Source of the DNA: an uncultured Planctomycetales bacterium
GTDB lineage: Bacteria > Omnitrophota > Gorgyraeia > Gygaellales > Profunditerraquicolaceae
Direction of reading: 5' to 3'
DNA: 64,000 bases
NCBI GenBank assembly: GCA_964545575.1
Contig: CAZJFL010000001.1
Span: 294,178-358,177, forward strand
Part shown: piece by piece, positions 1-64,000 of the stretch
Numbering within the stretch: position 1 is the first letter of the stretch
Layout: every line of letters starts with the position of its first letter
Program-made: the position numbers and the translations under genes
The notes under the pieces: model-generated
Database searches by the model: none
What the model saw: the letters and a program-made list of their open reading frames with translations, nothing else
Told to the model about the DNA's origin: nothing

Positions 1-3000
1 ACCCCACGCCTAAGAAATCAAATAACCTCTTTAGCCGGTAATTCTGTTGCGTATCGCCGGGCATTACCTTGGTCAGGCGGATATTCCTCCAGTTGAATAA
101 GACGCTTAAGAGCGTGGCAACCGCTCCCATAATAATGAAAGCCCCGGCCAATTGCGGCACGCTGATTCCCAGGGCCTGAGTAATGAGCCGGTTAATATAC
201 TGTACCGCAGGAGAGAACTTGACGGCAAGAGACAACATCAATCCTCCTATGCTGCCCAGATAACTCAACATCAGCGGCAGCCAGCTGGCTACAAATCTTG
301 GCCAAACCGCCGCGGCCTTTTTGTTGCCCTTACCTTTTAACCAGCAGGATAAATCCGTGAGGCTCGTATTTTTGGAAAACGCAGGCGTAATGTAATATCC
401 TTGCGCAAAGAGGATTACTGCGCTCAATACTGCTATTAGCGCGTTGCTTAAAACCGGCAGATGCAGCCCGGAATGCGCCAAAATCCACAGCCCCCCGCCT
501 ACCGGCCCGACAAAGAATAAACCTATAATTATCCCGATTGCCAGAAGAGCGACGGCCGCTTTTCCCGCGGGCACTCTTGCTCTGGATACTTTTCCTTTGG
601 TTTCTTCTCTTTGCGGCAATTCTGTGCCGGTCATTGTGCTTATGGCGCTGATTACCGGCGCAGTGACTTTACTAAGATCCGCCACGGTGCTCTCCAAGGC
701 TAAGTCCATCCCTGCTAAATGGCTGGCCGTGGTCTCGTGCTTGAAAATCCCCTGCCAGCGAGAGGTATGCCGGGCATCATATTCTAATTCCCGCGCATAG
801 TCATGCAAATGGGTAAAGAAATTGCCGATCTGGGAATCGATTAATTGCAGGGCGGCGCAGCTCAATTCTTCTTTTTGTTTATCGGTAAGTTTATCTTTGA
901 CCTCTTGGGCGCGACCGCTAAAACATTCGTCTATCAAAACATCTATCCCCCCAAGGACAATATGCCGGCGCATCTTGATCAATCTGCCTAACCAGAATCT
1001 TCCTGTCTCTTCCTGAATCGGCCGCTGCAACCGGAAACTGCGCATATTTTCTTCTGTTATCTTTCTCTGCATAATCGCGATGATTCTTTCCGTAGTTTTT
1101 AAGTCGCTACTGCCGGAGCTTAAGATTTCCCTGGCCTCGTTGGTTAAAGAAGGATGATCGCGGAAGATGGTATCCTTAAAAGTATAAACGCCCCGCCAAT
1201 ACGCATCTTCATCGGGATTTCTTGCGCCTCTGGCTTTAAATTGCGCGCTCTCCAAAGAGCTGTCAGACAAATCGGCGTCAATGAGGTAAATTTCTTTTCT
1301 TTGAACTTTTTCATCAAGCTCAAGCAAAATATTCACTCCGCGGTTGCCTACCAGCGTCAAAATGGTAATTTTACCGCTCCTCCCTGCTGCCTCGATAATC
1401 TGCCTTATTTTTTTTGGATCATTGGAAATGCGCGCGTCAACTATACGCACATTATCTACGCCCAAAACTCCTGCCAAACAGTCTGCGTGGAGTGATGAAC
1501 CCGCCTTAATCACAAACGGCTGTTCCCCGGTTCTCTGGTCATAGAGCTCTCTGATGCGCTCTCCCTGCTGCTCCCAAAGCTTTTTCAGATTTTCCAGCTC
1601 TTCCAGCTCATCGCAGTCCGGCACAAACTCTATACCCAGGGTGTACGCCCGGCCTCTTGCCGAACGCTCCTTGTATCTTTTAATTTTAGCCTGGGGATAA
1701 ACCTCCCCTACTACCCCGTCTTCAAGCGTGCCGCTTAAACCGATAAAACCGGCGAAATGTTCGGATTGAAGATAGGTTAACAAAGGCATCTGGGATACCG
1801 GCCTGTCTTCGCCGCTAAAAGGCAGTTCTTCAGCAAACTCAACGAAGAATTGCAGGTCCTCCCACCGTTTTCCGTATTCAGATTCTCCGGAGAGCTTTCC
1901 GTGGATTACCACTTTATCGTCCTCAACTTCGTACTCAACGCCTCTTTCATAATGACGGAATACCTTTAAGGCAGTTTCTACCCAGTAGAGATATAACCAT
2001 TGCTCTGCCGCCGGAGCGGAGGTGCAGGCGGGTATTTGTGCGCGCACATAATCTTCTCCTGCCTTATTCAGAATAACTTCTTTGTTTTCATCTTTAAAAT
2101 ATGTCGCATTATCTTTGATAGCCATGGCTACCTCGGCAGCCTGCAGTTTTTTCTCGTCTAACTTTCCCTTCTCTTGTAACTGGGAAATGATATGCGGAGT
2201 AAATGCCTCTGCCACCAAGGTCCGGTCTGCCTCATCCGCCATAATTACCCATCTATGTTCGGATTGCGCCAGTTCCTTAGTATAGGACAGGAGGTCTAAT
2301 TTCTGATAATCAAAGTTAAAGGTGGAAATCTGGCCGTAAATTACGTCTGCTCTATGATAAATATCTTTACGCTCGGCCAACTCTTGCCATTTTCCGGCGT
2401 CATAGATGAAAGTCTGGCCATCTCTGGTGACATAGCCTACCCTTATGCCAAAGCGGCTCAATAACTCCGCTGCCCGCTTGCCTTGGTCATAAGCAAAATG
2501 GTCGTTACAGACCACGGCAAATACTTTCAGGTTCTGGCGTTTTACGACGAGATAAGCTAAACCGGGCAGGATAACCGTGCTCTTTGTTCCGGCAAAATCT
2601 TTGACCACGAAGAGTTGGGGTGAAACCAAATGCCTGGCGAAAGTTTCCAGGATAGCGGTTTTTGCGTCCGCGAATTTTTCCGCGCTAAATGGTATTCCCT
2701 CGGCGCTAACTTGTTCTCTAACAGTTTGCTCGAATGCCTTTGCATCCAATAACTTTTCTGCTTCGGGAGCTGCCCTCGTGGGCGCGGTCGCAAGTTGCGC
2801 CTTGGTCCTGAGGGCACGGATACCGGCGGCGATGTTTTTGCGCTGTGCGATGGCGATGGCGGCGATGGCGGCGATGCCCAATATAGGTAAGAGACTAACG
2901 GTGCCTACCGTTGTGCCGCCAGAGGCAAAAGCCAGGTCGACGGCCAAAGCCGCAATGAGCAATACCACAGCGCCTGCCCCGCGGCGGTGGTCAGTAGAAG

Positions 3001-6000
3001 GTTTTTGCTTTCCGTTTAATATTTCAAACTTTAATTTCTTAGCAGCATCTGACAGGCCTATCTCGAGTGCCTTCTGGGCATTAGTGCCTTTTACAAGAAT
3101 ACCAACGACTCCTTCTGCGCGGTATCCTGTGCGATCATCAAATATAGTTAAATATACCCCTTGGTTTTTACAAACACGGTTAAATATCTTCTGTAATAAC
3201 TTTACTTTTTTCTCTAACTTTTGCCCGCGTTCTCTAAATTTTATCTCTACATAAGCGCTATCCGGGGCTGCGTCTACCGCCGCGCTGTCGGCGCGGGTTC
3301 GCTGGCTGCGCTCTAAGGCCGCAGCCCTTTTTGCCTCAATGATTCTCCAAATCATAATTCCGGAGAGAATTAATGCAGCGATGCTCACTATAGGTAAGAG
3401 GCCGATGACAACCGTTGCGCCGGTGCTTGCCTGCGCCAGGCCAAAGGCGATAAGCAGGCCGGCAACCACTGCGCCTGCTCCGCGACGAGGAGTTAATTTA
3501 TTAATAAGGGCGCCGACGGGGGTCGTCCCGGAGGTATGGGCCGTCGGACAGCCCTCATTATTATTAATATATGCCCGGTCAGAATTATCGCTAGAGGCAT
3601 CTTGATACTCCTCAAGAGGTTCAATGATTATACTTACCTTCATCCCTTTTTCGCTGCCATACGCTACATCATCTTTTTCCACTTCCACCCGCGCTAGAGG
3701 ATATTGTTTCCTGAGTTCTCCTTCAAACTTTCCCATAAGGAACTTGTGGCAGGAATATTCTACCGTAATAATTATCTGGCCTTCACTGTAAGCGTAGTTT
3801 ATGGTGGTTATATCCGCCGCCTCTCTGTTGAATCCGGCCGGACCAATAATGAATTCGTCTATAAAAGAATCCCGGGCTTGATGAGAGAACCCGCATTGCG
3901 CCAGATGAAGAGGGATTCTCTTTAATGCTGGATAATAATCAGAGACATCCCCTAATGGCCGCGGGCCTTGATAGTGATCCGTATCTAAACCAATAAACCC
4001 TCTTCTATATTTATATTTATATTCTCCTTCTCCCCGGAATAATAATCCCTGCAAATTATTGACCTCATGCGGCTTGCCGCTGCCTTCGTGCAGGATAATC
4101 TCTACAAGATGATAACCGTGGTGGGACGGATTAATAAAGACGTATTTACCGCTCTGGTCTTTGCAGGCCACCAGCCTTCTTCCGCCGGTCTCTTCTTGGA
4201 ACATCTGGAATAACTTTCTTACTTGTTTATCCTTCACAATCACCTGATCTTCTATTTGCCGAGCAAGTTCAGTCAAGCCATGGCTTCGCGCAAACTTAGT
4301 CGCATAGGGCTTGTAGCGAAGATAAATCTGCTGCTCTCCCTTATTCTCGCTTAAATGCGGGAAGAGCTTATTAATCAAGTCATCTAATTTTTCTATCTCC
4401 TGCGCGGTAAGCCCGTCTCCGTCATCAGTCATGGCGCGGTCGTAATGTCTTGTAGCACCACCTATCATCTTGCGGTCAGTAACCATCTTACGCTGCTCTA
4501 TTAATCCCTTTAATCCATCTATAAATTTATCCGAGAAGCCCGTAGCGCTATCTTCAGCAAAATAATCAAGGATCGCCGCCTCTTCCAGCCCTACCCTCAC
4601 ACGGCCCTGTAACTCTTTATAAATCCTAATTATCTCCTCTTTAGACAGACGCCCTGCCTTAACTTTCTTTAAGAAATCTTTGATCTCTTTACTCCGGATG
4701 CAGAAATCTACTCCCACGAGGCTCCAATGGCAAACTTCATCGTATAAAGAAAAGCCCCTCACAACGGCTGTGATAATTTTCCTCATGACAAGAGGGATAT
4801 TTGCCTTAAAGAATTCAAGCTCTAACTCTCTTTTAATTCCTGCGTTATGTATTCTTCGGAAGATCCGCGTTTCCCTTGTCCGTTTTTGCTCATCTGCTCT
4901 GGCCAGTCCAGCTAATGCCCTCTTCTGCTTCCTTTGATATTCTCTCCGCTTGGCATCTTCTGCCGCCAGCGCAGCCGCGCCCACCACGCTTGCCGCCGCG
5001 TAGAGGCCGAGGCCGCCTAAACCTAATAAATTCTCCGGCGCCAGGAACCCTGCCTGCTTGGCCGCTGTGCCGCCGAGCATATAGTGGTCTAAGAAGTATG
5101 CCCCGCCGGCCAAAAGCGTCAGGCCGATACCGGCGATAGTTCTTCTGTTATTGCGTCCGGATTTTTTGGGTATATGCTGAAGCTGACGCGTCTTTCTGGG
5201 CTGTAATTTAACTTGTGGCCGCTCGACCACCCCAATTACTCTTCTAGGAGCTAATAGTTGCTGCACTTCTACCTTACCTTTAATATAGAAATATCCGGAG
5301 ATGCCGCAATCCACAAACCAGGCGTTGCGGACATTAAATTCCTTAATCATAAAATCCGCCATCTGCGTGGTGGTAGGGAAGCCGCCGAAAAGCTTACCGT
5401 AGGTGAGATTATCGGCATCAGTAGAGACTAAAACCAGGTTGCCGCGCTGATCCACGCCTACCAGGGATTTAGCACCTTCCCAATTTTTCTTAGCTACATT
5501 TTTACCGTCTTTTACTGCCTGCGCAAATACCCTTAAATTTACGGTATCTCCCTGCCGGGTGGTAAACTGCGCCGGGTAGCCGCATTGTTCGTTAATATCG
5601 CCACTAAAAGGAGCTTCGGACATCGCTACCACTACTGGCGCGCTATCGCCTAAGTTATAAGCATGTTGTAGGCCGGCAGCGGCAAAATTATATACCCCCG
5701 GTTTATATCGACTTAAATCGATAGTCGCGGTATGAAGCAACAGCTCGTTTAATGCGGGATAAACAGCATAATTTATCCCCTCACATATCTCTTGCTTCTT
5801 TATCGTGTCGTGCGGTAATTTAAATATCGCCCCGAGCAGCGCGGATATAAACGCTGCCGCCATGGCAAAATTGATGGCCGCGCGCAGGCTCATCCGCATG
5901 CTTGTGTATTTATAATGAGAAGTGCCTTTACCTTTAGTAGCCTCCGCTCTCCAAAAACCTATAAAGGCGAAGGCGTTAGCTACGATCCCTGCAACTAAGA

Positions 6001-9000
6001 TATATATTTTTGCGTTGGTGGTTAAGATATATGCTCCGGAACCACCCGCGATAAGGTACAGCAAAAACGCGCCGGCAAAATCGCCTGCTAGCGTGATAAT
6101 TGCGATGGTGCCGATAATACCTTGGAGTATACTGGTGGAAGAAGTGACCAGATGCTGCCTGATTAACCATCTGATTCCCAGGAATAAAAAGAGGGCTGAG
6201 ACAAGCAGCAGTCCTGTTATCAACAACGGCTTTATCAATACCATTGGCCCGCTTAATTCTCTAATCATCTGCGGCGGTGCGCTAGCGCGAACAAAAGCAA
6301 AGATAACTAATATTCCTAAGAATAATTTTGACAGGATTCTCGTGAATAATGTGACGGGTAAAATTACTTCTTGCGGATTCACTTCTTTATTATCAATTGG
6401 CGCCAGAGCCGGCGGAGCCCGGGGAGCCTGAGTAACCGCTATTATAGATAAAACCAGTGCCGTCAAAATCATGAATCCGCTGAAGGCTGTCTGCGGCGGG
6501 ATATGCAGCATGCGGGATGCCGCCGGCACGCCGAATAACCCGGCCGCACCGATGCCTAAAACAACTATTAATAATTCCATTAAGGCAAATCTCTTGTCGC
6601 CGGTATTAACTGGGACCGTAGCGGCCTGTTCTCCTTGAATATCTGCTAGCATCTTACGCCCATCCAAAACTTCTACGCCAAAATGCTGCTTTTCGCAAGT
6701 AATGATAACCTCGCAATGCGGTTCTTGTCCGAGCCTATGCAGTATTCTCACTAAATCTCTAAAGGTATCCGTATCGGTGTCGCACACCAATCCTAACTTC
6801 CGCTCTAACTCAATTCTCTGCTCCTCTGTCAGGTTATCGCTAAATTGTAATTCCAGCTCAAAATGCACCCGGGCGAGTATCTGTCTTTCCTGTAATAATC
6901 TCTTCATTTCAGGCAAGTCTAAATAAACCATGCTTCCCACCTGCTGTTTAGTCTGGGAGTCGATCATTACCGTCTTATTATTAAAAGGAACTAAGCCGCA
7001 TTCACCGCTATCGTGCCTTGCCGTAATATAACAACCATATTCAAGCACGCCCCTAAGGCCCTCTTCTTGCCACTGCGCTCTCTGTTTTGCGTCAATAAAA
7101 CCTTCATTTTCTAACAGGGTAGGTAAATCTATACATTTGCCTTTATCGTTCAAAAGGGTAATACGATGCACCCGGGATGCTCCCCATGCTGTATGTATAT
7201 GTCCTCTATAAATAATATTGAGATGCCTTACCGCAGCGCCTCCTATAATATCTACTATTTCTATGGCCTCTCTGCGTAAATCAATCGTCAATATTTTCTC
7301 CGGTTCTAATTCAGTACCTTCCTGCCTTACTAATTCGAAAGAGATGCTCTGGTTAAATTCGGCCCGCCCTTTTAAAGCCATCATAACGCTATTGAAAATT
7401 AAACTTGTATACCTTTCTGTATCAAATCCTCCTGCGATGGAAGCAGAATACCTGCGCCCTAAAACCCACATGGCGCTTCTAATATCTCCCTTAAGCTTCA
7501 TGTTCCGGGCGTATTTTATTCTGCTGGCAAGTTCATAGTCTACTGCAATATCGGTTCTTTCTGCCACCGCCACCGCGCCCAAGGCCACAGGCGCCAAGCC
7601 AAGCAGGAAAGCCCCATTATTGCCTGCAGGAGCTTTGCCTAATAAAGTAGCGACTAACAAGGCATCGCCGATAATCGCTGCCCAGAAAAGTATCGAGCCT
7701 ATCGGTGAATCCAGGAATGCCATTATTTTATTAAATAAAGCCTTGGCCGAGCCATCCAAGATGCCGTCCGTGCCGCAAAAACCTAAGCTTACCATCTTCT
7801 TCCGTACCGCCGCCGTCGCGCCAACGGCGCCAGTAAATTTTTCTTCCAGTGGCAACACAATATCAGCGGTATCGACTCTGGCGGCGGCCGTCTCTAGCAA
7901 GCCAGAGGTGGAAATGGTCACCGCTACATCCTTCCACCAAGAAGGCTCCGGCGATGGTTTCCAGTCCTCGTATAACGTAGTATTGCCAAAAAGCAACAGA
8001 TGCCTACCCGTCGGAGAAAATGCAAAGATCAGCGGAACTTCATTTTTTTCTTTCTTTACTACCACAAGATTGTTCAGACCCATAAAGATATTGTGCCCTT
8101 TGAGTTGCGCAGAAAGCAGAAATACCTCAAGGAATTCCTTAATTCCATTCCTGGATGAGCAAGGATCGATGCCTAGAACCATTGGGATAGAACTCTGCCA
8201 ATTGATCCGCGCCTCACCGTCTGCAGCCAAAACACGATGTACCTCTTCCAAGGCACGTAACTGGTCGATTAGATACTCAAATGTCCGTACCGACATAGCA
8301 AAATGGAACTTACCAGTCCAATCATCAGGCATATCTTCCGCTAAAGACTTTTTCAAAGTAATGACGCCTTCCTCTTTAAAGGCCTCCCATAATCCTGCAC
8401 CTAATTCATCTACTCCTATATTTTCATCAAAATCGAGGCTTATTCCATAAAATTGGTATTTTTGTTTCAGCAACTGCGCTAACCTGCGGGTCTTTTGGGA
8501 ATCCTGAAGAACCTCTTTAAATATATCTGGTCTACTTCTATTTTTCAGGTCTTTGGTCAGCTCGGGCCATTCTCCTTTTGCAAGTAAATTCTGCGCAATA
8601 TACGCAGCAAGGTAAAAAAGCGCATATCCTTTGCCTGCCCCTATATCCAAAATCCGCATTGGCTCCTCTTCCCGCAACGCTCCGGCTGTAATCAAATCCT
8701 TTCTCCTCTTCATCAAAAGCGTATCACAATAAAGCCTGTATCCTTCTTTATCAATACCAAGTATGTAAGAATCATAATATTCATTATTAACACTTGCCTG
8801 AGATCTAAAGGGAAGCCTCGCCCCTCCCCCCAGTACCGTTCTAATATCCCTAACATCTCCTTGGTATGCAGCGACGTAATTATCCGCTGCAAAGCTCTGC
8901 AAAGCCCCCCTCGTTGAATCTCGGTCGGTATTCTTTTGACCACTATACCATCTCGCCACTACTCTATTTAGATTGCCCGCGGCCCTAAAAGGAATAACGG

Positions 9001-12000
9001 TTCTTTGCGACCCGCTAAAGGTTCTTATAGGAAACGGGTAAAAACGATCCCTGTATGCCTTTTCTAGTGTCCCTAAATCTCTCACTCCGTAGAAATCTAC
9101 GACTCTAGATCTTAATCTTCTCTTTGCTCTTTCATCGCCTGCAATTTTACCGAGTATATCTCTTGCTTCTTGGACTAATTTTGTTTCATCTCCGGCTAAC
9201 CTGGTCATTGCTTCGGCAATAGCTGCGAAGATGTCATATACATCTAAACCTAAAGGTCGATACTTATCAAAACGATCTATCTCAAAATGCTCGAGATAAA
9301 TTCTATGAACGTTGGCGTCTATTATAGACGGGGTTTCTGGCCATTTCATATTGCGTATCCGGTTAAATCTATCGATCTCTGCGCTAAGAGACGCTGGCAG
9401 TTGAGTGGCCTTTCCTTCGGCAAACTCTAATAGGCCTTCTGCTTCTTTTATTTTTATTTCTATCTCTTCTCCTTCGGCTTCTTCTTTTTTTGACATACCG
9501 AAAGCACCGGTAGGAATAAGGATGTTGCCATCATGGATAGCTGTCTTGAGTAACTCCATTGCCGTATATTTATCGGATTCTTTTTCGTAGTCAATGGGCC
9601 CTTTCCTCAATTTGTACACTTCGTACACTGCCAGTAATTTCGTTGCTTGTATTATCATTTGATACATGCCCGCTTTTGTAATAATAGTCCCGACAATTAA
9701 ACCCAGAGACGCCAGGCTAAGCGGGGAATTATGCGTGGCTGCGGGAGCTTTACCTAATAAAGTAGCGACTAACAAGGCACCGCCGATAATCGCTGCCCAG
9801 ATGATTGCAGCTCCGGGTAAAGTGTCCCAGAAAGATACGCGGGAAGAACGAGCGGCCCTATTTCCTCCGCTAGATAGAGCCGTTCGTCCCGTTGATCTTG
9901 TAGACTGGAATGCTACCGCGAACAGCAGCAAGACGAGCAAGAATTGTATCGCGGTGTGGGCCAGTGAGCTGTTCCCAGGAATCAGCCCGGCCGTTACGTG
10001 TGTAAACATTACCGGTAGCGTTGTTGATAAGAAATATCCTGAGATGGCCGTTACCGTTCTCGCGTGCAGCAGCAAAGATGGTAGAATCTTGACTAAACTC
10101 GACAATGTGGTCAAACTCCAGTGCATCAAACTTGACAGGGCACATGGTACACCTCCTTCTCTAATTAGTTGCCCTGCAGCCCCTACGTGGGTCGCCTCGG
10201 AGGTGAGGTACGCAAAGACTGCAGGAACAACTAAAATAGCCGCAAACACTACACCTGCCACGGTAAGTAGGAATTGCGGCTGGGTTAATAAAGCCTTGAA
10301 TGTCTTAACTATATTAGTAACGACTGCGCCAAAGTTCGGCGCGCGGGCAGCTCCCACTAAAGCGTGAATCTTTGCCCTTAATAATTGGGAACGGACGAGG
10401 AATGTAGCGGTAACGCCGATGGCTAAAGCGGCTAAACCAACAACTACCGGCAAACCGATTCCTGTGCCAAACAGCCACCCAGCTAAACCCAAGGCAACCG
10501 GCGTGCAATTGGCAGCCGGCACAGCAGGAGCGGTAGGCGCCTTTTCTCTTAACTCTGTAATCTGTAAGAATATTAATACTGCTTCTTTTCTGGTGAGGAT
10601 CAAATTATGACGGGGTTCTTTGCCCGGAGAAACAACAGTGATTGCGTATTTATCGTAATTTATTCCTGTTTCTTTTTGTCTACCTATCTCTTCCTGTGTC
10701 AAAACCTCTTTCCATTCTGACCATGTTCTTCTTTCTCCCGGCTGGGAAACTGAATCTTCCGGCTGCGGAATCATAGCCGGCTGAACTTTCTTTGTAGGAT
10801 TAGCTACCTTGGATTTAATGTTTACATACACCTGTCCAAGATGATTATCTCTGCTGAATCTAACGATTGCGTACAATGCGATAGCAACAGCTATGCCAAG
10901 AACCAGGTATAGCAATAATCTGACATCTGCAACGGAATTCTCAATAACGTCGCTCTTTGCCGCGATGCTGAATAATGATAGTGCTGCTACGGGAAGGATT
11001 CTAACAAAACGTCCGGCAGTCGGCGGGCTGCGGCCTTCGTAAGATACGTGCTCATCATTCTTCTGTGCTTTAGCCCTCAACATCTTTATGCCATAATAAG
11101 CCAAATTGAATAAAACAATTGCTATTACCGCGATAAGCGCTGCTTTATTGCTGGCGAACCCGAAACCAACTGCGCAACCTGACAAAGCCACCGGCATCGC
11201 AACCGGCTCAACCGCGCCGGTCTGAAGCGGAACTTTAGATTCTTCCAGTTTGCCGCTGGGGCTGATAGAGTAAACTTCTTGGATGTTCTTTGAGTCCTTT
11301 GAAATGTTTACTTTTACGATTCTGCCGGAAACCTCAAAATTAACCCTCTGGCCTTTATCAATAACTTTTACTCCGTCTTTGCCGAACACCTTTCTGAATT
11401 CCGGATTTAAAGCATCCTCGTATGCGTGACCGGATGCAGAAATCAAATTAATAACCTTTGCCTCTTCCGGCTTCATGCCCTGCCCTCTTAATATCTGCGC
11501 CAGATTACTGAAATATACACGGTCGTTTCTACGCGTAGGCCAATATGCTGTGCCGCGATGCTCTATCTGCCAAGGGCAAAGATGAATCACAGCGGCTTTA
11601 TCTTCAAACACAATCACCGCCCCTACGCATTGATATTCAAGCAGCGCGCTCGTCTTAACCACGCGCCCATCTGAAAGTGAGAATATTTTTACGAGATTTT
11701 CTGTTACGATGGTATCTTTTGCTATTAGACTGTCTGGATTATTTATATTATATGTAACTGGCAGCGTAATTGAATCAGCCTGCGGCAGGGCGCCGACATT
11801 CAACTCTGCTCCATAAGCGGGATTACCCAATGGACTACGGGCAACATCGCGCACAAAATTCAGCAGCGGGTTACCCTGCGGCCTGACCGCGCCGGTCTTT
11901 TTCGGCGCAGGAGCCTCTGTTCCATTATCGAAGACATGTTGCATAAAGAATTCCCTGCGGTCTTCGGAAGAACCCTCGTTGCTTATGTTGTAACCGGCAG

Positions 12001-15000
12001 GCCCGATCACGCCATCATCCAACCAAATCATATGCGCCACATCACCCATTAATACTATATGCATATAATCGGTAGCAAACCATTCTTCAATATATCCCGG
12101 GCCAAAACGCGAAAATCCTTGAGAACCTACTATCTTTATCCATTCCTGCTCTGCCGGCGTCCCCTTGACTAATTTCTTATAAACTTCTCTGCCAAAAACC
12201 ATCACCAATCTCTGTCCATCAGTGTAGGGTTCGCTTTGCAGATACTTAACTACTTTTAGCTTTAGCGGCTCTCCCGGCTTAGAACCTAAAATATCAGGAA
12301 TAGTATCGGTTACTTTACGTATGCCATTATGCGCTTCGATGCGGCAGCTATCCACTAAAGCGACGTGCTGCGGAACCGCGCTTCTTAATTTCTCCGCTAC
12401 TTCATCCAGAGTCAACTTCCGCATCTTTTCTTCCCGAACAGCATAATTATCAACGCTAAGTTGCGCTCCCGTTAATTCCGCTACCTTCTGGTTGAGTTCT
12501 CTTCTGGCGCTATCGCTTAAAACCGACGGCCGCATATCAAGAATCTCCTGTCCGAATGCGACCAGCTTTTCTCTTTTAACGCCATTGCCTATTTGAGCCG
12601 TTAAATTCGGGAAGTCATATTTAACTACAGCCTCAGCTGCTGCAGCGCCTCTTGCCCGGATAATATCCAATACGAAATCATACTCGACGCCAAAGGCATT
12701 ATTCATTCTGATAATCTGAGAGAAAGGAATCCGGCTGATTTCTTGATCGCTAAAGGTCTCAAGAACCAATTTCTTGGCCTGATCGAATCTGGATACAATA
12801 ATATGATTAATCTGTGGGTCTACTGAAATGCTGGTGATAGTGTGGGTCAGCTGGGCCAGATAAGCATTCGCCTCTATTTTTTTGGCTTCTTTAATTGTCT
12901 GCTGGCTGGCGCCGGATGCCTCTAATTTCTTGAGGAAGGCTGTGAACTCTGCGGGAGACATGCGCCCGACTTCATCTAAGTTAACTCTTAACTGCATGCT
13001 AGTCGTGGCAGCGCCTATTCCGGCATCGCTGTATTTATCATCCGGCAGGGCGCCGATGGCAGCCTGGGCCACGGCAAATGACATCAGGTTCGGATAGCCG
13101 CCGACTCCGGGTTCAACCATGCTGGTCTGAGGCGGGGCTTGCGGATGGCGCTGGCTCGCTAGCCGCTCTTGACGCATATGCTCCGCCTGCCCAAGCGTAG
13201 GCAGCACTGCCATTGCGCCGATAAAGAAAATGGCACCGGTAAGAATAACTGCCCTGCCGATTCTATTCTTACCTAATTTGGCGCCGGCATAACCTATGCC
13301 CAGCGTTAAAACGGCTAAAGCTAAATCGGCGGTTTTCGTATCGCTGTCGGCAATGCGCCTCTCCTGATTTGCCTCTAGTTTTCTGGCGGCATCATCAGCC
13401 TTAGTCGGATAAAAATGAATAAACCACTTTGTGACTTTGTCTTTCAATTCCCCAAGGCCCGCTGCGATAGCAACAGTCTCTTTATTTCCTTTAGTCAGAG
13501 TTAATGCCCGGTCTATTCTTTCCATGGCCTGAGTAAAATGCTCCGGGTTCCGGGCTAATCTGGCGCGGACTACCATTCTAATCGCGGCTTGTAATCTCGC
13601 GGCATTAATGCTCTCAACCTTAATGTAAATTTTACCGTTTTCAGTAACGGTGATTCGGCCTTTTCCATTTTTAACTACTATCTCTATCGGCCCGGCAATC
13701 AGATTCAACGGCAGGACGTGCCCTTCAAGAAGCAGGCCGTACTGACGGATAAATTTTGCGGCAGCCTCTTCAATCTTGCTGCTCTCTTCGGGAGTAAGCT
13801 CAACATAAGACTTTATTCTAAAATACTCTCTGGTAGTCTTAGTCGCCACCACTGCGCCCATTGCATCCGCCGCGCGGACAAAGCCCGCTCCCCAGTCGAT
13901 TTGCATAGGATTGGAGACGTTGCTTGAATCATCGGCGACTCTTTGGCCCTTGTTTCTTCCGGCGTTTTCGATGGTGAGTTTGAGCTGCCTGCGGCTGAGC
14001 TTATCTAACTCTGCGCGGATATGCTTTCTGGCATAGGTAAAGGTGGAAGGCGACACATCTAATTTAACCCGCGGAAACGCAGCAGCGCTCATTTGAGCAA
14101 TGTCCACCGCGTCACTAATTCCTATTACTGGACTTGGCCTGTATGGCCCGTATTGTCTTCTTCTCTCTATTAATCTTCGCGCCTGGGCATTTTTAAGCGC
14201 ATTTAATCTTGCTCTGTCACCAAAAGCAATGCTTACCCGACTGGCCAATACGCGGAGAACATTTTCCCGCATAGAAGGCTTACGGGTATTTAACCGGTGC
14301 GCGCCGGTGCTACGGTAAAGTTTTTCGATTTCTATATTATTATCATGTCCGCTCTTGCCGGAGAATGCGGGATGGAGGGTGCTAGCTAGTAACTCGTGCA
14401 ATATCCTGCAGACAACTTCTTCTTCGAGGTTTTTCTTTATAAGGTCGAAAGGTAGGTATACAACGACTGTTTCCTTGCCATTCAGCGGATCTGTGCAGGT
14501 TTCCCACCAAGCCCTGCCCTTTAAGCCAAATCTTAATTCGATGCGAACCCCTCTACCTCTGACTGCCCAGCCTAATCCTATAATCTTAAGGAACTCTCTA
14601 GCCTTGATAATCAGATGGCCATAACGGGGATTATCCGCGTCTATGGTGCCAGCATAAGCTGAATTGGCTATATCACTATCTCTGTCTTTCTTGGTACCAA
14701 AATCTGCGCCGAAATCAGGCGTAACGATAGGCGGACTACGTACACTCTGGGAACCGGTGGGGAATTGTGATGGTCTTGTAGTAGAGCCAGTAGGATCTCT
14801 ACGTGATAAAGACGACTCTGGTATCTTTACCTTTCTGGCACCTACACCCCGAGAACCTCTGCTTCTTCCATCCTTTGTAGTAGTAGCTGCTTGGGCAGCC
14901 GTAGCTTTTTCCATGCCTTTGCCGCCGGCTACTGCACCGAATGAGCGTCTAACCAATCTACCTAATTCAACTAGTTTAACTAATTTAACTAATTCAACTA

Positions 15001-18000
15001 AACCTTTGCGCGTTTGTCTGTAACCACGACCTGCGATTGCGCCAATCGCAGCCGCGCGCCACACGCCCGGGCTAAGCGTTCTTCTAGCCATTCCTAATTC
15101 TTTAATAAATTGCGCTGTCCCTATATAATCAACCGACTTCATTCCCCAGTTAAACGCGGGCTTCAAGCCAGCCGGCAAAGTACCCAACGCCCTGCTGATT
15201 CCCACGTTGCCTACTACCGAGCCAAACTCAGCCGCCGGCAAGCCTTCAGTGATGCCTTTCGGCGCAGCCTGCGCCGCCTGCTGTTGCTGCCGTCTATTAT
15301 TAAGCCATCCTTTTACCGCAGCCGCTGCTGTATCCCATAATTTCTGTAGTTCGTTTTTTGGTGCCCCTACCAATGCTTCCACCGGGTCAAACGAGCGCAG
15401 CGTAGAAGTGGAAGAGGTACCGGGATCCTCTAATCCCTCTAAGTCCAAATCGGATAAATCGCCGAAATCGCCTGAATCAACGCCGGCAAAATTACGCCCT
15501 GCCTGCGGCTGAGGTTGCGGCGCCGGCTGGCTGGCCTTATTAAGGTAAGGAGCGAGCAAGGCTAATCCTCCGGCAAGAATAAAGGTAGCGGTTAGTTCAG
15601 GAGGCAAATGCGGGATAGTGTGCGTAGCTTTAGCTACTGCCTGCATGCCGGTATTACCTAAGCCTGCGGCAAATAACCAATAGGGCACGCCCTTGATATC
15701 TTTAAATATCGTGCCGCCATCTAAGGGTTTAAGCGGAAGTAGGTTAAATACGGCCATGCCTAAGTTAACCGTAGTAAATAAATTCAGGGCGGTCTGTAGA
15801 TTCAAGCTGCCTTGCGCATTTACCCCGATATGCCCGCCCAAAGCCAAACCCGCGGCCATCAAGCCTAAGCTCACTAACGGGCCGGCCGCATAGACCAGCC
15901 TCTGCTTCCAATTACCGCGGGAATTTAAGCTATCCAGATCCTGTATGTTTGCTTTCCCTCCCAGCACACCCAGCTCTACCCCAGAAGTCTTGCGGCCAAA
16001 AATTCTGGCTACCAGGCCATGCCCGGCTAATTCGTGGCCTAAAACCGAAGCACCGATAATACCCGCGGATGCTAATCCGCCAATGAGACTGGTAGAAAGA
16101 TTATGATGGCCTAAGAATAAGCCAGCGGCAGCTAATACCGGTATAGCCAACGAAGTCCATTTAATAGTAAGATGATTGATCAAAGGCAAAGGTATGCTGA
16201 TTCCGGATTTATTGATGAATTTCGGCCGCGGCGCGGGTGCCTGGGCAGCTGCTTCCGGCTTAGCCGGATGGCCTTCCTGCCACTTTTTATCCCACTCTGC
16301 CTGCATGGACGCAAAGGCATCCACTGTGCCGGCTGCAGGCGTAAACTCTGCCTCGGCATCAAAAACTAACGGCTCTTCTGCCGTCGCCGCTGCCGGCTTC
16401 GGCGACAAGCGCTTGACTGTCGGTTTGCCGCTTAAAATTATCTCTCCTGTTTCTGCCTTGCTTGAAAATTCATCCCGCTTCACCTCGCAATATTTGCCGT
16501 TATCCATCACCCCGACATACTCTACCAGCGTGCCATCCGGAGCGACCTTAAGGATGCCTGTCTTGACCACTGCTACCGAGTGCGCCGTGCCATCGTGGCG
16601 GATAAAGGCAACAAAAGGAGCGGCTTCCTCCATTCTCTGCTTATCTACTTCATTTGCCTGCCTTACCTCCTGATTACGGGCGGATAAGGTCTCCTGATAG
16701 TCAGCCAATTCTTTCGCTAAATCCTTTAATTGCTTCTGGTCGTAGGCAATCACTCTATTCTTGAGCGAAGGAATCAGTTTCGCCAAAAGGTTATCCCGCC
16801 GGGTTGCCAATTGCCGGTTGTAACTGATATCACTTTCTAGGGCTTCTTTATACTGCTCCAGTTGCGTGAGTAAAACGCGCACCTCATCTTCCTGGAGACT
16901 CAAGAGGACCGAAATTAAAATACCGTCTAACCCTTTATAATAATTCAGCCACCTTCTATTCTGGGAGCGCACGCGCGGTATATCATTATCCAGCTGCCGG
17001 CTCAAATATCCCTGCAACACCCTGATTAAATACCCTAAATAAACATCGTCGACTTCTGCGGGAGGAATTGCCGTTTTGAATGCCCGCGGCATACCCTTGA
17101 AACGCGCAAGCACTTTCTGGGCGCTCTCTGTCTTTGGTGTGCCCGCAAGCTCGGCTAACTCTTGAATAGCCTCAATCGTGGCAGTTAATTCTTTTTCCCT
17201 TGCCTCTGCGTCGCTGGCAACGATAGCATCCTTTAAGCTAGCCGGCGGTTCTTTAACCGCAGCAGGCGCCGACTTCTTTAATGCCGCCAGGTTAGCCGCA
17301 TTTAAGCGCACTCCGTGCCGGCGGGCGATTTTTACGATATCGGAGACATACAACCCGATCTGATTGTCACGGCCCGCATTAATAACTATCCTTTTTCTGC
17401 CGTTATTGCTGTCACTGACCAAAATATCCAGAATATCGCGGGTAATCTCCTGAACAGCATCCGGACCCAATTTTCCCCTTTCCCGCAATAAAATTCCCAA
17501 GATCTGCGTGGCGCAGATGCTTAAGGCCCTGCCGCCGCCGTTAGAGAGGGTATTAAATAACTGCTCTAATTTATCAGGGGCCATCTTCAATAATTCACCT
17601 TGCCAGCGGCTTAAGCCGTTGCGACCAAGATAATCTTTTCTTCTCTGGATTACCTGCTTCCTTGCCTCAATCTTTTCCCTCTGTTTTCTTTCTTTGATAT
17701 TCTTTATCAGTACCTTCGCCCACTCAAACAGCCCCTTCTTAAACGAAGGTCTCTCCACGGCAGGGGCGCTGCGGTCGCCTTCCTTAACCACCTCATGATA
17801 TCGCCTCAGGTCTTCTGCTACCCTTTGCGCTTCCCGCTGTGAGGCATCAAACGTCTGGATGGTTATCTTATTCACCATCAGTTTATTCTGCTTCAAGGAG
17901 ATAAGCCGCTCTCCCAGTTCTTTTGTTGTAAGCTTCTCGTCAAAGACAATCTGTAACAACCCCAGCATATCTTTTTCCTCAACCCGGCCTTCTTCCTGCG

Positions 18001-21000
18001 CGGCCTTCAGCAAGTTGGCCTTTTCCTGAATATCCTTTAAGATGCCCTCTCCGGCAATCATCCTTTCTCTCTGCCATAATACTGACAACTTTTCTTGTGT
18101 TAAATCTTTCAAGAACTGCGTATATTCTTCTCGGGTAGTAATCTTTGCTAGTTTATCTGCGTATTTTACTATTCCTTCATATCTGCTACCTGCCAATAAA
18201 GCTTTTCTCTGGGCTTCTGCGGCGCCGGCTATCTGTTTCTGTGTCCCCTGGAATTCTTTTAAAGCCGCCGCTAGCGATAAAACCGCTTCTCTACCGATAC
18301 CGGCAAGCGTATGCATCAACGCGCCTATGCCAAAAACACCGCTTCTACGGAGAAACTCCCTATTATTTACCGCGCTGCGGCCATTCTTGATATACTCGGC
18401 GTACTTTTCAAGGGTATCGATAAGTTTAGAAATATCTTTTGGCCCTAAGACCACGCTGGATAAATCCCTAAAAAATACCGCGTTATAATAAGTTAACCTT
18501 TTGGGAAAAGTTAACCTTTTGGAAAGCGCCTGTCTTAAAGCACCCTGCTCTCTTTCTCTCTGCTTTCGCGTTATACCCTTATCAAACATAGCCAAATAAT
18601 TATGGAATGATTCCGTTATCTCCAGTAACTCTTTATCCTCTATGCCCTCTCTAGCGGATTTTAATGACTTATTTAATAGGTCTTGAACTAAGTCCCGGTA
18701 TTTATTTTTATTTTTGGATTCCTGCGAATAGTTATTATGAGAGACTAACCCGAAGGCCTGTAAAACATAAGTTATTATTTGAATTCTTCTGGCAACCATT
18801 TCCGCATCGCTCATCTGGGGTAAAACCGTCCCCGCCTTTTCTCTTTCTACGCTAGCAGCAATTTCTTTCGGCTTCTCTTTACCAAAAACAGTAATGGGTT
18901 TTGTCAAGTAAGGAATTTCTTCAAAGTCAATGGATGCAAACCCGTCATAGGTCTCGCCAAAGCCCAAACTGATTTTCTCTATGCCGTTCTCTTTGGTAAT
19001 GCTGAGGCGCGGCACTAAACCGCCCGCCACGTGGACCTGCGGATGACCGATAGAAAACAAGCGGCTGCCGCTGGCAGTATAAAGCGTGCTGTAGCCGGTC
19101 TGGCGCGTGCCGCCCTGCTGGGCGCTTACCAAGATAAACTGACCGCCTTTTACCTGAGAGACAATATATTCCTTGCCGTCTTTGGTCTTGAGCCTGAAAA
19201 GACGAGAAGTAGAGTTTTCTCCTTCCAGCGCCAAAATCTTCTGATTAGCTTCCTTTAACTCGCCTTCTATCCTGCTGATTTTTTCTTCCACCGGCCTGAT
19301 TAACGCCTGCGCACTCGGCGCATCTGCTAAGACAACATTCTCATCGTCAAGAATATCCTGCTTCTCTCTGCGGGCTGCTTCCAGCTTTACGAGCAAAGCT
19401 TCCTTCTGCTTTCGGGCTTGGGCTAAAAGAATTTCTGACTGGTAAGGTTGTATCCTTACGCTTGCTTCCTCAACCGCCTGAAGTTCTTCTTTCGCCAAAA
19501 TCTTCTGATTAATTTCTTTTAACGCGTTTTCTATCCTGCGGATTTTTTCTTCCACCGGCCTGATTAACGCCTGCGCACTCCTCGTATCTGCTAAAACAGT
19601 ATCTTCATTGTCAAGAATATCCTGTTTTTCTCTGCGGGCTACTTCCAGCTCTGCGAGCAAAGCTTCCTTCTGCTGCCGAGCCTGGGCTAAAAGAATTTCT
19701 TGCCCCTGTAATTGCGCTAACAAGTTTATCTTTCTGCGCTGTAAATCGGCAAAGTGTTCCGGCGCGATTACCTCAGCATCCTGAACATTCTCCGCACCGC
19801 CCAATAAACTAATCGCCGCCTTAAGGGTGTCTTTTTCGGCAAACCAGGCAGGCGCGCTCTTTGTGCCTTGCAATTGGGCCAAGGTTACCACCTGCGCTGC
19901 AGCATCGGGATATTGGAAAGTAAAATGCCTTCCTTGTGGGTCATAGGTAATGTTTAATGTAGTCTTGCCTGCCTTAAATTGCACCGGGGCGGATACCCAG
20001 CGCTTACCGGCGGTATCATAAAGTAACAGTTTCCCGCCGGAAACACACATCTCTACCTTCCGACCATTGGCTAAGCGCAAAACAAAAGGATTATCGCTGG
20101 AATAGCCATTTGCCTTTAGCTGCTGCTCTGCTAACTGCCGCTCCAATCTCTTTTGTTCTGCTTCTAAGGGAGCGCTCTCGGATTTGGCAGCCGCCTCTGC
20201 TGTGATGAGTTCCGCAGACTTGGCCATTAGCGTATCTACCGCCGGCAAAATTTCGGCTACGCTATGGCCATCCACCTTTCCTGCCAGCTGCGGCAGGCCG
20301 CCTAATCTCTTTAGCTGTTCTTGCAGCGCAGAAGCGGCAAAGGCGACAGCCGGCAAAAGACGTTCAGTAGCGTCCTCGGACCTTCTATTTATCACGACGG
20401 TCCTGCTCTCGACATCATTAATCTGGCCAGTTTGTTCTTCAGTCTCTATGTATCTGCGTGCTGCCCTGCGCGAAGTGCCGCGGTTGGCTGCGAGAATCAG
20501 TCCATCGATAGCTATGCTGACTTCGCTGAATGCCTGGCCGGCTTCTTTCTTCCCCAGCACTACCGGCAGGAAAACCTTGTTCCCATTTCCAGCTTCACAA
20601 TAGAGCGGGACGTTCAAACCCGCTTCTAATTCTAATTGATAAGGATTATTCTTGGAAAAATCGCGGCTTAGCGTCGCTGCATCAACCCAGAAAGCCTTGC
20701 CTTTATAAACAAAGCTCAGCTGTTTACCGGCGTATAATGTACCGGCGGTTAACTCCAATTCCACCCGCTCTACCACCGGCACCGTAACCTTAGCCCGCGC
20801 ATCTTTCTCTGCCGGCTGCGCGGCCTTTTTGGGCGTAGAAAAGACATCCTTCCAATTTTGCGCCAAAGGATCCAAAGAATCTCCTGCCACCGGCATAGAG
20901 ATCGTCAGTTGATTCTCAATCGAATGATAATATAAAGGAATCCTCGCCCCGCCTAACTCGATATAAGCCGGCGCCTTGGCCTTGCCATTTAAGTCGCTTG

Positions 21001-24000
21001 CCTTATTCGTTACTCTGGCGCCGTTGCCCTCAAAAATAAAGACACCTTGTTCATAGTCATAGCTTACGGTAACCTCAACCTTCTTGGCTGCCAGGGTGGT
21101 TACTTTCTGTCGAACATCCGGCTCGCCAAAATCCGGCACGCTGATATAGCCCCACGCCTGCCAATCCGCAGTTAAAGCAGCGGCGGCCTTGCCAATTGCT
21201 GCTCTTGCCTTCTCCAGCTCAGCGAGTAAATTGGCTAATTTCTCGCGCGCCTGCTTCACTTCAGCTTCTAAGCGCGTTTTTTCGGCGCCAGCCTCCCCCT
21301 CCCCGGCCTGCTTTTGTAATTCGGCGATTCTGGTTTGCAGGCGCTGGGTTTCCCATGCCTGCGCCACATTCATATCCTTACTTAATTGCACCAGCAGCGG
21401 CTGTGCGCTTAATTTATTCAGCGCTTCCAAGGGGTCATTGTCAAATCTAAGAGCCTCATCACTGATTAATTTTACCGCTTCAATAATCCCTCTTTGCTGG
21501 TTAGTTAAATACCCCCTGTCGACCAGGGAATCGATATTTTCATCGCTGGGATCGGATAAGCGCGCATTGATCGCCTGGGTTCTTAAGGTCATCCTTTGCC
21601 GGAAGGCTAAAGCTTTCTTATCATCTATCTGGGGAGTTAAAGCCGCGATGTCGGATAAATCGCCCATCACTGCCTGCTGGAACTGAGCTTTCTTCTGCTC
21701 CAGCGGAGAAACTGTTGCGCTGGTTTGCTCTGGGTGGGTGACCGGGGCCGGAGTCACCGGAGCTTCTACTTTCAGCTTTAGGGTTCCGTTATCCGCCAAT
21801 TCTAATCCGGCTTCCTTGCGCCGGGTCTCTACCAAATCCCGGACATATTTCTGTATTTTAGTGTCGGGAGTGGTAGCCAGTGCAAATAAATCATCATTAG
21901 CTAGATTAGTTAAGGAAATTGCTTTTTCTAATCCTGTGCCAGCTCGACGCACCTGCTGGTAACGTTCCCATAAATCAAATCTAGCCCCGCTACCTATACC
22001 TAAAAAGACCTTTTGCATTAATTCGCGGTTCTTGATATCCGGGGCCTTCTCCAAATAATCTTTGACTTGCTCGATCTCCTCGCCGGTTAAATCAAAGGTG
22101 CCTTTGTGCAAAGAGGCGATAATATCGCCTTCATTCTTTCCTTTCATCCTGGCAATCTCACCGGCGATTAAACGCATCTGCTTGTTAAGTTGCCTGTCAC
22201 TATAACCAAGGTCGCGGTTTGCATAACCGGCGAACCATTGCAATACTCCATAAACTACTTTCTTACCCAGGTTCCAATTTTCTCTGTTTTCGTTTGTAGC
22301 CATAAAAGTCAGGGACGTCTTTAACATATCTCCCCTGGCTACCTTTAAAAGCTGATCCTCGGTTACCTGCCGAGCGAGAGGCTTGCCGCTTGTAGCCGCT
22401 AAATCATTACGCACCTCAGCTGCTTTAACCAAAAGCTCTCTTGCCCGGACTAACTCTCTATCGGTCAAACTAAATCCCTGGTGCAGCTTAATCGCAAAAT
22501 TAATATCATCTATGCCGTAAGCTTTTGCCGAACCCTCTAAGGTCTTACCTGGTTTGCCGATATCTTTGGATAATTTGTATATCCGCTCGCTAAACTGCGC
22601 TGCCTGCCGCGGATGGAATACCCGGTTCAAGAAACTTCGGCTTTGCTTAATTACCTGATAAGGATTATCTGAAACCAAAAGATTCTGCAGCGTGGATAAC
22701 TTGACTTTATTTATAGCGGAATCCAACACGGGTGCCGTGTTTCTTGTCGTCACTGGCATGCCGAATATTCTTTTTACGCCACTGACTATGTTGCCAATAT
22801 TAAGCGACCCGGCCTCATCACTGAGCACATTAAGCGGATTGGATGTTTTTGTATAGATCTGCTGAATATATCCCAGATTTTTCTGCAGACCTGCCGCGCC
22901 TAATGCCGGAACTAATAAAGTAGCGAATTCCGCCGCGACTGCATTGTCATTTGATAAATTCAGCTCTTTCTTTATCTGTCCCCAGCTAATATTAGAATAT
23001 TGCTTGAGTGTCCTGGCTGAGCGGATAAGAGGCAGGCCATGCTTAATCTCAGAACCGGCTAATCTGCCAAAAGAAATAACCGATGAGATTGCATCGCTAG
23101 CAGACTTTCCTACTTTACCCTCGGATCGTAAACTAACCAACCATTTGCCAAATCTGTTCTCGCTAAAGAATCTCTGGGCGGTGGCCTGATAACGGTCCAT
23201 AGCGGCGGCACGCAGGTCTCGCGCTGCCTTTGCTTTATCCAGTAAGCCGCTGACTCGGCCGCTGCCAAAAGAAACCTTGAAATTATCGCGGGCATATCTG
23301 GCCAATGCCGTGCGGTCATTACCCTCTGGCCCGCCTTGGATTAAACCTACCATCTGAGATAGGCTGGGCAGTTCTCTACTATCAGAATTATGCTTTTCTA
23401 AAATCCCGTAAGTCTCAATGGCTGCCCGGGCAGTATGCAGGGAATAATCCGGATTTACTGCCGCATAAAGCACAGCTTCTATATCCGGATTGATTGCCTG
23501 ATACGGCGCAGCAACTTCATTTAACGCCTTGTGGGTAAGCTGGGTTCCGGAAGTAGCGGCAGCCTGGACTTTCTCTCCTAAATCTAACATCGCCGCATAT
23601 GAAGCCAGCTGCTTCTTTTCTTCGCCTTTAAGTTGGGTGAAATTATTTATATTGGGTTTAGTTAAGGGCGTTGTGGGGGTAGTGGTAGTTGTGGTAGATT
23701 GGGCCTGGTGGTAACGCTGGTATTCTGACATGGCGGCAGCCAGATGTACACCGACCGACTGGCTCAAATTCGGCCCGTTCGGCATATAAGAAGAAACAAA
23801 ATCAAACCAGACCTTATTCGGGGTCTCGGAATTCTGCGCCTCTGCTACCTTAGCCATGATTGCATCTCTACTTGGTAATTCGGCAACGCCCGCCTTTAGC
23901 ATCGCCTCCTGCACCCTGGCTACTTGTGCGCTAACCTTAGAATCCAAGTTAATATTTGTAGAAGGCATGATATTGCTGCCTAAGGCGCGCGCGGAAGCCA

Positions 24001-27000
24001 CCAGATCCCTAAATAACGGAGTTCTTGCCACATAGTCTAATTTTATGGCAATACTTTGATAATCCTTGATCCTGCCGTTCTCATAACCTATGTCTTGCAG
24101 GTTAGCTAAATATAAATCCAGAAGATTCTTGCCAGTTTTGGATTTTACATTTTTGCTTAACTCTCCATGTACATCGTAACCCTCTTTGACAATAGAAGAA
24201 ATCATCTCCCTTACCGCATCTTCAGCCGTACCCTTTAACGCATAGGGGCCCTTATGGAGAAGATCTACTTCCCGGGCTTCGTAATTTATCTTTTTCTCCA
24301 GTAATTCCTGGAAGCGGTTAGCATCTTTTAAGGCCTGCGGATCATCAGCAACAGAAGCGCGTAAGCGCTCCAGGCCTCTCTTTAAAGGATTGATCACAAA
24401 AAAGTCACGCATCTCTCTGATATTAAACAAGCTTGCTTCGCTTCTCTCGGAGTTTTGTTTATATTGCGAATTAAGACGTATTTTTTCTAAAGATGTCAGG
24501 CCGCCCTTCCCATCATAGGGTTTTTCTAACGCGCTTTTAACGAAATCCCGATCCGAATCCGAAGATACCCTTTGCATCCAATCCCTTAACTCGCTATCAG
24601 ATTTTACGCCTTCAAAATTGCTCTTGATTTTTGCATCATTAAAGTTTATCCTGAAATAGGCTGCCTCTCCGCTATGCCGCTGCGCCCTGGATAAAAGCTG
24701 GGTAAGGGTATTATCGGGGAGCAGCTCAGCATGGTTTAACACCAACAATTGATTCATTAGTCCGTTTTCCAGTATAAGCTTAGAAAGAAATTCACCATAA
24801 TCTAAACCGGTAAATGCCGACGGTCCCATTAAAAGCACCTGGCCTGCCTTAGCCTTTCTTGCTGCATCTACCAAGGAAACCCTATTATCCATGCCGGTCA
24901 TATCCACAACAACCTTATTAATTGCCCGCTCTGAAAGGCCCGCCTCTTTTAAGTTCTCGCTTAGTCTTGTTTTCATCTTGGACAGGCTTTCTGCGCTCCA
25001 GTCGGCATCGCCAAACATAAAAAGTCCCATACCTAGGGTTAACTTAACCCCTTGCCCGCGCTCCTGCCACTGCCGGCCGTCTCTAAGGATTCTTCCGGCA
25101 AGAAACTCCCTTGTCCCTTCTTTGGTCTGCATGCGTTCTCTTAAATAAGCGTCTCTGGCAGCTCCACTTAAACCCCGTTGATCGGCGGCCTGTTCAAGGC
25201 GACTGCGTCTTTCCGCAAGTTTTCCTTCTATAAACTTACCGGCCTCCTGCATTGCCCATTTCCATTCCCGACCGACAAAACCAGCAAAAGTCTCTGGCCC
25301 CATCCCCTTAAATATCTTCGCCAGCGTCTGCTCATAATGCTGCTCTACAAATTTGCCAATTGCTTCAGCCCCTTCTATGCCCTGCTGAACAGCTCTGCGC
25401 TGAAGGCCTATTCTTAACAGCTCTTCGATTTTTTCAGGAAAACTGGAGGCGCTTAAATTCATTGTCTTTGAACCGATCTTAAACAAGGTGAGCATATCTA
25501 AACCCGCGGTAGTCCCGGAGGCGCCGTGGGTCCAGGTAAAAGGATTAGCCAGGGTCATAGAAAGAGCGCTCTGATGAACGGTAGTCCCTTCCCGGCAAAG
25601 AAGGCGCGCTTTTTCTACGTCGCCGCCTTTAAGCTTTAAGGCGATCCCTAATTGTACATACGGGCTGCTAAATACGTTATTTTCTAAGACCCTGCCGGCA
25701 TGAGTAGGAACCAAATGCTGGTCTAGCCCCTCACCTACGAGCCGCCAGCCCTGAGCATTGTGCTTCGCCCCTTCTCCCATGTACATGCCTACCAAAAGAT
25801 CATTAACGATCCCGCTGTCTTTCCCGCGGCCGTGCTTGTTTATGTCTGCGACCGACTGCAATTCTTTTATTGCCGCTGAGGTAAGCTTATACTGCCCGTA
25901 TGCTTCTTCAATTACATACTTACCCCTATTTATCTGCTCGCCCTCCTCAGGGGTTAATTTTTTGCCACCGGCAGTATAAAAATCTTCTCCATGCCTATAG
26001 ACTATCGGGATATCTTTTAATACGGCGTAAAACTTACCGGATGATCTGACTTCTTTAGTACTCTCCAGCGGCTTGTGTCCGCCTAAACCCGCTTCTATGG
26101 CGGTCTCGGTGGCCAGAAGATGCAGATGGTGTTCATCAATCCCTCTCCAGTTCGTCTTAAACATCTCCAGCTTTAAAGCATAATCATTTGACCAGCGGTT
26201 CTCTAAAAACCCGTGGATCACGCTGCCCTCTAAAACCGTAACCACATTAGGATTGGCAAGCCAATCTTTCACTAAGTCGGCCCTATTCATGGTTTCTCTA
26301 TTGATCAGCTGAGGATTCAGCCCAGCGCTGGCAAATAATATTTTGGCTTCACCCTTAAGATATTGATCCGCCGCAGATTGAGGCACTAGCTGGCCCCGGA
26401 ATTTATCACCTAAGAAAAGACGGGCATTAATCTGGTCTAAAATAAAAATATAGGTTTTCCCGCCGGCGGTATTTACGCCGGCGTTATTATTTTGGGCAAA
26501 TTCTCCTAACATCAATTGCTGGGCTAAATATATTGTTTTGCCTTTGCCTAAAAAGCGGTTCAGGATAGTTTCCGCATAAGCCCGGGCCATAATGGGATCT
26601 ATCCCTTTGTTGACATCTTGAGAAATAGAGAATTCTTTAAAAATTTCCTCGGCTTGAGCTCCGCTTGTAATATAACCGCCCTTACCACCTACCTTGCTAT
26701 CTACTATTTCATTAATGTCCTTGGAACGGGCTTCAAATGTTTTAAGGGCATCCTGTGCCCCCTTCCGATAATCAGAATTTTGCCATTTCTCCCCCCAGCT
26801 GCCTTTTTCATACCCTCCTTCTTTTGCTCCCCACAATTTCTTTAACCCTTCTTGTTGCGCCTGGTTTAATTTATGTATTTGCGCGTACTCACTGAATTTC
26901 CCCTGGCTTTCCATTAAGCCTGCCAAGAGCGCTACATTAATTAACTCATTCTGCTTTGCTGCGTTATCTACCTTATCCTTTAACTCAGTATGCAGGGTAC

Positions 27001-30000
27001 GTAACATTATCGTATCCTGGGGTTTTAAACCATACCATAATCCCTGCAGTACCTTAGCGTTGTCTACCAAAGTTGAAATAAGGTGCGGCTGCTTTATCTC
27101 AACTTCTCCCAACTGGCCTAAGTTAAGCTTAAGCGCTTCACTAGGAACCACGCCATTAGATGTCCTGCTCAAAAGTTCCAAATTCATTTTTTTATCCACT
27201 TCAGATAAGTGTGCCATCATAAAAGCAGCGGTTTCTTCCAGCCAAGGGTCATTTTTTTCTAAGCTATTGTACCTTTCAACAAGCACTTTTGCTTGCCGCA
27301 GCGATAAAGTTCCGCCTGAAGATAGAAATTCCGTATTCAGAGACTGTTGCCTTAAAGCTTTTTCTAACCAACCAAAATCTCCGCTGCCAAGATCGATCAT
27401 CGCTCCTGCTAACTCTATATATTTTCCTTCTCTTAGTGTGGTGATCTTAGTTTTTATTTCTGCTAGATCACTCAAGGGAGATATATCTTTATTAAAAATC
27501 CTCTGGCGGGCCAGACCCGAGGTAAACGCATCAGCCTTCACATCTACTTTAATTTCCCCTACTTTAAAAGTTATCGGATTACCTTCTATGCTCGCCTGAA
27601 AGAGTTCTGTGGTGGTAAACCTGTTAACCTGAGCTGAGTTCAAAGACATTGCTAATGCTTGACGGTCAAACTTCAGCCCTGCAAAACCTAACTCCTGAGA
27701 GAGATCGACTGTTTCTCCGGGGGCAGAATTCGCTTTTTGTCCGATGATCTCTAATATTTTATCTTGGCCGAGCCTATTTTTGATCTGCATAGAAGCGGTT
27801 TGCCCGGTAGCCACAAATTCACCTGCTATATTATAGGCCATCTGGTGAAAGATAGCTGCTTTGCCGTCCAGAAATTGCCTGGATAGATTATCGGTCTTCA
27901 GCCGCGGCCTAACAACCCTTTCAACCAACCGCTCTGCGCCGGGCGTCTGCATATATTCCAGCGCAAACTGCTCCCTGTCCTGTACGGTCTTGCCCAGCCT
28001 CTCTGCTTTTTTATAGGCGAACTCTTTAACCCTGTTTACTGCCCAAGCCCGTTGCTGCGTATTATAGGTATCTCTCTCCTTCTCCCAGGAGCTCGATTGA
28101 TTTATCGTCTTCACCATTACTGCCTGAGCTGTTTCGCTGCGCGCTATATCTTTGCTGTTCAATCCCGCTACATCTTTGATCGCGCTGGCTAATGACATTA
28201 ATAGCTGAGCCTGCTGCGCCTTATCCAAAGAAGCGCCGCCATTACCCGAGAGCATTTGTTGACCGATCCTGATGGCCAATAAATTATTCTCTGTAGGGGC
28301 GATATTTGCCTTCATGAATAACCCTATCCAGCCACCGGCTTCCGCGTCAAAGCTAGAAAACCCTGTCCGGTATTTTTCTTCACCAAACTTATCAAACTTA
28401 GTAAAAATCTGTAAAGCTTGGTTTATCCCGCCTACAAAGCCGGAGATATATAGGTAGGAATCGAAACTGGCTAATTTAGCTCCGATCCCCATCCAACTCA
28501 GTTTTCCTAAAGCCCTATCTACCCAGGCGCCTTTAATGGTCATAGGAAGAACCCTGGCTAAACGCACTATTGCCTTTTGCTCAAGCTCTATTCCCTGGAC
28601 AAATAATTCCTTGCTTAACTGCTGCACGATTTCTTTTTTTACCGGCCCACCGATTATCCCAGACGCCTTTCCCAAAAACTCTATTTTTTTCAGGGCACTA
28701 CCAAAGAGCCCTCCACCAGATGCCAACGCACGTGAAGTATCCAGAATGATATCGCCTCCCAGTTCCTTTTGTACCAAGGGCCGGCTGCATAAAAATACCA
28801 ATAAGCCTATTTTCGCTCCGGTGCGCGGGGAGGTGATCATATTAGGGATCAATGATCGGGTGATGTATTCCACTAATCCCTGCTTCATTACTGTTTGGGT
28901 CTCTTCCCCTGTCCAAACGTTATATTCTCTTTGAATAGCATCATTTTTATATATACGGTTCCAGACTAAATAATCAAAGGCCCCGAAACCGAAAGAAACC
29001 ATCGGCCACCTTATCGCCTGTTGCAGCATGATCTTGTTTAAAAGATTTGGATTTTCAGCAAGCACCTCTAATTTAGGTAATATTCCTTCGGGCAATTTAC
29101 CGTCTATCAGGCCGAGCTGTTTAAGCTCACCGTTAATATTCATTTTTAAACTCATGCCCTTTAAATCTGGATTCGCTGCCCCGAATTTATTATTGCCGAA
29201 TAGATGCTCCTGGCCGGCAGTGCTGGCTAAATAGCGGAACAATAACCCGATGGCCGCTCCCTTAAGAGCGCTTCCTAAGAGATCCCGGGAAGAATACTCC
29301 TTCAATTTTCCTCTTGCTGCAAAAATAATAAGATCTTTAAGCGTGTTTACTTCTGCCCCTGCAAGGGCAAAGACAGCATTTTTACCTAACCAGATTCCTG
29401 CCCTGGGAAGGAAATGAGCCCCGGGCTCAGCGCGTAAATTGGCTAAATTCCTTACTCCTTTCGCGCGATAAAGCTGGTATGCGCCAAAAGCAACTACTCC
29501 CATACCTATATCCTGAACCAACCTCCATGTAGGATTGGGGTCACCGTAAGCACTATTTTTGCCTACTTTCCCATTCAATATCTGCGAGTCCTTAATTAAA
29601 TATGATTCTAGGCCGGTGAGTCCGGAAATACCTACAGAGCCGGTTAACCTCGCCAACCAAGGCGCTTTATTAAAAGCGACATTAAACCCCCTAACATTTA
29701 ATTTACCAGCTGTATAGCCGCCGGCAAAGCCGGTAGCCAAGCCTAAACCGGCATCAATAGCCGCATCGGTAAAGCTGTAATCTCTGCCTCTGATTTCCGC
29801 ATCCATCCAGCCCCTGACTAAACTCACTCCTGCGCCGGATACGCCCCATCTTATACCATTAGCAAAATTCGGGAATTTTCTGGCAAGAGCCGTATTACCC
29901 AATCCTAAGCCTATTGCCCGAGAAGCCACATTAAACACAATGCCTTCTGCCACTCCTGAAGCGAAATTATCTGCAGTGCCTAAAGTCAAATCTTCTATAA

Positions 30001-33000
30001 ACTGTCTGTCCCCATACTCTCCGCTATATTGCGGAGCACTTAAGGCATATTTATTGTATAATACCAGCGCTACATTAGTGGTAGCATTAATCCCGCCCAT
30101 GATTAGCCCGGTTTTAAGCGCTTCTGTGGCGAATTTAGCGGCTGCGGCATCAAAGCTAGCAGAACCAGCAAGCGTGGTACCGGGACCGGCGGCTATGCCC
30201 AGAGTAGCCAAAATCACTATTGCTCTTCCGCCGGTATACAGTATATCAAAACCGCTGCGGGTATATTTTTCCGGAGCCCGCCCAAAATTTAAAGTCCGTT
30301 GCCCCCAATAACTAAATTGTCCTGGAATTTTAATACCTGTGTCAACAAACAAAGGAGCATTTCTAACAATTCCTATCGTACGCAAAATAAGTTGGGGAAT
30401 AAATACTGGGTTGGGTAAATGCAAGCTAGTTTGAATCCGATCACCCTTTAAATCCGTCCAAAAAGTATTTACGTCATCCAGGCTTTGTGAGTAGGCAGAA
30501 AGCGAGCCGTTCATGCTCAGCCAAACCTTATTGAGCAACCTGTTCTCCTTATTCTCAAATAATGAACTGTTTTTTCTTTTCTGTTCGGTAAAAAGGGTGT
30601 CCAGCCTCTTTAATAATGTAGCGGGGTCCTTTATGTCTAACTGCCTGAGCATATCCTGTGTCTGCTGATTATACCCCTTGGCTACATCTTGATAGTTAGT
30701 TACGCCAAAAACATAGGCATCCCGGTAGCCAGGCGCCGCATCAGAAGCTAAGGGGCCGATTGCTGAGTACTGGGTTATAGTGTTTGCCAAAGCGAGTTTC
30801 TGGCCCACAACTCCTTCCACATCCATATAAATCTCGGATAAATCTTTTGCTGAAACTTGACCATTGCTGCCTATTGTTTGCTTGGAATTACGCGCATTAT
30901 ATTCTAGGATGGCTGTCTTAAGAACAGGTGGTAAGCTATTTATCTTTTGGCTCTTCCCGCTATTGTAAACATTGCTTACCGCTGCCATCTCCTGTGATAA
31001 ATTACCGTAGTATTCCCCCAGCGCATTGTGTAGCGAGCTTAATTGCTGTGCCTGAGTAGCTGGGGGATTAATAAATGTTTGGTAGCGAGCATTAAATAAT
31101 TCTTCATCGAGTAGGGGATCTGTTCGCATAAGTTGATTAAATCCGTCCATCCTCCCCTCCGCTGCTTTTGCTCTCCAGGAAAGACCGACTAAGGTATTGC
31201 TGTTGCCAACCATTGTTTCCTGCCGCTGGGCTTCTTCGAGTTGCTGGTTATTTATTTTTTCCGTTACCCCTACTCCCTGATTTAAAAACGATATCCGTAG
31301 CTTAGCGGTAGTCGATTGTAAATCGTCATTCCAATCCTTATAGGTTATCCCGGTAAAATCCCCTGCGCCTATCGTCTTTAGGTAAGCTGTATAGTTACGA
31401 AATGCTAGCGCAAAATCACCAAAAGAAAATTCCTTTCTAGTTGTAGCACTAAAAGGATCAGCCCCGGCTTTAACAGTGAACGGGACCAGCGCAGATGAAG
31501 TTGTGCCTACCTTGCGTCCCAGCCAGGATGATTTATTTCCCATTAAATTCTGGCGGCGTGAAGCGGTTTCCCACAGCGTCATGGACACAGTATACATTAC
31601 TGAATATCGTTTTAAGTCCTCCTCGCCGGCCTTAACATCTGGTGAATCTGACTTTAAGTTATTACGTAGATTCTCTAATCTACCCAGTAATTTTCTGAAG
31701 TCGATATTATTATCATTACCGCTTTGCTTGATTGATTTTTCCAAATCATCAATGCGTTTTAATAAGTAGTTCACTACTGCGATTTTATTTGGAGCGTTTA
31801 AAGCGCTGTTTACAGCCATACTAGAAGTCGTCCAGTTCTTGGTCTGGGCAAATACTTCAAAAAGCCGGCTGGCGTTGACTGACTCATCGGAAGTAAAAAT
31901 AGATACCCAGGGCGAAGAATTATTAAATCTCTCTACCATGGTCGTAGCTTTCCCGGCCCCTCCGGGAGCTTTCCCACCGCCCTTTAGGTTAATGCTCCAG
32001 TAGGCAAAAGGCGTGCCGGGCAAAATCGCAGCATTACCTAAATTAGAACCCTGACCTTCTTCTTGCCATTCTATCGGCACCGAGAACGCTTCGCCGTCCC
32101 ATTTCCCGAAATATTTCTTTTCGCTCAAAGGCAATATTTTATCGTTGATCAGGAAGCTATATTTGGCTATTTTATCTAACTGTTCATATTTAAGTTCTAG
32201 GGTCTTAGGCATATCTTTCTTGAAATCATCCAGAGAAATCCCCAATTCTACCAGGGCGGCATTTAGTAATGCCCCTTTTGCTCCGTCGGAATTCAACAGC
32301 CCCATTATCTCGTCCTGCGAATGGTTTTCCAGAGTGACCTTTAAGCTGTTAAACGCCAAAAGATATTTACTTACCGCCCCTAAAGATAAGTCTCCTAATC
32401 CTCTGGCTATCGGAGCAGTATTGCCGCGGTAATAAACATTCTGCTCACCGGTAGTTTTGTCCTGGAGAGTAACCACATCGTTCAATTTATAGCCAATCTG
32501 GCGGGTGATCATGCCGCCGGCATCCTTAAATCTAAAATAGGTGGTTTCCGGCAGCCAAATCACGCTGTTGACATCAAAACGCGGCGCGCCTTCTTTGCTG
32601 CGCACAACATAACTTTCCTTAGGCGCTGCCTGTCCCTGGCTCATCGGCTCTAAATATTTCGGGCCTCCAGCGAACTCGTAGCTATCCGGCCCCTGCGTGG
32701 TAAGAATCATCCTTCTTCCAATCGCTCCTGACTGGCCAAAAATATCCCTGGCTGCTCCTGTATATCCGCTTAATGGCGCCAGGCCGGTGCCCAAGACTGT
32801 TTCGCCGGTCAAAAGATCCTGTTGAGTTTCGTTCCAATTTTGGCCTTTGGGCATTAAAATACCGAAACTCTTATTGCCCTTTAGAGAAACCATTTCCCAG
32901 TCGCCGTAGGTGACATGGAAAGTAAGCGGGCCTCCGGTTCCTAATCCTTCCGAGGTTTCGCCATATTGGTCCTGGCCCTGATATCCAAAACCCATCAGCC

Positions 33001-36000
33001 CGCGGGAAAGAATAGCTACACCATTGGAAGAAACGTTTTTTGAACTGCCTTTATCATAGTTTCCCCGGCTGCCGCTAGCAGGACTACCGGCGTTAAGCTC
33101 AATCTGCGGATGCCTTTCGCCGATCAGAGCGCCTTTCCAAAGCGGCACGATTTCTTCTATGCCACCGCTAAGTTTATTAGTTACTTTCGATTCCGGCAAA
33201 GTTGCAGCACTTCCAGCGACTACTCTGCCGGTTATGGGATCCCGAACTACGCCGGCATAATCTCCCTTATTAATATCACCCTTACCTTTATAACGGTAGA
33301 ATAATACATCGTAGCGCGGATCCAGCGTGTTCACCGCCATAGGATTATCACTGCTGCCAAATTCCATCTTCGCTACGTCTTTTCCTAAAAATGTGTTGCC
33401 GTCGTAATAAGTATTCAAGATGCTGACGTCTCCGTAAATAGATGGCCGGGTGAGGCTGGCGTCAGAAAAAGGATGTTCCGCAGAAGCTCCGCCGATGCGC
33501 ATGCCGCCGGCAATGCTCTGCTGCATATCCAGGTCGCCATTATTATATACATCCTCGCCGAACTTGACCTGGGTGTATCTGGTGGTGCGGAAATTAGAAA
33601 CTACATATTGCTTGACCTGATAATCTTTGGTTTGCGGGAAAAGGTCCTGCGTGCCGGGTGAAACGGTGGTAAAATCATAGCCGCCGGGGATTTCTAGTTT
33701 GGAACCTATACCTAAATTCTCATAAGGACGTAAGCCTTTGCCTGATAAAACTAAAGAAACGCTTCCGGTAACCAGATGATTTCCCGCGGCGCTATGGTCT
33801 ATTACTCGCATCCGGCTGTTTCTTCCTTCCCAGGCTGACCCCCGCACATTAATTGCTTTCTGAGGATTCTGGGTATCCTCTCCTCCGTAAAATTGCGTTT
33901 CTCCGCTCTGGGCATTATTGGTGCTTGCGGCAAAACCCGAAGCCTCCATTGCCTGGGCATATTCTTCGGGATTGGTGCTGATATATCTGGTTTCGTGGGC
34001 AATGCCGTCTTTGGTGATAGTGCCGACTAACTCCAAGGCATATTTTGCTTTGCCAAAAGAATTATTACTGCCGCCCTCGGTGACTGCGCCCAGCCTTAAG
34101 TCGGCGTAGCCAGGGGATTTCTCCCAAACGCCAGCTATTTTTTCAAAGGTTACGAATTTATTATCCAAGTCTGAGCCGATGCCTACCAGCCCGATTTTAT
34201 TCTGAGCGATTAATTTTCTTACTGCGCCGACAGTCTCAGCGCCTTTTATGCCCCAAGCCTCTGAGGAATTAATCAACGGGTTTCCCAACTTATCGGTAAA
34301 CGGCTTTCCTGCCTCATCGGTGATTGTTTTCTCCAGCCTTCTCCAGACCATCGGATTGCTGCGGTCAAAATGTAATACGGTGGTAATTACTTTGGCTAAT
34401 TGAGAATCTCCCAGCACATCTACTGCCTGAATGGGAGCATATTCTACGGCTAAATTTTTGCTGTATGACTCAGGATGCAAATTGCCTTTGTAGGACACAT
34501 TAGCTTTTTGCTGCGGGTCTAAAGAATACATCCAGAAGCCGGTCAAGGGATCCGGCGCTCCCTGCTGGTTATAGCTTAAATTGCTGCCATAGGTAATATC
34601 TACGTGATTATCAACGACCGCTACCTGGCCTTTTAAAATTCCTCTGCGAGGCGCGCCGTCAACCAGCCAGCCGGAATTCTTATTCGCTAAATCTCTGCTC
34701 AAGGCGCCCACATCCGCCACTGTGCCGCCTACTTTCACTGTCCTTCCGTCGGCGCTGACCGCTCCTAATTTAGTTAGGCCAAAACTCTGGGCAGGATTAT
34801 TAAAACTAGGCGTAACCTCTGCCTCATTACGGACGGTCTTGCCAAAATCATACCTTACTTCCCCGAAAGCCCAGCCGTTAAAATGAATGCCGCCGGACTG
34901 GTCAATCATTAAACCTGCTTGTTGAAATTCGGGTTGCGCTTTCGGCGCTTCTAAGGGAAGAGAAACTTTTCCAGAAGAGGTTTGTTTCATCTCTACGCCG
35001 GCGAAAACCAAACCTTCGGGCTGAGCCTTTAATTTGTTAGTATAATCTTTGACTAATTGGGCGGCTGCTCCCCAATCTGCGGGCCCTGAGCCTGAGGAAG
35101 AAGCCTGCAGTAAATACCCGGCTACTTGTTCTCCTGAAACAATATAGCCGGTTTCTCTCAATGTCCGGTCTAAATCCTTTACTGCCTGTCTGTATTGTGT
35201 TGGGTCTTGGGAAGCATTAACCGGCCTAACCTCACTGCCGCTACCCACAACCAAGGTTTTATAAGTCCGCCCGGGTTTATCTATATCTCTTGCCTGCTCC
35301 ATCCCGGGTAAACTTGTGGTTTCCAATGGATTATCTAAATCTATTGGCCTGCCGGGCTCTAGCGCGTCATTAAGACGCTGAGAGTCAACGGTATATACCT
35401 TCCTAGTCAGGCCAGGATGCATTTTGCCTGCATTGGCTTGCTCTTTAAATTTGCTTAACTCTTTGTCATTCGTTAATCTGCCCTCTTTATTTAAATCAAA
35501 AGTCTGTGCATCTTTTGGCCGCGTAGATAACCGAGCAATTTCGCTCAGCTTGCCATTTTCATCAAAACTAAAATGCTTGCCGGTAAATATTATCCCGTCA
35601 ATATTCCCATCTCCCACATAGCGCCGGCCAGCCTCCATGCTTTTTCCTTCTGCCAGCTGGACAATAAAATCTTCTTCTATTCTTGCCCGGGTAAATCTGC
35701 CATTAGCAAGCCCCATCTCTCCGTACATTGATAAGCTAGGCCGCAGGCTTATTTTACCTTGGGAATCTTGGACTAAACCCAAGCCTGCGGGGTTATAATT
35801 GAAAGACACCTGCGAAATAGCCGTGGCATCGGGGCTGGCTGTTTTTTCCTCTAATGCGCCCCAGGTCTTAGGCCCGACTATGCCGTCCGGCTTAAGTCCA
35901 TTTGCGCTCTGAAAATCCGTAATCGCTTTCTTAGTCAGCGAACCTTTTATCCCGTCAGGCAGATAGGGATAAAAACCTGCTTTATTTAAGCTAGCTTGAA

Positions 36001-39000
36001 TTTGTCTAGCGGTAAGATTATCTGCTGAATATGCAGGCTCCGTTCCCCTTGTTCCGGCGGTGTTGCTAAAGCTACCCCACAAAATAACATCTTCCGGTTT
36101 ACCGGTAGGATTAAACTTTATGTTCCCGACAATGTAATCTATATCCCGGGCAGGCATTTCCTGTGTAGCAGCCAAAGCCAGGTAAGGCAGAAGGTCGCGA
36201 CCGACTTTCTTTTGTAAGGCATAAATTTTATTCTCCGGCTGCTTTTCCAACCCTTTTAAGGCATCGGCAAAAATTTTCCCTGTTCCCGAAATAGTCCTCT
36301 GAATGCCGGTCGTGCTACTTAGGCCATCTACATCGCTATACTGTTTCTCGATGATCTCTTGCGGGCTGATGCCAAAGGCCGCCGGAGTATTGTCAAAAGC
36401 TACGGTTACATATCCCGTAGCCGAGGAGCCGCTTTTTACTCCCTCAAGCACATCCAGAGTATTCATCTTTTTGTACTCTGTCTTTCTAATCTTATCGTCT
36501 TGGATACTGAGCATGCTGGGCTTCTCGGAATAACCCGGAGTAATATTGCGCCAGTTCGTCCCTAACGTCTCCTCTAATGCTAAATCTACTGCTTCGCCAT
36601 AACCGGTTCTTGACTCGGTCTTTTGTCCTACTAAGACATTTTTATTAAAGGTCTGGGAAGTCTGTATTGTTTTCATGTAAGTCCACCCAGTATTTCCGCG
36701 CAGAGAAGCATCCCTGCCTTTTACCGGCACTGCCCCGCCTTCGTTATACCAGTAAAGCCGCTTTCTATCGGAAGCCTTGATGCTCCCGGGTAGACCTTTA
36801 CCCTTCTCTGCTTCTTGATCTAAAATGTCCTTTCCGCTCCGCAAAGAGGTAGACCCGAAAATATAGATTTCTGAAGGGGTCTCCCGAGCCGCTACCGCTA
36901 CGTCACGGCTCATTGTTGCTTCAGCCGTAGAGCGTTGCCTGGTGCCTGTCTCTATTTCTTCTAAGGTAGTGGTCTGAGAAACCTTGAGGCGGTCCGGAAC
37001 GCTGACTTCCCGAACTATTACTTGTGTCTCGCCGGAATTTCCTTTCAGCGTCTCTGTCTTTTTGCCAAAGCTTACTTTAGAATCGGAAACGTCGGCTACC
37101 TTAATAGACGGCTTAATTGGCGCGCCGGGCAAAGAAACAACTTGCGGCTTAAGCTTAATTTCATTGGATCTGGTAGTGTGATCCTGCAAGGCGGCTTCAG
37201 CTAAAACAAGGGCGACATCTATATTTGGCCCTGTTGCGTCCGACATAACCATCTGCCTGATATCCTCCCACTGTTGTGCGGAAAATGCCGGGGAAACTCC
37301 AGCGTGCTTGGCGATACCAAACCCTGCTGCTTCGTTTACCGCCAGAGAAATAATTCCTGTAGCGAGGAAGAAGTCCTTGCTTTTACCCGCCTTCTTTGCA
37401 ATAACGCTGCTGATAAACTCCGTGGCAGAGTCTTTTGCAGTTATTTCTCCGCCGACCACGCTTACGATAGGATCGGGGCCGCTGATGCCTGGCAATTTAA
37501 AATCCATATTTCTGCCGGATATGGCGAATACCCTGTGGCCGTTTATCGCCGCCATTGCCAATAGCTTTGTGCCCCCCAGCGGCGCTGCATCTTTAAAAAT
37601 AAGCTTGTAACTATCATAAGAATATACGGTCGGGTTGCTTCCTCTGACTAAAGCCGCATAAATAAAATATGGACTCTCCAGCAATTTATTTTTATCAAGC
37701 TTCCACATACTCATGCTCTTGCGTCCGCTGGTTATTCCCTCGGCTATCTCCGGCATCCAAGTCGCTATGTAATGCTGATCGGCATCAAAATAGCGCTTAA
37801 ACTGGCCATCGCCCCAACCAAATCTTCCTCTCTCTACCGCCTCCCTGATCAACGGCAGGTCCGGCTGCCAGCCAGGCAGGTTCCATTGCACAAATTGTGC
37901 CGCTACGGGATTATTCTGAACTTTTTTATGCAAGATTCCGGTAGGATTTTTACCTATCGTCACCAGATAGAGCGCATGCTTTTTGGTGACTCCGGAAACA
38001 TCTATGGTAAAGGTATCCTTTGCGTCTTCATCAGATAGGTCAGCTTGCAACACTCCCATAGGAAGTTTGTCGCTAAGCTGGTCATTAAGCTTTTTCATGT
38101 CGAGCGGCTCAAATAACTCGCCTATTAGTTCCTCAGTTTTATCTTTATCCTCGGAAACAAGCACTATTGTCTTACTGTCTTCCCCGAGCTTTATGCGCTT
38201 GTTTGGATTTGATTTTTGGAGTTCAACTAACACCTTGATCTTTTGCACTTCGGAAGAACCTGTCAAATCAGGAGACTTCAAAATCTCATCTATCTTTGCG
38301 ATGTTTATTGTATCTTTTATCTTTTGGTAGCCGGTCACCGGGTTATGATTATCAAATATATTCCAGACAGTCCTCGCCAGCCTCCATAAATCAGAAGCGG
38401 CGGTGTAAGTAAACTCGCTTGCGTTCTGCGCCGCGGCTGAATGGAGAGTGGCTGCGCCGTATTCAATCATCGCATACTTCGGAAAAAGACTCTCCAAGTT
38501 TCCGTCCTTTACAAAATCTCTCCAGGCAGTCTGATAATCGCTATACTTTTCGGCGCGCTTTCTTGATTCGGAATCATGAAGATCATAGTCATAAGGTTTA
38601 AGGTAAAGCGGGTCTTTGTCTTTGTCAAAGGGCAGGTAACCCATCGCCCGCATCATCCGGTCGGCATTAGCTTGAAAATTGTCTATCCCCGCCATTTCAT
38701 TGACCTTGTTGATATACATATTTAGCGTCCAGCCTGCCATGCCTTCGGTATAAGCAGGAGATGTCCTACCTAAAGTGCCGTAATTGACAATGACTTTCTC
38801 CACAAAATTATCTTTGAAGTTATTGAGAATATTACCCCAATTCCCATGCCAGCCAGTCTGGTAGAGGACATTAACCAGAGCCGATCCAGAGTAGGCGATA
38901 AGCGCCATATCACTGCGTGTCAGGCCCCAGTCATTGCGGTATACCCCGTCCTCGCATCTTTTATATGTCCCGGCGAATTTGGTCAAGGTGGAATCGAGTA

Positions 39001-40859
39001 ACCACGTGCTTCCGGCACCGATTGCGCTATCCACTAATAGCGGCACTACCTTAACCGGCTGGCCGGCAGAGATCGCGCCCCCGACCCCACCGATAAAGGA
39101 ACCGGCAAACTCTCCCAAGCTCCGGGAGAAACTGTTACGGTTCGTCCATTCTTCGCGGTCTTCTTCGCTTAAATCCATCCATGTCGGCCGGCCATTTACG
39201 CTCTTATACTTAGGAAGCGCAGACTTTCTGTTCAAAAAATTTTCATAATCCTTATAATCTATACCCAAGCCGGCTATTTTCCCCAGAGATGAAGATACAA
39301 ACTGTACTTCTTTAATTGGGGCGGCGAGCCCGCGCCAAAAATCAGAGGAATTCCCTTTAGGCACAATCCCTACGAGTGCGCCGTCCTTCTTCCCCCAATA
39401 CCTGGTAAGCCCTGCTGAAGAAATAAAGCCGGAGGTTAAGCCATACGATAAAAAATCCGCGGTAAAGTTAGCTGTCTCAAGGGCAAGTTCAGGATTCTTT
39501 TTATAGAAAGCAGAGTCCTTTATTGACAGGTAAGCTATATATCTGGCTCCTGCTTTAAGTGCGCCCATTCCTAACCCTACCTGTAAACCCCGCGTAAAGG
39601 ACGATTGAGCGTTCCAAACGGCATCTTTAATGTGCATAAATTGCTTTGGCTCTATTTTGGTTGTGACGCCGTAAGAAAAAGCTGTAGTTGCCAGTGTGCT
39701 GATGGCTTGGACGAGCCCCGGATTCATTCCTGTTTTGGATAACCCATAAGTTGCTATCGTGCCTAATTGGCCGGTAAACTGCGCAACCGCTAAATCAGTG
39801 ATTCCTCCGCTGCAAATACCGGGTATAGCAGTTAACACCGTCATCCCTAAGTTGATTGCCGTTGCCCTCAAGTCTGGCTGTTGGAAAAGCGGGCTTAAAT
39901 CCGGGTACTTGCCTCTGTATCTCCTTGCCCCTAAAATAAGTTTGGCTTCACTATCAGCGATGGCGGTTAAGCCGACCGCCTCTTTTTTCTCGCTTAAAAT
40001 ATATCCGGAAAATCCTTCAAGGAACTTCTCGCTGGGCAGGAATTCTTCTTTATGCTCATCAATAAAATAAACCTTATCTCCAGAAATGCGGGCAACTAAG
40101 ACATAGTGATCGCCTTTTAAGTGGGCGATAAAAGGGACTGTCCCCGACAAGTCTATTAGTGTGTTATTCTTAGGGGACTGTCCCTGATTGAAGTCTATTT
40201 TTGCCGGGTAGAGTTTGTGGCCAAAGAATGCTGAAGCTTGAGATAAGGCAAATAATGAGTTTTTAATCACTTCCGGGTTACCTTCAGGCTTGACTACCCC
40301 GTTTAAAATATCCACGGTTAAGGCTAAAACCGCGATATCCTGCTCGGCTACCTGCGCGCCGGCATAAGTTAAATAATCATATAGCGCTTTTGTGCCGCAG
40401 GGCCTGCCTTTTAACCATTCGTAAATCTCATCTATTCGCTGCTTGCTGATGTTTAAGGGCTTTTCTAATTTTAAGGTGAGTTCCGGAGATAACCTGATAG
40501 CATTGACGGACTTACCGGAAATATCTTTAAGGATGTTCCTCACCGCCAGCGGAATGTCCAAACTGCGGGTATCTTTAAGATAGGCCGGGGCAAAAGTATT
40601 GAGTGTACCAACCGCAGGCCTCTGCCAGAGCACGCGCCAGTCATATTCTACTGCTTGAGCTACCTGCTGAGGAATAAAAATAGCCACTACTACAAAGGCT
40701 ACTACCCTGATCCAGGCCTTAAAGTTGGAGTGAAAATGCGGCTTCTCGTTCTTTCCCGTAAAAGAACTTACAGCAGAATCAGAAACCTCTACGGCTTCTC
40801 CGATCCTGCTTCCGCGGGATATTTCTTCTAATTTTTCTGTACGGGTTGCTTTTTCCATT
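1..40859 (-). CDS. Giant multidomain, multi-TM protein. The 3' end is outside the window. There are 13,589 or more codons in one frame from 40768 to 2, plus a 46-codon N-terminal ORF (40859..40722) in the adjacent frame, implying a frameshift or indel near 40720-40745.
   Basis: All plus-strand ORFs in 1-40.8 kb are short low-complexity antisense shadows. No complete minus-strand ORF of 60 aa or more is listed, so the coding frame has no stop before the window edge. I checked frame phase (codon top coordinate mod 3 = 1) at 40195, 35992, 16222, 8659, 2611 and 4, and all agree. ATG 40859 follows the upstream gene stop (40862) but hits TAA at 40719-40721. The long frame opens after a TAA at 40769-40771, and the two frames read together give a sensible N-terminus followed by a TM helix. 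The translated protein has recognisable motifs of several enzyme families (listed as separate features). Confidence 0.8.
1300..2640 (-). other. SecA-like DEAD-type motor (NBD) module of the giant protein
   Basis: Translation KDFAGTKSTVILPGLAYLVVKRQNLKVFAVVCNDHFAYDQGKRAAE...DVIYGQISTFNFDYQKLDLL...RWVIMADEADRTLVAEAFTPHIISQ...ILTLVGNRGVNILL lines up with four SecA blocks. These are SecA [77 protein letters not shown] and TNMAGRGTDI. I verified the DEAD block on the DNA (2180-2260). Confidence 0.65.
5280..5790 (-). other. Phosphodiester-glycosidase (NAGPA/DUF2233)-like module of the giant protein
   Basis: Translation ...AKSLVGVDQRGNLVLVSTDADNLTYGKLFGGFPTTTQMADFMIKEFNVRNAWFVDCGISGYFYIKGK resembles the family C-terminal block (...aIGid.dGrLllvvvDG...G.tl.ElA.lm..lGa.dAlNLDGGGSs). 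It matches at motif level only. Confidence 0.4.
7630..7690. repeat. Dispersed internal repeat, copy 1 (its partner is at 9743-9803)
   Basis: ggagctttgcctaataaagtagcgactaacaaggcatcgccgataatcgctgcccaga nearly matches 9743-9803 (ggagctttacctaataaagtagcgactaacaaggcaccgccgataatcgctgcccaga). Both encode WAAIIG.ALLVATLLGKAP in TM-rich parts of the giant protein, which suggests a duplicated membrane module. Confidence 0.8.
8190..8660 (-). other. Class I SAM-dependent methyltransferase-like module of the giant protein
   Basis: Motif I reads EEPMRILDIGAGKGYALFY (hh[DE]hGxGxG). Downstream lies FHFAMSVRTFEYLIDQLRALEEVHRVLAADGEARINW (post-I/II/III-like). The frame checks at 8659. Confidence 0.55.
9743..9803. 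repeat. Dispersed internal repeat, copy 2 (its partner is at 7630-7690)
   Basis: See the 7630-7690 feature. Confidence 0.8.
15690..16100 (-). other. Site-2-protease / peptidase M50-like membrane module of the giant protein, with an atypical HExxxH spacing
   Basis: Translation ...GIIGASVLGHELAGHGLVARIFGRKTSGVELGVLGG...LVYAAGPLVSLGLMAAGLAL...NLFTTVNLGMAVFNLLPLKPLDGGTIF. Compare RseP/SpoIVFB-type HEFGHfwvARrcG and the NLLPipvLDGG motif. I read the DNA codon by codon: cac gaa tta gcc ggg cat gives HELAGH, one residue longer than the canonical HExxH. Confidence 0.6.
19229..19756. repeat. Tandem duplication of about 264 bp (2 copies, roughly 90% identical) inside the giant ORF, encoding a duplicated coiled-coil segment
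   Basis: gccaaaatcttctgatta...ttcttccaccggcctgattaacgcctgcgcact...gcgggct(g/a)cttccagct...gcaaagcttccttctgct recurs with a period of about 264 bp (copy starts near 19231 and 19495). Both copies are in frame and translate to ...QSEILLAQARKQKEALL..LEAARREKQDILD.E..VLAD..SAQALIRPVEEKI.RIE..LKE.NQKILA.E. Confidence 0.8.
35850..35995 (-). other. Peptidoglycan-binding (PG_binding_1-like) module of the giant protein
   Basis: Translation LTARQIQASLNKAGFYPYLPDGIKGSLTKKAITDFQSANGLKPDGIVGPKTWGAL fits the PG_binding_1 consensus (L...GY.....DG.FG..T..A...FQ...GL..DG.vGp.Tw..L). Confidence 0.65.
40090..40420 (-). other. Peptidase C39-like (bacteriocin-processing / papain-like) domain of the giant protein
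   Basis: Translation reads ...RPCGTKALYDYLTYAG...(about 90 aa)...GDHYVLVARISGDKVYFIDEHKE. This matches the C39 Cys motif (CG.A.L..YYG-like) and the His-box (HYVV..I.gdkvyI.DP-like) in the right order and spacing. A TM helix lies just before it. Confidence 0.5.
40134..40184. repeat. Palindrome pair gggactgtcccc (40134-40145) and ggggactgtccc (40173-40184), in frame inside the giant ORF 5' region
   Basis: The element gggactgtccccgacaRgtct.ttattag.gt.tt.ttaggggactgtccctg is nearly identical at 42755-42806. Here it encodes ...QGQSPKNNTLIDLSGTVPF.... Confidence 0.85.
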
Positions 40860-40861
40860 TT

Positions 40862-41353
40862 TTATCTGTTTAAGTGCCCTATTTTGCCAATCTGTTTAAT
40901 CTCAATAACCGTACTCTTCATCGACTTATTTGCAGAAGTACGTTGTAAAGCGCTATTCGCGCGGTTTGAAGTAACTTTAGAAAACGCCCTTTCTCTATGC
41001 TTGCTCATACCCAGGTTAGTCTTTAAGGGGGCCTTTACTTCTTTTAAAAACGATCTTTGATTTATCTTTTTGATTGTAGGAACGCCGATTTTTTTATTCA
41101 ATTTTGGTATTTTGGCCCCAGCCGGAGGCTTAGCAGGCCTAATAATATTATACGGCCTCTCAAGTGGGTTAAAATCGCCGGGCCTTCTACTTGGCCTTTG
41201 GTGATCGCGCCATTGGTAACCGGCGCCTCCTATGCCTTTGACAATTGTAAATGCCGCCTTACCATTATTATTATTCATTCTAGCTCTTTCTGTCGGCCCC
41301 ATTATTCCAAAAACTCCAATCGCTGCTATCGCTATTATTACAAATATGCCCAT
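40862..41353 (-). CDS. Hypothetical basic protein with an N-terminal TM helix (163 aa). Its stop is 3 nt from the giant-gene ATG.
   Basis: It is an ORF-track ORF with the N-terminus MGIFVIIAIAAIGVFGIMG. It lies in an operon between the 393-aa gene and the giant gene and overlaps the upstream gene by 16 nt. Confidence 0.55.
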   Translation of the reverse strand: MGIFVIIAIAAIGVFGIMGPTERARMNNNNGKAAFTIVKGIGGAGYQWRDHQRPSRRPGDFNPLERPYNIIRPAKPPAGAKIPKLNKKIGVPTIKKINQRSFLKEVKAPLKTNLGMSKHRERAFSKVTSNRANSALQRTSANKSMKSTVIEIKQIGKIGHLNR

Positions 41354-42453
41354 TTCGCCCTCTCATTCCGCCTATTTAAGGCTTCAATTTTTACTTCTGG
41401 CTGGTTAACCGCTGCCTTTTTGTCCTCTATAAAACAAAAAAGGCCACAATTTTCTTGTGACCATCCAAGTTTGTACCCTGATTTTGCCTCTCTTTTCCCC
41501 TGATGGACGTATGCGAGGAGACATCCGTCCATCTGACTTATGTTAGGCGAACGCGCTCCAAAGATAACGCCGATACCGTTCTTTAACCTGCGTGAAATTT
41601 CACTGATAATCTGGCTTATTCTTCTTTTAGATGAAACCGGGAAATGTCCAAACAGGCCTAAAATCAAGGGCGCGGAAAAAGGACCATCTAAAACTCCGTG
41701 ATGATGCCCTGAATTATTGCTATTGGTGTTGCCGGTATTACTGCCGGTAGGTTGACTTATGGGATTGTTCGGAATTGAAGGCGCTACCGGTAAAACCGGC
41801 TGTCTTTCCCTTGAAGGAACTAGGGGGGGGATAGCCGGGCCGCGCATAGGAAGCCTGGCCGAATAATTCTGCTTGGGAATAAGTTTAAGCGCTCGCGCCT
41901 GTTTAAGATTAAGCGCGACTGGTTGCTTTAGCGCCGGAGTAAGCGTATTTATTTTACCCGAAGTAACTTTTATAATGGGAACTAAAGGAATGGTTGTTTT
42001 GGGAACAGCTAGATTCGGATTTGTTTTAAGCGCCTTGGGAGTAAAGCTATTTAATTTCGGAACTAACGGAACAGCTGTCTTGAAATTATTAATCTTGGCG
42101 ATAGGTATAACTGTAATGCGATTATTCAGTTTCGGGAAACTAGGCGCAATGGTTTTAATCGTGGGGGCACTGACTTTTATTTTTGGCACTAAAGGAGCAA
42201 AAGACTTGGCGGGTGCGATCCTTGTCGCAGGGGCAGTCAGAGATGGGATAACATTGAAATTATTGCCTCGCGAAGATCTACTAATGCTTTTTTGGTGACG
42301 GCTGTTTAATTGCAGGGTTTTGCTTTCGGCATAAAGAGGAGCAGCCGAGAAGATTGTCGCTATAATTAACAATAGAGCTATTTTTATAATATTAGCTCTA
42401 AACAATATTTCCCCCTTACCCCCATTTTTATAAGCTTTATTTTGGCTCTTCAT
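41338..42453 (-). CDS. Secreted Pro/Lys-rich repeat protein. The ORF track starts at TTG 42519, but the likely start is ATG 42453 (MKSQNK..., signal peptide IIKIALLLIIATIFSAAPLYA).
   Basis: It carries degenerate 11-aa repeats (APLVPKIKVS / AVPLVPKLNS / TIPLVPIIKV ...). The antisense plus-strand ORF 41873..42298 is its shadow. It is the first gene downstream of riboswitch A. Confidence 0.55.
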   Translation of the reverse strand: MKSQNKAYKNGGKGEILFRANIIKIALLLIIATIFSAAPLYAESKTLQLNSRHQKSISRSSRGNNFNVIPSLTAPATRIAPAKSFAPLVPKIKVSAPTIKTIAPSFPKLNNRITVIPIAKINNFKTAVPLVPKLNSFTPKALKTNPNLAVPKTTIPLVPIIKVTSGKINTLTPALKQPVALNLKQARALKLIPKQNYSARLPMRGPAIPPLVPSRERQPVLPVAPSIPNNPISQPTGSNTGNTNSNNSGHHHGVLDGPFSAPLILGLFGHFPVSSKRRISQIISEISRRLKNGIGVIFGARSPNISQMDGCLLAYVHQGKREAKSGYKLGWSQENCGLFCFIEDKKAAVNQPEVKIEALNRRNERAKWAYL

Positions 42454-42496
42454 CTTCGAGTTTTGCAAAGTCTTTTGAAAACTTCTTTTTAATCCC

Positions 42497-42628
42497 TTAA
42501 AAGAAAACCGGATTATCAAATACTCGATTTCGCATCGGTATTCGGTAACCCGGCTGTCTTTAAAAATCCCTTTTAAGACCCGTGGCTTTGTGCCCCCACC
42601 TCACGGTGGGTTTACCCTTTCGTCCCGT
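42497..42628 (-). promoter_or_regulatory. c-di-GMP-I (GEMM)-like riboswitch A in the 5' leader of the giant-gene operon. The aptamer is about 42538-42628. The terminator-like platform is about 42497-42550.
   Basis: The minus-strand transcript reads ACGAAAGGGUAAACC-CACC GUGA GGUG-GGGGCACAAAGCCACGGG-UCUUAAAAGGGAUUUUUAAAGAC-AGCCGGGUUACCGAAUACC. Compare the Vibrio Vc2 GEMM GGGCAAACC / GNRA hairpin / GGGACGCAAAGCC / P2 / GCGGGGUUACCGA. The conserved 3' strand CCGGGUUA can instead pair with UAAUCCGG, which is followed by UUUUCUUUU (a putative terminator). Confidence 0.6.
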
Positions 42629-42650
42629 GGCTTATCTTATTTACACGCAA

Positions 42651-42679
42651 AGTATAATATATAGAAGGTGGCTTGTCAA
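42651..42679 (-). promoter_or_regulatory. Sigma70-like promoter for the giant-gene operon. The -35 TTGACA is at 42674-42679, followed by a 17-nt spacer and a -10 TATACT at 42651-42656.
   Basis: I read the reverse complement base by base. The TSS would fall near 42643, about 15 nt before the aptamer. Confidence 0.5.
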
Positions 42680-42754
42680 GCATATTTTTATAGTTAAAAG
42701 GGAGCGTTTTCTTATCGCTGATCCGGGGTGTTTTATGCCTGCTAAAACCACTTA

Positions 42755-42804
42755 GGGACTGTCCCCGACAGGTCTCTTATTAGCTGTTCTTAGGGGACTG
42801 TCCC
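42755..42804. repeat. Palindrome pair gggactgtcccc (42755-42766) and ggggactgtccc (42793-42804). Degenerate extra copies ggggacagaccc and ggggacaatccc lie at 42862-42894.
   Basis: Direct reading. It sits about 75 bp upstream (on the minus strand) of the operon -35. Confidence 0.85.
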
Positions 42805-42885
42805 TGTTTTAGTCTCTATTTTAGGGTCAGCCCCCTTAGGAAGATAAGTAATGGCTCTGACGGGGACAGACCCTTCATTTACGGG

Positions 42886-42933
42886 GACAATCCCTTACAG
42901 ATTGGACATTTTTAAGCTTGCAGAGTGGACATT
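42886..42933. repeat. Recurrent intergenic module aatccct-tacag-attggacattttt, plus a second agtggacatttaa copy
   Basis: The 15-mer cagattggacatttt is shared with 57571-57586. A similar aatccctccattatggacatttt is at 56206-56229. Confidence 0.7.
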
Positions 42934-42934
42934 T

Positions 42935-43008
42935 AACTACGGATTTCACGGAAAAAATCCACGGATTTCACAGAGTATAACCGTAAAATCCGTGTGCAAT
43001 CCGTGTAA
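42935..43008. repeat. Cluster of five or more direct and inverted CACGGATTT / AAATCCGTG repeats immediately 3' of relE
   Basis: The sequence tacggatttcacggaaaaaatccacggatttcacag...gtaaaatccgtgtgcaatccgtgtaatc can form a long imperfect hairpin. It may be a factor-binding array or a terminator-like structure. Confidence 0.6.
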
Positions 43009-43311
43009 TCATTTATATGTATCTTCCCCTCTTTTTCTTAGGACAAATACCCAGATTATCTTCTGCGTTTCATCTACATCATATAAAACGCGATAATCGT
43101 CAATACGGAGTCGATATTGGGCAGTATACTGCACTAATTTAAGCGGCGGGGTAAGTTTTTTAAAAATATTCTTACCTTGCGGATAAGGATTTTCTGCGAG
43201 TCCTGCGGTAGCATCCATAATTGCATCTTGAACTTTACGAGGAAGTTTTACCAGCGCCTTATGGAATTTGTCTTCGAGAGAACGCGTTGGGAATAAAAGG
43301 CGGTATTTCAT
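43009..43311 (-). CDS. Type II toxin, RelE/ParE family (100 aa)
   Basis: The C-terminal block YRLRIDDYRVLYDVDETQKIIWVFVLRKRGEDTYK fits RelE/ParE. It overlaps the upstream antitoxin gene by 4 nt. Confidence 0.75.
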   Translation of the reverse strand: MKYRLLFPTRSLEDKFHKALVKLPRKVQDAIMDATAGLAENPYPQGKNIFKKLTPPLKLVQYTAQYRLRIDDYRVLYDVDETQKIIWVFVLRKRGEDTYK

Positions 43312-43601
43312 TTACGTGCCTTACGGGCTCTTGAGAACAGACGTAGTACAGATACGCCTTCTTTTTTCGCTTTGATTGCCTTTCGACCTTCTTCTACAGC
43401 TTTCAATGTCTCTAAATCCGTAGCTTCATCAATCAGATCGACCATCTCAATAGCTTCCGTATAAGGAATAACTACATCAACAGGAACCCCGCGTTCAGTA
43501 ATAATAAGGGGGTTACCGCCTTTTAAGAGTCTGGATAGGCGTGCTTTAAATTGTCTTATGCCTATGTGCGGTGCCTTTAATAGAATTGTCGCGAGAGTCA
43601 T
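43308..43601 (-). CDS. Phd/YefM-type antitoxin (97 aa)
   Basis: ...PLIITERGVPVDVVIPYTEAIEMVDLIDE... resembles Phd/YefM. A strong RBS AAGGAGG precedes the ATG. It pairs with the downstream RelE-like gene. Confidence 0.7.
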   Translation of the reverse strand: MTLATILLKAPHIGIRQFKARLSRLLKGGNPLIITERGVPVDVVIPYTEAIEMVDLIDEATDLETLKAVEEGRKAIKAKKEGVSVLRLFSRARKARK

Positions 43602-43641
43602 TTTTCTACCTCCTTATGTAGTCTCATTTGTGCCTACATAA

Positions 43642-43669
43642 AATATACCATAGGCTAAACACTTGTCAA
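43642..43669 (-). promoter_or_regulatory. Sigma70-like promoter for the TA pair. The -35 TTGACA is at 43664-43669, followed by a 16-nt spacer and a -10 TATATT at 43642-43647.
   Basis: Read from the reverse complement. It uses the same CTTGACAAG -35 context as the other minus-strand promoters. Confidence 0.45.
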
Positions 43670-43691
43670 GATAAAATTAAAGATTCTTGGT

Positions 43692-44576
43692 TTAAAATCC
43701 TTGTCCTTTTAAACCAAAACCGCCCTGCATAAATTGGATAAGGATAGGGCCGCCGACAATAATTGCCACTACCGGCATGATGAAGAAGATAAGGGGAAAG
43801 AGCATCTTAATCGGGGCTTGTAAAGCCAGGCGTTCACCTCTCTGGAACCTTTGACGGCGGGTTTCTTCGCCTAAGGCATTCAACACATCATAAACCGGAG
43901 TGCCCATACGGTCCGCAGAGACTAAGGTATTCACTAGAGAAAAAACCTCCGTAATATTTAAACGCCTGCTCATCGCCTTTAATGCCTCCTGCCGTGACTT
44001 GCCTACTTTAATTTCCTGAGTAACCATACTTAATTCCTTAATTAGGGGGCTGGGCTTTGAACGCTGGAGCACCCAATCTAGGCCTTGCATAAAATCTAGC
44101 CCTCCGCCGACGCAGAGAGTAAGCAAGTCGATCACATCAGGCAATACCTTTATAATAATCCGGTTACGCTTCTGAATACGTATCTTTAGATAAATATCCG
44201 GCAATAAAAATCCGATGCCAAAAATAATCAAACCCCACAAAGGCTCAAACCTTTTCAGCGTCAAATATACCCCTAAAAATAAACCCAGCATTAATAATTC
44301 TTTTATCCCTAAGTAATCTTCGGGCAGCAAATTTATCTCGGCGGATGACAATTTATCCATTACTGCCTGCCGTCTTAGCTTAGATAAAATAATCCGGTTA
44401 AGGGGAAAAAGCGGGCGGGTAAAAAATAAAGGGACCTTTATGAATTCATCCTTGGGGGATAATTTCGGGGCTTGCGGCTTCAGCTCGGGAGACAACTGCA
44501 TAGGCCGGCGCAAGACAAAAAAGAGCGAAATACTTAAGATCCCGCTAAATAGCAATACGTAGATTAAAACCGGCAT
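43692..44576 (-). CDS. tadC: TadC-like (T2SS-F / GspF domain) pilus inner-membrane protein. The likely start is ATG 44576 (MPVLIYVLL...), overlapping the tadB stop as TAATG with a GGAGGTG RBS.
   Basis: T2SSF-type block LPDVIDLLTLCVGGGLDFMQGLDWV...VSADRMGTPVYDVLNALGEE with flanking TM helices. The ORF track extends it to 44639. Confidence 0.8.
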   Translation of the reverse strand: MPVLIYVLLFSGILSISLFFVLRRPMQLSPELKPQAPKLSPKDEFIKVPLFFTRPLFPLNRIILSKLRRQAVMDKLSSAEINLLPEDYLGIKELLMLGLFLGVYLTLKRFEPLWGLIIFGIGFLLPDIYLKIRIQKRNRIIIKVLPDVIDLLTLCVGGGLDFMQGLDWVLQRSKPSPLIKELSMVTQEIKVGKSRQEALKAMSRRLNITEVFSLVNTLVSADRMGTPVYDVLNALGEETRRQRFQRGERLALQAPIKMLFPLIFFIMPVVAIIVGGPILIQFMQGGFGLKGQGF

Positions 44577-45424
44577 TACACCTCCACGCGGCTTAAACGA
44601 TTTAACATTACCGCTCCGATTACCTCCGAAACCACGCACCAGACCAAAAGAATCCTGCCCACTTCTGATTCTAACATCACATCAAAGAATTGCTTATTGG
44701 TGCTGATCACAAAAAAGGCAAAGATAATAGGCAAGACCGACATAATCATCCCCTGCCACCTCGCCTGCGTAGTCAGGGTTTTAATCTGATCATTGATTCT
44801 TTTTCTGATCCGGATATTCTCGCTTAAATGGGTAAAGATATCGGTCAGGTTTCCGCCGGTTTCCCGCGCTACCAGAATAGCGGTGCTCATTAAATTCAGG
44901 TCTTCAGAGCCCATCTTTTTATTCAGGCGCTCAAAAGAAGTCTCCAGGGGAACTCCCATTTTATTCTCTTTGACCATCAGCGCAAACTCCTGGGAGATGG
45001 GCGCAGGCATGTCTTCGGTTAAGACTTCCATTGCCTGGAGCAAGGATAGGCCGGCTTTTAAAGACTGGCTCAGGTTCACCAAGGCATCGCTTAGCTGGGC
45101 GCCAAACTTAGCCCTGCGGACTTTTTCCATCTGCCGGATGACCAGCATCGGCAGGATAAAACCGATCACAGCCCCGGCAAAAATCAAAATTATATTCTGG
45201 AATAAAAGGAAGGAGGCGACTGCGAAGACGATCGGGCTTACGGAAAAGTAGAGGGCGAGCTTCTTCTGCTCTACCCAGACATACATCTCTTCTAATTTCC
45301 CGGCGGCCCGCTTGGCTTCCTCTTTATGCGCGCGGCCATAGCGCGCAAGAAAGAAAGGCGCCAGCACATAAAAAAGCGAGGCCACTGCCCCGAAGCTAAA
45401 GAGAAAAATCAAAAATTTTAGCAC
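44576..45424 (-). CDS. tadB: TadB-like (T2SS-F domain) pilus inner-membrane protein
   Basis: QLSDALVNLSQSLKAGLSLLQAMEVL...LVARETGGNLTDIFTHLSENIRIRKRINDQIKTLTTQARWQGMIMSVLPI is typical of the TadB/GspF family. Confidence 0.8.
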   Translation of the reverse strand: MLKFLIFLFSFGAVASLFYVLAPFFLARYGRAHKEEAKRAAGKLEEMYVWVEQKKLALYFSVSPIVFAVASFLLFQNIILIFAGAVIGFILPMLVIRQMEKVRRAKFGAQLSDALVNLSQSLKAGLSLLQAMEVLTEDMPAPISQEFALMVKENKMGVPLETSFERLNKKMGSEDLNLMSTAILVARETGGNLTDIFTHLSENIRIRKRINDQIKTLTTQARWQGMIMSVLPIIFAFFVISTNKQFFDVMLESEVGRILLVWCVVSEVIGAVMLNRLSRVEV

Positions 45425-45451
45425 TGCCGGATAATTCTCCTAATTTTTCTG

Positions 45452-45631
45452 TTAGGGATGCGTTGTATAGGGATCGAATTGCCTACCGTGGCCAAAGGTA
45501 TCTCCCACTTCCCGCATCTTGCCTGAAATAGCCCGCTTCAGGTATATCGCCATCCCAATTAATGCTACCACAATTATGAGGATTAGGAAAGCGTATTCTA
45601 TTGAAATAAACGCCTTCTTGGCATTTTTCAT
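45452..45631 (-). CDS. flp: Flp-family pilin paralogue (59 aa, not in the ORF track). Its ATG at 45631 overlaps the upstream stop as ATGA.
   Basis: Translation MKNAKKAFISIEYAFLILIIVVALIGMAIYLKRAISGKMREVGDTFGHGRQFDPYTTHP. It shares the xxIEY + hydrophobic helix + YLKR..G motif with the tandem flp array. Confidence 0.65.
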   Translation of the reverse strand: MKNAKKAFISIEYAFLILIIVVALIGMAIYLKRAISGKMREVGDTFGHGRQFDPYTTHP

Positions 45632-46095
45632 TTTATCTCCACCACCTCTAAACCCACCAGTTTTCTCTTCTCGCCTTTAGCCAGGGTAAAGAGCATTCTT
45701 CTTTTGCCCGGGCGGTAGTCTGCGGCGATAACCACCCTCTCTCTTGTTTGGCTAAATATTCTCCAGTCAGCGAGGGCGTTCGGCTTCCCGCCGGTATAGG
45801 CAAACCCTAAGCTTACCCCCCTGATAAAGACCTCTTTATAATTACGCCGCTCTGCCTCATTAGGCGCCTTAGCGAAACCCGCTCCCACGTCAACTCCCAC
45901 GGCAATCAGCTTATTCCAATCGATAAATTCCCCTACCGAAGCCTTCCCTTCAATCATCCCCTTAAAGATTACGTCACGGCAGAACTCCACATCCTGTTTT
46001 TCTTTGTTCGTGAAAAACATAATCCCGGCAGCCAGGATACTGATAATAAAAACGTAGATAAGCAACCTGTAATCCTTATCCATCTTGATCACCAT
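45628..46095 (-). CDS. Hypothetical membrane-anchored protein (155 aa) inside the tad operon
   Basis: It is an ORF-track ORF with an N-terminal TM (LLIYVFIISILAAGIMFF) and no family recognised. It is tightly packed between the TadG-like gene and flp. Confidence 0.5.
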   Translation of the reverse strand: MVIKMDKDYRLLIYVFIISILAAGIMFFTNKEKQDVEFCRDVIFKGMIEGKASVGEFIDWNKLIAVGVDVGAGFAKAPNEAERRNYKEVFIRGVSLGFAYTGGKPNALADWRIFSQTRERVVIAADYRPGKRRMLFTLAKGEKRKLVGLEVVEIK

Positions 46096-48596
46096 TGGCT
46101 TGTTTTTTCTTTAATTTTCACAAACGGCCTATAACTTGCTCCTTGGTATAATCCATACTCTACCTTTGTCTTACGGGTAACCCTAAGCCACTCACCATCC
46201 ACATGATAATTCGCCCAGGGGTTCCACACCCCCAGCAAGCCCGCTGACTTGCGCGCCTCATCCATCCGCGTCACCTTCACCCAGTGGTCATTGCCTGAGC
46301 CGCTATAATGGTCAAGATAAAAACAAATTTCTTTGACATAATTATTAAAACTATCTTTTTCTGACATCTCCATACGCGCAAAATCAAAGTAGGCCGGCAT
46401 CTCTACGCTTACGGAGTGCTTGCCGCGGGAATCAGTCCAATTATAATAAGCCGGGGAAAAGTAGTAATACCGGCCATAAACAGGATGCGGGGGATCAAAG
46501 CTCAACCCTTGCTCTAATTGATCTAACCAATTTCTTATCCCATAGTCGCCCCCTGGATATTCACCCGGACCGTAGAGCGTATAGAGATATTGATTGAAAG
46601 CAGTAAATAAGGGGACATATTGCTCTACAATAAATTGCTTTTCAATCGTTGCCTTGATATCCTTTGAATAAAGACCACCGCCGGGGGGATACGGAACAGC
46701 AACGACCTCGTAGCTATGACCATTCCAGCTATAATTCTTGCAGGGGACAGGATTGGGCGGCAATATAAAGCCAGTAGTGGGATCGACAACGCAGGCAGTA
46801 AGACTCTCCATTTTGCTCTGTATCTTATTCCTAAGAGCTTCTAAGCCCGGAAACGGATTCGCCCACCCGGGCGGAGTCCCGTAAAATACTACTTCGGGTA
46901 GCGGCTTATCATCCTTATAAGGAGCTTGGGAAAACTGGTCAAACCAGAACCGCCAGTCAGAAATTACCGTGTAAAAAGAGTTCTGCGTCCCTTCATCTAT
47001 TAACTCTTCCAGCGATTCATCCAGTTGCTGCAAGTTGTACCATATCAGGTCCATTGTATCCACGGGCGTCTGCCCCAACTGTGCCGGCCGGCTCCCTGAA
47101 AAAAGCTTTTTTTCCTCATCGGTGTTCCATAACCCTATATCCATCAGGCGGCGCAGGAAAAAAATAACCGGACTATCCTGCCACAGGTTACCCTTAATAC
47201 AACAAAGGTTTTCCTTATTGTTCTGCCTACAAAAAATGCCCGGGGCCCTCGGAGGCGATTCGAGTTCGACGTTGGAAATCAAACCCTTGAGAAACGCTTT
47301 AAACTCTGGTAAATTACGCTGCTTTGGAACGGGGTCACGATAAATATACCCTTTGAGAAAATCTTTTATCTTATCGACTTTTATTTTCTGCATATTAAGC
47401 CGATCCAGCCACCAATAAGCAAACATAGGCGTGGATTCTGTGTAATTGCCGTCTCCGTCAACATCGCAGGGGTCGCGGCCCACTTCAAACTGCGGGTCGA
47501 TAGACCCATCATGATTGCAGTCATATTCGAATGTGCTGTTTGTCATCTGCGGGTCGTCAACAATATTACTTAATACCTGCAGGGCTATTCCTTCTTTTAT
47601 CTGATCGGGCTGAGGCAGGCCTCTTAATGCCCGGGCAAAAGAGCTAAAGGCAGCGGCGAGGTTCTTTAAGCCCTTCTGTCCTATCTCTACTGATTGTCTA
47701 AAGGATAGGTATTGCGCGCCTCCGGTAAGTAGTATGGCAGCTACCAATGCTTCCGGCACCAAAATCGATGCTACTCCTGGCATAGTAATCGTTACCTGGG
47801 TCAAGCCTGTGATAACAGGAGCGAACAGGTCTGATGCCGCCGGAATCATTGAAGCCTTAGCGCCGGCTGCCGTAGCTTCGGCGGCCTTAGTCAAGGCTTC
47901 AGAAAAACCAACAACGCTTGTGCTAACTTGCGGTGGGGCAGCAGCAACGCCTACGCCGGTAAAGACGCACGCTCCCCCGACAGCTAAACCCATTGCTAGC
48001 CCTATAGCCATACCGCTTAGCGCGCTGTTCCAAGTTGACGCGCCCCCCCATCTAAATCTATCTCCCGCAGCAGTCACCCGCGACTGCAACCCTCCTCCTA
48101 TATAACCACCTATCCCCCCTCCTAATAAGCCTGCTCCAGCAAGCACAGCTACTAACACAGGCGCTGCCAAGCCGCCAGTTAAAATTACGATAACCAGGGT
48201 CGCTAATATTACTATGGCGGCTACGATAAACCCCAAAATAACATCCAATATACCATTAGATTTGCATATTTTGGGAGGCGAAGTTTCCGTTCCTTCTATA
48301 TAAGTACCTCCCGGAAGCGGCTGCCTCATTATATTGCGAAAATGCGCTGCCCGCGAAAGCAGCTGTGAGCCAAGGGAAAGCGCAGCCGCGTCGGCAACGG
48401 TAGAGACCTTGGTGGCGGTCAAAGCGACTTCCCCGATATTTACAAAGACCATAATCAATATCAGGACGACCACAAGGATCAGGAGAATAAAAGTGGCTAT
48501 CTGGCCGGCGCAGTCCCCGCACCTGAGATTTCTCAATGAGGTTGTCTTGCTTAATTTATTTATCATCGCCCTATTTTCCTTTAGGCCAATTCTCAA
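46089..48596 (-). CDS. TadG-like pilus-associated protein (835 aa) with a Gly-rich TM region and a large extracellular C-terminal domain
   Basis: The N-terminus ...FILLILVVVLILIMVFVNIGEVALTATKVSTVADAAALSLGSQL matches the TadG/Tad N-terminal domain (hydrophobic segment plus the aDaAALAga motif). Confidence 0.65.
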   Translation of the reverse strand: MRIGLKENRAMINKLSKTTSLRNLRCGDCAGQIATFILLILVVVLILIMVFVNIGEVALTATKVSTVADAAALSLGSQLLSRAAHFRNIMRQPLPGGTYIEGTETSPPKICKSNGILDVILGFIVAAIVILATLVIVILTGGLAAPVLVAVLAGAGLLGGGIGGYIGGGLQSRVTAAGDRFRWGGASTWNSALSGMAIGLAMGLAVGGACVFTGVGVAAAPPQVSTSVVGFSEALTKAAEATAAGAKASMIPAASDLFAPVITGLTQVTITMPGVASILVPEALVAAILLTGGAQYLSFRQSVEIGQKGLKNLAAAFSSFARALRGLPQPDQIKEGIALQVLSNIVDDPQMTNSTFEYDCNHDGSIDPQFEVGRDPCDVDGDGNYTESTPMFAYWWLDRLNMQKIKVDKIKDFLKGYIYRDPVPKQRNLPEFKAFLKGLISNVELESPPRAPGIFCRQNNKENLCCIKGNLWQDSPVIFFLRRLMDIGLWNTDEEKKLFSGSRPAQLGQTPVDTMDLIWYNLQQLDESLEELIDEGTQNSFYTVISDWRFWFDQFSQAPYKDDKPLPEVVFYGTPPGWANPFPGLEALRNKIQSKMESLTACVVDPTTGFILPPNPVPCKNYSWNGHSYEVVAVPYPPGGGLYSKDIKATIEKQFIVEQYVPLFTAFNQYLYTLYGPGEYPGGDYGIRNWLDQLEQGLSFDPPHPVYGRYYYFSPAYYNWTDSRGKHSVSVEMPAYFDFARMEMSEKDSFNNYVKEICFYLDHYSGSGNDHWVKVTRMDEARKSAGLLGVWNPWANYHVDGEWLRVTRKTKVEYGLYQGASYRPFVKIKEKTSQW

Positions 48597-48999
48597 ATAT
48601 ATTCAGCTTCGGATAATCCTGCTCATTCTGTTCATCGACTATCCCCGGCGTAGAGTCAGGAGGCGTAACATAGCGCCATGCCTTGCAAATGTAAGGGCGG
48701 TTACAAGGATCTGGCGGTTGTATTTCCCTTCCGTTTAGGACGTCTAAACACTTAGTGCACACGAGCTTGGGTGTGGACACCTCTACGCTTCCTGCGGCAA
48801 CAGCTGTAGCTTCATAATCCACTTGTCGCTGAACCATCCGGCTGCTCAGCCAGACAAATATCCTTGCTGTAGCTACCAGCAAAAGCAGCATAAGAAAAAT
48901 ACTAATACTCAGCTCCAAGGTAACCTGCGCCTTTCTCTGGCTCCTGCGGCCGGCTACGGCGGTAGAAAATAATAAACTCTTCTTCGCCCTAACACACAT
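48571..48999 (-). CDS. TadE-like pseudopilin (142 aa)
   Basis: The N-terminus RRSQRKAQVTLELSISIFLMLLLLVATARI is a TadE-like N-terminal segment. Confidence 0.65.
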   Translation of the reverse strand: MCVRAKKSLLFSTAVAGRRSQRKAQVTLELSISIFLMLLLLVATARIFVWLSSRMVQRQVDYEATAVAAGSVEVSTPKLVCTKCLDVLNGREIQPPDPCNRPYICKAWRYVTPPDSTPGIVDEQNEQDYPKLNIFENWPKGK

Positions 49000-49024
49000 C
49001 TGCTTTTTAGTTCTCCTGCGCTAA

Positions 49025-50467
49025 TTACTTCCTCGTCTTATTGGACCAATCCATATCTATGGTCCGGTTACTGTAAAGCCAGTCTATGCTCGACGTAGGC
49101 CTATCTGGACGCAGCAGATACCCTCCGTCGCTCACTTGATTAAGGTAGTGGATCTGCCTCACTGTGGCCTGGTTCAGATAAACGCTGTCCCTGGTTTGAA
49201 TCTGCTGCAGGAGCTCTCTTTTGCTTAAAGTCTCGGTTTTATTAGTTGTGGTAAGCAAATCCGGGCTTAAGCCCATTGCTTTAGCTTTATATGTGTGGCG
49301 GAAGATTTCCTCTATCACCGGAAAATCAAAGGTGTCATAGCGGACTGTGCCTTCATGGTACCTCACGTAGTCTCCGCAATACCAGGCGCCGCCATAATGA
49401 TCATTATAGTATTGCTCCCGTTGCTCGTTAGGGCGGTTAGTGCTCTCAATACATATTTCATCGCAACGCGTCAAATTCTCCGCCTCCGTTTGTCCTAACA
49501 TTCTAGCCTTGTTGCACTCATCGAAACAGAACTGCCTATCCACGATCATCCGGCACTGCGCGGTCAGGGAATCCTTATCTATAATCTCTGCGGCTGTAGT
49601 ATCGAGTATATATATGGGAAAGGTGTAGTCAAGACACCGCCAACCCCAAGGACCACGGAGACAGCTTCCCGGAGGATAATTTCTGGCCTCCTCAAAAGAT
49701 GTTAAAGTGCAATTGTCGCCTCCAATACTTATACCTACCAACTCCTTCCAGCATTCCGCACAGACACCATTCTGCCTTGGGCCTTTACACCAATAATAGT
49801 TATTAGCGGAAGGATTAGCCCCTAAGTCCATCATAGCATATCCGGTATACGGCTGAAAAAAATTACATTCTGCATTGCCTTGTGGAGCTGGCTCCCACCC
49901 GATATTCCTGCAATCACTACATTTGCGGTAATTTCTGTTCGCCAGGTCCGGCTCCAGATCGTCCCACCAGACATTGCTTGCTCCGTATATCTCCTCGTAT
50001 TTTTCGTACTGGCGCTCGTTGACATCGCGCTCCGTCCTGAAGGCCTGAGTCTTAAAGGATTGGGTAGAATAGCCGGCCGGGCTGCCCGGCTGATATTTAC
50101 CGTCGGAGACGTGGATATCCATCCGGTTTAATTCCAGCGCGTTTTCCGGATTCTCGTATAACCGGTGCGAACGTATCGGGCTGGTTGCTGAACTGGCAAC
50201 CGGGAAAATCTGCCCGATTCCTGTAGGGCTGGAAGGGTCAGGTACGTGTATATCTTTAATCATTATACTGGAAACGCTGGAGGGCTTATTGTCTTGTGCC
50301 GAATATTCCGCATCATAAAGCGCCTGCCTGAAAACCCGCCAGCTGACTTGATGCTGAAAATTATACCTTAAGCCATAATTTATCAAAACACCCAGAAGCA
50401 TGATTAAAAGCGAGCCGAAAATTGCCAGCTCCAATAATGACTGGGCTTTATTATTTACCTTATTCAT
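49025..50467 (-). CDS. TadE/TadF-like pseudopilin with a large Cys-rich C-terminal domain of about 17 Cys (480 aa)
   Basis: The N-terminus MNKVNNKAQSLLELAIFGSLLIMLLGVLINYG is a prepilin-like leader plus hydrophobic helix. The C-terminal 380 aa are rich in C, W, Y, N and G. Confidence 0.6.
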   Translation of the reverse strand: MNKVNNKAQSLLELAIFGSLLIMLLGVLINYGLRYNFQHQVSWRVFRQALYDAEYSAQDNKPSSVSSIMIKDIHVPDPSSPTGIGQIFPVASSATSPIRSHRLYENPENALELNRMDIHVSDGKYQPGSPAGYSTQSFKTQAFRTERDVNERQYEKYEEIYGASNVWWDDLEPDLANRNYRKCSDCRNIGWEPAPQGNAECNFFQPYTGYAMMDLGANPSANNYYWCKGPRQNGVCAECWKELVGISIGGDNCTLTSFEEARNYPPGSCLRGPWGWRCLDYTFPIYILDTTAAEIIDKDSLTAQCRMIVDRQFCFDECNKARMLGQTEAENLTRCDEICIESTNRPNEQREQYYNDHYGGAWYCGDYVRYHEGTVRYDTFDFPVIEEIFRHTYKAKAMGLSPDLLTTTNKTETLSKRELLQQIQTRDSVYLNQATVRQIHYLNQVSDGGYLLRPDRPTSSIDWLYSNRTIDMDWSNKTRK

Positions 50468-50855
50468 CGAAAAGTGATGACCCCAATTTTCTCACGTTTT
50501 CATTGCCGCTGGTATTGGTCCATCCTTTATTAAGTATGCTGTTTGTTTCGGTAGCAAATACATCTGTATCGTCAAAATCTCCATCGTCATTAAAGTCAAT
50601 TTGCGTGCCGTGCGCTTCATTATATGCCTTCTCGCTCCAAGTTATTACCGTATCTGTCGTGTTGCTATAGGAATAAACTACAGATGAGCCGGTAGTCTTT
50701 TTCGGGGCATACTGCTCACCCAATTCATCGGCCAGCTGCCTGAACCTGCCCTGCATGCCGCGCTTAAGATAGACTGCCATTGCTATTAAAGCAGCTACGA
50801 TGCAGGTAATTAACACCGCCACTTCTAAGGTTGTTTGAGCCTTATTCTTTTTCAC
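50460..50855 (-). CDS. flp: Flp-family pilin paralogue 10 (131 aa)
   Basis: MKKNKAQTTLEVAVLITCIVAALIAMAVYLKRGMQGRFR... Confidence 0.65.
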   Translation of the reverse strand: MKKNKAQTTLEVAVLITCIVAALIAMAVYLKRGMQGRFRQLADELGEQYAPKKTTGSSVVYSYSNTTDTVITWSEKAYNEAHGTQIDFNDDGDFDDTDVFATETNSILNKGWTNTSGNENVRKLGSSLFDE

Positions 50856-51198
50856 TCCACATCCCCTGAGAAAGAATTCCCTCTTTTTTAAACCGCTCGT
50901 CTCTTTCAGTCGTTACCCTTCCTTCTAAGTCTTTATTTATCTTTTTATAAGGAACCTGGTGTTCATCCACCGTAGTACTTATATTTGAATAACCTTTCAT
51001 TTTCCAGAGAAGGTCGTAATCAACTTCTACTAAGCCCTTTTTCTGGTCGCCGATAGCGTCGGCGGCCACCTGCACTACTCCCTGCACGCCGCGCTTCATA
51101 TAGGTCTGCATCCCTATGAGCGCGGCAGTAACAACCGCAATAAGCAAAACATACTCGGACAGACTCTGAGCTCTGCTATTTCTTCTTAGTTTTACCAT
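50842..51198 (-). CDS. flp: Flp-family pilin paralogue 9 (118 aa)
   Basis: ...SRAQSLSEYVLLIAVVTAALIGMQTYMKRGVQGVVQ... Confidence 0.7.
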   Translation of the reverse strand: MVKLRRNSRAQSLSEYVLLIAVVTAALIGMQTYMKRGVQGVVQVAADAIGDQKKGLVEVDYDLLWKMKGYSNISTTVDEHQVPYKKINKDLEGRVTTERDERFKKEGILSQGMWSEKE

Positions 51199-51246
51199 TT
51201 TTGCGCTATTTTGTCTATACCTATATCGCTTAGTTGCCTTGTGACC

Positions 51247-51582
51247 CTACGGTTTAATCCCGCTCAGCGGCTTCCAACTTGCAACATCTTCTGCGCTCTT
51301 TTCTTTTGTTTCACCGCCCGACTGTAAGGTAGACGTAGTTACTCGATTCTGGATTGTCTGCACGCTGGTTGTATCTTTCGTTGTCTCAAAGTCTACCTGA
51401 TTAGAGGTTGCGTTAGCCTCAAATTGCGCTCCGATATCGTCAGTGGACTGGCGCAGTTTTCCCTGCACGCCGCGTTTCATATAAATTTGTATGGCGAATA
51501 ATGCCGCTACCACCACAGCGACAATTATGGCATATTCCAAGGTGCTTTGGCCTTTTTTGTGCATACACATCGCTATACTCAC
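51247..51582 (-). CDS. flp: Flp-family pilin paralogue 8 (111 aa; the likely start is the internal MHKKGQ...)
   Basis: ...MHKKGQSTLEYAIIVAVVVAALFAIQIYMKRGVQGKLRQ... Confidence 0.7.
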   Translation of the reverse strand: MSIAMCMHKKGQSTLEYAIIVAVVVAALFAIQIYMKRGVQGKLRQSTDDIGAQFEANATSNQVDFETTKDTTSVQTIQNRVTTSTLQSGGETKEKSAEDVASWKPLSGIKP

Positions 51583-51600
51583 CTCCTTATTGGCTTATGG

Positions 51601-51915
51601 CTACTGTTGTACCGGTACCTTTACTGTTTGGGCCCCGCTACGCTCTGTCCTCCTATCAAGAGACTGACGGCTGACCGCGCCACCTAATTTGGTCTCATCC
51701 GTCTCGGTGTAGCCTTTTTCAGTATTGGTATAACTAGATTCGAGATAATACGGTTCATACTGGCCCGTGACATTAGCGGCTTTATCTACGGCGTATCTTA
51801 TACCGCCCTGCATACTTCTCTTTAAATACACCTGCATGGCCATAGCCGCCCCAACAACCAAAGCAATCACAATAGCATACTCGGCAGTGCTTTGGGCCCT
51901 TTTATGTCTTAACAT
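51601..51915 (-). CDS. flp: Flp-family pilin paralogue 7 (104 aa)
   Basis: MLRHKRAQSTAEYAIVIALVVGAAMAMQVYLKRSMQGGIR... Confidence 0.7.
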   Translation of the reverse strand: MLRHKRAQSTAEYAIVIALVVGAAMAMQVYLKRSMQGGIRYAVDKAANVTGQYEPYYLESSYTNTEKGYTETDETKLGGAVSRQSLDRRTERSGAQTVKVPVQQ

Positions 51916-51936
51916 TATTGTTCACCTCCTTAGTTA

Positions 51937-52323
51937 TTATTCGTATAGCTTTTCGTCCTTTAAATCCGTATTCACCTTTTCGGCGTCGTTTCCTAAGGCG
52001 CTTCTTTTTACGTCAGCCGGAGTTACTACGTCATATCTAGATGTGCCCACTCCTAGCTCCTGTGTGCCAAATCGTTCCGTTGTAACCTGATCGCCTGTCT
52101 GTGTAGTGGTATATTTGGAAGTCATACGGCCGGCGGAATACTGTTCGCCGATTTTATCTGTGGATTCACGCAGTTTTCCCTGCACGCCGCGGCGCATATA
52201 TATCTGTATGGTCAATAAAGTTCCCACTACTACTGCAATAATCACCGCATATTCCAGAGTGCTTTGTCCCAGCTTATTTTTAGGCATCACTTTATCACCT
52301 CCCTTAATCCCTGCTAAAAACAC
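51937..52323 (-). CDS. flp: Flp-family pilin paralogue 6 (128 aa; the likely start is the internal MPKNKLGQ...)
   Basis: ...MPKNKLGQSTLEYAVIIAVVVGTLLTIQIYMRRGVQGKLRE... Confidence 0.7.
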   Translation of the reverse strand: MFLAGIKGGDKVMPKNKLGQSTLEYAVIIAVVVGTLLTIQIYMRRGVQGKLRESTDKIGEQYSAGRMTSKYTTTQTGDQVTTERFGTQELGVGTSRYDVVTPADVKRSALGNDAEKVNTDLKDEKLYE

Positions 52324-52356
52324 TATCTTAACCGCTCACAAACCTTTGCTTAAGAT

Positions 52357-52767
52357 TTAAGGCGGATTCTGATTTCCCGGCTCACCAAAGCGATATTCCT
52401 GATAATCATCTTTTGCCTGCCTAGTCGTCTGATCAGTAGTACGTGCTACTTTACCTCCCTTGTCCATCTTTGAAGTATCCTTCGAACCGGCTACGGTTGT
52501 CGAAGTTGACACAGCGCTCAGCCCCTCAGGTTCGTACTGATTACTTAGCTCCACGCCCTGCTTAGCGCCAATATCATTCCAATAGTCCTGATGATCTTCA
52601 AGTGCTTTCACAGACTGATCACTTGCATCCTTATATCTACCCTGTATGCCTCTTTTAACATAAGTCTGCATCCCGACTACTGCTGCTATTACTAAGCCGA
52701 TGAGAATCGCGTATTCAGCGGTGCTCTGGGCCTTTTTATTCCTGAATAACCTTAGCATTTTTTTCAC
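52357..52767 (-). CDS. flp: Flp-family pilin paralogue 5 (136 aa)
   Basis: ...NKKAQSTAEYAILIGLVIAAVVGMQTYVKRGIQGRYK... Confidence 0.7.
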   Translation of the reverse strand: MKKMLRLFRNKKAQSTAEYAILIGLVIAAVVGMQTYVKRGIQGRYKDASDQSVKALEDHQDYWNDIGAKQGVELSNQYEPEGLSAVSTSTTVAGSKDTSKMDKGGKVARTTDQTTRQAKDDYQEYRFGEPGNQNPP

Positions 52768-52790
52768 CTCCTTGGCTTTTGGTCGATATT

Positions 52791-52961
52791 TTAGAACTTC
52801 TTCGCTACATTCTGAATCGCAGTATCCGCATCAGTAAGGGTTTTATTTACGGCCGGCTTAATATACTCTTTAGCCGCGAAGAGAATAACCCCGATGATAG
52901 CGGTAATTACCAACACATATTCCAAGATGCTCTGGCCTCTTCCGTATCTTACTCTTGCCAT
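52791..52961 (-). CDS. flp: Flp-family pilin paralogue 4 (56 aa, below the ORF-track cut-off)
   Basis: I derived MARVRYGRGQSILEYVLVITAIIGVILFAAKEYIKPAVNKTLTDADTAIQNVAKKF from the reverse complement. An RBS AAGGAG lies 7 nt upstream of the ATG at 52961. Confidence 0.6.
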   Translation of the reverse strand: MARVRYGRGQSILEYVLVITAIIGVILFAAKEYIKPAVNKTLTDADTAIQNVAKKF

Positions 52962-52987
52962 ATCTTCTCCTTTCCAATCATTCTTCT

Positions 52988-53179
52988 TTATTTTGTCATA
53001 TTCAATATCTCCCCCGAGCTGTCCCCAATTTTTGTCGCTGATTTATTCATTAACTGCCCTACACCGGTGCTACTGGGATCTTGTTTCATAGTGAACACAA
53101 AAGCGGCAACTACACCAACGACTAGCGTCAGAATAATGATGTACTCCAATGTATTCTGCCCTTTCTTCTTTCTTAACAT
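52988..53179 (-). CDS. flp: Flp-family pilin paralogue 3 (63 aa)
   Basis: MLRKKKGQNTLEYIIILTLVVGVVAAFVF.... An RBS GGAGGTGA lies upstream. Confidence 0.7.
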   Translation of the reverse strand: MLRKKKGQNTLEYIIILTLVVGVVAAFVFTMKQDPSSTGVGQLMNKSATKIGDSSGEILNMTK

Positions 53180-53203
53180 GTACTCACCTCCTTATTTTTT
53201 ATA

Positions 53204-53356
53204 CTATGGCCTGACTACTTCTGCGTTAACCTGATCTTCTATAACTTTAAGGTTTGCGTTAAGGCTGCGCTGCACATAGGTGCTCATTGCCATTAGCGCT
53301 GCTACCACTACCGCAATAATCACTGAATATTCCAATACGCTTTGGCCTTTTTTCAT
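53204..53356 (-). CDS. flp: Flp-family pilin paralogue 2 (51 aa, below the ORF-track cut-off)
   Basis: I derived MKKGQSVLEYSVIIAVVVAALMAMSTYVQRSLNANLKVIEDQVNAEVVRP from the reverse complement of 53204-53356. Confidence 0.55.
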   Translation of the reverse strand: MKKGQSVLEYSVIIAVVVAALMAMSTYVQRSLNANLKVIEDQVNAEVVRP

Positions 53357-53359
53357 CTT

Positions 53360-53575
53360 TTACCCCGGATTAATTATGCGAGAGGCGACCCTCCCAAAGA
53401 ATCCCACGGTTAGTCTTGTTCCTTGCAAAGTTCTTTTTACATTTACCAAAAAATTTAATCCCGGGCCTACCGACGCAATTGTTAGGGCTGTAATCACCGC
53501 GAAAAGAACAAAATATTCTATAGCCGCCTGTCCTTTTTTGCCTTTGCGGATTTTTAAAGACTTTATAAAACTCAT
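53360..53575 (-). CDS. flp: Flp-family pilin paralogue 1 (71 aa), the first gene of the tad operon
   Basis: MSFIKSLKIRKGKKGQAAIEYFVLFAVITALTIASVG... shows the Flp G/xxxxEY processing-site motif. Confidence 0.7.
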   Translation of the reverse strand: MSFIKSLKIRKGKKGQAAIEYFVLFAVITALTIASVGPGLNFLVNVKRTLQGTRLTVGFFGRVASRIINPG

Positions 53576-53580
53576 TTCTA

Positions 53581-53745
53581 ATCCTCCAATAAAAAAACCG
53601 TTTTACCAAAATATTTTCGGCTTTCGGTAACCCGGCTTAAAGTCCTCGCTTCCGACCCTAAAGCAGTTTGCATCCAAATTGTTGACGAGCACCGCCGTGG
53701 CTTTTCTCTCCACTTAACCTCCTTAAGTGGATCATCCGTTGCCGT
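53581..53745 (-). promoter_or_regulatory. Candidate c-di-GMP-I (GEMM)-like riboswitch C in the leader of the flp/tad operon. The aptamer is about 53608-53745. The terminator alternative is about 53581-53626.
   Basis: The transcript reads CGGCAACGGAUGAU-CCACUUAA GGAGG UUAAGUGG-AGAGAAAAGCCACGG-(long P2)-GGACUUUAAGCCGGGUUACCGAAAGCC. It shares AAAGCCACGG and GCCGGGUUACCGAA with riboswitch A and with the GEMM 3' consensus GCGGGGUUACCGA. CCGGGUUACC can alternatively pair with GGUAAAACGG, which is followed by UUUUUUU (a terminator). The match is weaker than for A and B, with a pentaloop in place of the GNRA loop. Confidence 0.4.
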
Positions 53746-53770
53746 CTTTTATTGTTTCAACTACAGTTAA

Positions 53771-53799
53771 AATATAGCATTTATAACTAGCGCTGTCAA
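53771..53799 (-). promoter_or_regulatory. Sigma70-like promoter for the flp/tad operon. The -35 TTGACA is at 53794-53799, followed by a 17-nt spacer and a -10 TATATT at 53771-53776.
   Basis: Read from the reverse complement. It has the same architecture as the promoters of the other two riboswitch-controlled units. Confidence 0.5.
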
Positions 53800-53833
53800 T
53801 GATATTTCGCTACTTTAAGAAACCGCTTTCTTA

Positions 53834-53883
53834 GGGACAGTCCCCTTAGGATTCAATAGCTTAGCTCTGGCGGGGACAGTCCC
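53834..53883. repeat. Palindrome pair gggacagtcccc (53834-53845) and ggggacagtccc (53872-53883), 35 bp upstream of the flp promoter -35
   Basis: Direct reading. The second copy abuts the stop codon of the 773-aa gene. Confidence 0.85.
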
Positions 53884-56204
53884 TACGCTAAGAACCAGAG
53901 CCGCTTGCCCCCGGTGAAAATAATCTCCTTTTCATTCAGCCTGCGGCAGGCGTATTCCAGCGCCTTTAAATACGGATATCCCGCAGGGGGTTGAAAGGTC
54001 ACCAAAAGGCTATCCTCTTGCGCCTCCATCCGGCAGGTTAAGCCATAAAACTGCTCTTTTGCCGTCGGGAAATCCTTATCCTCATAGCCGATAGGCAGGA
54101 GGTGCCAGCGGGCATAGAGATCCAGGGCTTTCAGGTAATAACTGAATATCGCGCTGATATCAAAATCCGCTCCCTTGGGCAATTCCAGGTTCTCCGTCGA
54201 GAAAAAGCGCTGGGAGGTGGCGGTGTAGGTGAACAATTCGACTTTGCGGCTATAATCCTGAAAGGCCTCTTCCAAGTTTGGCCAGCGGTTAAGATAAGTA
54301 GAAGCCAGCTCTTCCAGATTTAATTTTTCCGCGGGGAAATTGCTCAGGATCAAGAGCCGCGCCTTCTCGGCAGGACCGGCCTTTAAGGCACAGCCTCTTA
54401 ATGTAACACTTTTATTTGCATCAGGTTGTATCAAGTCTAATTCTATATTCGCCAGATAAAAGTCCTTTTTTAAAGGCGCGAAATGAAAGGGCTTAAACTC
54501 GCCCAACGTCTTGACCTGACGGTATTCGGCAAACTGCCAGGGCCAGAGGCCAAAGATAAAATGGCGCTTTTTCATCGGGTTTACCCGTATAATTTCTATC
54601 TCTTCAAACCTGTTGCTGTAAAGGCCTAAGCTCATAATCCGCTTTTCATCCCCCTCTAAACCTAAGATAAAATCAAAAAACTCTTTGGTCGGCAAATCAT
54701 AACCCGGAGCCATAAAAAGCACGAAAGGCGCGTCCTCCTGAAAATATCTTTTTACGTAAGTCTTTATATTATAAATAGTTGTGGAAAAATTATAGGGGAT
54801 ATGCACCGTGGACCAGGCTGTATGCAGCTGGCCGTCTAAATAGACTGCTGTGCCGTCGGATAAGTTTACTTTGATCCCACGCACTTCCTGCAAGACACTG
54901 GCAATTGTGCGCAGTATGTCCATTGGCAAGGCTTTAATTGCCTGTAATTCATTCAGATAACCTGACAGCTCTTCAGGGCTGAACCTATAATTTAACAGCG
55001 GCCATAAGCCGTAATCCGGCTTGCTCTGGGCAACGACTGATACTTCAAAGAGGCTATTGTAGATGAAAAACTCAGTTTTGGCTAAAAACTCTTTTTCTTC
55101 GTTTTTCAAGCGGCTGTTGATTACATCAGCAATAAAGCGGCTTCCGCCTAAAAGATAATCCGCGGATTTCAGCAAAATCGCCCCTAAACCCGTAAATGTG
55201 CCTTCAGTTTGGACAATTTTAGCGGCTTTAAGATTAGCTTCCTCTACAGCCCTGGCCTTGGCTTCGGCTTCAGCTGCAGCTTTTCTTTCTGTTTCTACCT
55301 GAGCCTTTAATGCGGCTTCGAACTTTGCCTTTTCTTCTGCTTCCCTGCGGGCTATTTCTTCGGCTAAGCGCTTTTCGCGGGCCTCGACTTCTGCGCGCGC
55401 GCGCTCATCCGCTTCATGCTTGGCCTTGACTTCGGCTTCTGCTTCTTGGCGCGCTTTCTCCTCCGCTTCTATGCGCGCTTTTTCTTCGGCTTCTGCCTTA
55501 GCTTTTAATTCCGCTTCTTCTCTGGCCCTAGCTTCCGCTTCCTCTTTGGCTTTTCTTTCCGCTTTAAGCTTTGCTTTTTCTTCGGCTTCTTTGCGCGCTT
55601 TTTCTTCGGCTTCTGCCTTAGCTTTAGCCTCTGCTTCCTGACGCGCTTTTTCTTCTGCCTCTCGACGAGCCTTCTCTTGCGCCTCAGCTTCGGCTTTGGC
55701 GCGTGCTTCTGCTTCTAGCCGCGCCTGTTCTTCTGCTTTAATTCTGGCTTCTTCCTCGGCCCTGGCTTTTGCCTCGGCTTCGGCCTTTGCCTTTACCTCA
55801 GCTTCAGCTTTCAGCTTCGCTTCTTCTGCTGCCTCGGCTTCGGCTTTAAGCTTGGCTTCCTCTGCTACCCTAACTTCGGCAGAAGGCGGGGGCGCCGGCA
55901 TTTCTATCGGCTTAGTTACTTCTGGCGGAAATTCCAAAACAGGGACAGTCCCCTTCGGGGACAGTCCCTTTTCAATCACACCTTTGAGCTTAAGGGCATA
56001 CTTTCTCTTGGTGCGCCTTCTACCCACCGGCATGCTTAAGCTGTTCTCTTTAAACAAAGCGTTAATGCTGGACTTAGAGACTTTAGCCTGAAACTTAGTT
56101 TCTATCAAGGCGGCCATACTGCGGCAGCTGAGCTTAGGATCGGCTTTTTTGCTCTCCAGAATAAAAGTGACTATTTCCGGTTTTAATTTATAAATTACGC
56201 CCAC
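53883..56204 (-). CDS. 773-aa protein with an N-terminal HTH-like segment, an E/A/K-rich coiled-coil low-complexity region of about 230 aa, and a C-terminal globular domain of about 430 aa. Its GTG start has a strong GGAGGG RBS.
   Basis: It is an ORF-track ORF. The N-terminus reads KPEIVTFILESKKADPKLSCRSMAALIETKFQAKVSKSSINALFKEN (helix-turn-helix-like). The middle reads AEEAKLKAEAEV.AKAEAEAKARAEEEAR.... The C-terminus contains ...STYLNRWPNLEEAFQDYSRKV. It has no TM segment. Confidence 0.7.
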   Translation of the reverse strand: MGVIYKLKPEIVTFILESKKADPKLSCRSMAALIETKFQAKVSKSSINALFKENSLSMPVGRRRTKRKYALKLKGVIEKGLSPKGTVPVLEFPPEVTKPIEMPAPPPSAEVRVAEEAKLKAEAEAAEEAKLKAEAEVKAKAEAEAKARAEEEARIKAEEQARLEAEARAKAEAEAQEKARREAEEKARQEAEAKAKAEAEEKARKEAEEKAKLKAERKAKEEAEARAREEAELKAKAEAEEKARIEAEEKARQEAEAEVKAKHEADERARAEVEAREKRLAEEIARREAEEKAKFEAALKAQVETERKAAAEAEAKARAVEEANLKAAKIVQTEGTFTGLGAILLKSADYLLGGSRFIADVINSRLKNEEKEFLAKTEFFIYNSLFEVSVVAQSKPDYGLWPLLNYRFSPEELSGYLNELQAIKALPMDILRTIASVLQEVRGIKVNLSDGTAVYLDGQLHTAWSTVHIPYNFSTTIYNIKTYVKRYFQEDAPFVLFMAPGYDLPTKEFFDFILGLEGDEKRIMSLGLYSNRFEEIEIIRVNPMKKRHFIFGLWPWQFAEYRQVKTLGEFKPFHFAPLKKDFYLANIELDLIQPDANKSVTLRGCALKAGPAEKARLLILSNFPAEKLNLEELASTYLNRWPNLEEAFQDYSRKVELFTYTATSQRFFSTENLELPKGADFDISAIFSYYLKALDLYARWHLLPIGYEDKDFPTAKEQFYGLTCRMEAQEDSLLVTFQPPAGYPYLKALEYACRRLNEKEIIFTGGKRLWFLA
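55230..55900. repeat. Low-complexity GC-rich repeat tract (gcttcTgcttc / ggcttcggc units) encoding the E/A/K coiled coil
   Basis: The plus-strand ORFs 55420..55641 and 55696..56091 (ASASS.AF...) are antisense shadows of this tract. Confidence 0.8.
55942..55968. repeat. Palindrome pair gggacagtcccc / ggggacagtccc separated by 3 nt, in frame inside the 773-aa gene (it encodes KGLSPKGTVPV)
   Basis: Direct reading. Confidence 0.85.
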
Positions 56205-56205
56205 A

Positions 56206-56229
56206 ATCCCTCCATTATGGACATTTTAA
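56206..56229. repeat. Module aatccctccattatggacattttaa overlapping the RBS of the 773-aa gene. A further tttggacattc copy is at 56280-56290.
   Basis: Compare 42886-42914 and 57563-57586. Confidence 0.6.
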
Positions 56230-56375
56230 TCTCAATTAAAGCCTATCATAATCATCTGTTTTTGTCAAGTTCTATTTAGTTTGGACATTCTTTATTAATA
56301 CCTGGCACGAAAGTAATCGGGTTCCTTGTACCTAAGCGAGGACACCCTGCCGATTGGTAGAAAGGGTGTTCCTAA

Positions 56376-56403
56376 AAGATTTTACTTGACAACTCCAAAA
56401 ATA
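56376..56403 (+). promoter_or_regulatory. Sigma70-like promoter for the AAA ATPase gene. The -35 TTGACA is at 56376-56381, followed by a 16-nt spacer and a -10 TAAAAT at 56398-56403. The mRNA would be near-leaderless.
   Basis: Direct reading. The ATG at 56420 is only about 10 nt from the predicted TSS. Confidence 0.4.
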
Positions 56404-56419
56404 TATGTAAAATGGAACT

Positions 56420-57559
56420 ATGTATTCCAGATTAATAATACCCCCGGAAGATAAAAGTTTCTTTTTATTCGGGCCCCGCGGCACAGGAAAAACGACTTGG
56501 GTTAAATCAAAATTTACCAAGGGCATCTATTTAGACCTCCTTGAAGCCGAGCTTTTTAATGACCTTCTGGCCAATCCTCAAAGGTTGGAAAACCTTATAC
56601 CAAAGAATTTTGATGACTGGATTATTATAGATGAAATCCAGCGAGTCCCAGAACTTCTGAACGAAGTTCATCGGCTTATCGAAAAGAATAAGTATAAGTT
56701 TATTTTAACCGGTTCCAGCGCCAGAAAAATAAGAAGAAAAGGAATAAACTTATTAGCCGGGCGTGCCTTATCATATCATCTCTATCCGCTCACTGCCGCG
56801 GAACTCGGAGAGGACTTTAACCTCGACCATTCGCTGAGCTACGGCCAGCTTCCTTGCGTTTATACCGAAGAAGATCCCAAGGCTTATTTAGAAAGCTATG
56901 TCAAAACTTATCTTGAGGAAGAAGTACAGCAGGAGGGATTTACCAGAAACCTGGGGGCATTTTCCAGATTTTTAGAGGCGGCCAGCTTTTCGCAAGGCTC
57001 GGTCCTAAATATCTCGTCGGTGGCGCGCGATTGCAGCGTAGAGCGAAAAGTGGTAGAAAATTATTTCTCAATATTGAAAGACCTGCTCATCGCTTATAGA
57101 ATCCCCGTCTTTACAAAAAAGGCTAAAAGGCGCCTGGTAACGCATCCTAAATTTTATTTCTTTGACGTTGGGCTTTATCGCGCACTAAGACCAAGGGGCC
57201 CTCTTGATAGTCCGGAAGAAATCGGCGGCCATGCATTTGAAACGCTCTTTCTGCAAGAGTTGGTGGCAATCAATGCCTATTTGAAATCAGGCTACAATAT
57301 ATTTTATTGGAGGGCTTACAATAATACCGAAGTAGATTTCGTGCTGTACGGAAGTAAAGGCATCCTGGCTTTTGAAGTTAAAAGGACAGGTAAAATTTCT
57401 AACTCAATGCTTAGAGGATTGAGGGCTTTTCAAAAAGATTATCCCGGCTCCAAGCTGCATTTCATTTATGGCGGAGAACGCCATCTTCGGGAAGGAGAGA
57501 TCGTAATCCTTCCCATAAAAGATACCTTAACAGAGCTTCCGAAAATACTTTCCCGTTAA
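56420..57559 (+). CDS. AAA-family ATPase (AAA_14 N-terminal domain plus a DUF4143-type C-terminal domain), 379 aa
   Basis: A Walker A FGPRGTGKTT, a Walker B/sensor IIIDEIQRVPELLNEV, and an overall architecture typical of this widespread stand-alone ATPase family. Confidence 0.85.
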   Translation: MYSRLIIPPEDKSFFLFGPRGTGKTTWVKSKFTKGIYLDLLEAELFNDLLANPQRLENLIPKNFDDWIIIDEIQRVPELLNEVHRLIEKNKYKFILTGSSARKIRRKGINLLAGRALSYHLYPLTAAELGEDFNLDHSLSYGQLPCVYTEEDPKAYLESYVKTYLEEEVQQEGFTRNLGAFSRFLEAASFSQGSVLNISSVARDCSVERKVVENYFSILKDLLIAYRIPVFTKKAKRRLVTHPKFYFFDVGLYRALRPRGPLDSPEEIGGHAFETLFLQELVAINAYLKSGYNIFYWRAYNNTEVDFVLYGSKGILAFEVKRTGKISNSMLRGLRAFQKDYPGSKLHFIYGGERHLREGEIVILPIKDTLTELPKILSR

Positions 57560-57562
57560 AAG

Positions 57563-57586
57563 AATCCCTGTCAGATTGGACATTTT
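57563..57586. repeat. Module aatccctgtcagattggacatttt
   Basis: It shares cagattggacatttt with 42899-42914. Confidence 0.7.
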
Positions 57587-57593
57587 CTAATAC

Positions 57594-57674
57594 GGGGACA
57601 GTCCCCGCAGGAGGCGGGGCACCAAACCATCCGATAGGTTTGGGTGCCTACTCGTTGCCTAAGGGGACAGTCCC
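57594..57674. repeat. Palindrome pair ggggacagtcccc (57594-57606) and ggggacagtccc (57663-57674) flanking a hairpin ggcaccaaacc/ggtttgggtgcc. It lies 35 bp upstream of the riboswitch-B promoter -35.
   Basis: Direct reading. Confidence 0.85.
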
Positions 57675-57709
57675 TGTTCAACAAAAAAGCTAAAAAAGGG
57701 GTGTGTAAG

Positions 57710-57738
57710 TTGACAAGTTGCACAAGGAATGATATACT
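57710..57738 (+). promoter_or_regulatory. Sigma70-like promoter. The -35 TTGACA is at 57710-57715, followed by a 17-nt spacer and a -10 TATACT at 57733-57738.
   Basis: I read it base by base. Both hexamers are near consensus. Confidence 0.55.
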
Positions 57739-57779
57739 TTATATGTAAAGAATATAGTTCTTTCAGAATAAAGGGAAGA

Positions 57780-57926
57780 CGATAAAGGTAAACTATCCGA
57801 AAGGATGGGGCGCAAAGCTATAGAGCCTAATCTCCGCGTAAGCGCGGGGCATGGCAGTCAGTTGCCGAAATCAAGATACGAAATGCTATAAGCCCATTCT
57901 AATAGGATAGAGTGGGCTTTTTTATT
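57780..57926 (+). promoter_or_regulatory. c-di-GMP-I (GEMM)-like riboswitch B with an intrinsic terminator, upstream of the RHH and adhesin genes
   Basis: AAAGGUAAAC-UAUCC GAAA GGAUG-GGGCGCAAAGC-UAUAGAGCCUAAUCUCCGCGUAAGCGCGG-GGCAUGGCAGUCAGUUGCCGAAAUC, compared with Vc2 CAGGGCAAAC-CAUUC GAAA GAGUG-GGACGCAAAGCC-...-GGUAGGUAGCGGGGUUACCGAUGG. The GNRA tetraloop hairpin, the GCGCAAAGC block, the GCC-UAA block and the 3' receptor-like region are all in the right order. Confidence 0.6.
57891..57926 (+). terminator. Rho-independent terminator (11-bp stem agcccattcta/tagagtgggct with one G-U pair, a 6-nt loop, then TTTTTTATT)
   Basis: Direct reading. It lies between the aptamer and the RBS AGGAG of the next gene, consistent with being the riboswitch expression platform. 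Confidence 0.7.
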
Positions 57927-57938
57927 AGGAGAAATAAA

Positions 57939-58202
57939 ATGACTAAATTAAGGACAGTCACTTTTTTGACGCGGGAGCAAATTGATTTTCTGGATAAATT
58001 AGGAAAGGACGCATTGTTTTATAAAGGCTCAAAGCTTTCGCGCGCGCATATCCTTGCCGAGCTGGTCGATTTATTAATGGAGCTAGGAATCGACGTGAAG
58101 CAGATAGACTTAGCCCATGGTCACTTAGCAGGCGAAATATTAAAGGCAATGAACAACGGGCATAATGGGCAGGAGAAAAATGAAGAAACACATTTTCACT
58201 AA
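57939..58202 (+). CDS. Small putative ribbon-helix-helix-like DNA-binding protein (87 aa from ATG 57939; the ORF track starts at 57912)
   Basis: An RBS AGGAG lies 8 nt upstream. The N-terminus reads KLRTVTFLTREQIDFLDKL...SRAHILAELVDLLMELG, a beta-strand followed by two helices as in RHH/CopG-like proteins. The assignment is tentative. Confidence 0.45.
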   Translation: MTKLRTVTFLTREQIDFLDKLGKDALFYKGSKLSRAHILAELVDLLMELGIDVKQIDLAHGHLAGEILKAMNNGHNGQEKNEETHFH

Positions 58203-61200
58203 AATCGGCTTGATTATTTTAAGCGCGGGTTTATTACTGGCGACGGCGGGAAGCCCTAGCTTTGCCTTGCCTACAGACCCCACCGTAGCCGCAGGGACAG
58301 CCACCTTTTCTAATCCTGACCCGAATACCTTAGCCATTAATGCTTCCAACCAGGCGATCATCAACTACGGCTCATTCAGTATCGGCAGCGGCGAGTCGGT
58401 AATCGTGCGCCTGCCTTCAGTGGATAGCTCTATTTTAAACCGCGTCTTAGGCAACCTCCCCAGCGATATCTTAGGTAATTTAAGCTGTAACGGCTTATTT
58501 ATTCTGGTAAACGCAAACGGCATCTTTATCGGGCCGAATGCCAATATAGATGTGGGAAGTTTGATTGCTTCCACCCGCGATATCACCAATTCTGATTTCT
58601 TAAGTTCCAAATATGTCTTTGAAAAACTCTCTAAAGAGCAGCTGGATATGTTGCTACGCAACCAGGGGACTATTACCGTCAGGGACGGCGGCTTCGGCGT
58701 TTTAATTGCCGGCGCGATCGAGAACCAAGGCACGATCATTGCTAAAGTCGGGACTATCGCCCTGGCCAGTGGCGATAAGGTTACTTTAAATATGGCTGGT
58801 AACAGCCTTATTTCTGTGGCAATAGACAAAGAGGTGGCGGCAGGAGTCTATGATCAAGACGGTAAACCCATCCTTGACCAGATTAAAAATACAGGCAGAT
58901 TAGAGGCTGATGGCGGGGTAGTGATGCTAAAGGCAGAGAGTATATCCGGCATCTTTAGGTCCGCCATCAACCTGGAAGGTTATGTCAAAGCAACTAAAGT
59001 AGCCGAGCGTGACGGTAAAATCACCATCGTAACGCAGCGGGATGTAGTAATAGATGCGGCTCTGGAAGCCACGGAAATCGAAATCGGCAAAGCCGATGAG
59101 GCAGTGCCGGAGAATGTCTACTTAGCCGGATTCTTAGCGGCAGAAAAAGCCATCACCGTGCTGGCGCAAAATGATATCCAGACCTCTGCGGAAATCACCG
59201 CCCAAAGCGGCGATGTCAGATTATTTGCCGATTATGACGGTAACGGCGCGGGAGAGTTTACCCAAAGCGCCGGGGTGATTGAAGCCAAAGGTAATGGTAA
59301 TGTCTATATTGACGGCTCAGAAACCATGACCTTGGGCGAGATCAGGACAGAAGAGGGAGCAATCAAGATCGGCACAGAGAGAACTCCTTCAGCTATTGCC
59401 GGCGAACCCAAATATGTCCACACTGCTGGAGATATTAAAATTACCGAAAAGGAAACTACCAATAATGTAGTCACTATGGAAACCGATAGAGGCGATGTTT
59501 TAAAATATAATCCTTCAGGCAAACTTACTCTTGAAGCAACAGCTGGCTTAATCCAAGACTTGACTCTTACTCCTCTGGCAGCGGATTATTTAAAATTAAT
59601 TGCTAATGGCTTTATGGTTAATTCCTCAGCTCTCACCACTGAGCTCTACAAGAATACCGGGGACCTGGTAATCAGAAGCTCTACACCCCAGGACTCCAGC
59701 GTGGCCTTAGAAGGTGAAGGGATCAATGTCACTTACCTGAAAGACAGTGCCTTGACCCTAAGGTCAGATAATGCAGTCAGGACCAGCCCGGGAGTGATCA
59801 TCCAAGCTAATCAGGTCAAGGTCATTGCCAATCAGTTCGGAACCCAAGAAGTTCCTTTAAATGTCCAGGCTAACCATACCTATTTTACTAGACTAAACGG
59901 CAGTATTGATATTATGGAGAGTTTAGGCTTAGGCTCAAGCATCATGCTGCGCGGCCCTCCGGACGGCTTTGGCTATATTATCTATTCTTATGCTACAAAC
60001 CTCTACTTAGATGCTCAAAGTGTAAACCTCTTAGGTACAAATCCTACCTATTTATACGGTAACATTAATTTTAATAACTTTAACTGCACCATACCGGGAA
60101 AAGAAATCTATTTTGAAGCCGGAAAAACCTATACCTTCCAAGGCAATACCCATATCGAAGGCAGTATTAAAAATATACCTATATACCTTTATTCCGGCCA
60201 AGCCGGCACTCCTTACTACACTAACTTTGAACAATCTATTACTTTAGCCTTACGCTACGTAAACTTACGCGATGCTTATAATTTAGGGGTGCCTATCACG
60301 CTGATACCGGGAAAGAACCAGGGAAATTGCGCCGGCTGGATCTTTGACCCGCTCTGGACCGGCTTAGCCGGAAGCGAAATTTGGTCTGATGCGGGAAACT
60401 GGTGGGGAGGAGATGTGCCGGAGGACGGCGAACCGGTGACCTTTGACGCTACTGCAACCGGCCTGGTCTCGCTGATGGATATTGCCGGCCTGAATCTTCT
60501 CTCTTTAACTATCGATGGCTATACCGGAACCATCACTCTGCAGGCCGACCTTGATGCCGGTGCCTACAGCCAAAATAACGGGACATTTAATACTACATTT
60601 GCTGCTCACAGCTATAGCTTAAATGTGAGCTCTTTTGACATGGCAACAGGAGGAGTCTTTAACGCCGGAGCCTCCACTATCACCTGCAGCGGAAACTGGT
60701 CTATCGGAGCGAGCACCTTTAACCATATGACCAGCACGGTAATTTTTAATAAGGATGTCGGCACGCAAACTTTGGATTGCGGCCCTGACGGAGGGATAGC
60801 GCCCACTTTTTATAAACTTACCCATTCAGGAACAGGCATCTTACAATTAATTAACAATCAAATGCAGCTGGAGAGCGATTTCCTGAATTCCGCAGGCACT
60901 TTTGACTCTAATAACCAAAATATGATCTTTGCCGGGAACTGGACGAATAGCGGCATTGCCACCTTTACCAGGGGAAGCGGGGCTTTAGCCTTTATCGAAA
61001 CCACAACACTTACCAATTCCTCCTCTAATGCCGAAGATCTAAAGGCAGTGGTTATTACCGGCGCAGTAACCTTAGGCTCAAACGTGACTATGACCTCAGT
61101 CAGCGGTGCTGGAACGCTCAATTTAGGAACCGGCGGCTACACGCTTACCCTTTCCGGAATCAACACGCCTTTAGCCGTAACTACTTTTAATAAGGGCAGC

Positions 61201-64000
61201 GGCGGCTCCACGGTTAACTATACCGGCTCAGGCGGCATTATCGGCGTGAGCGCGGTAGCCTATCATAATCTAAGTTTTACGCCGACTGTTGCCGCTACCT
61301 ATAATCTGCTCGGCGATCTGACCGGGGCAAATGCCCTAAGCGGAAGCCTGACTATCGGCGCAAATGCTACCTTAGATGTGCAGGATCCCCGCACTATGGT
61401 TGAAGTTTACAATATAGAGCTGGCCGGCGACTGGACTAATAACAATATATTTATCTGCAGGACCGGCACGGTGACATTTAACGGCATCGCCGCCAAGCAG
61501 AATTTTAACCCCGGAGCATCTGCTTTCAATGAGGTGATTATCTCCAATGCCCACGCTGACGGAGTGCAGCTGAACACCAATCCTTTGATCGCCTCCAACC
61601 TTAGCATAAGTCCGCTTAGCACCTTTGATATACAAAATCTGGACTTAAACTTATCCGGCGGCCTAAACATTCGCGGAACGCTAAGACTGATCGGAAACCA
61701 GGCAGTGACCTATTTCGCGCTAACCCCATGGGCTGGCAGCAGCGTGGACTATTACGGCAGCGAAAACTACACCAACCTGGCTGTAGGAGCAACCTATTAT
61801 AACCTTAAAATAAGCGGCGGCGGAACTTACGATATAATAGCAACCCTAGGCACGATCGCAGTCGGCGGAGACTTAACCATCTCAAGCGGGACACTGGACT
61901 TAGGGGGGAACAACTTGAGCATGAACCCCGCTGGCACGAGTAATTTTTATAATGACGGCACGTTAAGGTTGCATGGAGACGAAGTATTTACCCGTTTTGA
62001 TAACGATACCGATTCCGGCACCATAGTCTTTGACGGAAGCCTGGCCTATGCCGGGCCGTGGACCAGCACCACTAAAGGCGGAGCAATATTAACCGGCCTG
62101 ACCACCGGGCAGAATTATAACAAACTTACCTTTAACGGCACTGGCAGCTGGACGGCAAATAATACGCTGGATATAAACAGCGACTTTGCGATTACTCGGG
62201 GCACATTAAACACTAACTTTGATATGACTGTAGGGGGCAGCTGGACAGTTGCGCCGAGTCCGACTGCGGCCTTTACTTCCGGAGTTAATATCGTCGTTTT
62301 TGACGGCGCAGGTTTGCAGCTCTTAAGCTCAGGCGGAATAGATGCTGACCATGATTTCAATCAGCTTGCCTATGCCGGAACGGATACCTTAAGACTTATA
62401 GATTACGCTTTAGATGTGGATGGAAGATTATGTATTGGTACATCGCTAGGGACTTTCGATGCTAGGGCTCAGAGTGTAACTGCGGGCAGCCTATGGATGC
62501 TAGGTGGAATACTCCAAGCTCCCAATTCACCGGCTACGCTCATTGTAAACGGTGATTGCATTTTTGATAACGGCGGAGGCCACCCCACCCCCTACGCTAC
62601 TGGAGATATCACTTATACCGGAGGCTCAGGAGCAGTCAATATTACCGGGGATTTGGCTCTCTATAGGATAACAGACGGTTCGCTATTGCTGAATTTTACC
62701 GCAGGAAACGCGGCCGCAAGGGGCGTGGTGACAGTCAACGGCCAGTATATAAACGGCGGAAGACCTACTGTTGACTGGATCACCAACCAAGGCAAGCTTT
62801 ATATGCGGTCTGATATTGGCCAGACTCTGCCGAACAACGACTATTATCATTTGGAGCTCGATCATAACCTCGTAGGAGTTACTGCATACGGATTAAGCGG
62901 CACAAGCACTAATATAAATGGTAATTTAGATATAGACGCAGGCGCAGAACTAGATGTCAGCGCTACGCCGGGTTATGCGATTAACTTAAAGGGAAATTGG
63001 TATGATGACGGGATATTTATGGCAGGGGACAGCAGCGTCGTTACCTTAAACGGTGAAGGCGCGCAGACTATTGACGCTCATTTTGTCTATATTGCCCAGG
63101 AAATTACCCCTAAGGCATTCTACAATCTAATCATCGCTAATACAGGCGCTGGAGTGCAGTTAGTCAATACTGATTTTGGCGTACGCGGCACCTTCGAGCT
63201 GCAGCAGGGCTCTTTTGACGCTAATAGCCTGGATCAGTATTACCTCGGCGCAGATTTTACGTTAGATCCAGGCACCACCTACCTTAAAGGCGGCACCCTT
63301 TACTTTTTCGGCGACTTAAACTTTGCCGACCATACTGACCCCTTGCAGAATCTCGGCACCGTAGTAGTCGGCTCAAGCCCGGACACGGTAATCCTGACCA
63401 CCGATATGTCCGCCGACTCTTTGACCATTAACGATGGGGACGGCGTGGCCACCGATGGCTTTGATATCACCTTGACTGACTTCCTGACGATTATGCCTGA
63501 TGCCGGTTTAGGCGGCGGACTGCTTGATGCTACTACAAGCTTGGTGACCAGAAACTCCACGATTAGCTTAGGCGGGGATTGGACTAACTACGGCAACTTT
63601 ATTGCCGACGCAAGCACCGTAGTCTTAAATAGCGCAGGTGACCAAGCCATCAACGGCTCAACCACCTTCTATAACTTTACCGCCATAGGCGTACGTACCC
63701 TGACCTTCGAAGCCGGCTCGACCCAGACCATCACCAATATCACCATCCTACAAGGCGATGGAGCAGTTAGCCTGCTTTACTTAAGAAGCTCTGATCCAAG
63801 CGTAACCCAATGGATGATTGCTCCTGCCGAAGCAGGCAGAAGCATCAGCTATGTGGATGTGCAGGATTCTATAAATTTAATCCCCCCGACGATCAACCCA
63901 GCTGATTCCAATAATAGCGGGAATAATATCTTCTGGTTTGGAATATATGATATTTTAGGCAGGGTTTACCAAGACACGGGCGTAAACCCCATCGGGCCGA
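58180..64000 (+). CDS. Large secreted adhesin/exoprotein with a filamentous-haemagglutinin N-terminal (TPS) domain and a beta-helical repeat body. It has more than 1,940 aa and its 3' end is outside the window.
   Basis: An RBS AGGAG precedes ATG 58180. The signal peptide is MKKHIFTKIGLIILSAGLLLATAGSPSFA. The TPS block reads ...ILNRVLGNLPSDILGNLSCNGLFILVNANGIFIGPNANIDVGSLIASTRDITNSDF, with the hallmark NPNGI-type motif. It then has about 1,700 aa rich in G, T, N and S with repeated ...G.L.L.G / NxxxG motifs. There is no in-window stop, so it is absent from the ORF track, and only short antisense minus-strand ORFs are listed here. Confidence 0.85.
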   Translation, partial: MKKHIFTKIGLIILSAGLLLATAGSPSFALPTDPTVAAGTATFSNPDPNTLAINASNQAIINYGSFSIGSGESVIVRLPSVDSSILNRVLGNLPSDILGNLSCNGLFILVNANGIFIGPNANIDVGSLIASTRDITNSDFLSSKYVFEKLSKEQLDMLLRNQGTITVRDGGFGVLIAGAIENQGTIIAKVGTIALASGDKVTLNMAGNSLISVAIDKEVAAGVYDQDGKPILDQIKNTGRLEADGGVVMLKAESISGIFRSAINLEGYVKATKVAERDGKITIVTQRDVVIDAALEATEIEIGKADEAVPENVYLAGFLAAEKAITVLAQNDIQTSAEITAQSGDVRLFADYDGNGAGEFTQSAGVIEAKGNGNVYIDGSETMTLGEIRTEEGAIKIGTERTPSAIAGEPKYVHTAGDIKITEKETTNNVVTMETDRGDVLKYNPSGKLTLEATAGLIQDLTLTPLAADYLKLIANGFMVNSSALTTELYKNTGDLVIRSSTPQDSSVALEGEGINVTYLKDSALTLRSDNAVRTSPGVIIQANQVKVIANQFGTQEVPLNVQANHTYFTRLNGSIDIMESLGLGSSIMLRGPPDGFGYIIYSYATNLYLDAQSVNLLGTNPTYLYGNINFNNFNCTIPGKEIYFEAGKTYTFQGNTHIEGSIKNIPIYLYSGQAGTPYYTNFEQSITLALRYVNLRDAYNLGVPITLIPGKNQGNCAGWIFDPLWTGLAGSEIWSDAGNWWGGDVPEDGEPVTFDATATGLVSLMDIAGLNLLSLTIDGYTGTITLQADLDAGAYSQNNGTFNTTFAAHSYSLNVSSFDMATGGVFNAGASTITCSGNWSIGASTFNHMTSTVIFNKDVGTQTLDCGPDGGIAPTFYKLTHSGTGILQLINNQMQLESDFLNSAGTFDSNNQNMIFAGNWTNSGIATFTRGSGALAFIETTTLTNSSSNAEDLKAVVITGAVTLGSNVTMTSVSGAGTLNLGTGGYTLTLSGINTPLAVTTFNKGSGGSTVNYTGSGGIIGVSAVAYHNLSFTPTVAATYNLLGDLTGANALSGSLTIGANATLDVQDPRTMVEVYNIELAGDWTNNNIFICRTGTVTFNGIAAKQNFNPGASAFNEVIISNAHADGVQLNTNPLIASNLSISPLSTFDIQNLDLNLSGGLNIRGTLRLIGNQAVTYFALTPWAGSSVDYYGSENYTNLAVGATYYNLKISGGGTYDIIATLGTIAVGGDLTISSGTLDLGGNNLSMNPAGTSNFYNDGTLRLHGDEVFTRFDNDTDSGTIVFDGSLAYAGPWTSTTKGGAILTGLTTGQNYNKLTFNGTGSWTANNTLDINSDFAITRGTLNTNFDMTVGGSWTVAPSPTAAFTSGVNIVVFDGAGLQLLSSGGIDADHDFNQLAYAGTDTLRLIDYALDVDGRLCIGTSLGTFDARAQSVTAGSLWMLGGILQAPNSPATLIVNGDCIFDNGGGHPTPYATGDITYTGGSGAVNITGDLALYRITDGSLLLNFTAGNAAARGVVTVNGQYINGGRPTVDWITNQGKLYMRSDIGQTLPNNDYYHLELDHNLVGVTAYGLSGTSTNINGNLDIDAGAELDVSATPGYAINLKGNWYDDGIFMAGDSSVVTLNGEGAQTIDAHFVYIAQEITPKAFYNLIIANTGAGVQLVNTDFGVRGTFELQQGSFDANSLDQYYLGADFTLDPGTTYLKGGTLYFFGDLNFADHTDPLQNLGTVVVGSSPDTVILTTDMSADSLTINDGDGVATDGFDITLTDFLTIMPDAGLGGGLLDATTSLVTRNSTISLGGDWTNYGNFIADASTVVLNSAGDQAINGSTTFYNFTAIGVRTLTFEAGSTQTITNITILQGDGAVSLLYLRSSDPSVTQWMIAPAEAGRSISYVDVQDSINLIPPTINPADSNNSGNNIFWFGIYDILGRVYQDTGVNPIGP

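Follow-up and report, generated by a model that had tools for sequence, protein, structure and literature searches.

The closest known system to the palindromes described here is that of the REP/REPIN elements with their RAYT (REP-associated tyrosine, Y1 HUH) transposases, for which vertically inherited RAYTs have been reported to hold a fixed syntenic position (PMC3116915, PMC3337134, PMC5581495, PMC3479197). The GGGACWGTCCC doublets of the present locus resemble these elements in several respects, and we consider it probable (roughly 0.7) that they are copies of a REP/REPIN-like palindromic repeat which settled in the gaps of the gene cluster, and are not part of a conserved regulatory cassette.

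The window analysed, a stretch of 64 kb, contains 22 strand-matches to GGGACAGTCCC at one mismatch or less, compared with 0.43 expected, which corresponds to an enrichment of about 50-fold above chance; this copy number refers to the 64-kb stretch of the source genome. Other samples have yielded two independent assemblies, both of which run collinear to the window without gaps (99.96-100% identity). The initial annotation had described palindrome pairs at three operons, and these pairs (doublets B, C and E) are real, but the list was incomplete: two further pairs within genes (A and D) bring the number of perfect GGGACWGTCCC doublets to five. Each doublet follows the architecture GGGACWGTCCCC-N(3, 26, 26, 27 or 56)-GGGGACWGTCCC, with two inverted units and a short spacer, and the arms are complementary save for the central base. 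When folded as single-stranded DNA, all five form a hairpin with a 12-bp stem and one central W.W mismatch (z -2.4 to -6.5). Short imperfect palindromes, built as doublets from two units that are complementary to each other and separated by a short spacer, and hairpins with an internal mismatch, are likewise features of REP/REPIN elements. None of the ten 11-mers in the five doublets carries a mismatch, a state that fits recent spread but is also compatible with selection.

On the plus strand the central base is T in doublets A and B and A in doublets C, D and E. Since both orientations are present, inversion between copies would be allowed, and the doublets could in principle serve as recombination sites for phase-variable inversion or excision between operons. 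We regard this as highly improbable, given that no recombinase gene was found nearby, that both assemblies mentioned above run gapless along the window at 99.96-100% identity, and that a 1-nt centre is, to our knowledge, unlike the crossover sequence within the sites of known recombinases.

Two of the five doublets are situated within open reading frames. Doublet A (40134..40184, units at 40134 and 40174; GGGACTGTCCCC-N27-GGGGACTGTCCC) is part of the giant ORF (2..40861, minus strand) and is read in frame, giving the peptide ..QGQSPKNNTLIDLSGTVPF.. in a variable loop of the C39 peptidase domain at the N-terminus. Doublet D (55942..55968, units at 55942 and 55958, separated by a 3-nt gap) lies in frame in the 773-aa ORF, in a non-conserved linker, where it encodes KGLSPKGTVPV. 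In this the window differs from REP/REPIN elements. Rickettsia palindromic elements (RPEs), by the account of Ogata et al. from 2000, are reportedly inserted in frame in protein-coding genes. The resemblance consists in palindromic repeats that are tolerated in frame in coding sequence, adding short peptides in surface loops or linkers; the inserts described here, in a C39 peptidase loop and a linker, are much shorter (27-51 nt) and no homology is expected.

The remaining doublets are intergenic. Doublet B (42755..42804, units at 42755 and 42794) is adjoined by three degenerate palindrome copies, GGGTCAGCCCCC, GGGACAGACCC and GGGACAATCCC (42824..42894, starting at 42824, 42863 and 42884), which look like decayed members of the same repeat. 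Doublet C (53834..53883, units at 53834 and 53873) overlaps the TAG stop codon of the 773-aa gene, and doublet E (57594..57674, units at 57595 and 57664), whose 56-nt spacer contains a hairpin of its own, starts 35 nt past the stop of an AAA_14 gene. In total, three doublets and three relics are intergenic and two doublets are within ORFs; copies that are mostly outside genes, clustered and in part decaying are another likeness to REP/REPIN elements.

Each of doublets B, C and E follows a gene of the same orientation: C overlaps the 773-aa stop codon, and E comes shortly after that of the AAA_14 gene. A hairpin role at the 3' ends of genes is a known host use of REP elements, and together with the stable folding of all doublets and the A and T runs that border many copies elsewhere (e.g. 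L042, L061, L074), this placement raises the question whether the doublets, as RNA or DNA hairpins behind the upstream genes, might terminate transcription, insulate genes or stabilise mRNA, a role that could coexist with a selfish origin. Against it, the hairpins in the window have loops of 26-56 nt and no T run on the transcribed strand, and do not resemble intrinsic terminators, in which a GC-rich, short-looped hairpin is followed by such a run; a terminator scan of the doublets returned small sub-hairpins only, on the non-transcribed strand. Moreover, a terminator-like 14-bp hairpin with a T run (42994-42960, minus strand) ends the upstream tad/toxin-antitoxin transcription unit, so that the palindromes are not needed as a terminator there, and termination at doublets A and D would harm the genes in whose ORFs they lie. 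We regard a function at 3' ends as improbable.

Near-consensus sigma-70-like promoters had been proposed for the three operons, and all three are well supported, each reading TTGACA-17-TATAYT with 11 of 12 matches: the giant-operon promoter (42679-42651, minus strand; TTGACA-17-TATACT), the flp/tad promoter (53799-53771, minus strand; TTGACA-17-TATATT, with an extended TG) and the promoter of the 87-aa gene/TPS-adhesin (RHH/adhesin) operon (57710-57738, plus strand; TTGACA-17-TATACT). The -35 promoter sequence said to be shared among them is TTGACAAG at B and E, but C reads TTGACAGC. Orthologous promoters are found for the giant operon in L123 and for flp/tad in L127. As had been noted initially, the palindromes stand about 35 bp from the -35 element at two of the three loci (34 nt for doublet C and 35 nt for doublet E), while doublet B is 75 nt upstream of the giant-operon -35.

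That three doublets closely precede strong promoters, two of them at near-equal distance, counts against a REP-like reading. This would be accommodated if the doublets were operators for a lineage-specific dimeric DNA-binding protein that regulates the giant, flp/tad and adhesin operons jointly with c-di-GMP, and the perfection of all 11-mers and the enrichment of the motif in the window also agree with this. Like the operator pairs of transcription factors, the doublets are paired inverted repeats upstream of a -35 element. In contrast to such operators, however, they are not conserved at orthologous promoters, and they are also found in coding DNA (two of the five), at unrelated genes and near transposase genes; furthermore, the spacing between palindrome and -35 element varies (34, 35, 75, 43 and 51 nt).

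The comparison with other Omnitrophota also bears on this point. Neither GGGACNGTCCC nor even GGACWGTCC is present in five orthologous tad/giant loci (L123-L128), and in L129 the doublet motif is confined to the giant gene, with none near the giant-gene promoter. Instead, the orthologous loci hold other, species-specific palindromes at the corresponding positions, and the same palindromes flank a gene for a Y1 (RAYT-like) transposase. In L127, the counterpart of doublet C in position is GGGACGTC-N17-GGGTGTCCCC, which precedes the flp promoter and riboswitch and overlaps the TAG stop of the 773-family gene; the same repeat recurs in inverted orientation on both flanks of the Y1_Tnp gene. Likewise, clusters of GGGACACCC and GGGTGTCCC in L123 adjoin the Y1_Tnp gene and, at the place that doublet B has in the window, also precede the giant-gene riboswitch. 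A third repeat type surrounds the Y1_Tnp gene in L131, and in L252-L254 this gene is placed between inverted GGGACGTC arrays. Different palindromes at matching intergenic positions could reflect co-evolution of an operator with its factor, but the palindromes that replace the doublets are those flanking Y1 transposase genes. Elsewhere in Omnitrophota the same doublet is found beside argG, glgC, an acetyltransferase gene and a tRNA gene, and the motif occurs in many phyla, where no regulator gene is shared among the neighbours of the motif-bearing loci. With its absence from orthologs, its presence in coding DNA, beside housekeeping genes and near Y1 transposases, and its unfixed spacing, the palindrome pair is unlikely to be the operator of a dedicated regulon, as had been put forward; in other genomes it behaves as a generic repeat unrelated to promoters.

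The pair pattern was found in more than 120 stretches from many phyla in each of two collections (a lower bound; 240 loci were analysed), and among the matches listed several genomes yield multiple pair loci. In listed loci with a GC content below 0.5, 54 of 72 pairs are outside ORFs of at least 200 aa. An association with Y1 transposases is evident in the 240 listed loci, where seven of nine Y1_Tnp-like ORFs are within 400 nt of a copy, while the +/-400-nt neighbourhoods of copies make up 14% of the sequence (binomial p = 3e-5). In L098, GTCTAGCATTTGGGGACWGTCCCCAATTG is located on both flanks of the Y1 gene.

Further likenesses to REP/REPIN elements are the genome-specific repeat sequence, the inverted flanking of a small Y1_Tnp gene by the same repeat (L098) or by sister motifs (L127, L123, L252-L254) and the fixed syntenic position of the Y1 gene in the Omnitrophota locus. 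There are also differences. No Y1 transposase (RAYT) gene is present in the 64-kb window; the hosts are Omnitrophota and many other phyla, not Gammaproteobacteria; and a nearly identical 13-mer core, GGGGACWGTCCCC, recurs across phyla. The GTAG head of proteobacterial REPs is not general, being seen at doublet C, L010, L060, L085 and L036, and among the matches listed the outer flanks show xTA in 7% and G in 69%. Finally, several Y1 genes next to copies are members of a long subfamily, with palindromes on their 5' side only, where these could be the control region of the gene itself.

As a REP/REPIN-like repeat, the doublet would belong to the short hairpin-forming elements that are found on the flanks of Y1 (IS200-like, RAYT-type) transposase genes and are presumably spread by these enzymes. 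We infer that such a transposase moves the repeat and that further copies are numerous in the source genome. Copies would have accumulated in the few intergenic gaps of the locus, and since these gaps also house the promoters, the doublets look promoter-linked. Doublet E occupies the place where relatives have the arrangement repeat, Y1 transposase gene, repeat. Two copies (A and D) may have landed in frame in tolerant, non-conserved coding stretches. Copies within genes in the relatives are also found in non-conserved loops and range from perfect (L129) over one mismatch (L130) to degenerate (L131). However, the palindrome-encoded peptides GLSP, GQSP or GTVP recur at two sites in the N-terminus of the giant gene in 7 of 15 aligned sequences, which exceeds what simple random insertion would predict.

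The dual control by a DNA-binding factor and c-di-GMP that had been suggested for the three operons is supported in its riboswitch part, which is conserved in Omnitrophota, but not in the palindromic operator, which is absent from the orthologs. Pilus- and adhesin-type operons are a typical gene class for c-di-GMP riboswitches, and the aptamers of the window are indeed positioned between the promoter and the first gene of such operons. A GEMM-like leader had been assigned to each operon, and two of the three exceed the Rfam gathering scores. The leader of the 87-aa gene/TPS-adhesin operon contains a canonical c-di-GMP-I aptamer (RF01051; 57777-57869, plus strand; 70 bits against a gathering score of 35), followed on its 3' side by a terminator-like hairpin with a T run (57890..57919, plus strand) that is probably the expression platform. 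The operon of the 393-aa, 163-aa and giant genes is headed by a c-di-GMP-I-GGC aptamer (RF03167; 42540-42625, minus strand; 65.9 bits against a gathering score of 59), a variant that differs from the c-di-GMP-I class and for which we know of no established ligand. This leader is conserved in L123, L129, L130 and L131, and in five of five Omnitrophota loci it is the GGC variant that stands before the C39-type giant gene.

In contrast, the flp/tad leader (53619-53746, minus strand) gives no Rfam match even at E<=10 over a 231-nt stretch. A custom model (R1) built from four orthologous flp-leader riboswitches matches it at full length (70 bits, E 1e-16), and in the R1 alignment the GC..GC closing pair and a 3-bp helix beside the binding core are broken. 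By this alignment the leader is a clear homolog of the long-P3 flp-leader c-di-GMP-I riboswitches of other Omnitrophota, a long-insert subclass, with its predicted core pairs broken in this genome. In four distinct relatives (L126, L127/L128, L252 and L254), the long variant before flp genes scores above the Rfam threshold. Taken together, predicted c-di-GMP-type riboswitch control of surface-structure operons is supported as a trait conserved across Omnitrophota.

Judged from sequence, what is conserved in the operons of the relatives is the TTGACA-N17-TATA(C/T)T promoter, a c-di-GMP-I-type leader (the GGC variant for the giant operon, the long-P3 variant for flp and the canonical aptamer for the 87-aa gene/TPS-adhesin operon) and the ATGTCCAATCTG boxes that precede the giant operon and accompany the 773-aa gene, but not the doublets. 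The 773-aa protein, encoded on the minus strand (53883..56204), belongs to a family found only in Omnitrophota and conserved in tad loci. It combines an N-terminal transposase-type HTH (a weak match), a coiled coil and a C-terminal domain weakly resembling DDE transposases, and is a candidate for the protein that binds the boxes. More tentatively, control of the giant and tad operons might depend on ATGTCCAATCTG box arrays bound by this family as a domesticated transposase-like regulator (transposase-type HTH, weak DDE/RNase-H-like fold), which would also regulate its own gene, together with the c-di-GMP-I-GGC and c-di-GMP-I riboswitches; the syntenic Y1 transposase and the palindromes would then be residents of the locus that may have been co-opted. 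In that case, a second messenger and a transposase-derived regulator would together switch a predatory or attachment apparatus whose genes reach 40,000 codons.

The ATGTCCAATCTG boxes identified in the locus are on the minus strand. Upstream of the giant-operon palindromes and promoter, one box is exact (42898-42909) and a second has one mismatch (42921-42932). Another exact box (57572..57583) is situated between the AAA_14/DUF4143 gene and doublet E. Two variants accompany the 773-aa gene, one in its 5'UTR directly before the ribosome-binding site (56213-56224) and the other directly upstream of its -35 element (56277-56288).

The palindrome GGGACAGTCCC, searched with up to one mismatch, gives 22 strand-matches against 0.43 expected for the whole window, all confined to the region between 40.1 and 57.7 kb. 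The copies make up five perfect doublets, located by motif scan at 40134/40174 (A), 42755/42794 (B), 53834/53873 (C), 55942/55958 (D) and 57595/57664 (E), with three degenerate copies adjoining doublet B (42824, 42863 and 42884). When folded as single-stranded DNA, each of the five gives a hairpin whose 12-bp stem has a single mismatch at its center. The initial annotation had listed such pairs upstream of three operons, which harbor the giant gene, the flp/tad genes, and the genes for an 87-aa protein and a two-partner-secretion adhesin. These pairs (B, C and E) are real, although the inventory was incomplete, with A and D unlisted. A reading of the palindromes as transcription terminators fares worse than one as mobile repeats, since the hairpin loops are long and a separate canonical terminator is found at 42994–42960.

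Near-consensus sigma70-like promoters were likewise proposed for the three operons and could be located at 3/3: TTGACA-17-TATACT at 42679–42651 (minus strand), TTGACA-17-TATATT at 53799–53771 (minus strand) and TTGACA-17-TATACT at 57710–57738 (plus strand). The gap between palindrome and -35 element measures 34 nt for C and 35 nt for E, as compared to 75 nt for B, in agreement with the distance of about 35 nt claimed for two of the three loci.

Of the GEMM-like leaders assigned to each operon, two score above the Rfam gathering threshold: a c-di-GMP-I aptamer at 57777–57869 (plus strand, 70 bits), followed by a terminator-like hairpin at 57890–57919, and a c-di-GMP-I-GGC aptamer at 42540–42625 (minus strand, 65.9 bits). 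The GGC variant is situated upstream of the C39-type giant gene in 5/5 loci, comprising the window and the related loci L123 (20959–21053), L129 (3948–4032), L130 (3740–3836) and L131 (1285–1382). The flp/tad leader, however, has no Rfam match in a 231-nt stretch even at E≤10, permissive matches being spurious. The flp leaders of the Omnitrophota relatives represent a long c-di-GMP-I variant (43 bits in L126, 40 in L127 and L128, 45 in L252 and 39 in L254), and a covariance model (R1, alignment A7) was built from the flp-leader riboswitches of four relatives. With this model the window leader yields a full-length match at 53619–53746 (minus strand, 70 bits, E 1e-16); the resulting alignment lacks the GC..GC closing pair, and a 3-bp helix flanking the binding core is disrupted. 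The third leader is thus homologous to a c-di-GMP-I riboswitch, though of doubtful competence. The predicted control of the operons by c-di-GMP is supported, and the giant-gene and flp leaders are also kept in relatives.

Giant genes, genes for the Flp/Tad pilus and one for a two-partner-secretion adhesin all lie behind c-di-GMP-type riboswitches, a lead for biologists working on Omnitrophota. In the two Omnitrophota giant-gene papers searched, the C39 N-terminus and, in a 2026 preprint, also the neighboring Tad genes are mentioned, and a word search of both retrieved neither 'riboswitch' nor 'c-di-GMP'. Hence, within that literature a riboswitch linked to a giant gene appears to be unreported. 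Genes for FIST-domain proteins, histidine kinases and response-regulator GGDEF proteins adjoin the tad locus in relatives (L125 5688–9295; L127 1–2150; L123 1–684) and could plausibly supply the c-di-GMP signal locally.

A different picture emerges for the palindromes. Homologs of the 773-aa protein encoded in the tad locus, a family found in Omnitrophota only, were used to fetch the orthologous loci L123–L128. Here the gene order is kept (rotamase, RcpC, secretin, TadZ/A, 773-aa family gene, flp pilins, TadB/C), and in L123 a giant gene encoding 40,116 aa comes after the tad locus. Neither GGGACNGTCCC nor GGACWGTCC is present in L123–L128. A perfect palindrome beside three promoters resembles an operator, and the initial annotation had taken the pairs as binding sites of a DNA-binding factor. 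This interpretation is unsupported and fares worse than that of mobile repeats, since the palindrome is not kept in the relatives and its spacing to the -35 element varies (34, 35, 75, 43 and 51 nt); of the dual control originally envisaged, the c-di-GMP part is supported and the operator part is not. The doublets were also considered as terminal inverted repeats of an insertion sequence encoding the 773-aa protein, a reading that was rejected because the family occurs in the same tad-locus context in 5/5 related loci without these palindromes. A sigma-54 promoter or enhancer-binding-protein site was dismissed by inspection, the TGGACA..TTGCA spacing being a misfit.

Set against the relatives, the palindrome instead shows the behavior of a selfish repeat. 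The locus of several relatives contains a small Y1_Tnp (PF01797) gene with inverted palindromic doublets of other sequence on either side. The place of this RAYT-like gene within the tad loci of Omnitrophota is fixed, TadZ/A (with or without DUF192) being on one side and the 773-aa family gene on the other (L123 7879–8361; L127 9345–9824; L128 3416–3895; L131 391–951). In L127 and L128, TAGGGACGTC-N17-GGGTGTCCCCT brackets the Y1 gene and, in addition, overlaps the TAG stop codon of the 773-aa family gene 5' of the flp promoter and riboswitch, which is the position of doublet C. Clusters of GGGACACCC/GGGTGTCCC in L123 are located beside the Y1 gene, 5' of the promoter of the 773-aa family gene and 5' of the giant-gene promoter and riboswitch, the latter corresponding to doublet B. 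A third repeat type, TAAGGGACCGTTTCCCTAT, surrounds the Y1 gene of L131 directly 5' of the giant-gene promoter, and inverted GGGACGTC arrays flank three further Y1 orthologs between TadZ/A and the 773-aa family gene (6001–6483 in each of L252, L253 and L254). In L252 the repeat directly follows a conserved box, ATGTCCAATCTG, giving AGATTGGACATTTTCTAGGGACGTC; the window reads CAGATTGGACATTTTCTAATACGGGGACAGTCCCC at 57572–57606. This match implies that doublet E occupies the place held in relatives by repeat, Y1 gene and repeat. A second, unrelated palindromic repeat lies 5' of the giant gene in L129 (3260–3300 and 3700–3800; ..cattgcgagcgaccgaagg.. and ..gattgcttcc..ctcctcgcaatgatgg..).

The two remaining doublets reside within genes. 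A single open minus-strand frame of more than 13,600 codons (stop-to-stop scan) extends from 40861 to the window start; both window ends fall inside genes. Doublet A keeps the frame of this giant ORF and is located about 225 codons into it, within the C39 peptidase domain at the N-terminus. Doublet D, likewise in frame, belongs to the 773-aa ORF (53883–56204, minus strand), where it encodes KGLSPKGTVPV in a non-conserved linker of the family; the closest homolog is without this doublet. Across C39 domains of giant proteins, palindrome-encoded GLSP/GQSP..GTVP peptides are found in two variable loops in 7/15 aligned sequences (window 40134–40184; alignment A3, columns 270–300 and 345–370). At the DNA level these copies range from a perfect doublet in L129 through one mismatch in L130 to degenerate relics in L131, and in L129 the motif is present only within the giant gene, with none near its promoter. 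The series resembles the outcome of insertion into permissive loops with subsequent decay; that the same two C39-loop sites were used repeatedly is nonetheless notable and exceeds what random insertion would be expected to give.

Scanning one genome per GTDB species with the pattern GGGACWGTCCCC-N(3–33)-GGGGACWGTCCC returned at least 120 loci, for less than one match estimated in random sequence of that size, and a metagenome scan likewise returned at least 120. The GTDB matches listed include Omnitrophota (12 loci), Planctomycetota, Kiritimatiellia, Actinomycetota, Bacillota, Bacteroidota, Acidobacteriota, Proteobacteria and others. Among them, pairs sharing one central base (AA or TT, 116) are commoner than true hairpin pairs (AT or TA, 37), and some loci carry tandem palindrome arrays with a period of 25–28 nt. 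Head-to-tail arrays of the 13-mer GGGGACWGTCCCC with this period were seen in Conexibacter, Acidobacteriota, Lachnospiraceae and Kuenenia (L022 879–1030; L025 6350–6470; L078 5311–5400; L031 5805–5880). Clustering of all ORFs revealed no shared neighbor gene (regulator or insertion-sequence transposase), and no homologs of the window proteins were found, in the GTDB loci among the at least 120 matches listed. An HMM derived from the Omnitrophota Y1 homologs, run on 240 loci among the matches listed (1.63 Mb), detected nine Y1-like ORFs, seven of them no more than 400 nt away from a copy of the motif; since such neighborhoods amount to 14% of the sequence, the binomial p is 3e-5. Five of the motif-adjacent Y1 genes group in a single long subfamily and have palindrome arrays 5' of the gene, and in L098 a Y1 gene has GTCTAGCATTTGGGGACWGTCCCCAATTG on both flanks. 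In listed loci with a GC content below 0.5, 54/72 pairs are situated outside ORFs of at least 200 aa. Elsewhere in the Omnitrophota the doublet adjoins argG, glgC and genes for an acetyltransferase and a tRNA. A unit of about 55 nt, TAGCCAGTA-GGGACTGTCCCC-loop-GGGGACTGTCCC-ACGACAAGATAAG, is common to three Omnitrophota species (L085 6631–6661 and 7897–7927; L010 1645–1694; L060 876–926) and adjoins argG, glgC and the acetyltransferase gene, on both sides of argG in L085. Searched for as a string in the literature, the motif turned up in eukaryotic primers and sites only.

The window palindrome is therefore best filed as a REP/REPIN-like repeat. It resembles known REP/REPIN and RAYT systems (PMC3116915, PMC3337134, PMC5581495) in doublet architecture, genome-specific sequence, decaying copies, intergenic preference and, judged from other loci, in adjacency to a Y1 transposase gene and the fixed syntenic position of that gene. 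The 64-kb window, to which the count of copies applies, contains no Y1-like ORF and hence no RAYT. Assignment to GTAG-tagged REPs was rejected, as the classical GTAG head is not general. A role as recombination sites fares worse than the REP/REPIN-like reading, given that two independent assemblies are collinear with the window. REP/RAYT-like systems appear to exist far outside Proteobacteria, with a 13-mer core common across phyla and in-frame copies in protein loops.

Candidates for a DNA-level regulator are rather the conserved box and the conserved transposase-like 773-aa protein. In the window the box is exact at 42898–42909 and 57572–57583, has one mismatch at 42921–42932 and two at 56277–56288, and a looser variant lies in the 5'UTR at 56213–56224. 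In the relatives, every 773-aa family gene has it in the 5'UTR, where its distance to the start codon is constant (L123, L125, L126 and L127), and in L123 and the window also just 5' of the -35 element of this gene. Box arrays precede the giant-gene promoter in L123 (two boxes), L130 (two), L131 (three variants) and L129 (six tandem and one inverted). Boxes of the relatives, those at giant-gene promoters and at 773-aa family genes taken together, lie at 3480–3585 in L129, 9918–9993 and 20556–20607 in L123, and 3439–3465 in L130. Over 166 kb of these loci the exact box 11-mer was counted 13 times, whereas 1.63 Mb of control sequence gave a single copy. An AAA_14/DUF4143 ATPase gene (about 56420–57559) is located between similar box regions at 56277–56300 and 57570–57595 (..TTGGACATTCTTTATTAATACC and ..TTGGACATTTTCTAATACGG); by appearance, this gene has either entered or duplicated the region upstream of the 773-aa gene.

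At its N-terminus the 773-aa family weakly matches HTH domains of the transposase type (HTH_32, E 6e-4; HTH_33, E 4e-3), both below the Pfam cut-offs. An AlphaFold model of the C-terminal 435 aa (pLDDT 85, pTM 0.85) finds transposases as best structural matches, with Tn5 transposase at a Foldseek E of 1.4e-3 and TM-scores of only 0.17–0.25, and a sequence profile of the family searched against the PDB matched low-complexity coiled coils only. The protein could hypothetically be a domesticated transposase binding the boxes, an idea with which the weak HTH and structural matches are consistent. The 87-aa protein has no significant Pfam match (sole match Fea1, E 0.013, below threshold), so that its RHH label is putative. 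A 24-nt periodic repeat at 55200–55860 (minus strand) encodes an E/A/K-rich coiled coil of the 773-aa protein, the length of which varies widely among homologs. Between the tad operon and the region upstream of the giant-gene operon, a ParE-type toxin and Phd/YefM-type antitoxin pair is encoded at 43009–43601 (minus strand).

Follow-up and report, generated by a model that had tools for sequence, protein, structure and literature searches.

The canonical Tad/Flp (type IVc) machinery is represented by the Flp1-TadV-RcpCAB-TadZABCDEFG locus of Aggregatibacter and the PilA-Cpa locus of Caulobacter, and type II secretion systems (T2SS) pair one GspF platform protein with the ATPase GspE and lack TadZ. 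In Myxococcus xanthus, the Kil system comprises the major pilin KilP, the Flp adapters KilK/KilO and four KilLMN tip complexes of minor pilins (PMC12075869). The Tad system of Bdellovibrio bacteriovorus includes a fused TadZA and the genes flp1-4, whose products are PilD-processed (bioRxiv 10.64898/2026.07.08.737194). Several pilins with class III signal peptides are also present in archaeal type IV pili, such as the EppA-processed Epd pilins of Methanococcus and PilA1-6 of Haloferax (PMC4858521). In Omnitrophota, the Tad complex of Velamenicoccia was described by Seymour et al. 2023 (PMC10066038), and West-Roberts et al. 2023 (bioRxiv 10.1101/2023.11.21.568195) mentioned, in one sentence, "many small genes" at this locus. 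The loci of these two studies are of the same type as the one analysed here, but their small genes were not resolved by types, order, sizes or structure, as they are below.

The window is a 64-kb stretch of DNA from an Omnitrophota bacterium. Its ORF listing contains 10 back-to-back pilin-like ORFs on the minus strand (53575 to 50460) and an orphan at 45452-45631, all located where a first-pass annotation had placed them. An HMM built from their N-termini retrieved exactly these 11 ORFs in the window (E-values 7e-8 to 2.5e-23). The array is composed as follows, with the predicted cleavage site written as a slash and mature sizes predicted:

53771..53799, minus strand: promoter-like site TTGACA-17-TATATT with an upstream TG (consensus scan, 11/12 matches, a pattern only), ~195 nt ahead of gene 1, the first pilin gene
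53360..53575, minus strand: gene 1, short pilin-like protein of type S1 (71 aa; leader MSFIKSLKIRKGKKG/QAAIEY; mature 56 aa)
53204..53356, minus strand: gene 2, short pilin-like protein of type S2 (50 aa; MKKG/QSVLEY; mature 46 aa; HMM E=7e-20)
52988..53179, minus strand: gene 3, short pilin-like protein of type S3 (63 aa; mature 56 aa; strong Shine-Dalgarno site; S3 orthogroup)
52791..52961, minus strand: gene 4, short pilin-like protein of type S3 (56 aa; mature 47 aa; lineage duplicate of gene 3)
52357..52758, minus strand: gene 5, long pilin-like protein of type LA (133 aa; mature 123 aa; Shine-Dalgarno-supported ATG at 52758)
51937..52287, minus strand: gene 6, long pilin-like protein of type LB (116 aa; mature 109 aa; ATG at 52287)
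51601..51915, minus strand: gene 7, long pilin-like protein of type LA (104 aa; mature 97 aa; strong Shine-Dalgarno site)
51247..51570, minus strand: gene 8, long pilin-like protein of type LB (107 aa; mature 100 aa; ATG at 51570)
50842..51198, minus strand: gene 9, long pilin-like protein of type LC (118 aa; mature 108 aa; assigned by HMM and orthogroup)
50460..50855, minus strand: gene 10, long pilin-like protein of type LB (131 aa; mature 125 aa; E-V, not E-Y)
45452..45631, minus strand: gene 11, the orphan, short pilin-like protein of type O (59 aa; MKNAKKA/FISIEY; mature 52 aa)

The genes share a basic leader, the motif [GA]/Q-x-x-x-E-Y and a hydrophobic helix, with exceptions in gene 10 and the orphan. 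The leader proposed initially, K(K)[GA]Q[SAT]xxEY, does not fit gene 10 (E-V) or the orphan (A/FISIEY, not [GA]Q). Similarly, the proposed Y-x-[KR]-R-[GS]-x-Q-G box is found in genes 5-10 and as the variant YLKRAISG in the orphan, and genes 1-4 lack it; the orphan shares the module YLKRAISG...D..G.G.Q[FY] with the long pilins but has no beta tail. Tails had been thought to grow along the operon; instead, mature sizes step from four short (46-56 aa) to six long proteins (97-125 aa), a bimodal rather than gradual distribution. The reported Ser/Thr/Gln-rich tails were recovered in five of the six long genes (S/T/Q/N content of 29-39% vs a background of 20%) and not in the remaining one.

Intergenic distances range from -14 to 48 nt for the longest ORFs (maximum of 69 nt with corrected starts), and the 14-nt overlap is between genes 9 and 10. 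Every array gene is an intact frame. The starts of genes 5, 6 and 8 listed above were shifted according to Shine-Dalgarno positions, and all three agree with the starts called independently on a contig of identical sequence (L001). We observed AAGGAGGTG-type Shine-Dalgarno sites ahead of genes 3, 5, 6, 7 and 8, and other ribosome-binding sites ahead of gene 1 (GGAGG), gene 4 (AAGGAG) and the orphan (GGTGGAG); inspection of the region upstream of gene 9 revealed no obvious Shine-Dalgarno site. The ribosome-binding site of gene 2 is weak, and this gene is probably translationally coupled to gene 1, since its start is 3 nt past the gene 1 stop. Gene 2 was left uncalled on the ENA contig (L001), and its exact sequence was recovered only from JGI/IMG.

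The first-pass annotation had suggested Flp-type pilins and proposed a check with the Flp_Fap HMM (PF04964). The motif and the helix agree with this view, but the ten array genes, which the Pfam scan covered, all score below the Flp_Fap gathering threshold of 32.2 bits (best 15.9 bits). None of the 11 genes matches an NCBIfam pilin family at its cut-off (we found only a 14-bit XpsH hit), and the ten array genes present no TadE (PF07811) match at E<=1. PF04021 is the best Pfam match for 4 of the 10 array genes, among them gene 3 (Class_IIIsignal, 24.1 bits vs a cut-off of 23.7), as well as for 15 of 64 LB orthologues. The identification of these genes as pilin-like components of a Tad-type locus is nevertheless supported by the class III motif [GA]/xxxxE[YV], the hydrophobic alpha-1 helix and neighbors matching PF13400 and T2SSF.

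The short and long types also differ in architecture, as indicated by mature sizes and AlphaFold2 modeling. The model of gene 6 (pLDDT 72) presents a helix at residues 10-50 followed by four beta strands (sheet pLDDT 76-81), whereas only the helix is confident in the model of gene 8. Based on gene 6, the long pilins are predicted to combine an alpha-1 helix with a small four-stranded beta head, unlike the all-helical Flp. Gene 6 has 64 full-length orthologues (46-80% identity over ~110 aa) in which the tail is conserved.

We then compared the array to related loci. Across 55 loci, related arrays contain 7-14 pilin-like genes (median of 9) in the order S1-S2-S3-LA-LB-(X)-LC-(LB/X8)-O. The seven orthogroups S1, S2, S3, LA, LB, LC and O are each found in 47-70 of 73 loci: S1, usually first in the array, in 47 loci, LA in 58, and O in 70, always last (orthologue identity of 46-68%); in the window, the O gene is directly upstream of tadB. 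The 11 genes of the window correspond to these seven ancestral types with additional copies of S3, LA and LB, and the same type string is present in three other genomes. All 11 are reciprocal best matches at the same position relative to two loci (L011 and L034), and 10 of 11 relative to a third (L040). The modules [S1-S2] and [S3-LA-LB] have moved and been duplicated as units. Doubt had initially been left over the small ORFs at 53204-53356 and 52791-52961 in case they lacked expression or conservation; on conservation, both are upheld as real, since they have conserved orthologues (identity of 54-73% for the former, which occupies the equivalent place in the arrays of most related loci, and of 48-63% in seven of the eight loci compared for the latter, with 27% in the eighth). 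A count of 11 is, as claimed, far above what canonical Tad loci carry: four flp genes are known in Bdellovibrio, and proteobacterial loci from the same scan presented no match to the pilin model, with at most two Flp-like ORFs under a looser motif search. For Omnitrophota, however, such an array is normal rather than unusual. Judging from these sequence comparisons, it is a standard phylum-wide pilin set that is not peculiar to this genome.

Conserved positional orthologues favor specialized subunits, and we therefore argue for the paralogues being distinct parts of one multi-pilin filament. The heteropolymeric fiber proposed initially is thus supported indirectly, by seven positionally fixed orthogroups in 55 loci. 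Alternatively, the paralogues could be interchangeable major pilins, with a regulated choice of homopolymeric or mixed fibers that differ in surface chemistry, for instance per prey. Any one of the six PilA suffices for pili in Haloferax volcanii (PMC4858521), Myxococcus tip complexes are partly redundant (PMC12075869), LA, LB and S3 were duplicated repeatedly in several lineages, and paralogues diverge most in their tails. We consider this alternative unlikely: the genes form one operon-like unit with a single good promoter-like site in front and no internal terminators found in the array, the short and long architectures differ, and the seven types are co-kept in fixed order in nearly every genome without free gain or loss, which is the pattern expected for non-redundant parts.

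The phase-variable fiber that had also been suggested found no such support. Paralogue multiplicity and the short A6-A7 tracts of the lysine-rich leaders are all that we observed in favor of silent cassettes, slipped-strand switching or promoter inversion. We regard this scenario as highly improbable, because we found neither tandem repeats nor invertible segments nor near-identical cassettes in the array, and only a single weak 14-nt inverted repeat. DNA identity between paralogues is at most 79% over short stretches (the longest is 147 nt at 71%), each frame is intact with a Shine-Dalgarno-type site or coupled start in most cases, gene order and orthology persist between species, and 12.4 kb match an independent assembly at 100% identity. 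We likewise saw no sign of recent gene conversion among paralogues, since their identity of 60-79% is confined to short N-terminal stretches.

The array is embedded in a conserved neighborhood:

53883..56204, minus strand: 773-aa protein directly upstream of the array (KAEAEA-type coiled-coil repeat and conserved C-terminal domain of ~430 aa; no Pfam family, no PDB relative)
49025..50467, minus strand: 480-aa large minor-pilin-like protein (N-terminus NNKA/QSLLEL; no Pfam family; N-terminal ~160 aa conserved in 43 related loci)
48571..48999, minus strand: 142-aa minor-pilin-like protein (RKA/QVTLEL; 37 related loci; no Pfam family)
46089..48596, minus strand: 835-aa TadG-like protein (PF13400 Tad, 27.2 bits vs a cut-off of 22.3)
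45628..46095, minus strand: 155-aa single-pass membrane protein (conserved in 10 related loci; no Pfam family)
44576..45424, minus strand: TadB-like platform protein (PF00482 T2SSF, 1.2e-16; a 90%-identity cluster-mate is labelled "tight adherence protein B" by JGI)
43692..44639, minus strand: TadC-like platform protein (PF00482 T2SSF, 2.2e-14)
2..40861, minus strand: giant open reading frame of >13,620 aa, downstream of the locus and cut by the window edge (PG_binding_1 domain)

The C-terminal domain of the 773-aa protein has homologues in 49 related loci (38-57% identity in the best-matching ones), just upstream of the array where positions were recorded. In relatives, RcpC, the secretin and a TadZ-TadA fusion are encoded directly upstream of the orthologous arrays, the full set being rotamase, RcpC, secretin-TonB_C fusion, TadZ-TadA fusion and DUF192. 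In contrast to those Omnitrophota loci, the window lacks the motor and secretin half, and plus-strand genes stand upstream instead: tblastn detected no prepilin peptidase, ATPase or secretin encoded in the 64 kb. Precomputed annotations contain no Peptidase_A24 match in any related locus.

This neighborhood might also be read as a type II secretion-like exporter with a short pseudopilus in the periplasm, in which one major and many minor pseudopilins would act as a piston for the giant protein or other effectors, in place of an extended adhesive pilus. West-Roberts et al. call the conserved locus type II secretion-like and always beside giant genes, and a giant frame adjoins it here and in two other loci (L008 and L009). 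As in the T2SS pseudopilus (GspG with GspH-I-J-K), distinct, conserved and non-redundant minor pilins would accompany one major pilin in tandem with the platform; the number of distinct subunits is similar to or above the GspG-K set, and relatives encode the secretin-TonB_C fusion. However, the split TadB/TadC platform and the TadZ-TadA fusion ATPase are as in Bdellovibrio Tad pili, the N-termini are of Flp/class III type (G/Q-S-T-L-E-Y) rather than the N-methylated G/F-T-L-x-E of GspG, NCBIfam T2SS pseudopilins yield no sequence match beyond the 14-bit XpsH hit, and it is hardly plausible that a secretin would export a protein of >13,000 aa that has many transmembrane segments. The pseudopilus thus appears rather unlikely.

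The locus resembles canonical Tad/Flp systems in its G/xxxxEY motif, Flp-sized short pilins (46-56 aa), split TadB/TadC platform and TadG-like protein, together with TadZ, TadA, RcpC and secretin in relatives. Where canonical loci have one to three flp genes with tadE/tadF, this one presents 11 pilin-like genes that fall into seven types. It also differs in that Q is conserved at +1, six of the pilins measure 97-125 aa and are predicted to bear a beta head, the PF04964 cut-off is not reached by any array gene, and no tadV lies beside the array pilins. Substrates of EppA reportedly carry Q at +1 as well (Szabo et al. 2007), a possible resemblance to the array pilins. Archaeal type IV pili share the PF04021 class III signal matches, the leader end KG/Q and several pilin paralogues served by one machine with a TadC-like platform, but the host here is a diderm bacterium with a secretin, and E-Y at +5/+6 is Flp-like. 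Kil and Bdellovibrio Tad likewise combine one Tad machine with many pilin-like subunits in predatory/parasitic hosts, with a TadZ-TadA fusion, a short Flp (~59 aa) beside large TadG/KilN-like minor pilins, and a cluster without dedicated peptidase. Kil tip genes form dispersed three-gene clusters, whereas the predicted Omnitrophota subunits are encoded in a single tandem array of small genes. Within the literature searched, no counterpart of the mid-sized LA/LB/LC class is described, and both the type order grammar and the long-pilin family seem to be previously undescribed.

We consider it reasonably likely that the 11 genes constitute the pilin repertoire of a conserved Omnitrophota Tad-like (type IVc-like) filament machine, upstream of giant genes. 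Each prepilin would be received by the inner membrane and cut after the conserved G/A by a prepilin peptidase encoded outside the window, leaving Q at +1 and E at +5. The TadB/TadC platform and the TadZ-TadA motor would then assemble subunits via the RcpC-secretin channel, motor and channel being presumably encoded outside the window; in relatives they lie immediately ahead of the array. A single short, Flp-sized type would form the bulk of the filament, with S2 as first and the orphan O as second candidate; the remaining types, including the long LA/LB/LC, would be low-abundance specialized subunits with an alpha-1 helix and a small Thr-rich beta head in the long ones. These specialized subunits and the 480-aa, 142-aa and TadG-like proteins may prime, cap or decorate the filament, which could bring the cell into contact with its prey or host, or help to deploy the giant protein encoded next to it. 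Gene 2 is put forward as candidate major pilin on size, conservation and weak profile similarity only: it is the best conserved and most Flp-like paralogue, with reciprocal-best positional orthologues, and 9 of 31 S2 members present a Flp_Fap match at E<=0.01.

When ORFs of 30 aa or more were listed from 44.5 to 54.5 kb, ten consecutive minus-strand ORFs were found in the interval from 53575 down to 50460. These are numbered genes 1 to 10 in that direction, and their longest ORFs measure 71, 50, 63, 56, 136, 128, 104, 111, 118 and 131 aa, respectively. A further gene lies apart from the array:

45452-45631, minus strand: orphan pilin-like gene (gene 11), 59-aa ORF

The alignment revealed a Lys/Arg-rich leader followed by [GA]↓Q[STNA]xxE[YV] in the ten array genes (the arrow marks the putative cleavage site), and the orphan reads A↓FISIEY. 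Glutamate at position +5 and glycine or alanine at -1 are conserved in 11/11 genes, and tyrosine at +6 in 10/11 (gene 10 presents valine). In all eleven, the motif leads into a hydrophobic segment of about 20 residues, giving the Flp-type combination of G↓xxxxEY and a hydrophobic helix. Using an N-terminal profile iterated over every ORF of the window and of 89 related loci, exactly these 11 ORFs were recovered in the 64-kb window (E = 7e-8 to 2.5e-23), which excludes a chance origin. The ten tightly packed paralogues and the orphan described in the first-pass annotation are therefore all in place and profile-significant. The 50-aa ORF at 53204-53356 (gene 2), which was then thought to be at risk of being spurious, is the best conserved of all, with 54-73% identity to its orthologues, followed by the orphan (46-68%).

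Translation signals were found for most of the genes. Canonical AAGGAGGTG-type ribosome-binding sites precede genes 3, 5, 6, 7 and 8, and we observed GGAGG ahead of gene 1, AAGGAG ahead of gene 4 and GGTGGAG ahead of the orphan. Gene 2 starts 3 nt past the stop of gene 1, and no obvious ribosome-binding site is present in the sequence upstream of gene 9. Because of the positions of these sites, the starts of three genes were relocated (gene 5, 133 aa; gene 6, 116 aa; gene 8, 107 aa), and the new starts concur with independent gene calls on the identical ENA contig. The exact sequence of gene 2 was recovered only from JGI/IMG; the gene is uncalled on the ENA contig and absent from the NCBI/ENA annotations of the contig. 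A promoter-like near-consensus site (TTGACA-17-TATATT with TG; pattern match only) is located some 195 nt ahead of gene 1, and no convincing terminator was found within the array.

We further compared these proteins to curated families. The Flp_Fap model, proposed in the first-pass annotation as a check, did not confirm the assignment: in a scan of the ten array genes, none reached the gathering score of PF04964 (32.2 bits), the best being gene 2 (15.9 bits; E = 0.012). Across the orthogroups, Flp_Fap matches at E ≤ 0.01 were obtained for 9/31 members of the orthogroup of gene 2 (short type S2; best 1.6e-4) and for 4/64 members of the orthogroup of genes 6, 8 and 10 (long type LB); Class_IIIsignal matches were obtained for 7/31 and 15/64 members, respectively. 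In the Pfam scan of the array, gene 3 scored just over the cut-off of Class_IIIsignal (PF04021; 24.1 bits for a gathering score of 23.7), genes 1, 2 and 8 (18-20 bits) and genes 5 and 10 (13-15 bits) fell below it, and genes 4, 6, 7 and 9 had no match. TadF (PF16964) matched gene 8 only, below its cut-off of 27.3 bits (13.6 bits; E = 0.067), and TadE (PF07811) matched none of the ten. NCBIfam yielded no Flp match and nothing relevant among the 11 genes or their large neighbours. PDB sequences compared to the family profile gave only non-significant matches, to a Geobacter pilin (E = 0.076) and to the Flp pilins 8u2b and 8u1k (E = 1.7-4.8). As judged from sequence, the eleven proteins are Flp/class III prepilin-like in motif and context, yet they constitute their own unclassified family. 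The pilin family as a whole escapes the curated Flp, TadE and NCBIfam models and the 50-aa gene is available only from JGI/IMG, so pilin counts in Omnitrophota genomes are systematically underestimated.

The predicted mature proteins of genes 1 to 10 measure 56, 46, 56, 47, 123, 109, 97, 100, 108 and 125 aa, and that of the orphan 52 aa. These lengths define two size classes, five genes of 46-56 aa and six of 97-125 aa, without a gradient; the tails had been said to lengthen along the operon, but the array runs from short to long in one step. A Y-x-[KR]-R-[GS]-x-Q-G box, initially attributed to all paralogues, was confirmed in the six long genes (5-10) and, as the variant YLKRAISG, in the orphan, but genes 1-4 lack it. 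The description of the long tails as Ser/Thr/Gln-rich holds for 5/6 long genes (29-39% S/T/Q/N vs. 20% background), and these five tails are also acidic and free of cysteine. Flp/Fap pilins are expected to be all-helical, with a mature length of about 40-60 aa and no globular head. The five short genes fit this size range and the six long ones do not, one of them being modelled with a four-stranded sheet. A reading in which the paralogues are alternative major pilins appears unlikely to us.

The AlphaFold2 model of gene 6 was built on an alignment of its 64 orthologues only, in which the tails are clearly conserved. The model (pLDDT 72) predicts a helix at residues 10-50 followed by strands at 60-63, 68-73, 83-89 and 93-96, with a pLDDT of 76-81 across the sheet. 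It is better than the model of gene 8 based on a mixed-paralogue alignment, which was unusable (pLDDT 57; tail <50). A YxKRxxxG...D..G.G.QY module is common to the orphan type and the long pilins, and the orphan ends before the sheet. Should the long pilins prove to be genuine subunits of the filament, head-less helices would not be the only form of Tad pilin.

The initial annotation had also suggested a phase-variable fibre. The array contains no tandem repeats and a single, weak inverted repeat of 14 nt; its direct repeats correspond to conserved N-terminal coding sequence (60-79% identity) or to shared ribosome-binding sites. We found no simple-sequence tracts, invertible segments or near-identical silent cassettes in the array, and the independent assemblies found are 100% identical over 12.4 kb. 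Based on the lack of tandem repeats and the one weak inverted repeat, we rejected a phase- or antigenically variable pilin system, and phase variation appears highly improbable.

The array was then placed in the context of the phylum. Using TadB as an anchor and one genome per GTDB species, we obtained 80 loci, nearly all titled Omnitrophota. Our own profile identified 7-14 Flp-like ORFs per locus wherever the flanks were complete; across the 55 loci with at least seven, the median was 9 and exactly 9 were found in 24. The Proteobacterial Tad loci of the same scan gave no match to the pilin profile and at most two Flp-like ORFs in a looser motif search. The pilin homologues form at least 1,731 clusters, and wherever the source names an organism it is Candidatus Omnitrophota/Omnitrophica; some are named "Flp pilus assembly pilin Flp" or "UPF0333" in JGI. 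Community detection on the reciprocal-best-hit graph (559 proteins, 73 loci) yielded seven large orthogroups, which together hold every gene of the window:

S1 (short): gene 1, in 47 loci
S2 (short): gene 2, in 56 loci
S3 (short): genes 3 and 4, in 58 loci
LA (long): genes 5 and 7, in 58 loci
LB (long): genes 6, 8 and 10, in 62 loci
LC (long): gene 9, in 57 loci
O (orphan type): gene 11, in 70/73 loci

The order of these types is conserved and follows the grammar S1-S2-S3-LA-LB-(X7 or X9)-LC-(LB or X8)-O, where X7, X8 and X9 are further symbols of the array strings. The string of the window (S1-S2-S3-S3-LA-LB-LA-LB-LC-LB-O) is the same in the related loci L011, L034 and L040. All 11 window genes have reciprocal best hits at equal ordinal position in L011 and L034, as do 10/11 in L040, where gene 1 has no match. 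In other lineages, the blocks [S1-S2] and [S3-LA-LB] have been transposed or duplicated as units.

We next considered the surroundings of the array, in a window that is part of a 364,647-bp contig. The minus strand carries, in order, a 773-aa protein, the ten-gene array, a 480-aa and a 142-aa protein, an 835-aa TadG-like protein (PF13400), a 155-aa membrane protein, the orphan pilin, a TadB-/TadC-like T2SSF pair, a Phd/RelE-type toxin-antitoxin pair, two ORFs without family match and a giant frame. The N-termini of the 480-aa and 142-aa proteins likewise read A↓Q..LEL. The main flanking features are:

58153-63999, plus strand: TPS-domain (two-partner secretion) exoprotein frame, >1,949 aa, running off the window
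56420-57559, plus strand: DUF4143/AAA_14 ATPase
53883-56204, minus strand: 773-aa protein, immediately upstream of the array
43009-43601, minus strand: Phd-family antitoxin and RelE/ParE-family toxin pair, separating tadC from the genes ahead of the giant ORF
40862-42519, minus strand: 393-aa and 163-aa ORFs, between the toxin-antitoxin pair and the giant gene
2-40861, minus strand: giant ORF, >13,620 aa, running off the window start

Two T2SSF proteins and the PF13400 Tad protein thus share one strand block with the array. A T2SS-like pseudopilus would be another reading of the locus, one that we regard as possible but doubtful. The order in three distantly related loci (L007-L009) is rotamase, RcpC, a secretin-TonB_C fusion, a 720-aa TadZ-TadA fusion, DUF192, a homologue of the 773-aa protein or an insertion, the run of small genes, large pilin-like proteins, the PF13400 protein, a gene of about 60 aa, TadB and TadC; the giant gene comes next in two of the three. 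Upstream of the array, about 45 related loci match TadZA and/or DUF192, and seven have the full module. Tblastn searches with L008 queries showed that rotamase, RcpC, secretin, TadZ-TadA and DUF192 are absent from the whole 64-kb window. Synteny breaks directly upstream of the 773-aa gene, with plus-strand genes in the place taken in relatives by secretin, TadZ-TadA and DUF192. In this genome, the half that encodes motor and secretin is either separated from the half that encodes pilins and platform, or lost. DUF192 (PF02643) follows the TadZ-TadA fusion in nearly all related loci covering the region; together with the C-terminal TonB_C domain of the secretin in L007-L009, it is an unusual accessory for a Tad system. 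No prepilin peptidase was found in Pfam scans of the window neighbours or in annotated relatives; processing in trans has a precedent, since Flp1 of Bdellovibrio is processed by the T4aP peptidase PilD (bioRxiv 10.64898/2026.07.08.737194).

The 773-aa protein combines a long KAEAEA-type coiled-coil repeat (24- and 36-nt DNA tandem repeats) with a C-terminal domain of about 430 aa, and we presume from inspection by eye that its N-terminal segment is helix-turn-helix-like. Of the related loci, 49 contain a homologue, with 38-57% identity for the best matches; wherever its position was recorded, it adjoins the array on the upstream side. Sequence searches identified no Pfam family and no PDB relative, and a transposase-derived domain, considered from the motif YLNRWPNLEE, found no support in either. 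The protein may act as a dedicated regulator or belong to the structure of the machine. At the other end of the locus, the 393-aa and 163-aa ORFs have no family match and so few homologues in related loci (two and none, respectively) that they are lineage-specific. The giant open frame continues in the same frame directly past the stop codon of the 163-aa ORF (40862-41353), and a PG_binding_1 domain lies at about aa 1619-1670, within its N-terminal 5,000 aa.

Omnitrophota are abundant, uncultured and ultra-small bacteria for which a predatory or parasitic lifestyle is presumed, and the Tad-like locus with its adjacent giant gene offers the main genomic clues to their mode of attack on other cells. 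The prepilin motif and its genomic setting, the conservation of types, order and tails and the predicted architecture lead us to suggest that the prepilins would be cleaved at G/A↓Q and their subunits assembled by a Tad-type machine. One short type would provide the bulk subunit, preferably S2 and otherwise O, and the remaining types would work alongside the 480-aa, 142-aa and TadG-like proteins as specialised minor subunits. Such a filament may mediate contact with prey or deploy the giant protein. In its fullest form, this would be a type IVc-like filament built by Omnitrophota, with a subunit complexity that has no precedent: seven Flp-derived types that co-evolve, including a previously unclassified "long Flp" with a miniature beta head, organized as a conserved [S1-S2] dyad and [S3-LA-LB] triad, would assemble in a defined order with three large minor pilins and present or deploy the giant protein (>13,000 aa) on prey cells. 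We offer this complete picture only tentatively, at low confidence. The closest functional models are the Kil pilus of Myxococcus, with its major pilin KilP, Flp adapters KilK/KilO and KilLMN tips, and the Tad machine of Bdellovibrio (PMC12075869; bioRxiv 10.64898/2026.07.08.737194).

The small genes of the locus were already mentioned by West-Roberts et al. 2023 (bioRxiv 10.1101/2023.11.21.568195), Tad genes of Omnitrophota were reported by Seymour et al. 2023 (PMC10066038) and pilus genes flanking giant genes were reported again in 2026. In the searchable papers, we found no account of a grammar of seven types, of the long pilins as a class, of the universal platform-adjacent O pilin or of the failure of curated models to detect the family, and a limonene-enrichment paper of 2025 does not mention pili. 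Our results indicate that the "many small genes" of the locus resolve into seven conserved pilin types in a set order, which turns a vague annotation into testable parts: the candidate major pilin S2, the universally retained platform-adjacent pilin O and the conserved S3-LA-LB triad. Finally, several further loci that share this type order carry Planctomycetales/Planctomycetia titles, and the Omnitrophota-type locus L040 (JAIWAR010000014.1) lies on a contig deposited in a MAG titled Methanosarcinales archaeon. The archaeal title probably results from mis-binning, which possibly reflects the co-abundance of a predator and its methanogen prey.

Follow-up and report, generated by a model that had tools for sequence, protein, structure and literature searches.

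Across the Candidatus Omnitrophota, a cassette composed of a class I c-di-GMP riboswitch, an intrinsic terminator and a small gene is found ahead of giant-protein genes, and it is this phylum-wide arrangement that constitutes the new finding. The riboswitch itself is of a well-known class and ordinary for it, although no member has previously been described from this phylum. Within the window, the whole 64,000-nucleotide stretch of DNA that was analysed, the cassette includes what we consider, with good confidence, to be a functional class I c-di-GMP riboswitch in the 5' leader of an operon of two or more genes, the DNA itself being from a Candidatus Omnitrophota bacterium. The Omnitrophota are uncultivated, very small and probably host-dependent, and are noted chiefly for having the largest of all predicted bacterial proteins.

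In the literature on Omnitrophota giant genes that was checked, PilZ and GGDEF genes are noted near the giant genes, with no mention of c-di-GMP riboswitches or of transcription control by c-di-GMP. Literature searches pairing Omnitrophota with riboswitch, or c-di-GMP riboswitch with ribbon-helix-helix (RHH), returned nothing relevant. Together with the two giant-protein operons of the window, the more than 100 loci that share the riboswitch and small gene provide a handle, testable in vitro, on the signal that governs surface functions and attachment in the Omnitrophota. In addition, some 130 class I leaders, which carry either one terminator or two, form a natural set for studying expression-platform design, and the small gene would represent a new protein family whose expression is tied to c-di-GMP.

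Aptamer, ligand contacts and leader

An Rfam search (cmscan) of the whole 64-kb window returned two hits above curated thresholds, at 57777-57869 on the forward strand and at 42540-42625 on the reverse strand. The former matches RF01051 (c-di-GMP-I) with 70.0 bits against a gathering score of 35, and spans the full model (positions 1-87 of 87; E 1.1e-11). The same site was recovered with 48.8 bits (E 2e-11) by our own covariance model, R1, which was built from five other sequences with the window aptamer excluded, and for which the structure was written by hand because MAFFT alignments of the aptamers misplaced P2 and the expanded variants. The first-pass annotation had proposed a GEMM-like riboswitch here and named the covariance-model score as a check; with a score of twice the threshold, that proposal is borne out. 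It had also counted three GEMM-like elements in this DNA, two of which are the Rfam hits given above. The third, at 53622-53722 on the reverse strand, was rejected, as it scores 13.9 bits with model R1, resembles the aptamer in its 3' half only, and gave no c-di-GMP-I match in an Rfam search of 451 nt even at E <= 10.

The Rfam alignment of the 57777-57869 aptamer places P1a (GU/GC) at 57788-89 with 57812-13, P1b (CUAUCC/GGAUGG) at 57793-98 with 57803-08, and P2, which has a GC-rich extended tip, at 57816-19 with 57860-63. P1b is capped by a GAAA tetraloop (57799-57802), and a tetraloop receptor is found in P2, formed by CCUAA (57826-30) and CAUGG (57850-54); with both motifs present, docking of the tetraloop into the receptor is predicted. 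Every testable feature that defines RF01051 is present and, judged from its sequence, the element is a genuine class I c-di-GMP riboswitch aptamer.

Three ligand-contact positions were read from the Rfam alignment, namely G57787, A57814 and C57865, which we take to be G20, A47 and C92 in the numbering of Vc2. An A at position 20 presumably marks the cGAMP class (GEMM-Ib), the meaning of positions 20, 47 and 92 for specificity being taken from the Vc2 structure and from GEMM-Ib. This mark is absent, as position 20 is G both here and in 68 of 71 family members. The element is also distinct from the c-di-GMP-I-GGC variant (RF03167), as RF01051 is its best model and position 47 is A, not G. Because the contacts are the canonical G20, A47 and C92, the aptamer would be expected to bind c-di-GMP rather than cGAMP, and a cGAMP or variant-ligand reading was rejected on these three positions. 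More broadly, altered-specificity relatives of RF01051 do exist, and the aptamer near 42.5 kb in the same window scores best with RF03167. However, with G, A and C at positions 20, 47 and 92 both here and in at least 95% of the family, it is scarcely credible that another cyclic dinucleotide is sensed, be it 3'3'-cGAMP (the GEMM-Ib ligand) or that recognised by the GGC and UAU variants.

The prototype of RF01051, Vc2 of V. cholerae, has the same P1a, the same P1b with its GNRA tetraloop, the same P2 with its receptor, and the same G20, A47 and C92. The Omnitrophota element differs from Vc2 in its host, a phylum with no cultured or studied example, and in the small RHH-like gene that always lies between the switch and its cargo. 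As is the case here, members of the RF01051 class lie upstream of 'environment, membrane, motility' genes (PMC6366702).

Upstream of the aptamer, a consensus scan identified a sigma-70-type promoter on the forward strand (57710..57738) that matches 11 of 12 positions, with TTGACA at 57710-57715, TATACT at 57733-57738, and a 17-nt spacer containing TG. The same promoter, with a conserved spacer (AAGTTGCACAAG), is found at two related loci, L075 and L077, while 45 leaders of the wider family share the form cTTGAAA-N16/17-TGnTATACT. In the minimum-free-energy structure from RNAfold, a predicted helix, P0, encloses the aptamer by pairing UAUAGU (57753..57758) with GCUAUA (57885-57890); the equivalent positions in L075, as read from the alignment, are UUACUA/UAGUAA.

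Downstream, a terminator scan and RNAfold both identify an intrinsic terminator, T1, at 57890..57926 on the forward strand, consisting of an AAGCCCAUUCUA / UAGAGUGGGCUU stem with a 6-nt loop, followed by UUUUUUAUU. The stem contains 12 pairs (57890-57919) and is followed by TTTTTTATT, with a 10-pair core of -14.8 kcal/mol. T1 begins 21 nt past the end of the aptamer, with which it has no overlap, and ends 12 nt before the start codon of the small gene. At four related loci (L074, L075, L077 and L078), T1 is conserved with compensatory changes, for example from CCCAUUC/GAGUGGG to CCCGUUC/GAACGGG. The ribosome-binding site (RBS), AGGAG, occupies 57927..57931, 7 nt before the ATG at 57939, and the UUUUUUAUU-(A/G)GGAG arrangement recurs in many related leaders. 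An upstream promoter, an intrinsic terminator just before the RBS of a small gene, and a giant gene with a TPS domain, all part of the original description of this site, were each found in place.

Among the related leaders, about 55 of 66 carry a hairpin and U-run 2-26 nt past the aptamer, suggesting that termination control is a common design of this riboswitch family, and termination is the most likely mode for the window leader as well. In many leaders, there is a second hairpin with a U-run immediately before the RBS. This second hairpin, together with the way in which T1 abuts the RBS in the window, could instead point to post-transcriptional action on translation, RNA stability or processing, in which case the hairpin would be a 5' stabiliser or a separate attenuator; the class I riboswitches of V. 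cholerae, including Vc2 itself, do not act by termination (PMC6366702). However, the RBS is free of pairing in every structure predicted by RNAfold, and the U-run hairpin directly after the aptamer is nearly universal in the family, making post-transcriptional action improbable.

A conserved cassette with changing cargo

Scanning genomes with the small-gene family, one genome per species, revealed 67 loci (designated here by L numbers), nearly all of which are titled Omnitrophota. One of these loci has no upstream DNA, leaving 66 that can be evaluated. In 61 of the 66, model R1 detects a c-di-GMP-I aptamer that shares the strand of the small gene and precedes the conserved core of that gene by 50-320 nt, almost always with a terminator in between. 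The aptamer is absent from the remaining five loci (L007, L008, L009, L051 and L064) even with search filters off. Among the first 13 loci, Rfam at its gathering threshold confirmed the aptamer in seven. Additionally, a metagenome scan yielded 80 more loci, and the aptamer is present in nearly all of those with enough upstream sequence. The closest relatives of the window locus, L074-L078, preserve the order of aptamer, terminator, small gene and TpsA gene. Split cmsearch hits in L014, L043, L044 and L050 at first resembled tandem aptamers, a reading rejected after folding, which indicates single aptamers with inserted hairpins.

An alignment of 71 aptamers was assembled from the matches of the first search, which include both window aptamers and a few weak hits. 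In this alignment, 97.4% of the cells pair, compared with 31-45% in slid controls, with the caveat that the alignment had been fitted to the model. Double changes occur in all 19 modelled pairs of the model-fitted alignment, and none of 500 shuffles reaches the observed values. The ligand contacts are similarly constant, with G20 in 68 of 71 sequences, A47 in 67 of 67, and C92 in 68 of 70.

These data bear on whether the aptamer could be a non-functional relic, with expression set by the promoter and a constitutively leaky terminator, or by the small protein. T1 does look constitutive on thermodynamic grounds, the five homologous loci listed above do without an aptamer, and in Clostridioides difficile, 11 of 16 c-di-GMP riboswitches respond to their ligand (PMC6366702). 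On the other hand, the window aptamer is a full-length match with every ligand contact intact, and aptamers are retained in more than 90% of loci across the phylum. Because this retention is accompanied by compensatory changes in every helix, the fold appears to be under purifying selection, and a relic is very unlikely.

Whereas the riboswitch is constantly accompanied by the small gene, the cargo downstream varies. A TpsA gene follows in the window, in L001-L006 and in L074-L078, as well as in L009, which has no aptamer. At 30 loci, the cargo is a secreted protein of about 105 aa whose family, for which Pfam returned no matches, is marked by a signal peptide, the motif TIPAIPGVNAP and TIYSR at the C-terminus. 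In L073, the cassette precedes an operon for c-di-GMP and pilus functions. Its products are a cyclase with HAMP-GAF-GGDEF architecture, an ATPase resembling PilT, an MshEN protein and two ATPases of the MshE type; a matching ORF pattern is seen at roughly a dozen further loci. Such GGDEF operons behind the cassette are unusual. Other cargo includes LVIVD/PT-HINT, subtilase-dockerin and CARDB proteins.

The small protein and the giant exoprotein

The first ORF after the riboswitch (57939..58202, forward strand) encodes a conserved protein of 87 aa with the sequence pattern RTVTFLTREQIDFLDKLGKDALF..GSKLSRA.ILAELVDLL. Database searches identified 51 relatives, and every one that has a source name is assigned to Candidatus Omnitrophota. 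The family shares the core R.VTFL.R.QIDFLDKLGKDALF..G.KLSR, in which 10 residues are invariant, and by its sequences it appears to define a new, phylum-restricted family of small proteins.

This protein was initially labelled as an RHH protein, a label that finds no support from sequence methods. The window protein has no Pfam match at E <= 0.01, one of 38 family members touches RHH_5 (E 0.13), a PDB profile search returned nothing relevant, and hhalign comparisons with CopG and Arc gave a probability of 0.2 or less. There is weak evidence for the label from the fold, although poor models are to be expected for RHH monomers, as two intertwined chains make up the fold. An RHH assignment is thus plausible, but unproven. 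Repeats around the -35 hexamer and a family palindrome, GTAAATTTATAAATTTAC, are candidate operators for such a protein. Two RHH regulators tied to c-di-GMP physiology, AmrZ of Pseudomonas and Azotobacter and CdbA of Myxococcus, have no detectable sequence relationship to the 87-aa protein, and the Omnitrophota cassette differs from them in that its c-di-GMP input would lie at the RNA level.

A toxin-antitoxin reading of the small gene was also considered and rejected. The genes that follow it encode TpsA, the signal-peptide protein family, GGDEF proteins with pilus ATPases, or surface proteins, and no toxin family is found downstream in any locus class. By this gene content, the 87-aa protein is therefore not the antitoxin of a toxin-antitoxin pair.

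The small gene is followed by a TpsA-type giant exoprotein gene (58180..64000, forward strand), which lies in an open frame of 58153-63999 and is still open at the window end. Its TPS domain (PF05860) spans aa 54-283 (nt 58339-59028) with a Pfam score of 82.1 bits against a cut-off of 33.5. By inspection, the N-terminus, MKKHIFTKIGLIILSAGLLLATAGSPSFA, reads as a signal peptide, and the protein contains NRV and NANGI, two motifs characteristic of TpsA exoproteins. For this protein, earlier designated a giant adhesin, the sequence gives lower bounds on size, at least 1,940 aa in the window, which an identical metagenome contig (L001) raises to at least 2,415 aa.

These features parallel two-partner secretion (TpsA/TpsB), as in FHA/FhaC and ShlA/ShlB, where the exoprotein has the same signal peptide, TPS domain and very long passenger. 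The window differs from these systems in containing no TpsB gene, as none of the window proteins scanned matches TpsB (ShlB/FhaC or Omp85), with tpsA running off the window. Orthologues of tpsA lie 3' of the small gene in L074-L078 and L009, and in L009 a convergent Omp85 gene of the ShlB/FhaC type directly follows tpsA. The literature searched contained no case of a TPS system under riboswitch control in which a small gene precedes tpsA.

The tpsA ORF overlaps the small gene by 23 nt, and a consensus scan found no promoter-like site on the forward strand within the small gene. Because of this overlap and the lack of an internal promoter-like site, the simplest reading is that the two genes are co-transcribed and translationally coupled.

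Direction of the switch and the second riboswitch

In the mechanism that we favour, transcription would start at the TTGACA-17-TATACT promoter, the nascent leader would fold into the GEMM-I aptamer, and the fate of the transcript would be decided at T1. Transcripts that read through would encode the RHH-like protein and the coupled giant TPS-domain exoprotein, which would then be exported by a TpsB partner in the outer membrane. In the absence of ligand, the P1b region of the aptamer may pair with the 5' arm and loop of T1, creating a transient antiterminator that allows the polymerase to pass; when c-di-GMP is bound, the aptamer would be locked, T1 would form, and the operon would be shut down. 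That c-di-GMP turns the operon OFF is the least certain part of this mechanism, and we lean only slightly towards it, because the terminator does not overlap the aptamer and because alternative pairings exist.

Candidate antiterminator pairings in the window involve T1 positions 57893..57910. In one, CCCAUUCU (57893-57900), which is the 5' arm of T1, pairs with AGGAUGGG (57802-57809), the 3' strand of P1b; in the other, GGAUAG of the T1 loop pairs with CUAUCC (57793-57798), the 5' strand of P1b. For transcripts ending at 57910-57912, RNAfold prefers pairing of P1b with the 5' half of T1 by about 3 kcal/mol, with -41.8 versus about -38.8 kcal/mol in one run and -37.8 versus -34.4 kcal/mol in another. 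Pairing between the 5' arm and the 3' strand of P1b recurs in L074, L075 and L078, and is absent in L077. As a conserved antiterminator, the GGAUAG:CUAUCC pairing was rejected, as it is found in the window and L075 only. Across all leaders, pairing between the terminator 5' arm and the aptamer averages 3.2 nt compared with 2.3 nt in shuffled sequences, a difference that is barely above the control and not decisive.

In the wider family, the stem of the first terminator, CCCUAAAG/CUUUAGGG, is nearly invariant. In 32 of 58 leaders, a terminator, either the first or the second, contains in its loop and 3' arm a stretch of 7 nt or more that is perfectly complementary to the 5' ligand-binding core of the aptamer (UAAAGGCAAAC), and the mean longest run of complementarity is 6.8 compared with 5.0 in shuffled sequences. 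Furthermore, in 13 of 57 leaders the terminator does not appear in the minimum-free-energy structure computed without constraints, and energy gaps of only 0-5 kcal/mol are frequent. Modelled in this way, the complement and the small energy gaps are what an OFF switch would be expected to show, with the core antiterminating when free and letting the terminator form when locked by ligand. The window and its four closest relatives have a terminator hairpin that is different from, and stronger than, that of the wider family, and the complement to the core is absent from this subgroup. In these five leaders, structures with the terminator are better by 11-17 kcal/mol than any structure without it, and therefore an antiterminator in the window could act only kinetically.

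The same parts could also form an ON switch, in which a strong terminator forms by default, c-di-GMP prevents its formation, and the RHH-like protein and the adhesin are induced. The thermodynamic dominance of the terminator, by 12.6 kcal/mol in the window and 11-17 kcal/mol in its relatives, gives the leader a default-off appearance, and c-di-GMP generally promotes adhesion. At related loci, the cargo includes MshE-type ATPases whose MshEN domains bind c-di-GMP, and a single signal would then induce and activate them in concert. Additionally, an adhesin of Bacillus thuringiensis is turned ON by a class I switch, Bc2 (PMC6366702). However, T1 shares nothing with the aptamer, from which it is separated by the 21-nt gap, and no helix specific to the bound state was found that could capture either terminator arm, with P0 stopping at the base of the terminator. 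The overlapping design is present in the 42.5-kb riboswitch and missing in that at 57777-57869. Because nothing in the sequence lets the bound aptamer capture a terminator arm, the ON mechanism lacks structural support here, and we regard it as a doubtful, though sizeable, alternative to the OFF switch.

As for the proposal that an adhesin is under c-di-GMP control, which the first-pass annotation made without stating a direction, the anatomy of riboswitch and terminator agrees with such control, while the sequence leaves its polarity unsettled. The architecture argues against the intuitive view that c-di-GMP turns the adhesin on. As a separate observation, high c-di-GMP usually induces adhesins, a biological expectation that runs counter to an OFF switch.

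Known class I riboswitches provide precedents for both directions. In C. difficile, Cd1 (Cdi-1-3) and other class I riboswitches likewise have an intrinsic terminator behind a class I aptamer, both within a long 5' leader, and all seven functional class I switches in this species are OFF switches of the termination type (PMC6366702), the mechanism favoured here. The cargo differs, as Cd1 controls the flagellar operon, whereas that in the Omnitrophota window is an adhesin-like exoprotein, a kind of gene that is turned ON by class II switches in C. difficile. A more similar cargo is found in B. thuringiensis, where the class I switch Bc2-cap acts on a large surface adhesin (collagen adhesion protein) by read-through (PMC6366702). 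Bc2 is an ON switch and, unlike the window riboswitch, has no intervening regulator gene; the separation of terminator and aptamer in the window argues for the opposite polarity, and the polarity of the window riboswitch is thus probably opposite to that of Bc2. Riboswitch polarity cannot be extrapolated between species (PMC6366702).

The second riboswitch of the window, near 42.5 kb, carries a related aptamer on the reverse strand (42540-42625) that exceeds the Rfam threshold with RF03167, the GGC variant, as its best model. The 5' arm of its terminator is the 3' half of the aptamer itself, and because of this overlap the 42.5-kb riboswitch appears to follow a textbook ON design. The gene that follows encodes a 393-aa protein, and an RHH-like domain at its start was considered and rejected (hhalign probability 0.1).

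Taken together, it is conceivable, though we put this forward only tentatively, that the phylum as a whole uses these three elements (aptamer, terminator, RHH-like gene) as a portable regulatory head, that the small protein is its conserved first output and a second-tier transcription factor binding repeats around its own promoter, and that the two giant-protein operons of the window respond oppositely to c-di-GMP, with TpsA under OFF-type control and a protein of at least 13,620 aa under ON-type control. A portable head, if this is correct, would bring different surface or secretion functions under c-di-GMP control in different lineages. Opposite responses, if real, would let c-di-GMP drive a switch from one giant surface protein to the other in what is probably a predatory or epibiotic nanobacterium. 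Two giant-protein operons lie in one 64-kb stretch, each headed by a c-di-GMP riboswitch, and position 47 of the 42.5-kb aptamer is A despite its best score with RF03167.

Conserved leaders and expanded aptamers

Comparison of the 100 nucleotides upstream of each aptamer at L010-L073, loci that carry homologues of the small gene (the 87-aa ORF behind the 57.8-kb riboswitch), revealed a strongly conserved promoter, cTTGAAA-N16/17-TGnTATACT. In these leaders, an AT-rich palindrome (GTAAATTTATAAATTTAC) stands immediately before the -35 element, a TTGC motif opens the promoter spacer, and TTGACAATTAGG abuts the aptamer on its 5' side. These conserved upstream motifs may serve as operators for the small protein.

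In many of the L010-L073 leaders, two successive intrinsic terminators are found between the aptamer and the small gene, with both 5' arms mimicking consecutive stretches of the aptamer 5' core (UAAAG and GGCAAA). Since the 5' arms mimic the core in this way, the 3' arms of these terminators can pair with the aptamer instead. At the 57.8-kb riboswitch on the plus strand, a predicted helix (UAUAGU/GCUAUA) of 57753-57758 with 57885-57890 would link the transcript start to the base of the terminator, with the whole aptamer enclosed. Among the closest relatives of the window, L075 reads UUACUA/UAGUAA at these positions, and L077 has a weaker version.

The aptamer itself is expanded at L014, L026, L043, L044 and L050, and at L011, L033, L074 and L078. 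In one form of expansion, the stretch separating P1b from the P1a 3' strand carries one or two additional hairpins of 40-90 nt; in the other, the 5' junction contains an added hairpin, CCCCGUUAGA...UCUAACGGGG. Some expanded aptamers are split by cmsearch into two matches that resemble tandem aptamers.

Genes associated with the small gene

A family of proteins of about 105 amino acids, with no Pfam match, is encoded in 30 loci, directly 3' of the small gene (L012, L020, L024-L026, L030-L035 and L039, among others). Besides a signal peptide, its members share the motif (V/I)SC(T/S)IPAIPGVNAP, a middle region of low complexity and (T/V)IYSR at the C-terminus.

At L073 (CP070837.1, 6227-12144), the cassette of riboswitch and small gene heads a c-di-GMP/pilus operon. 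According to Pfam, this operon encodes a HAMP-GAF-GGDEF diguanylate cyclase, a PilT-like ATPase, an MshEN-domain protein and two MshE-type ATPases. Because the cassette heads genes for both the cyclase and the MshE-type ATPases, a c-di-GMP riboswitch in an operon of this type would control both the synthesis of c-di-GMP and the c-di-GMP-binding pilus motors. Other loci (L014, L036, L041, L049, L062, L063, L067-L069 and L072) are like L073 in ORF-size pattern only.

A search with filters off detected no aptamer beside the small-gene homologues at L007, L008/L079, L009, L051 and L064. At L009 (5947-12203), the small gene is directly followed by the TpsA gene, which encodes a TPS-domain giant exoprotein, together with a convergent ShlB/FhaC gene. 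As L009 keeps both genes without an aptamer, the pairing of small gene and TpsA is independent of the riboswitch.

A second riboswitch and its surroundings

A second c-di-GMP-I aptamer lies on the minus strand at 42625-42540, within the feature 42505-42700, and has its own promoter (TTGACA-17-TATACT). It receives its top score from the GGC-variant model (RF03167), yet position 47 is the canonical A. The 5' arm of its terminator (GCCGGGUUACCGAAUAC) shares sequence with the 3' half of the aptamer, and this overlap makes it an ON-type design, opposite to the one favoured for the 57.8-kb switch.

Downstream of this riboswitch are ORFs of 393 and 163 amino acids, followed by a giant ORF (2-40861, minus strand) that stays open without interruption for at least 13,620 codons and leaves the window. 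Within its first 2,000 amino acids, the encoded protein matches Peptidase_C39 and carries a PG_binding_1 domain; it is similar to the Omnitrophota giant proteins of West-Roberts et al. Between the two riboswitch operons, a Tad/T2SS-like gene block (43692-52767, minus strand) encodes two T2SSF proteins, an 834-amino acid protein whose N-terminus is TadE/G-like, and several 100-140-amino acid proteins that lack annotation. This block fits reports of a secretion locus lying upstream of giant genes in Omnitrophota.

The first-pass annotation counted a third 'GEMM-like' element, which is probably the stretch 53622-53722 on the minus strand. Its likeness to the 42.5-kb aptamer is limited to the 3' half (AAAGC...GCCGGGUUACCGAAA), and P1a and P1b are absent. 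This stretch scores 13.9 bits with our covariance model, built from five aptamer sequences other than the 57.8-kb one, and is not recognised as c-di-GMP-I by Rfam; it may therefore be a remnant.

The palindrome GGGACAGTCCC occurs 11 times in the window, including a near-match pair at 42863/42884. The sites are always paired, at a spacing of 16-70 nt (40134/40174, 42755/42794, 53834/53873, 55942/55958 and 57595/57664), in comparison to 0.43 expected by chance, and such pairs are found upstream of each riboswitch promoter. The palindrome may act as a repeat element, an operator or a terminator. Outside the window, it occurs in L074, a close relative, and in L014, and is missing from most other loci.
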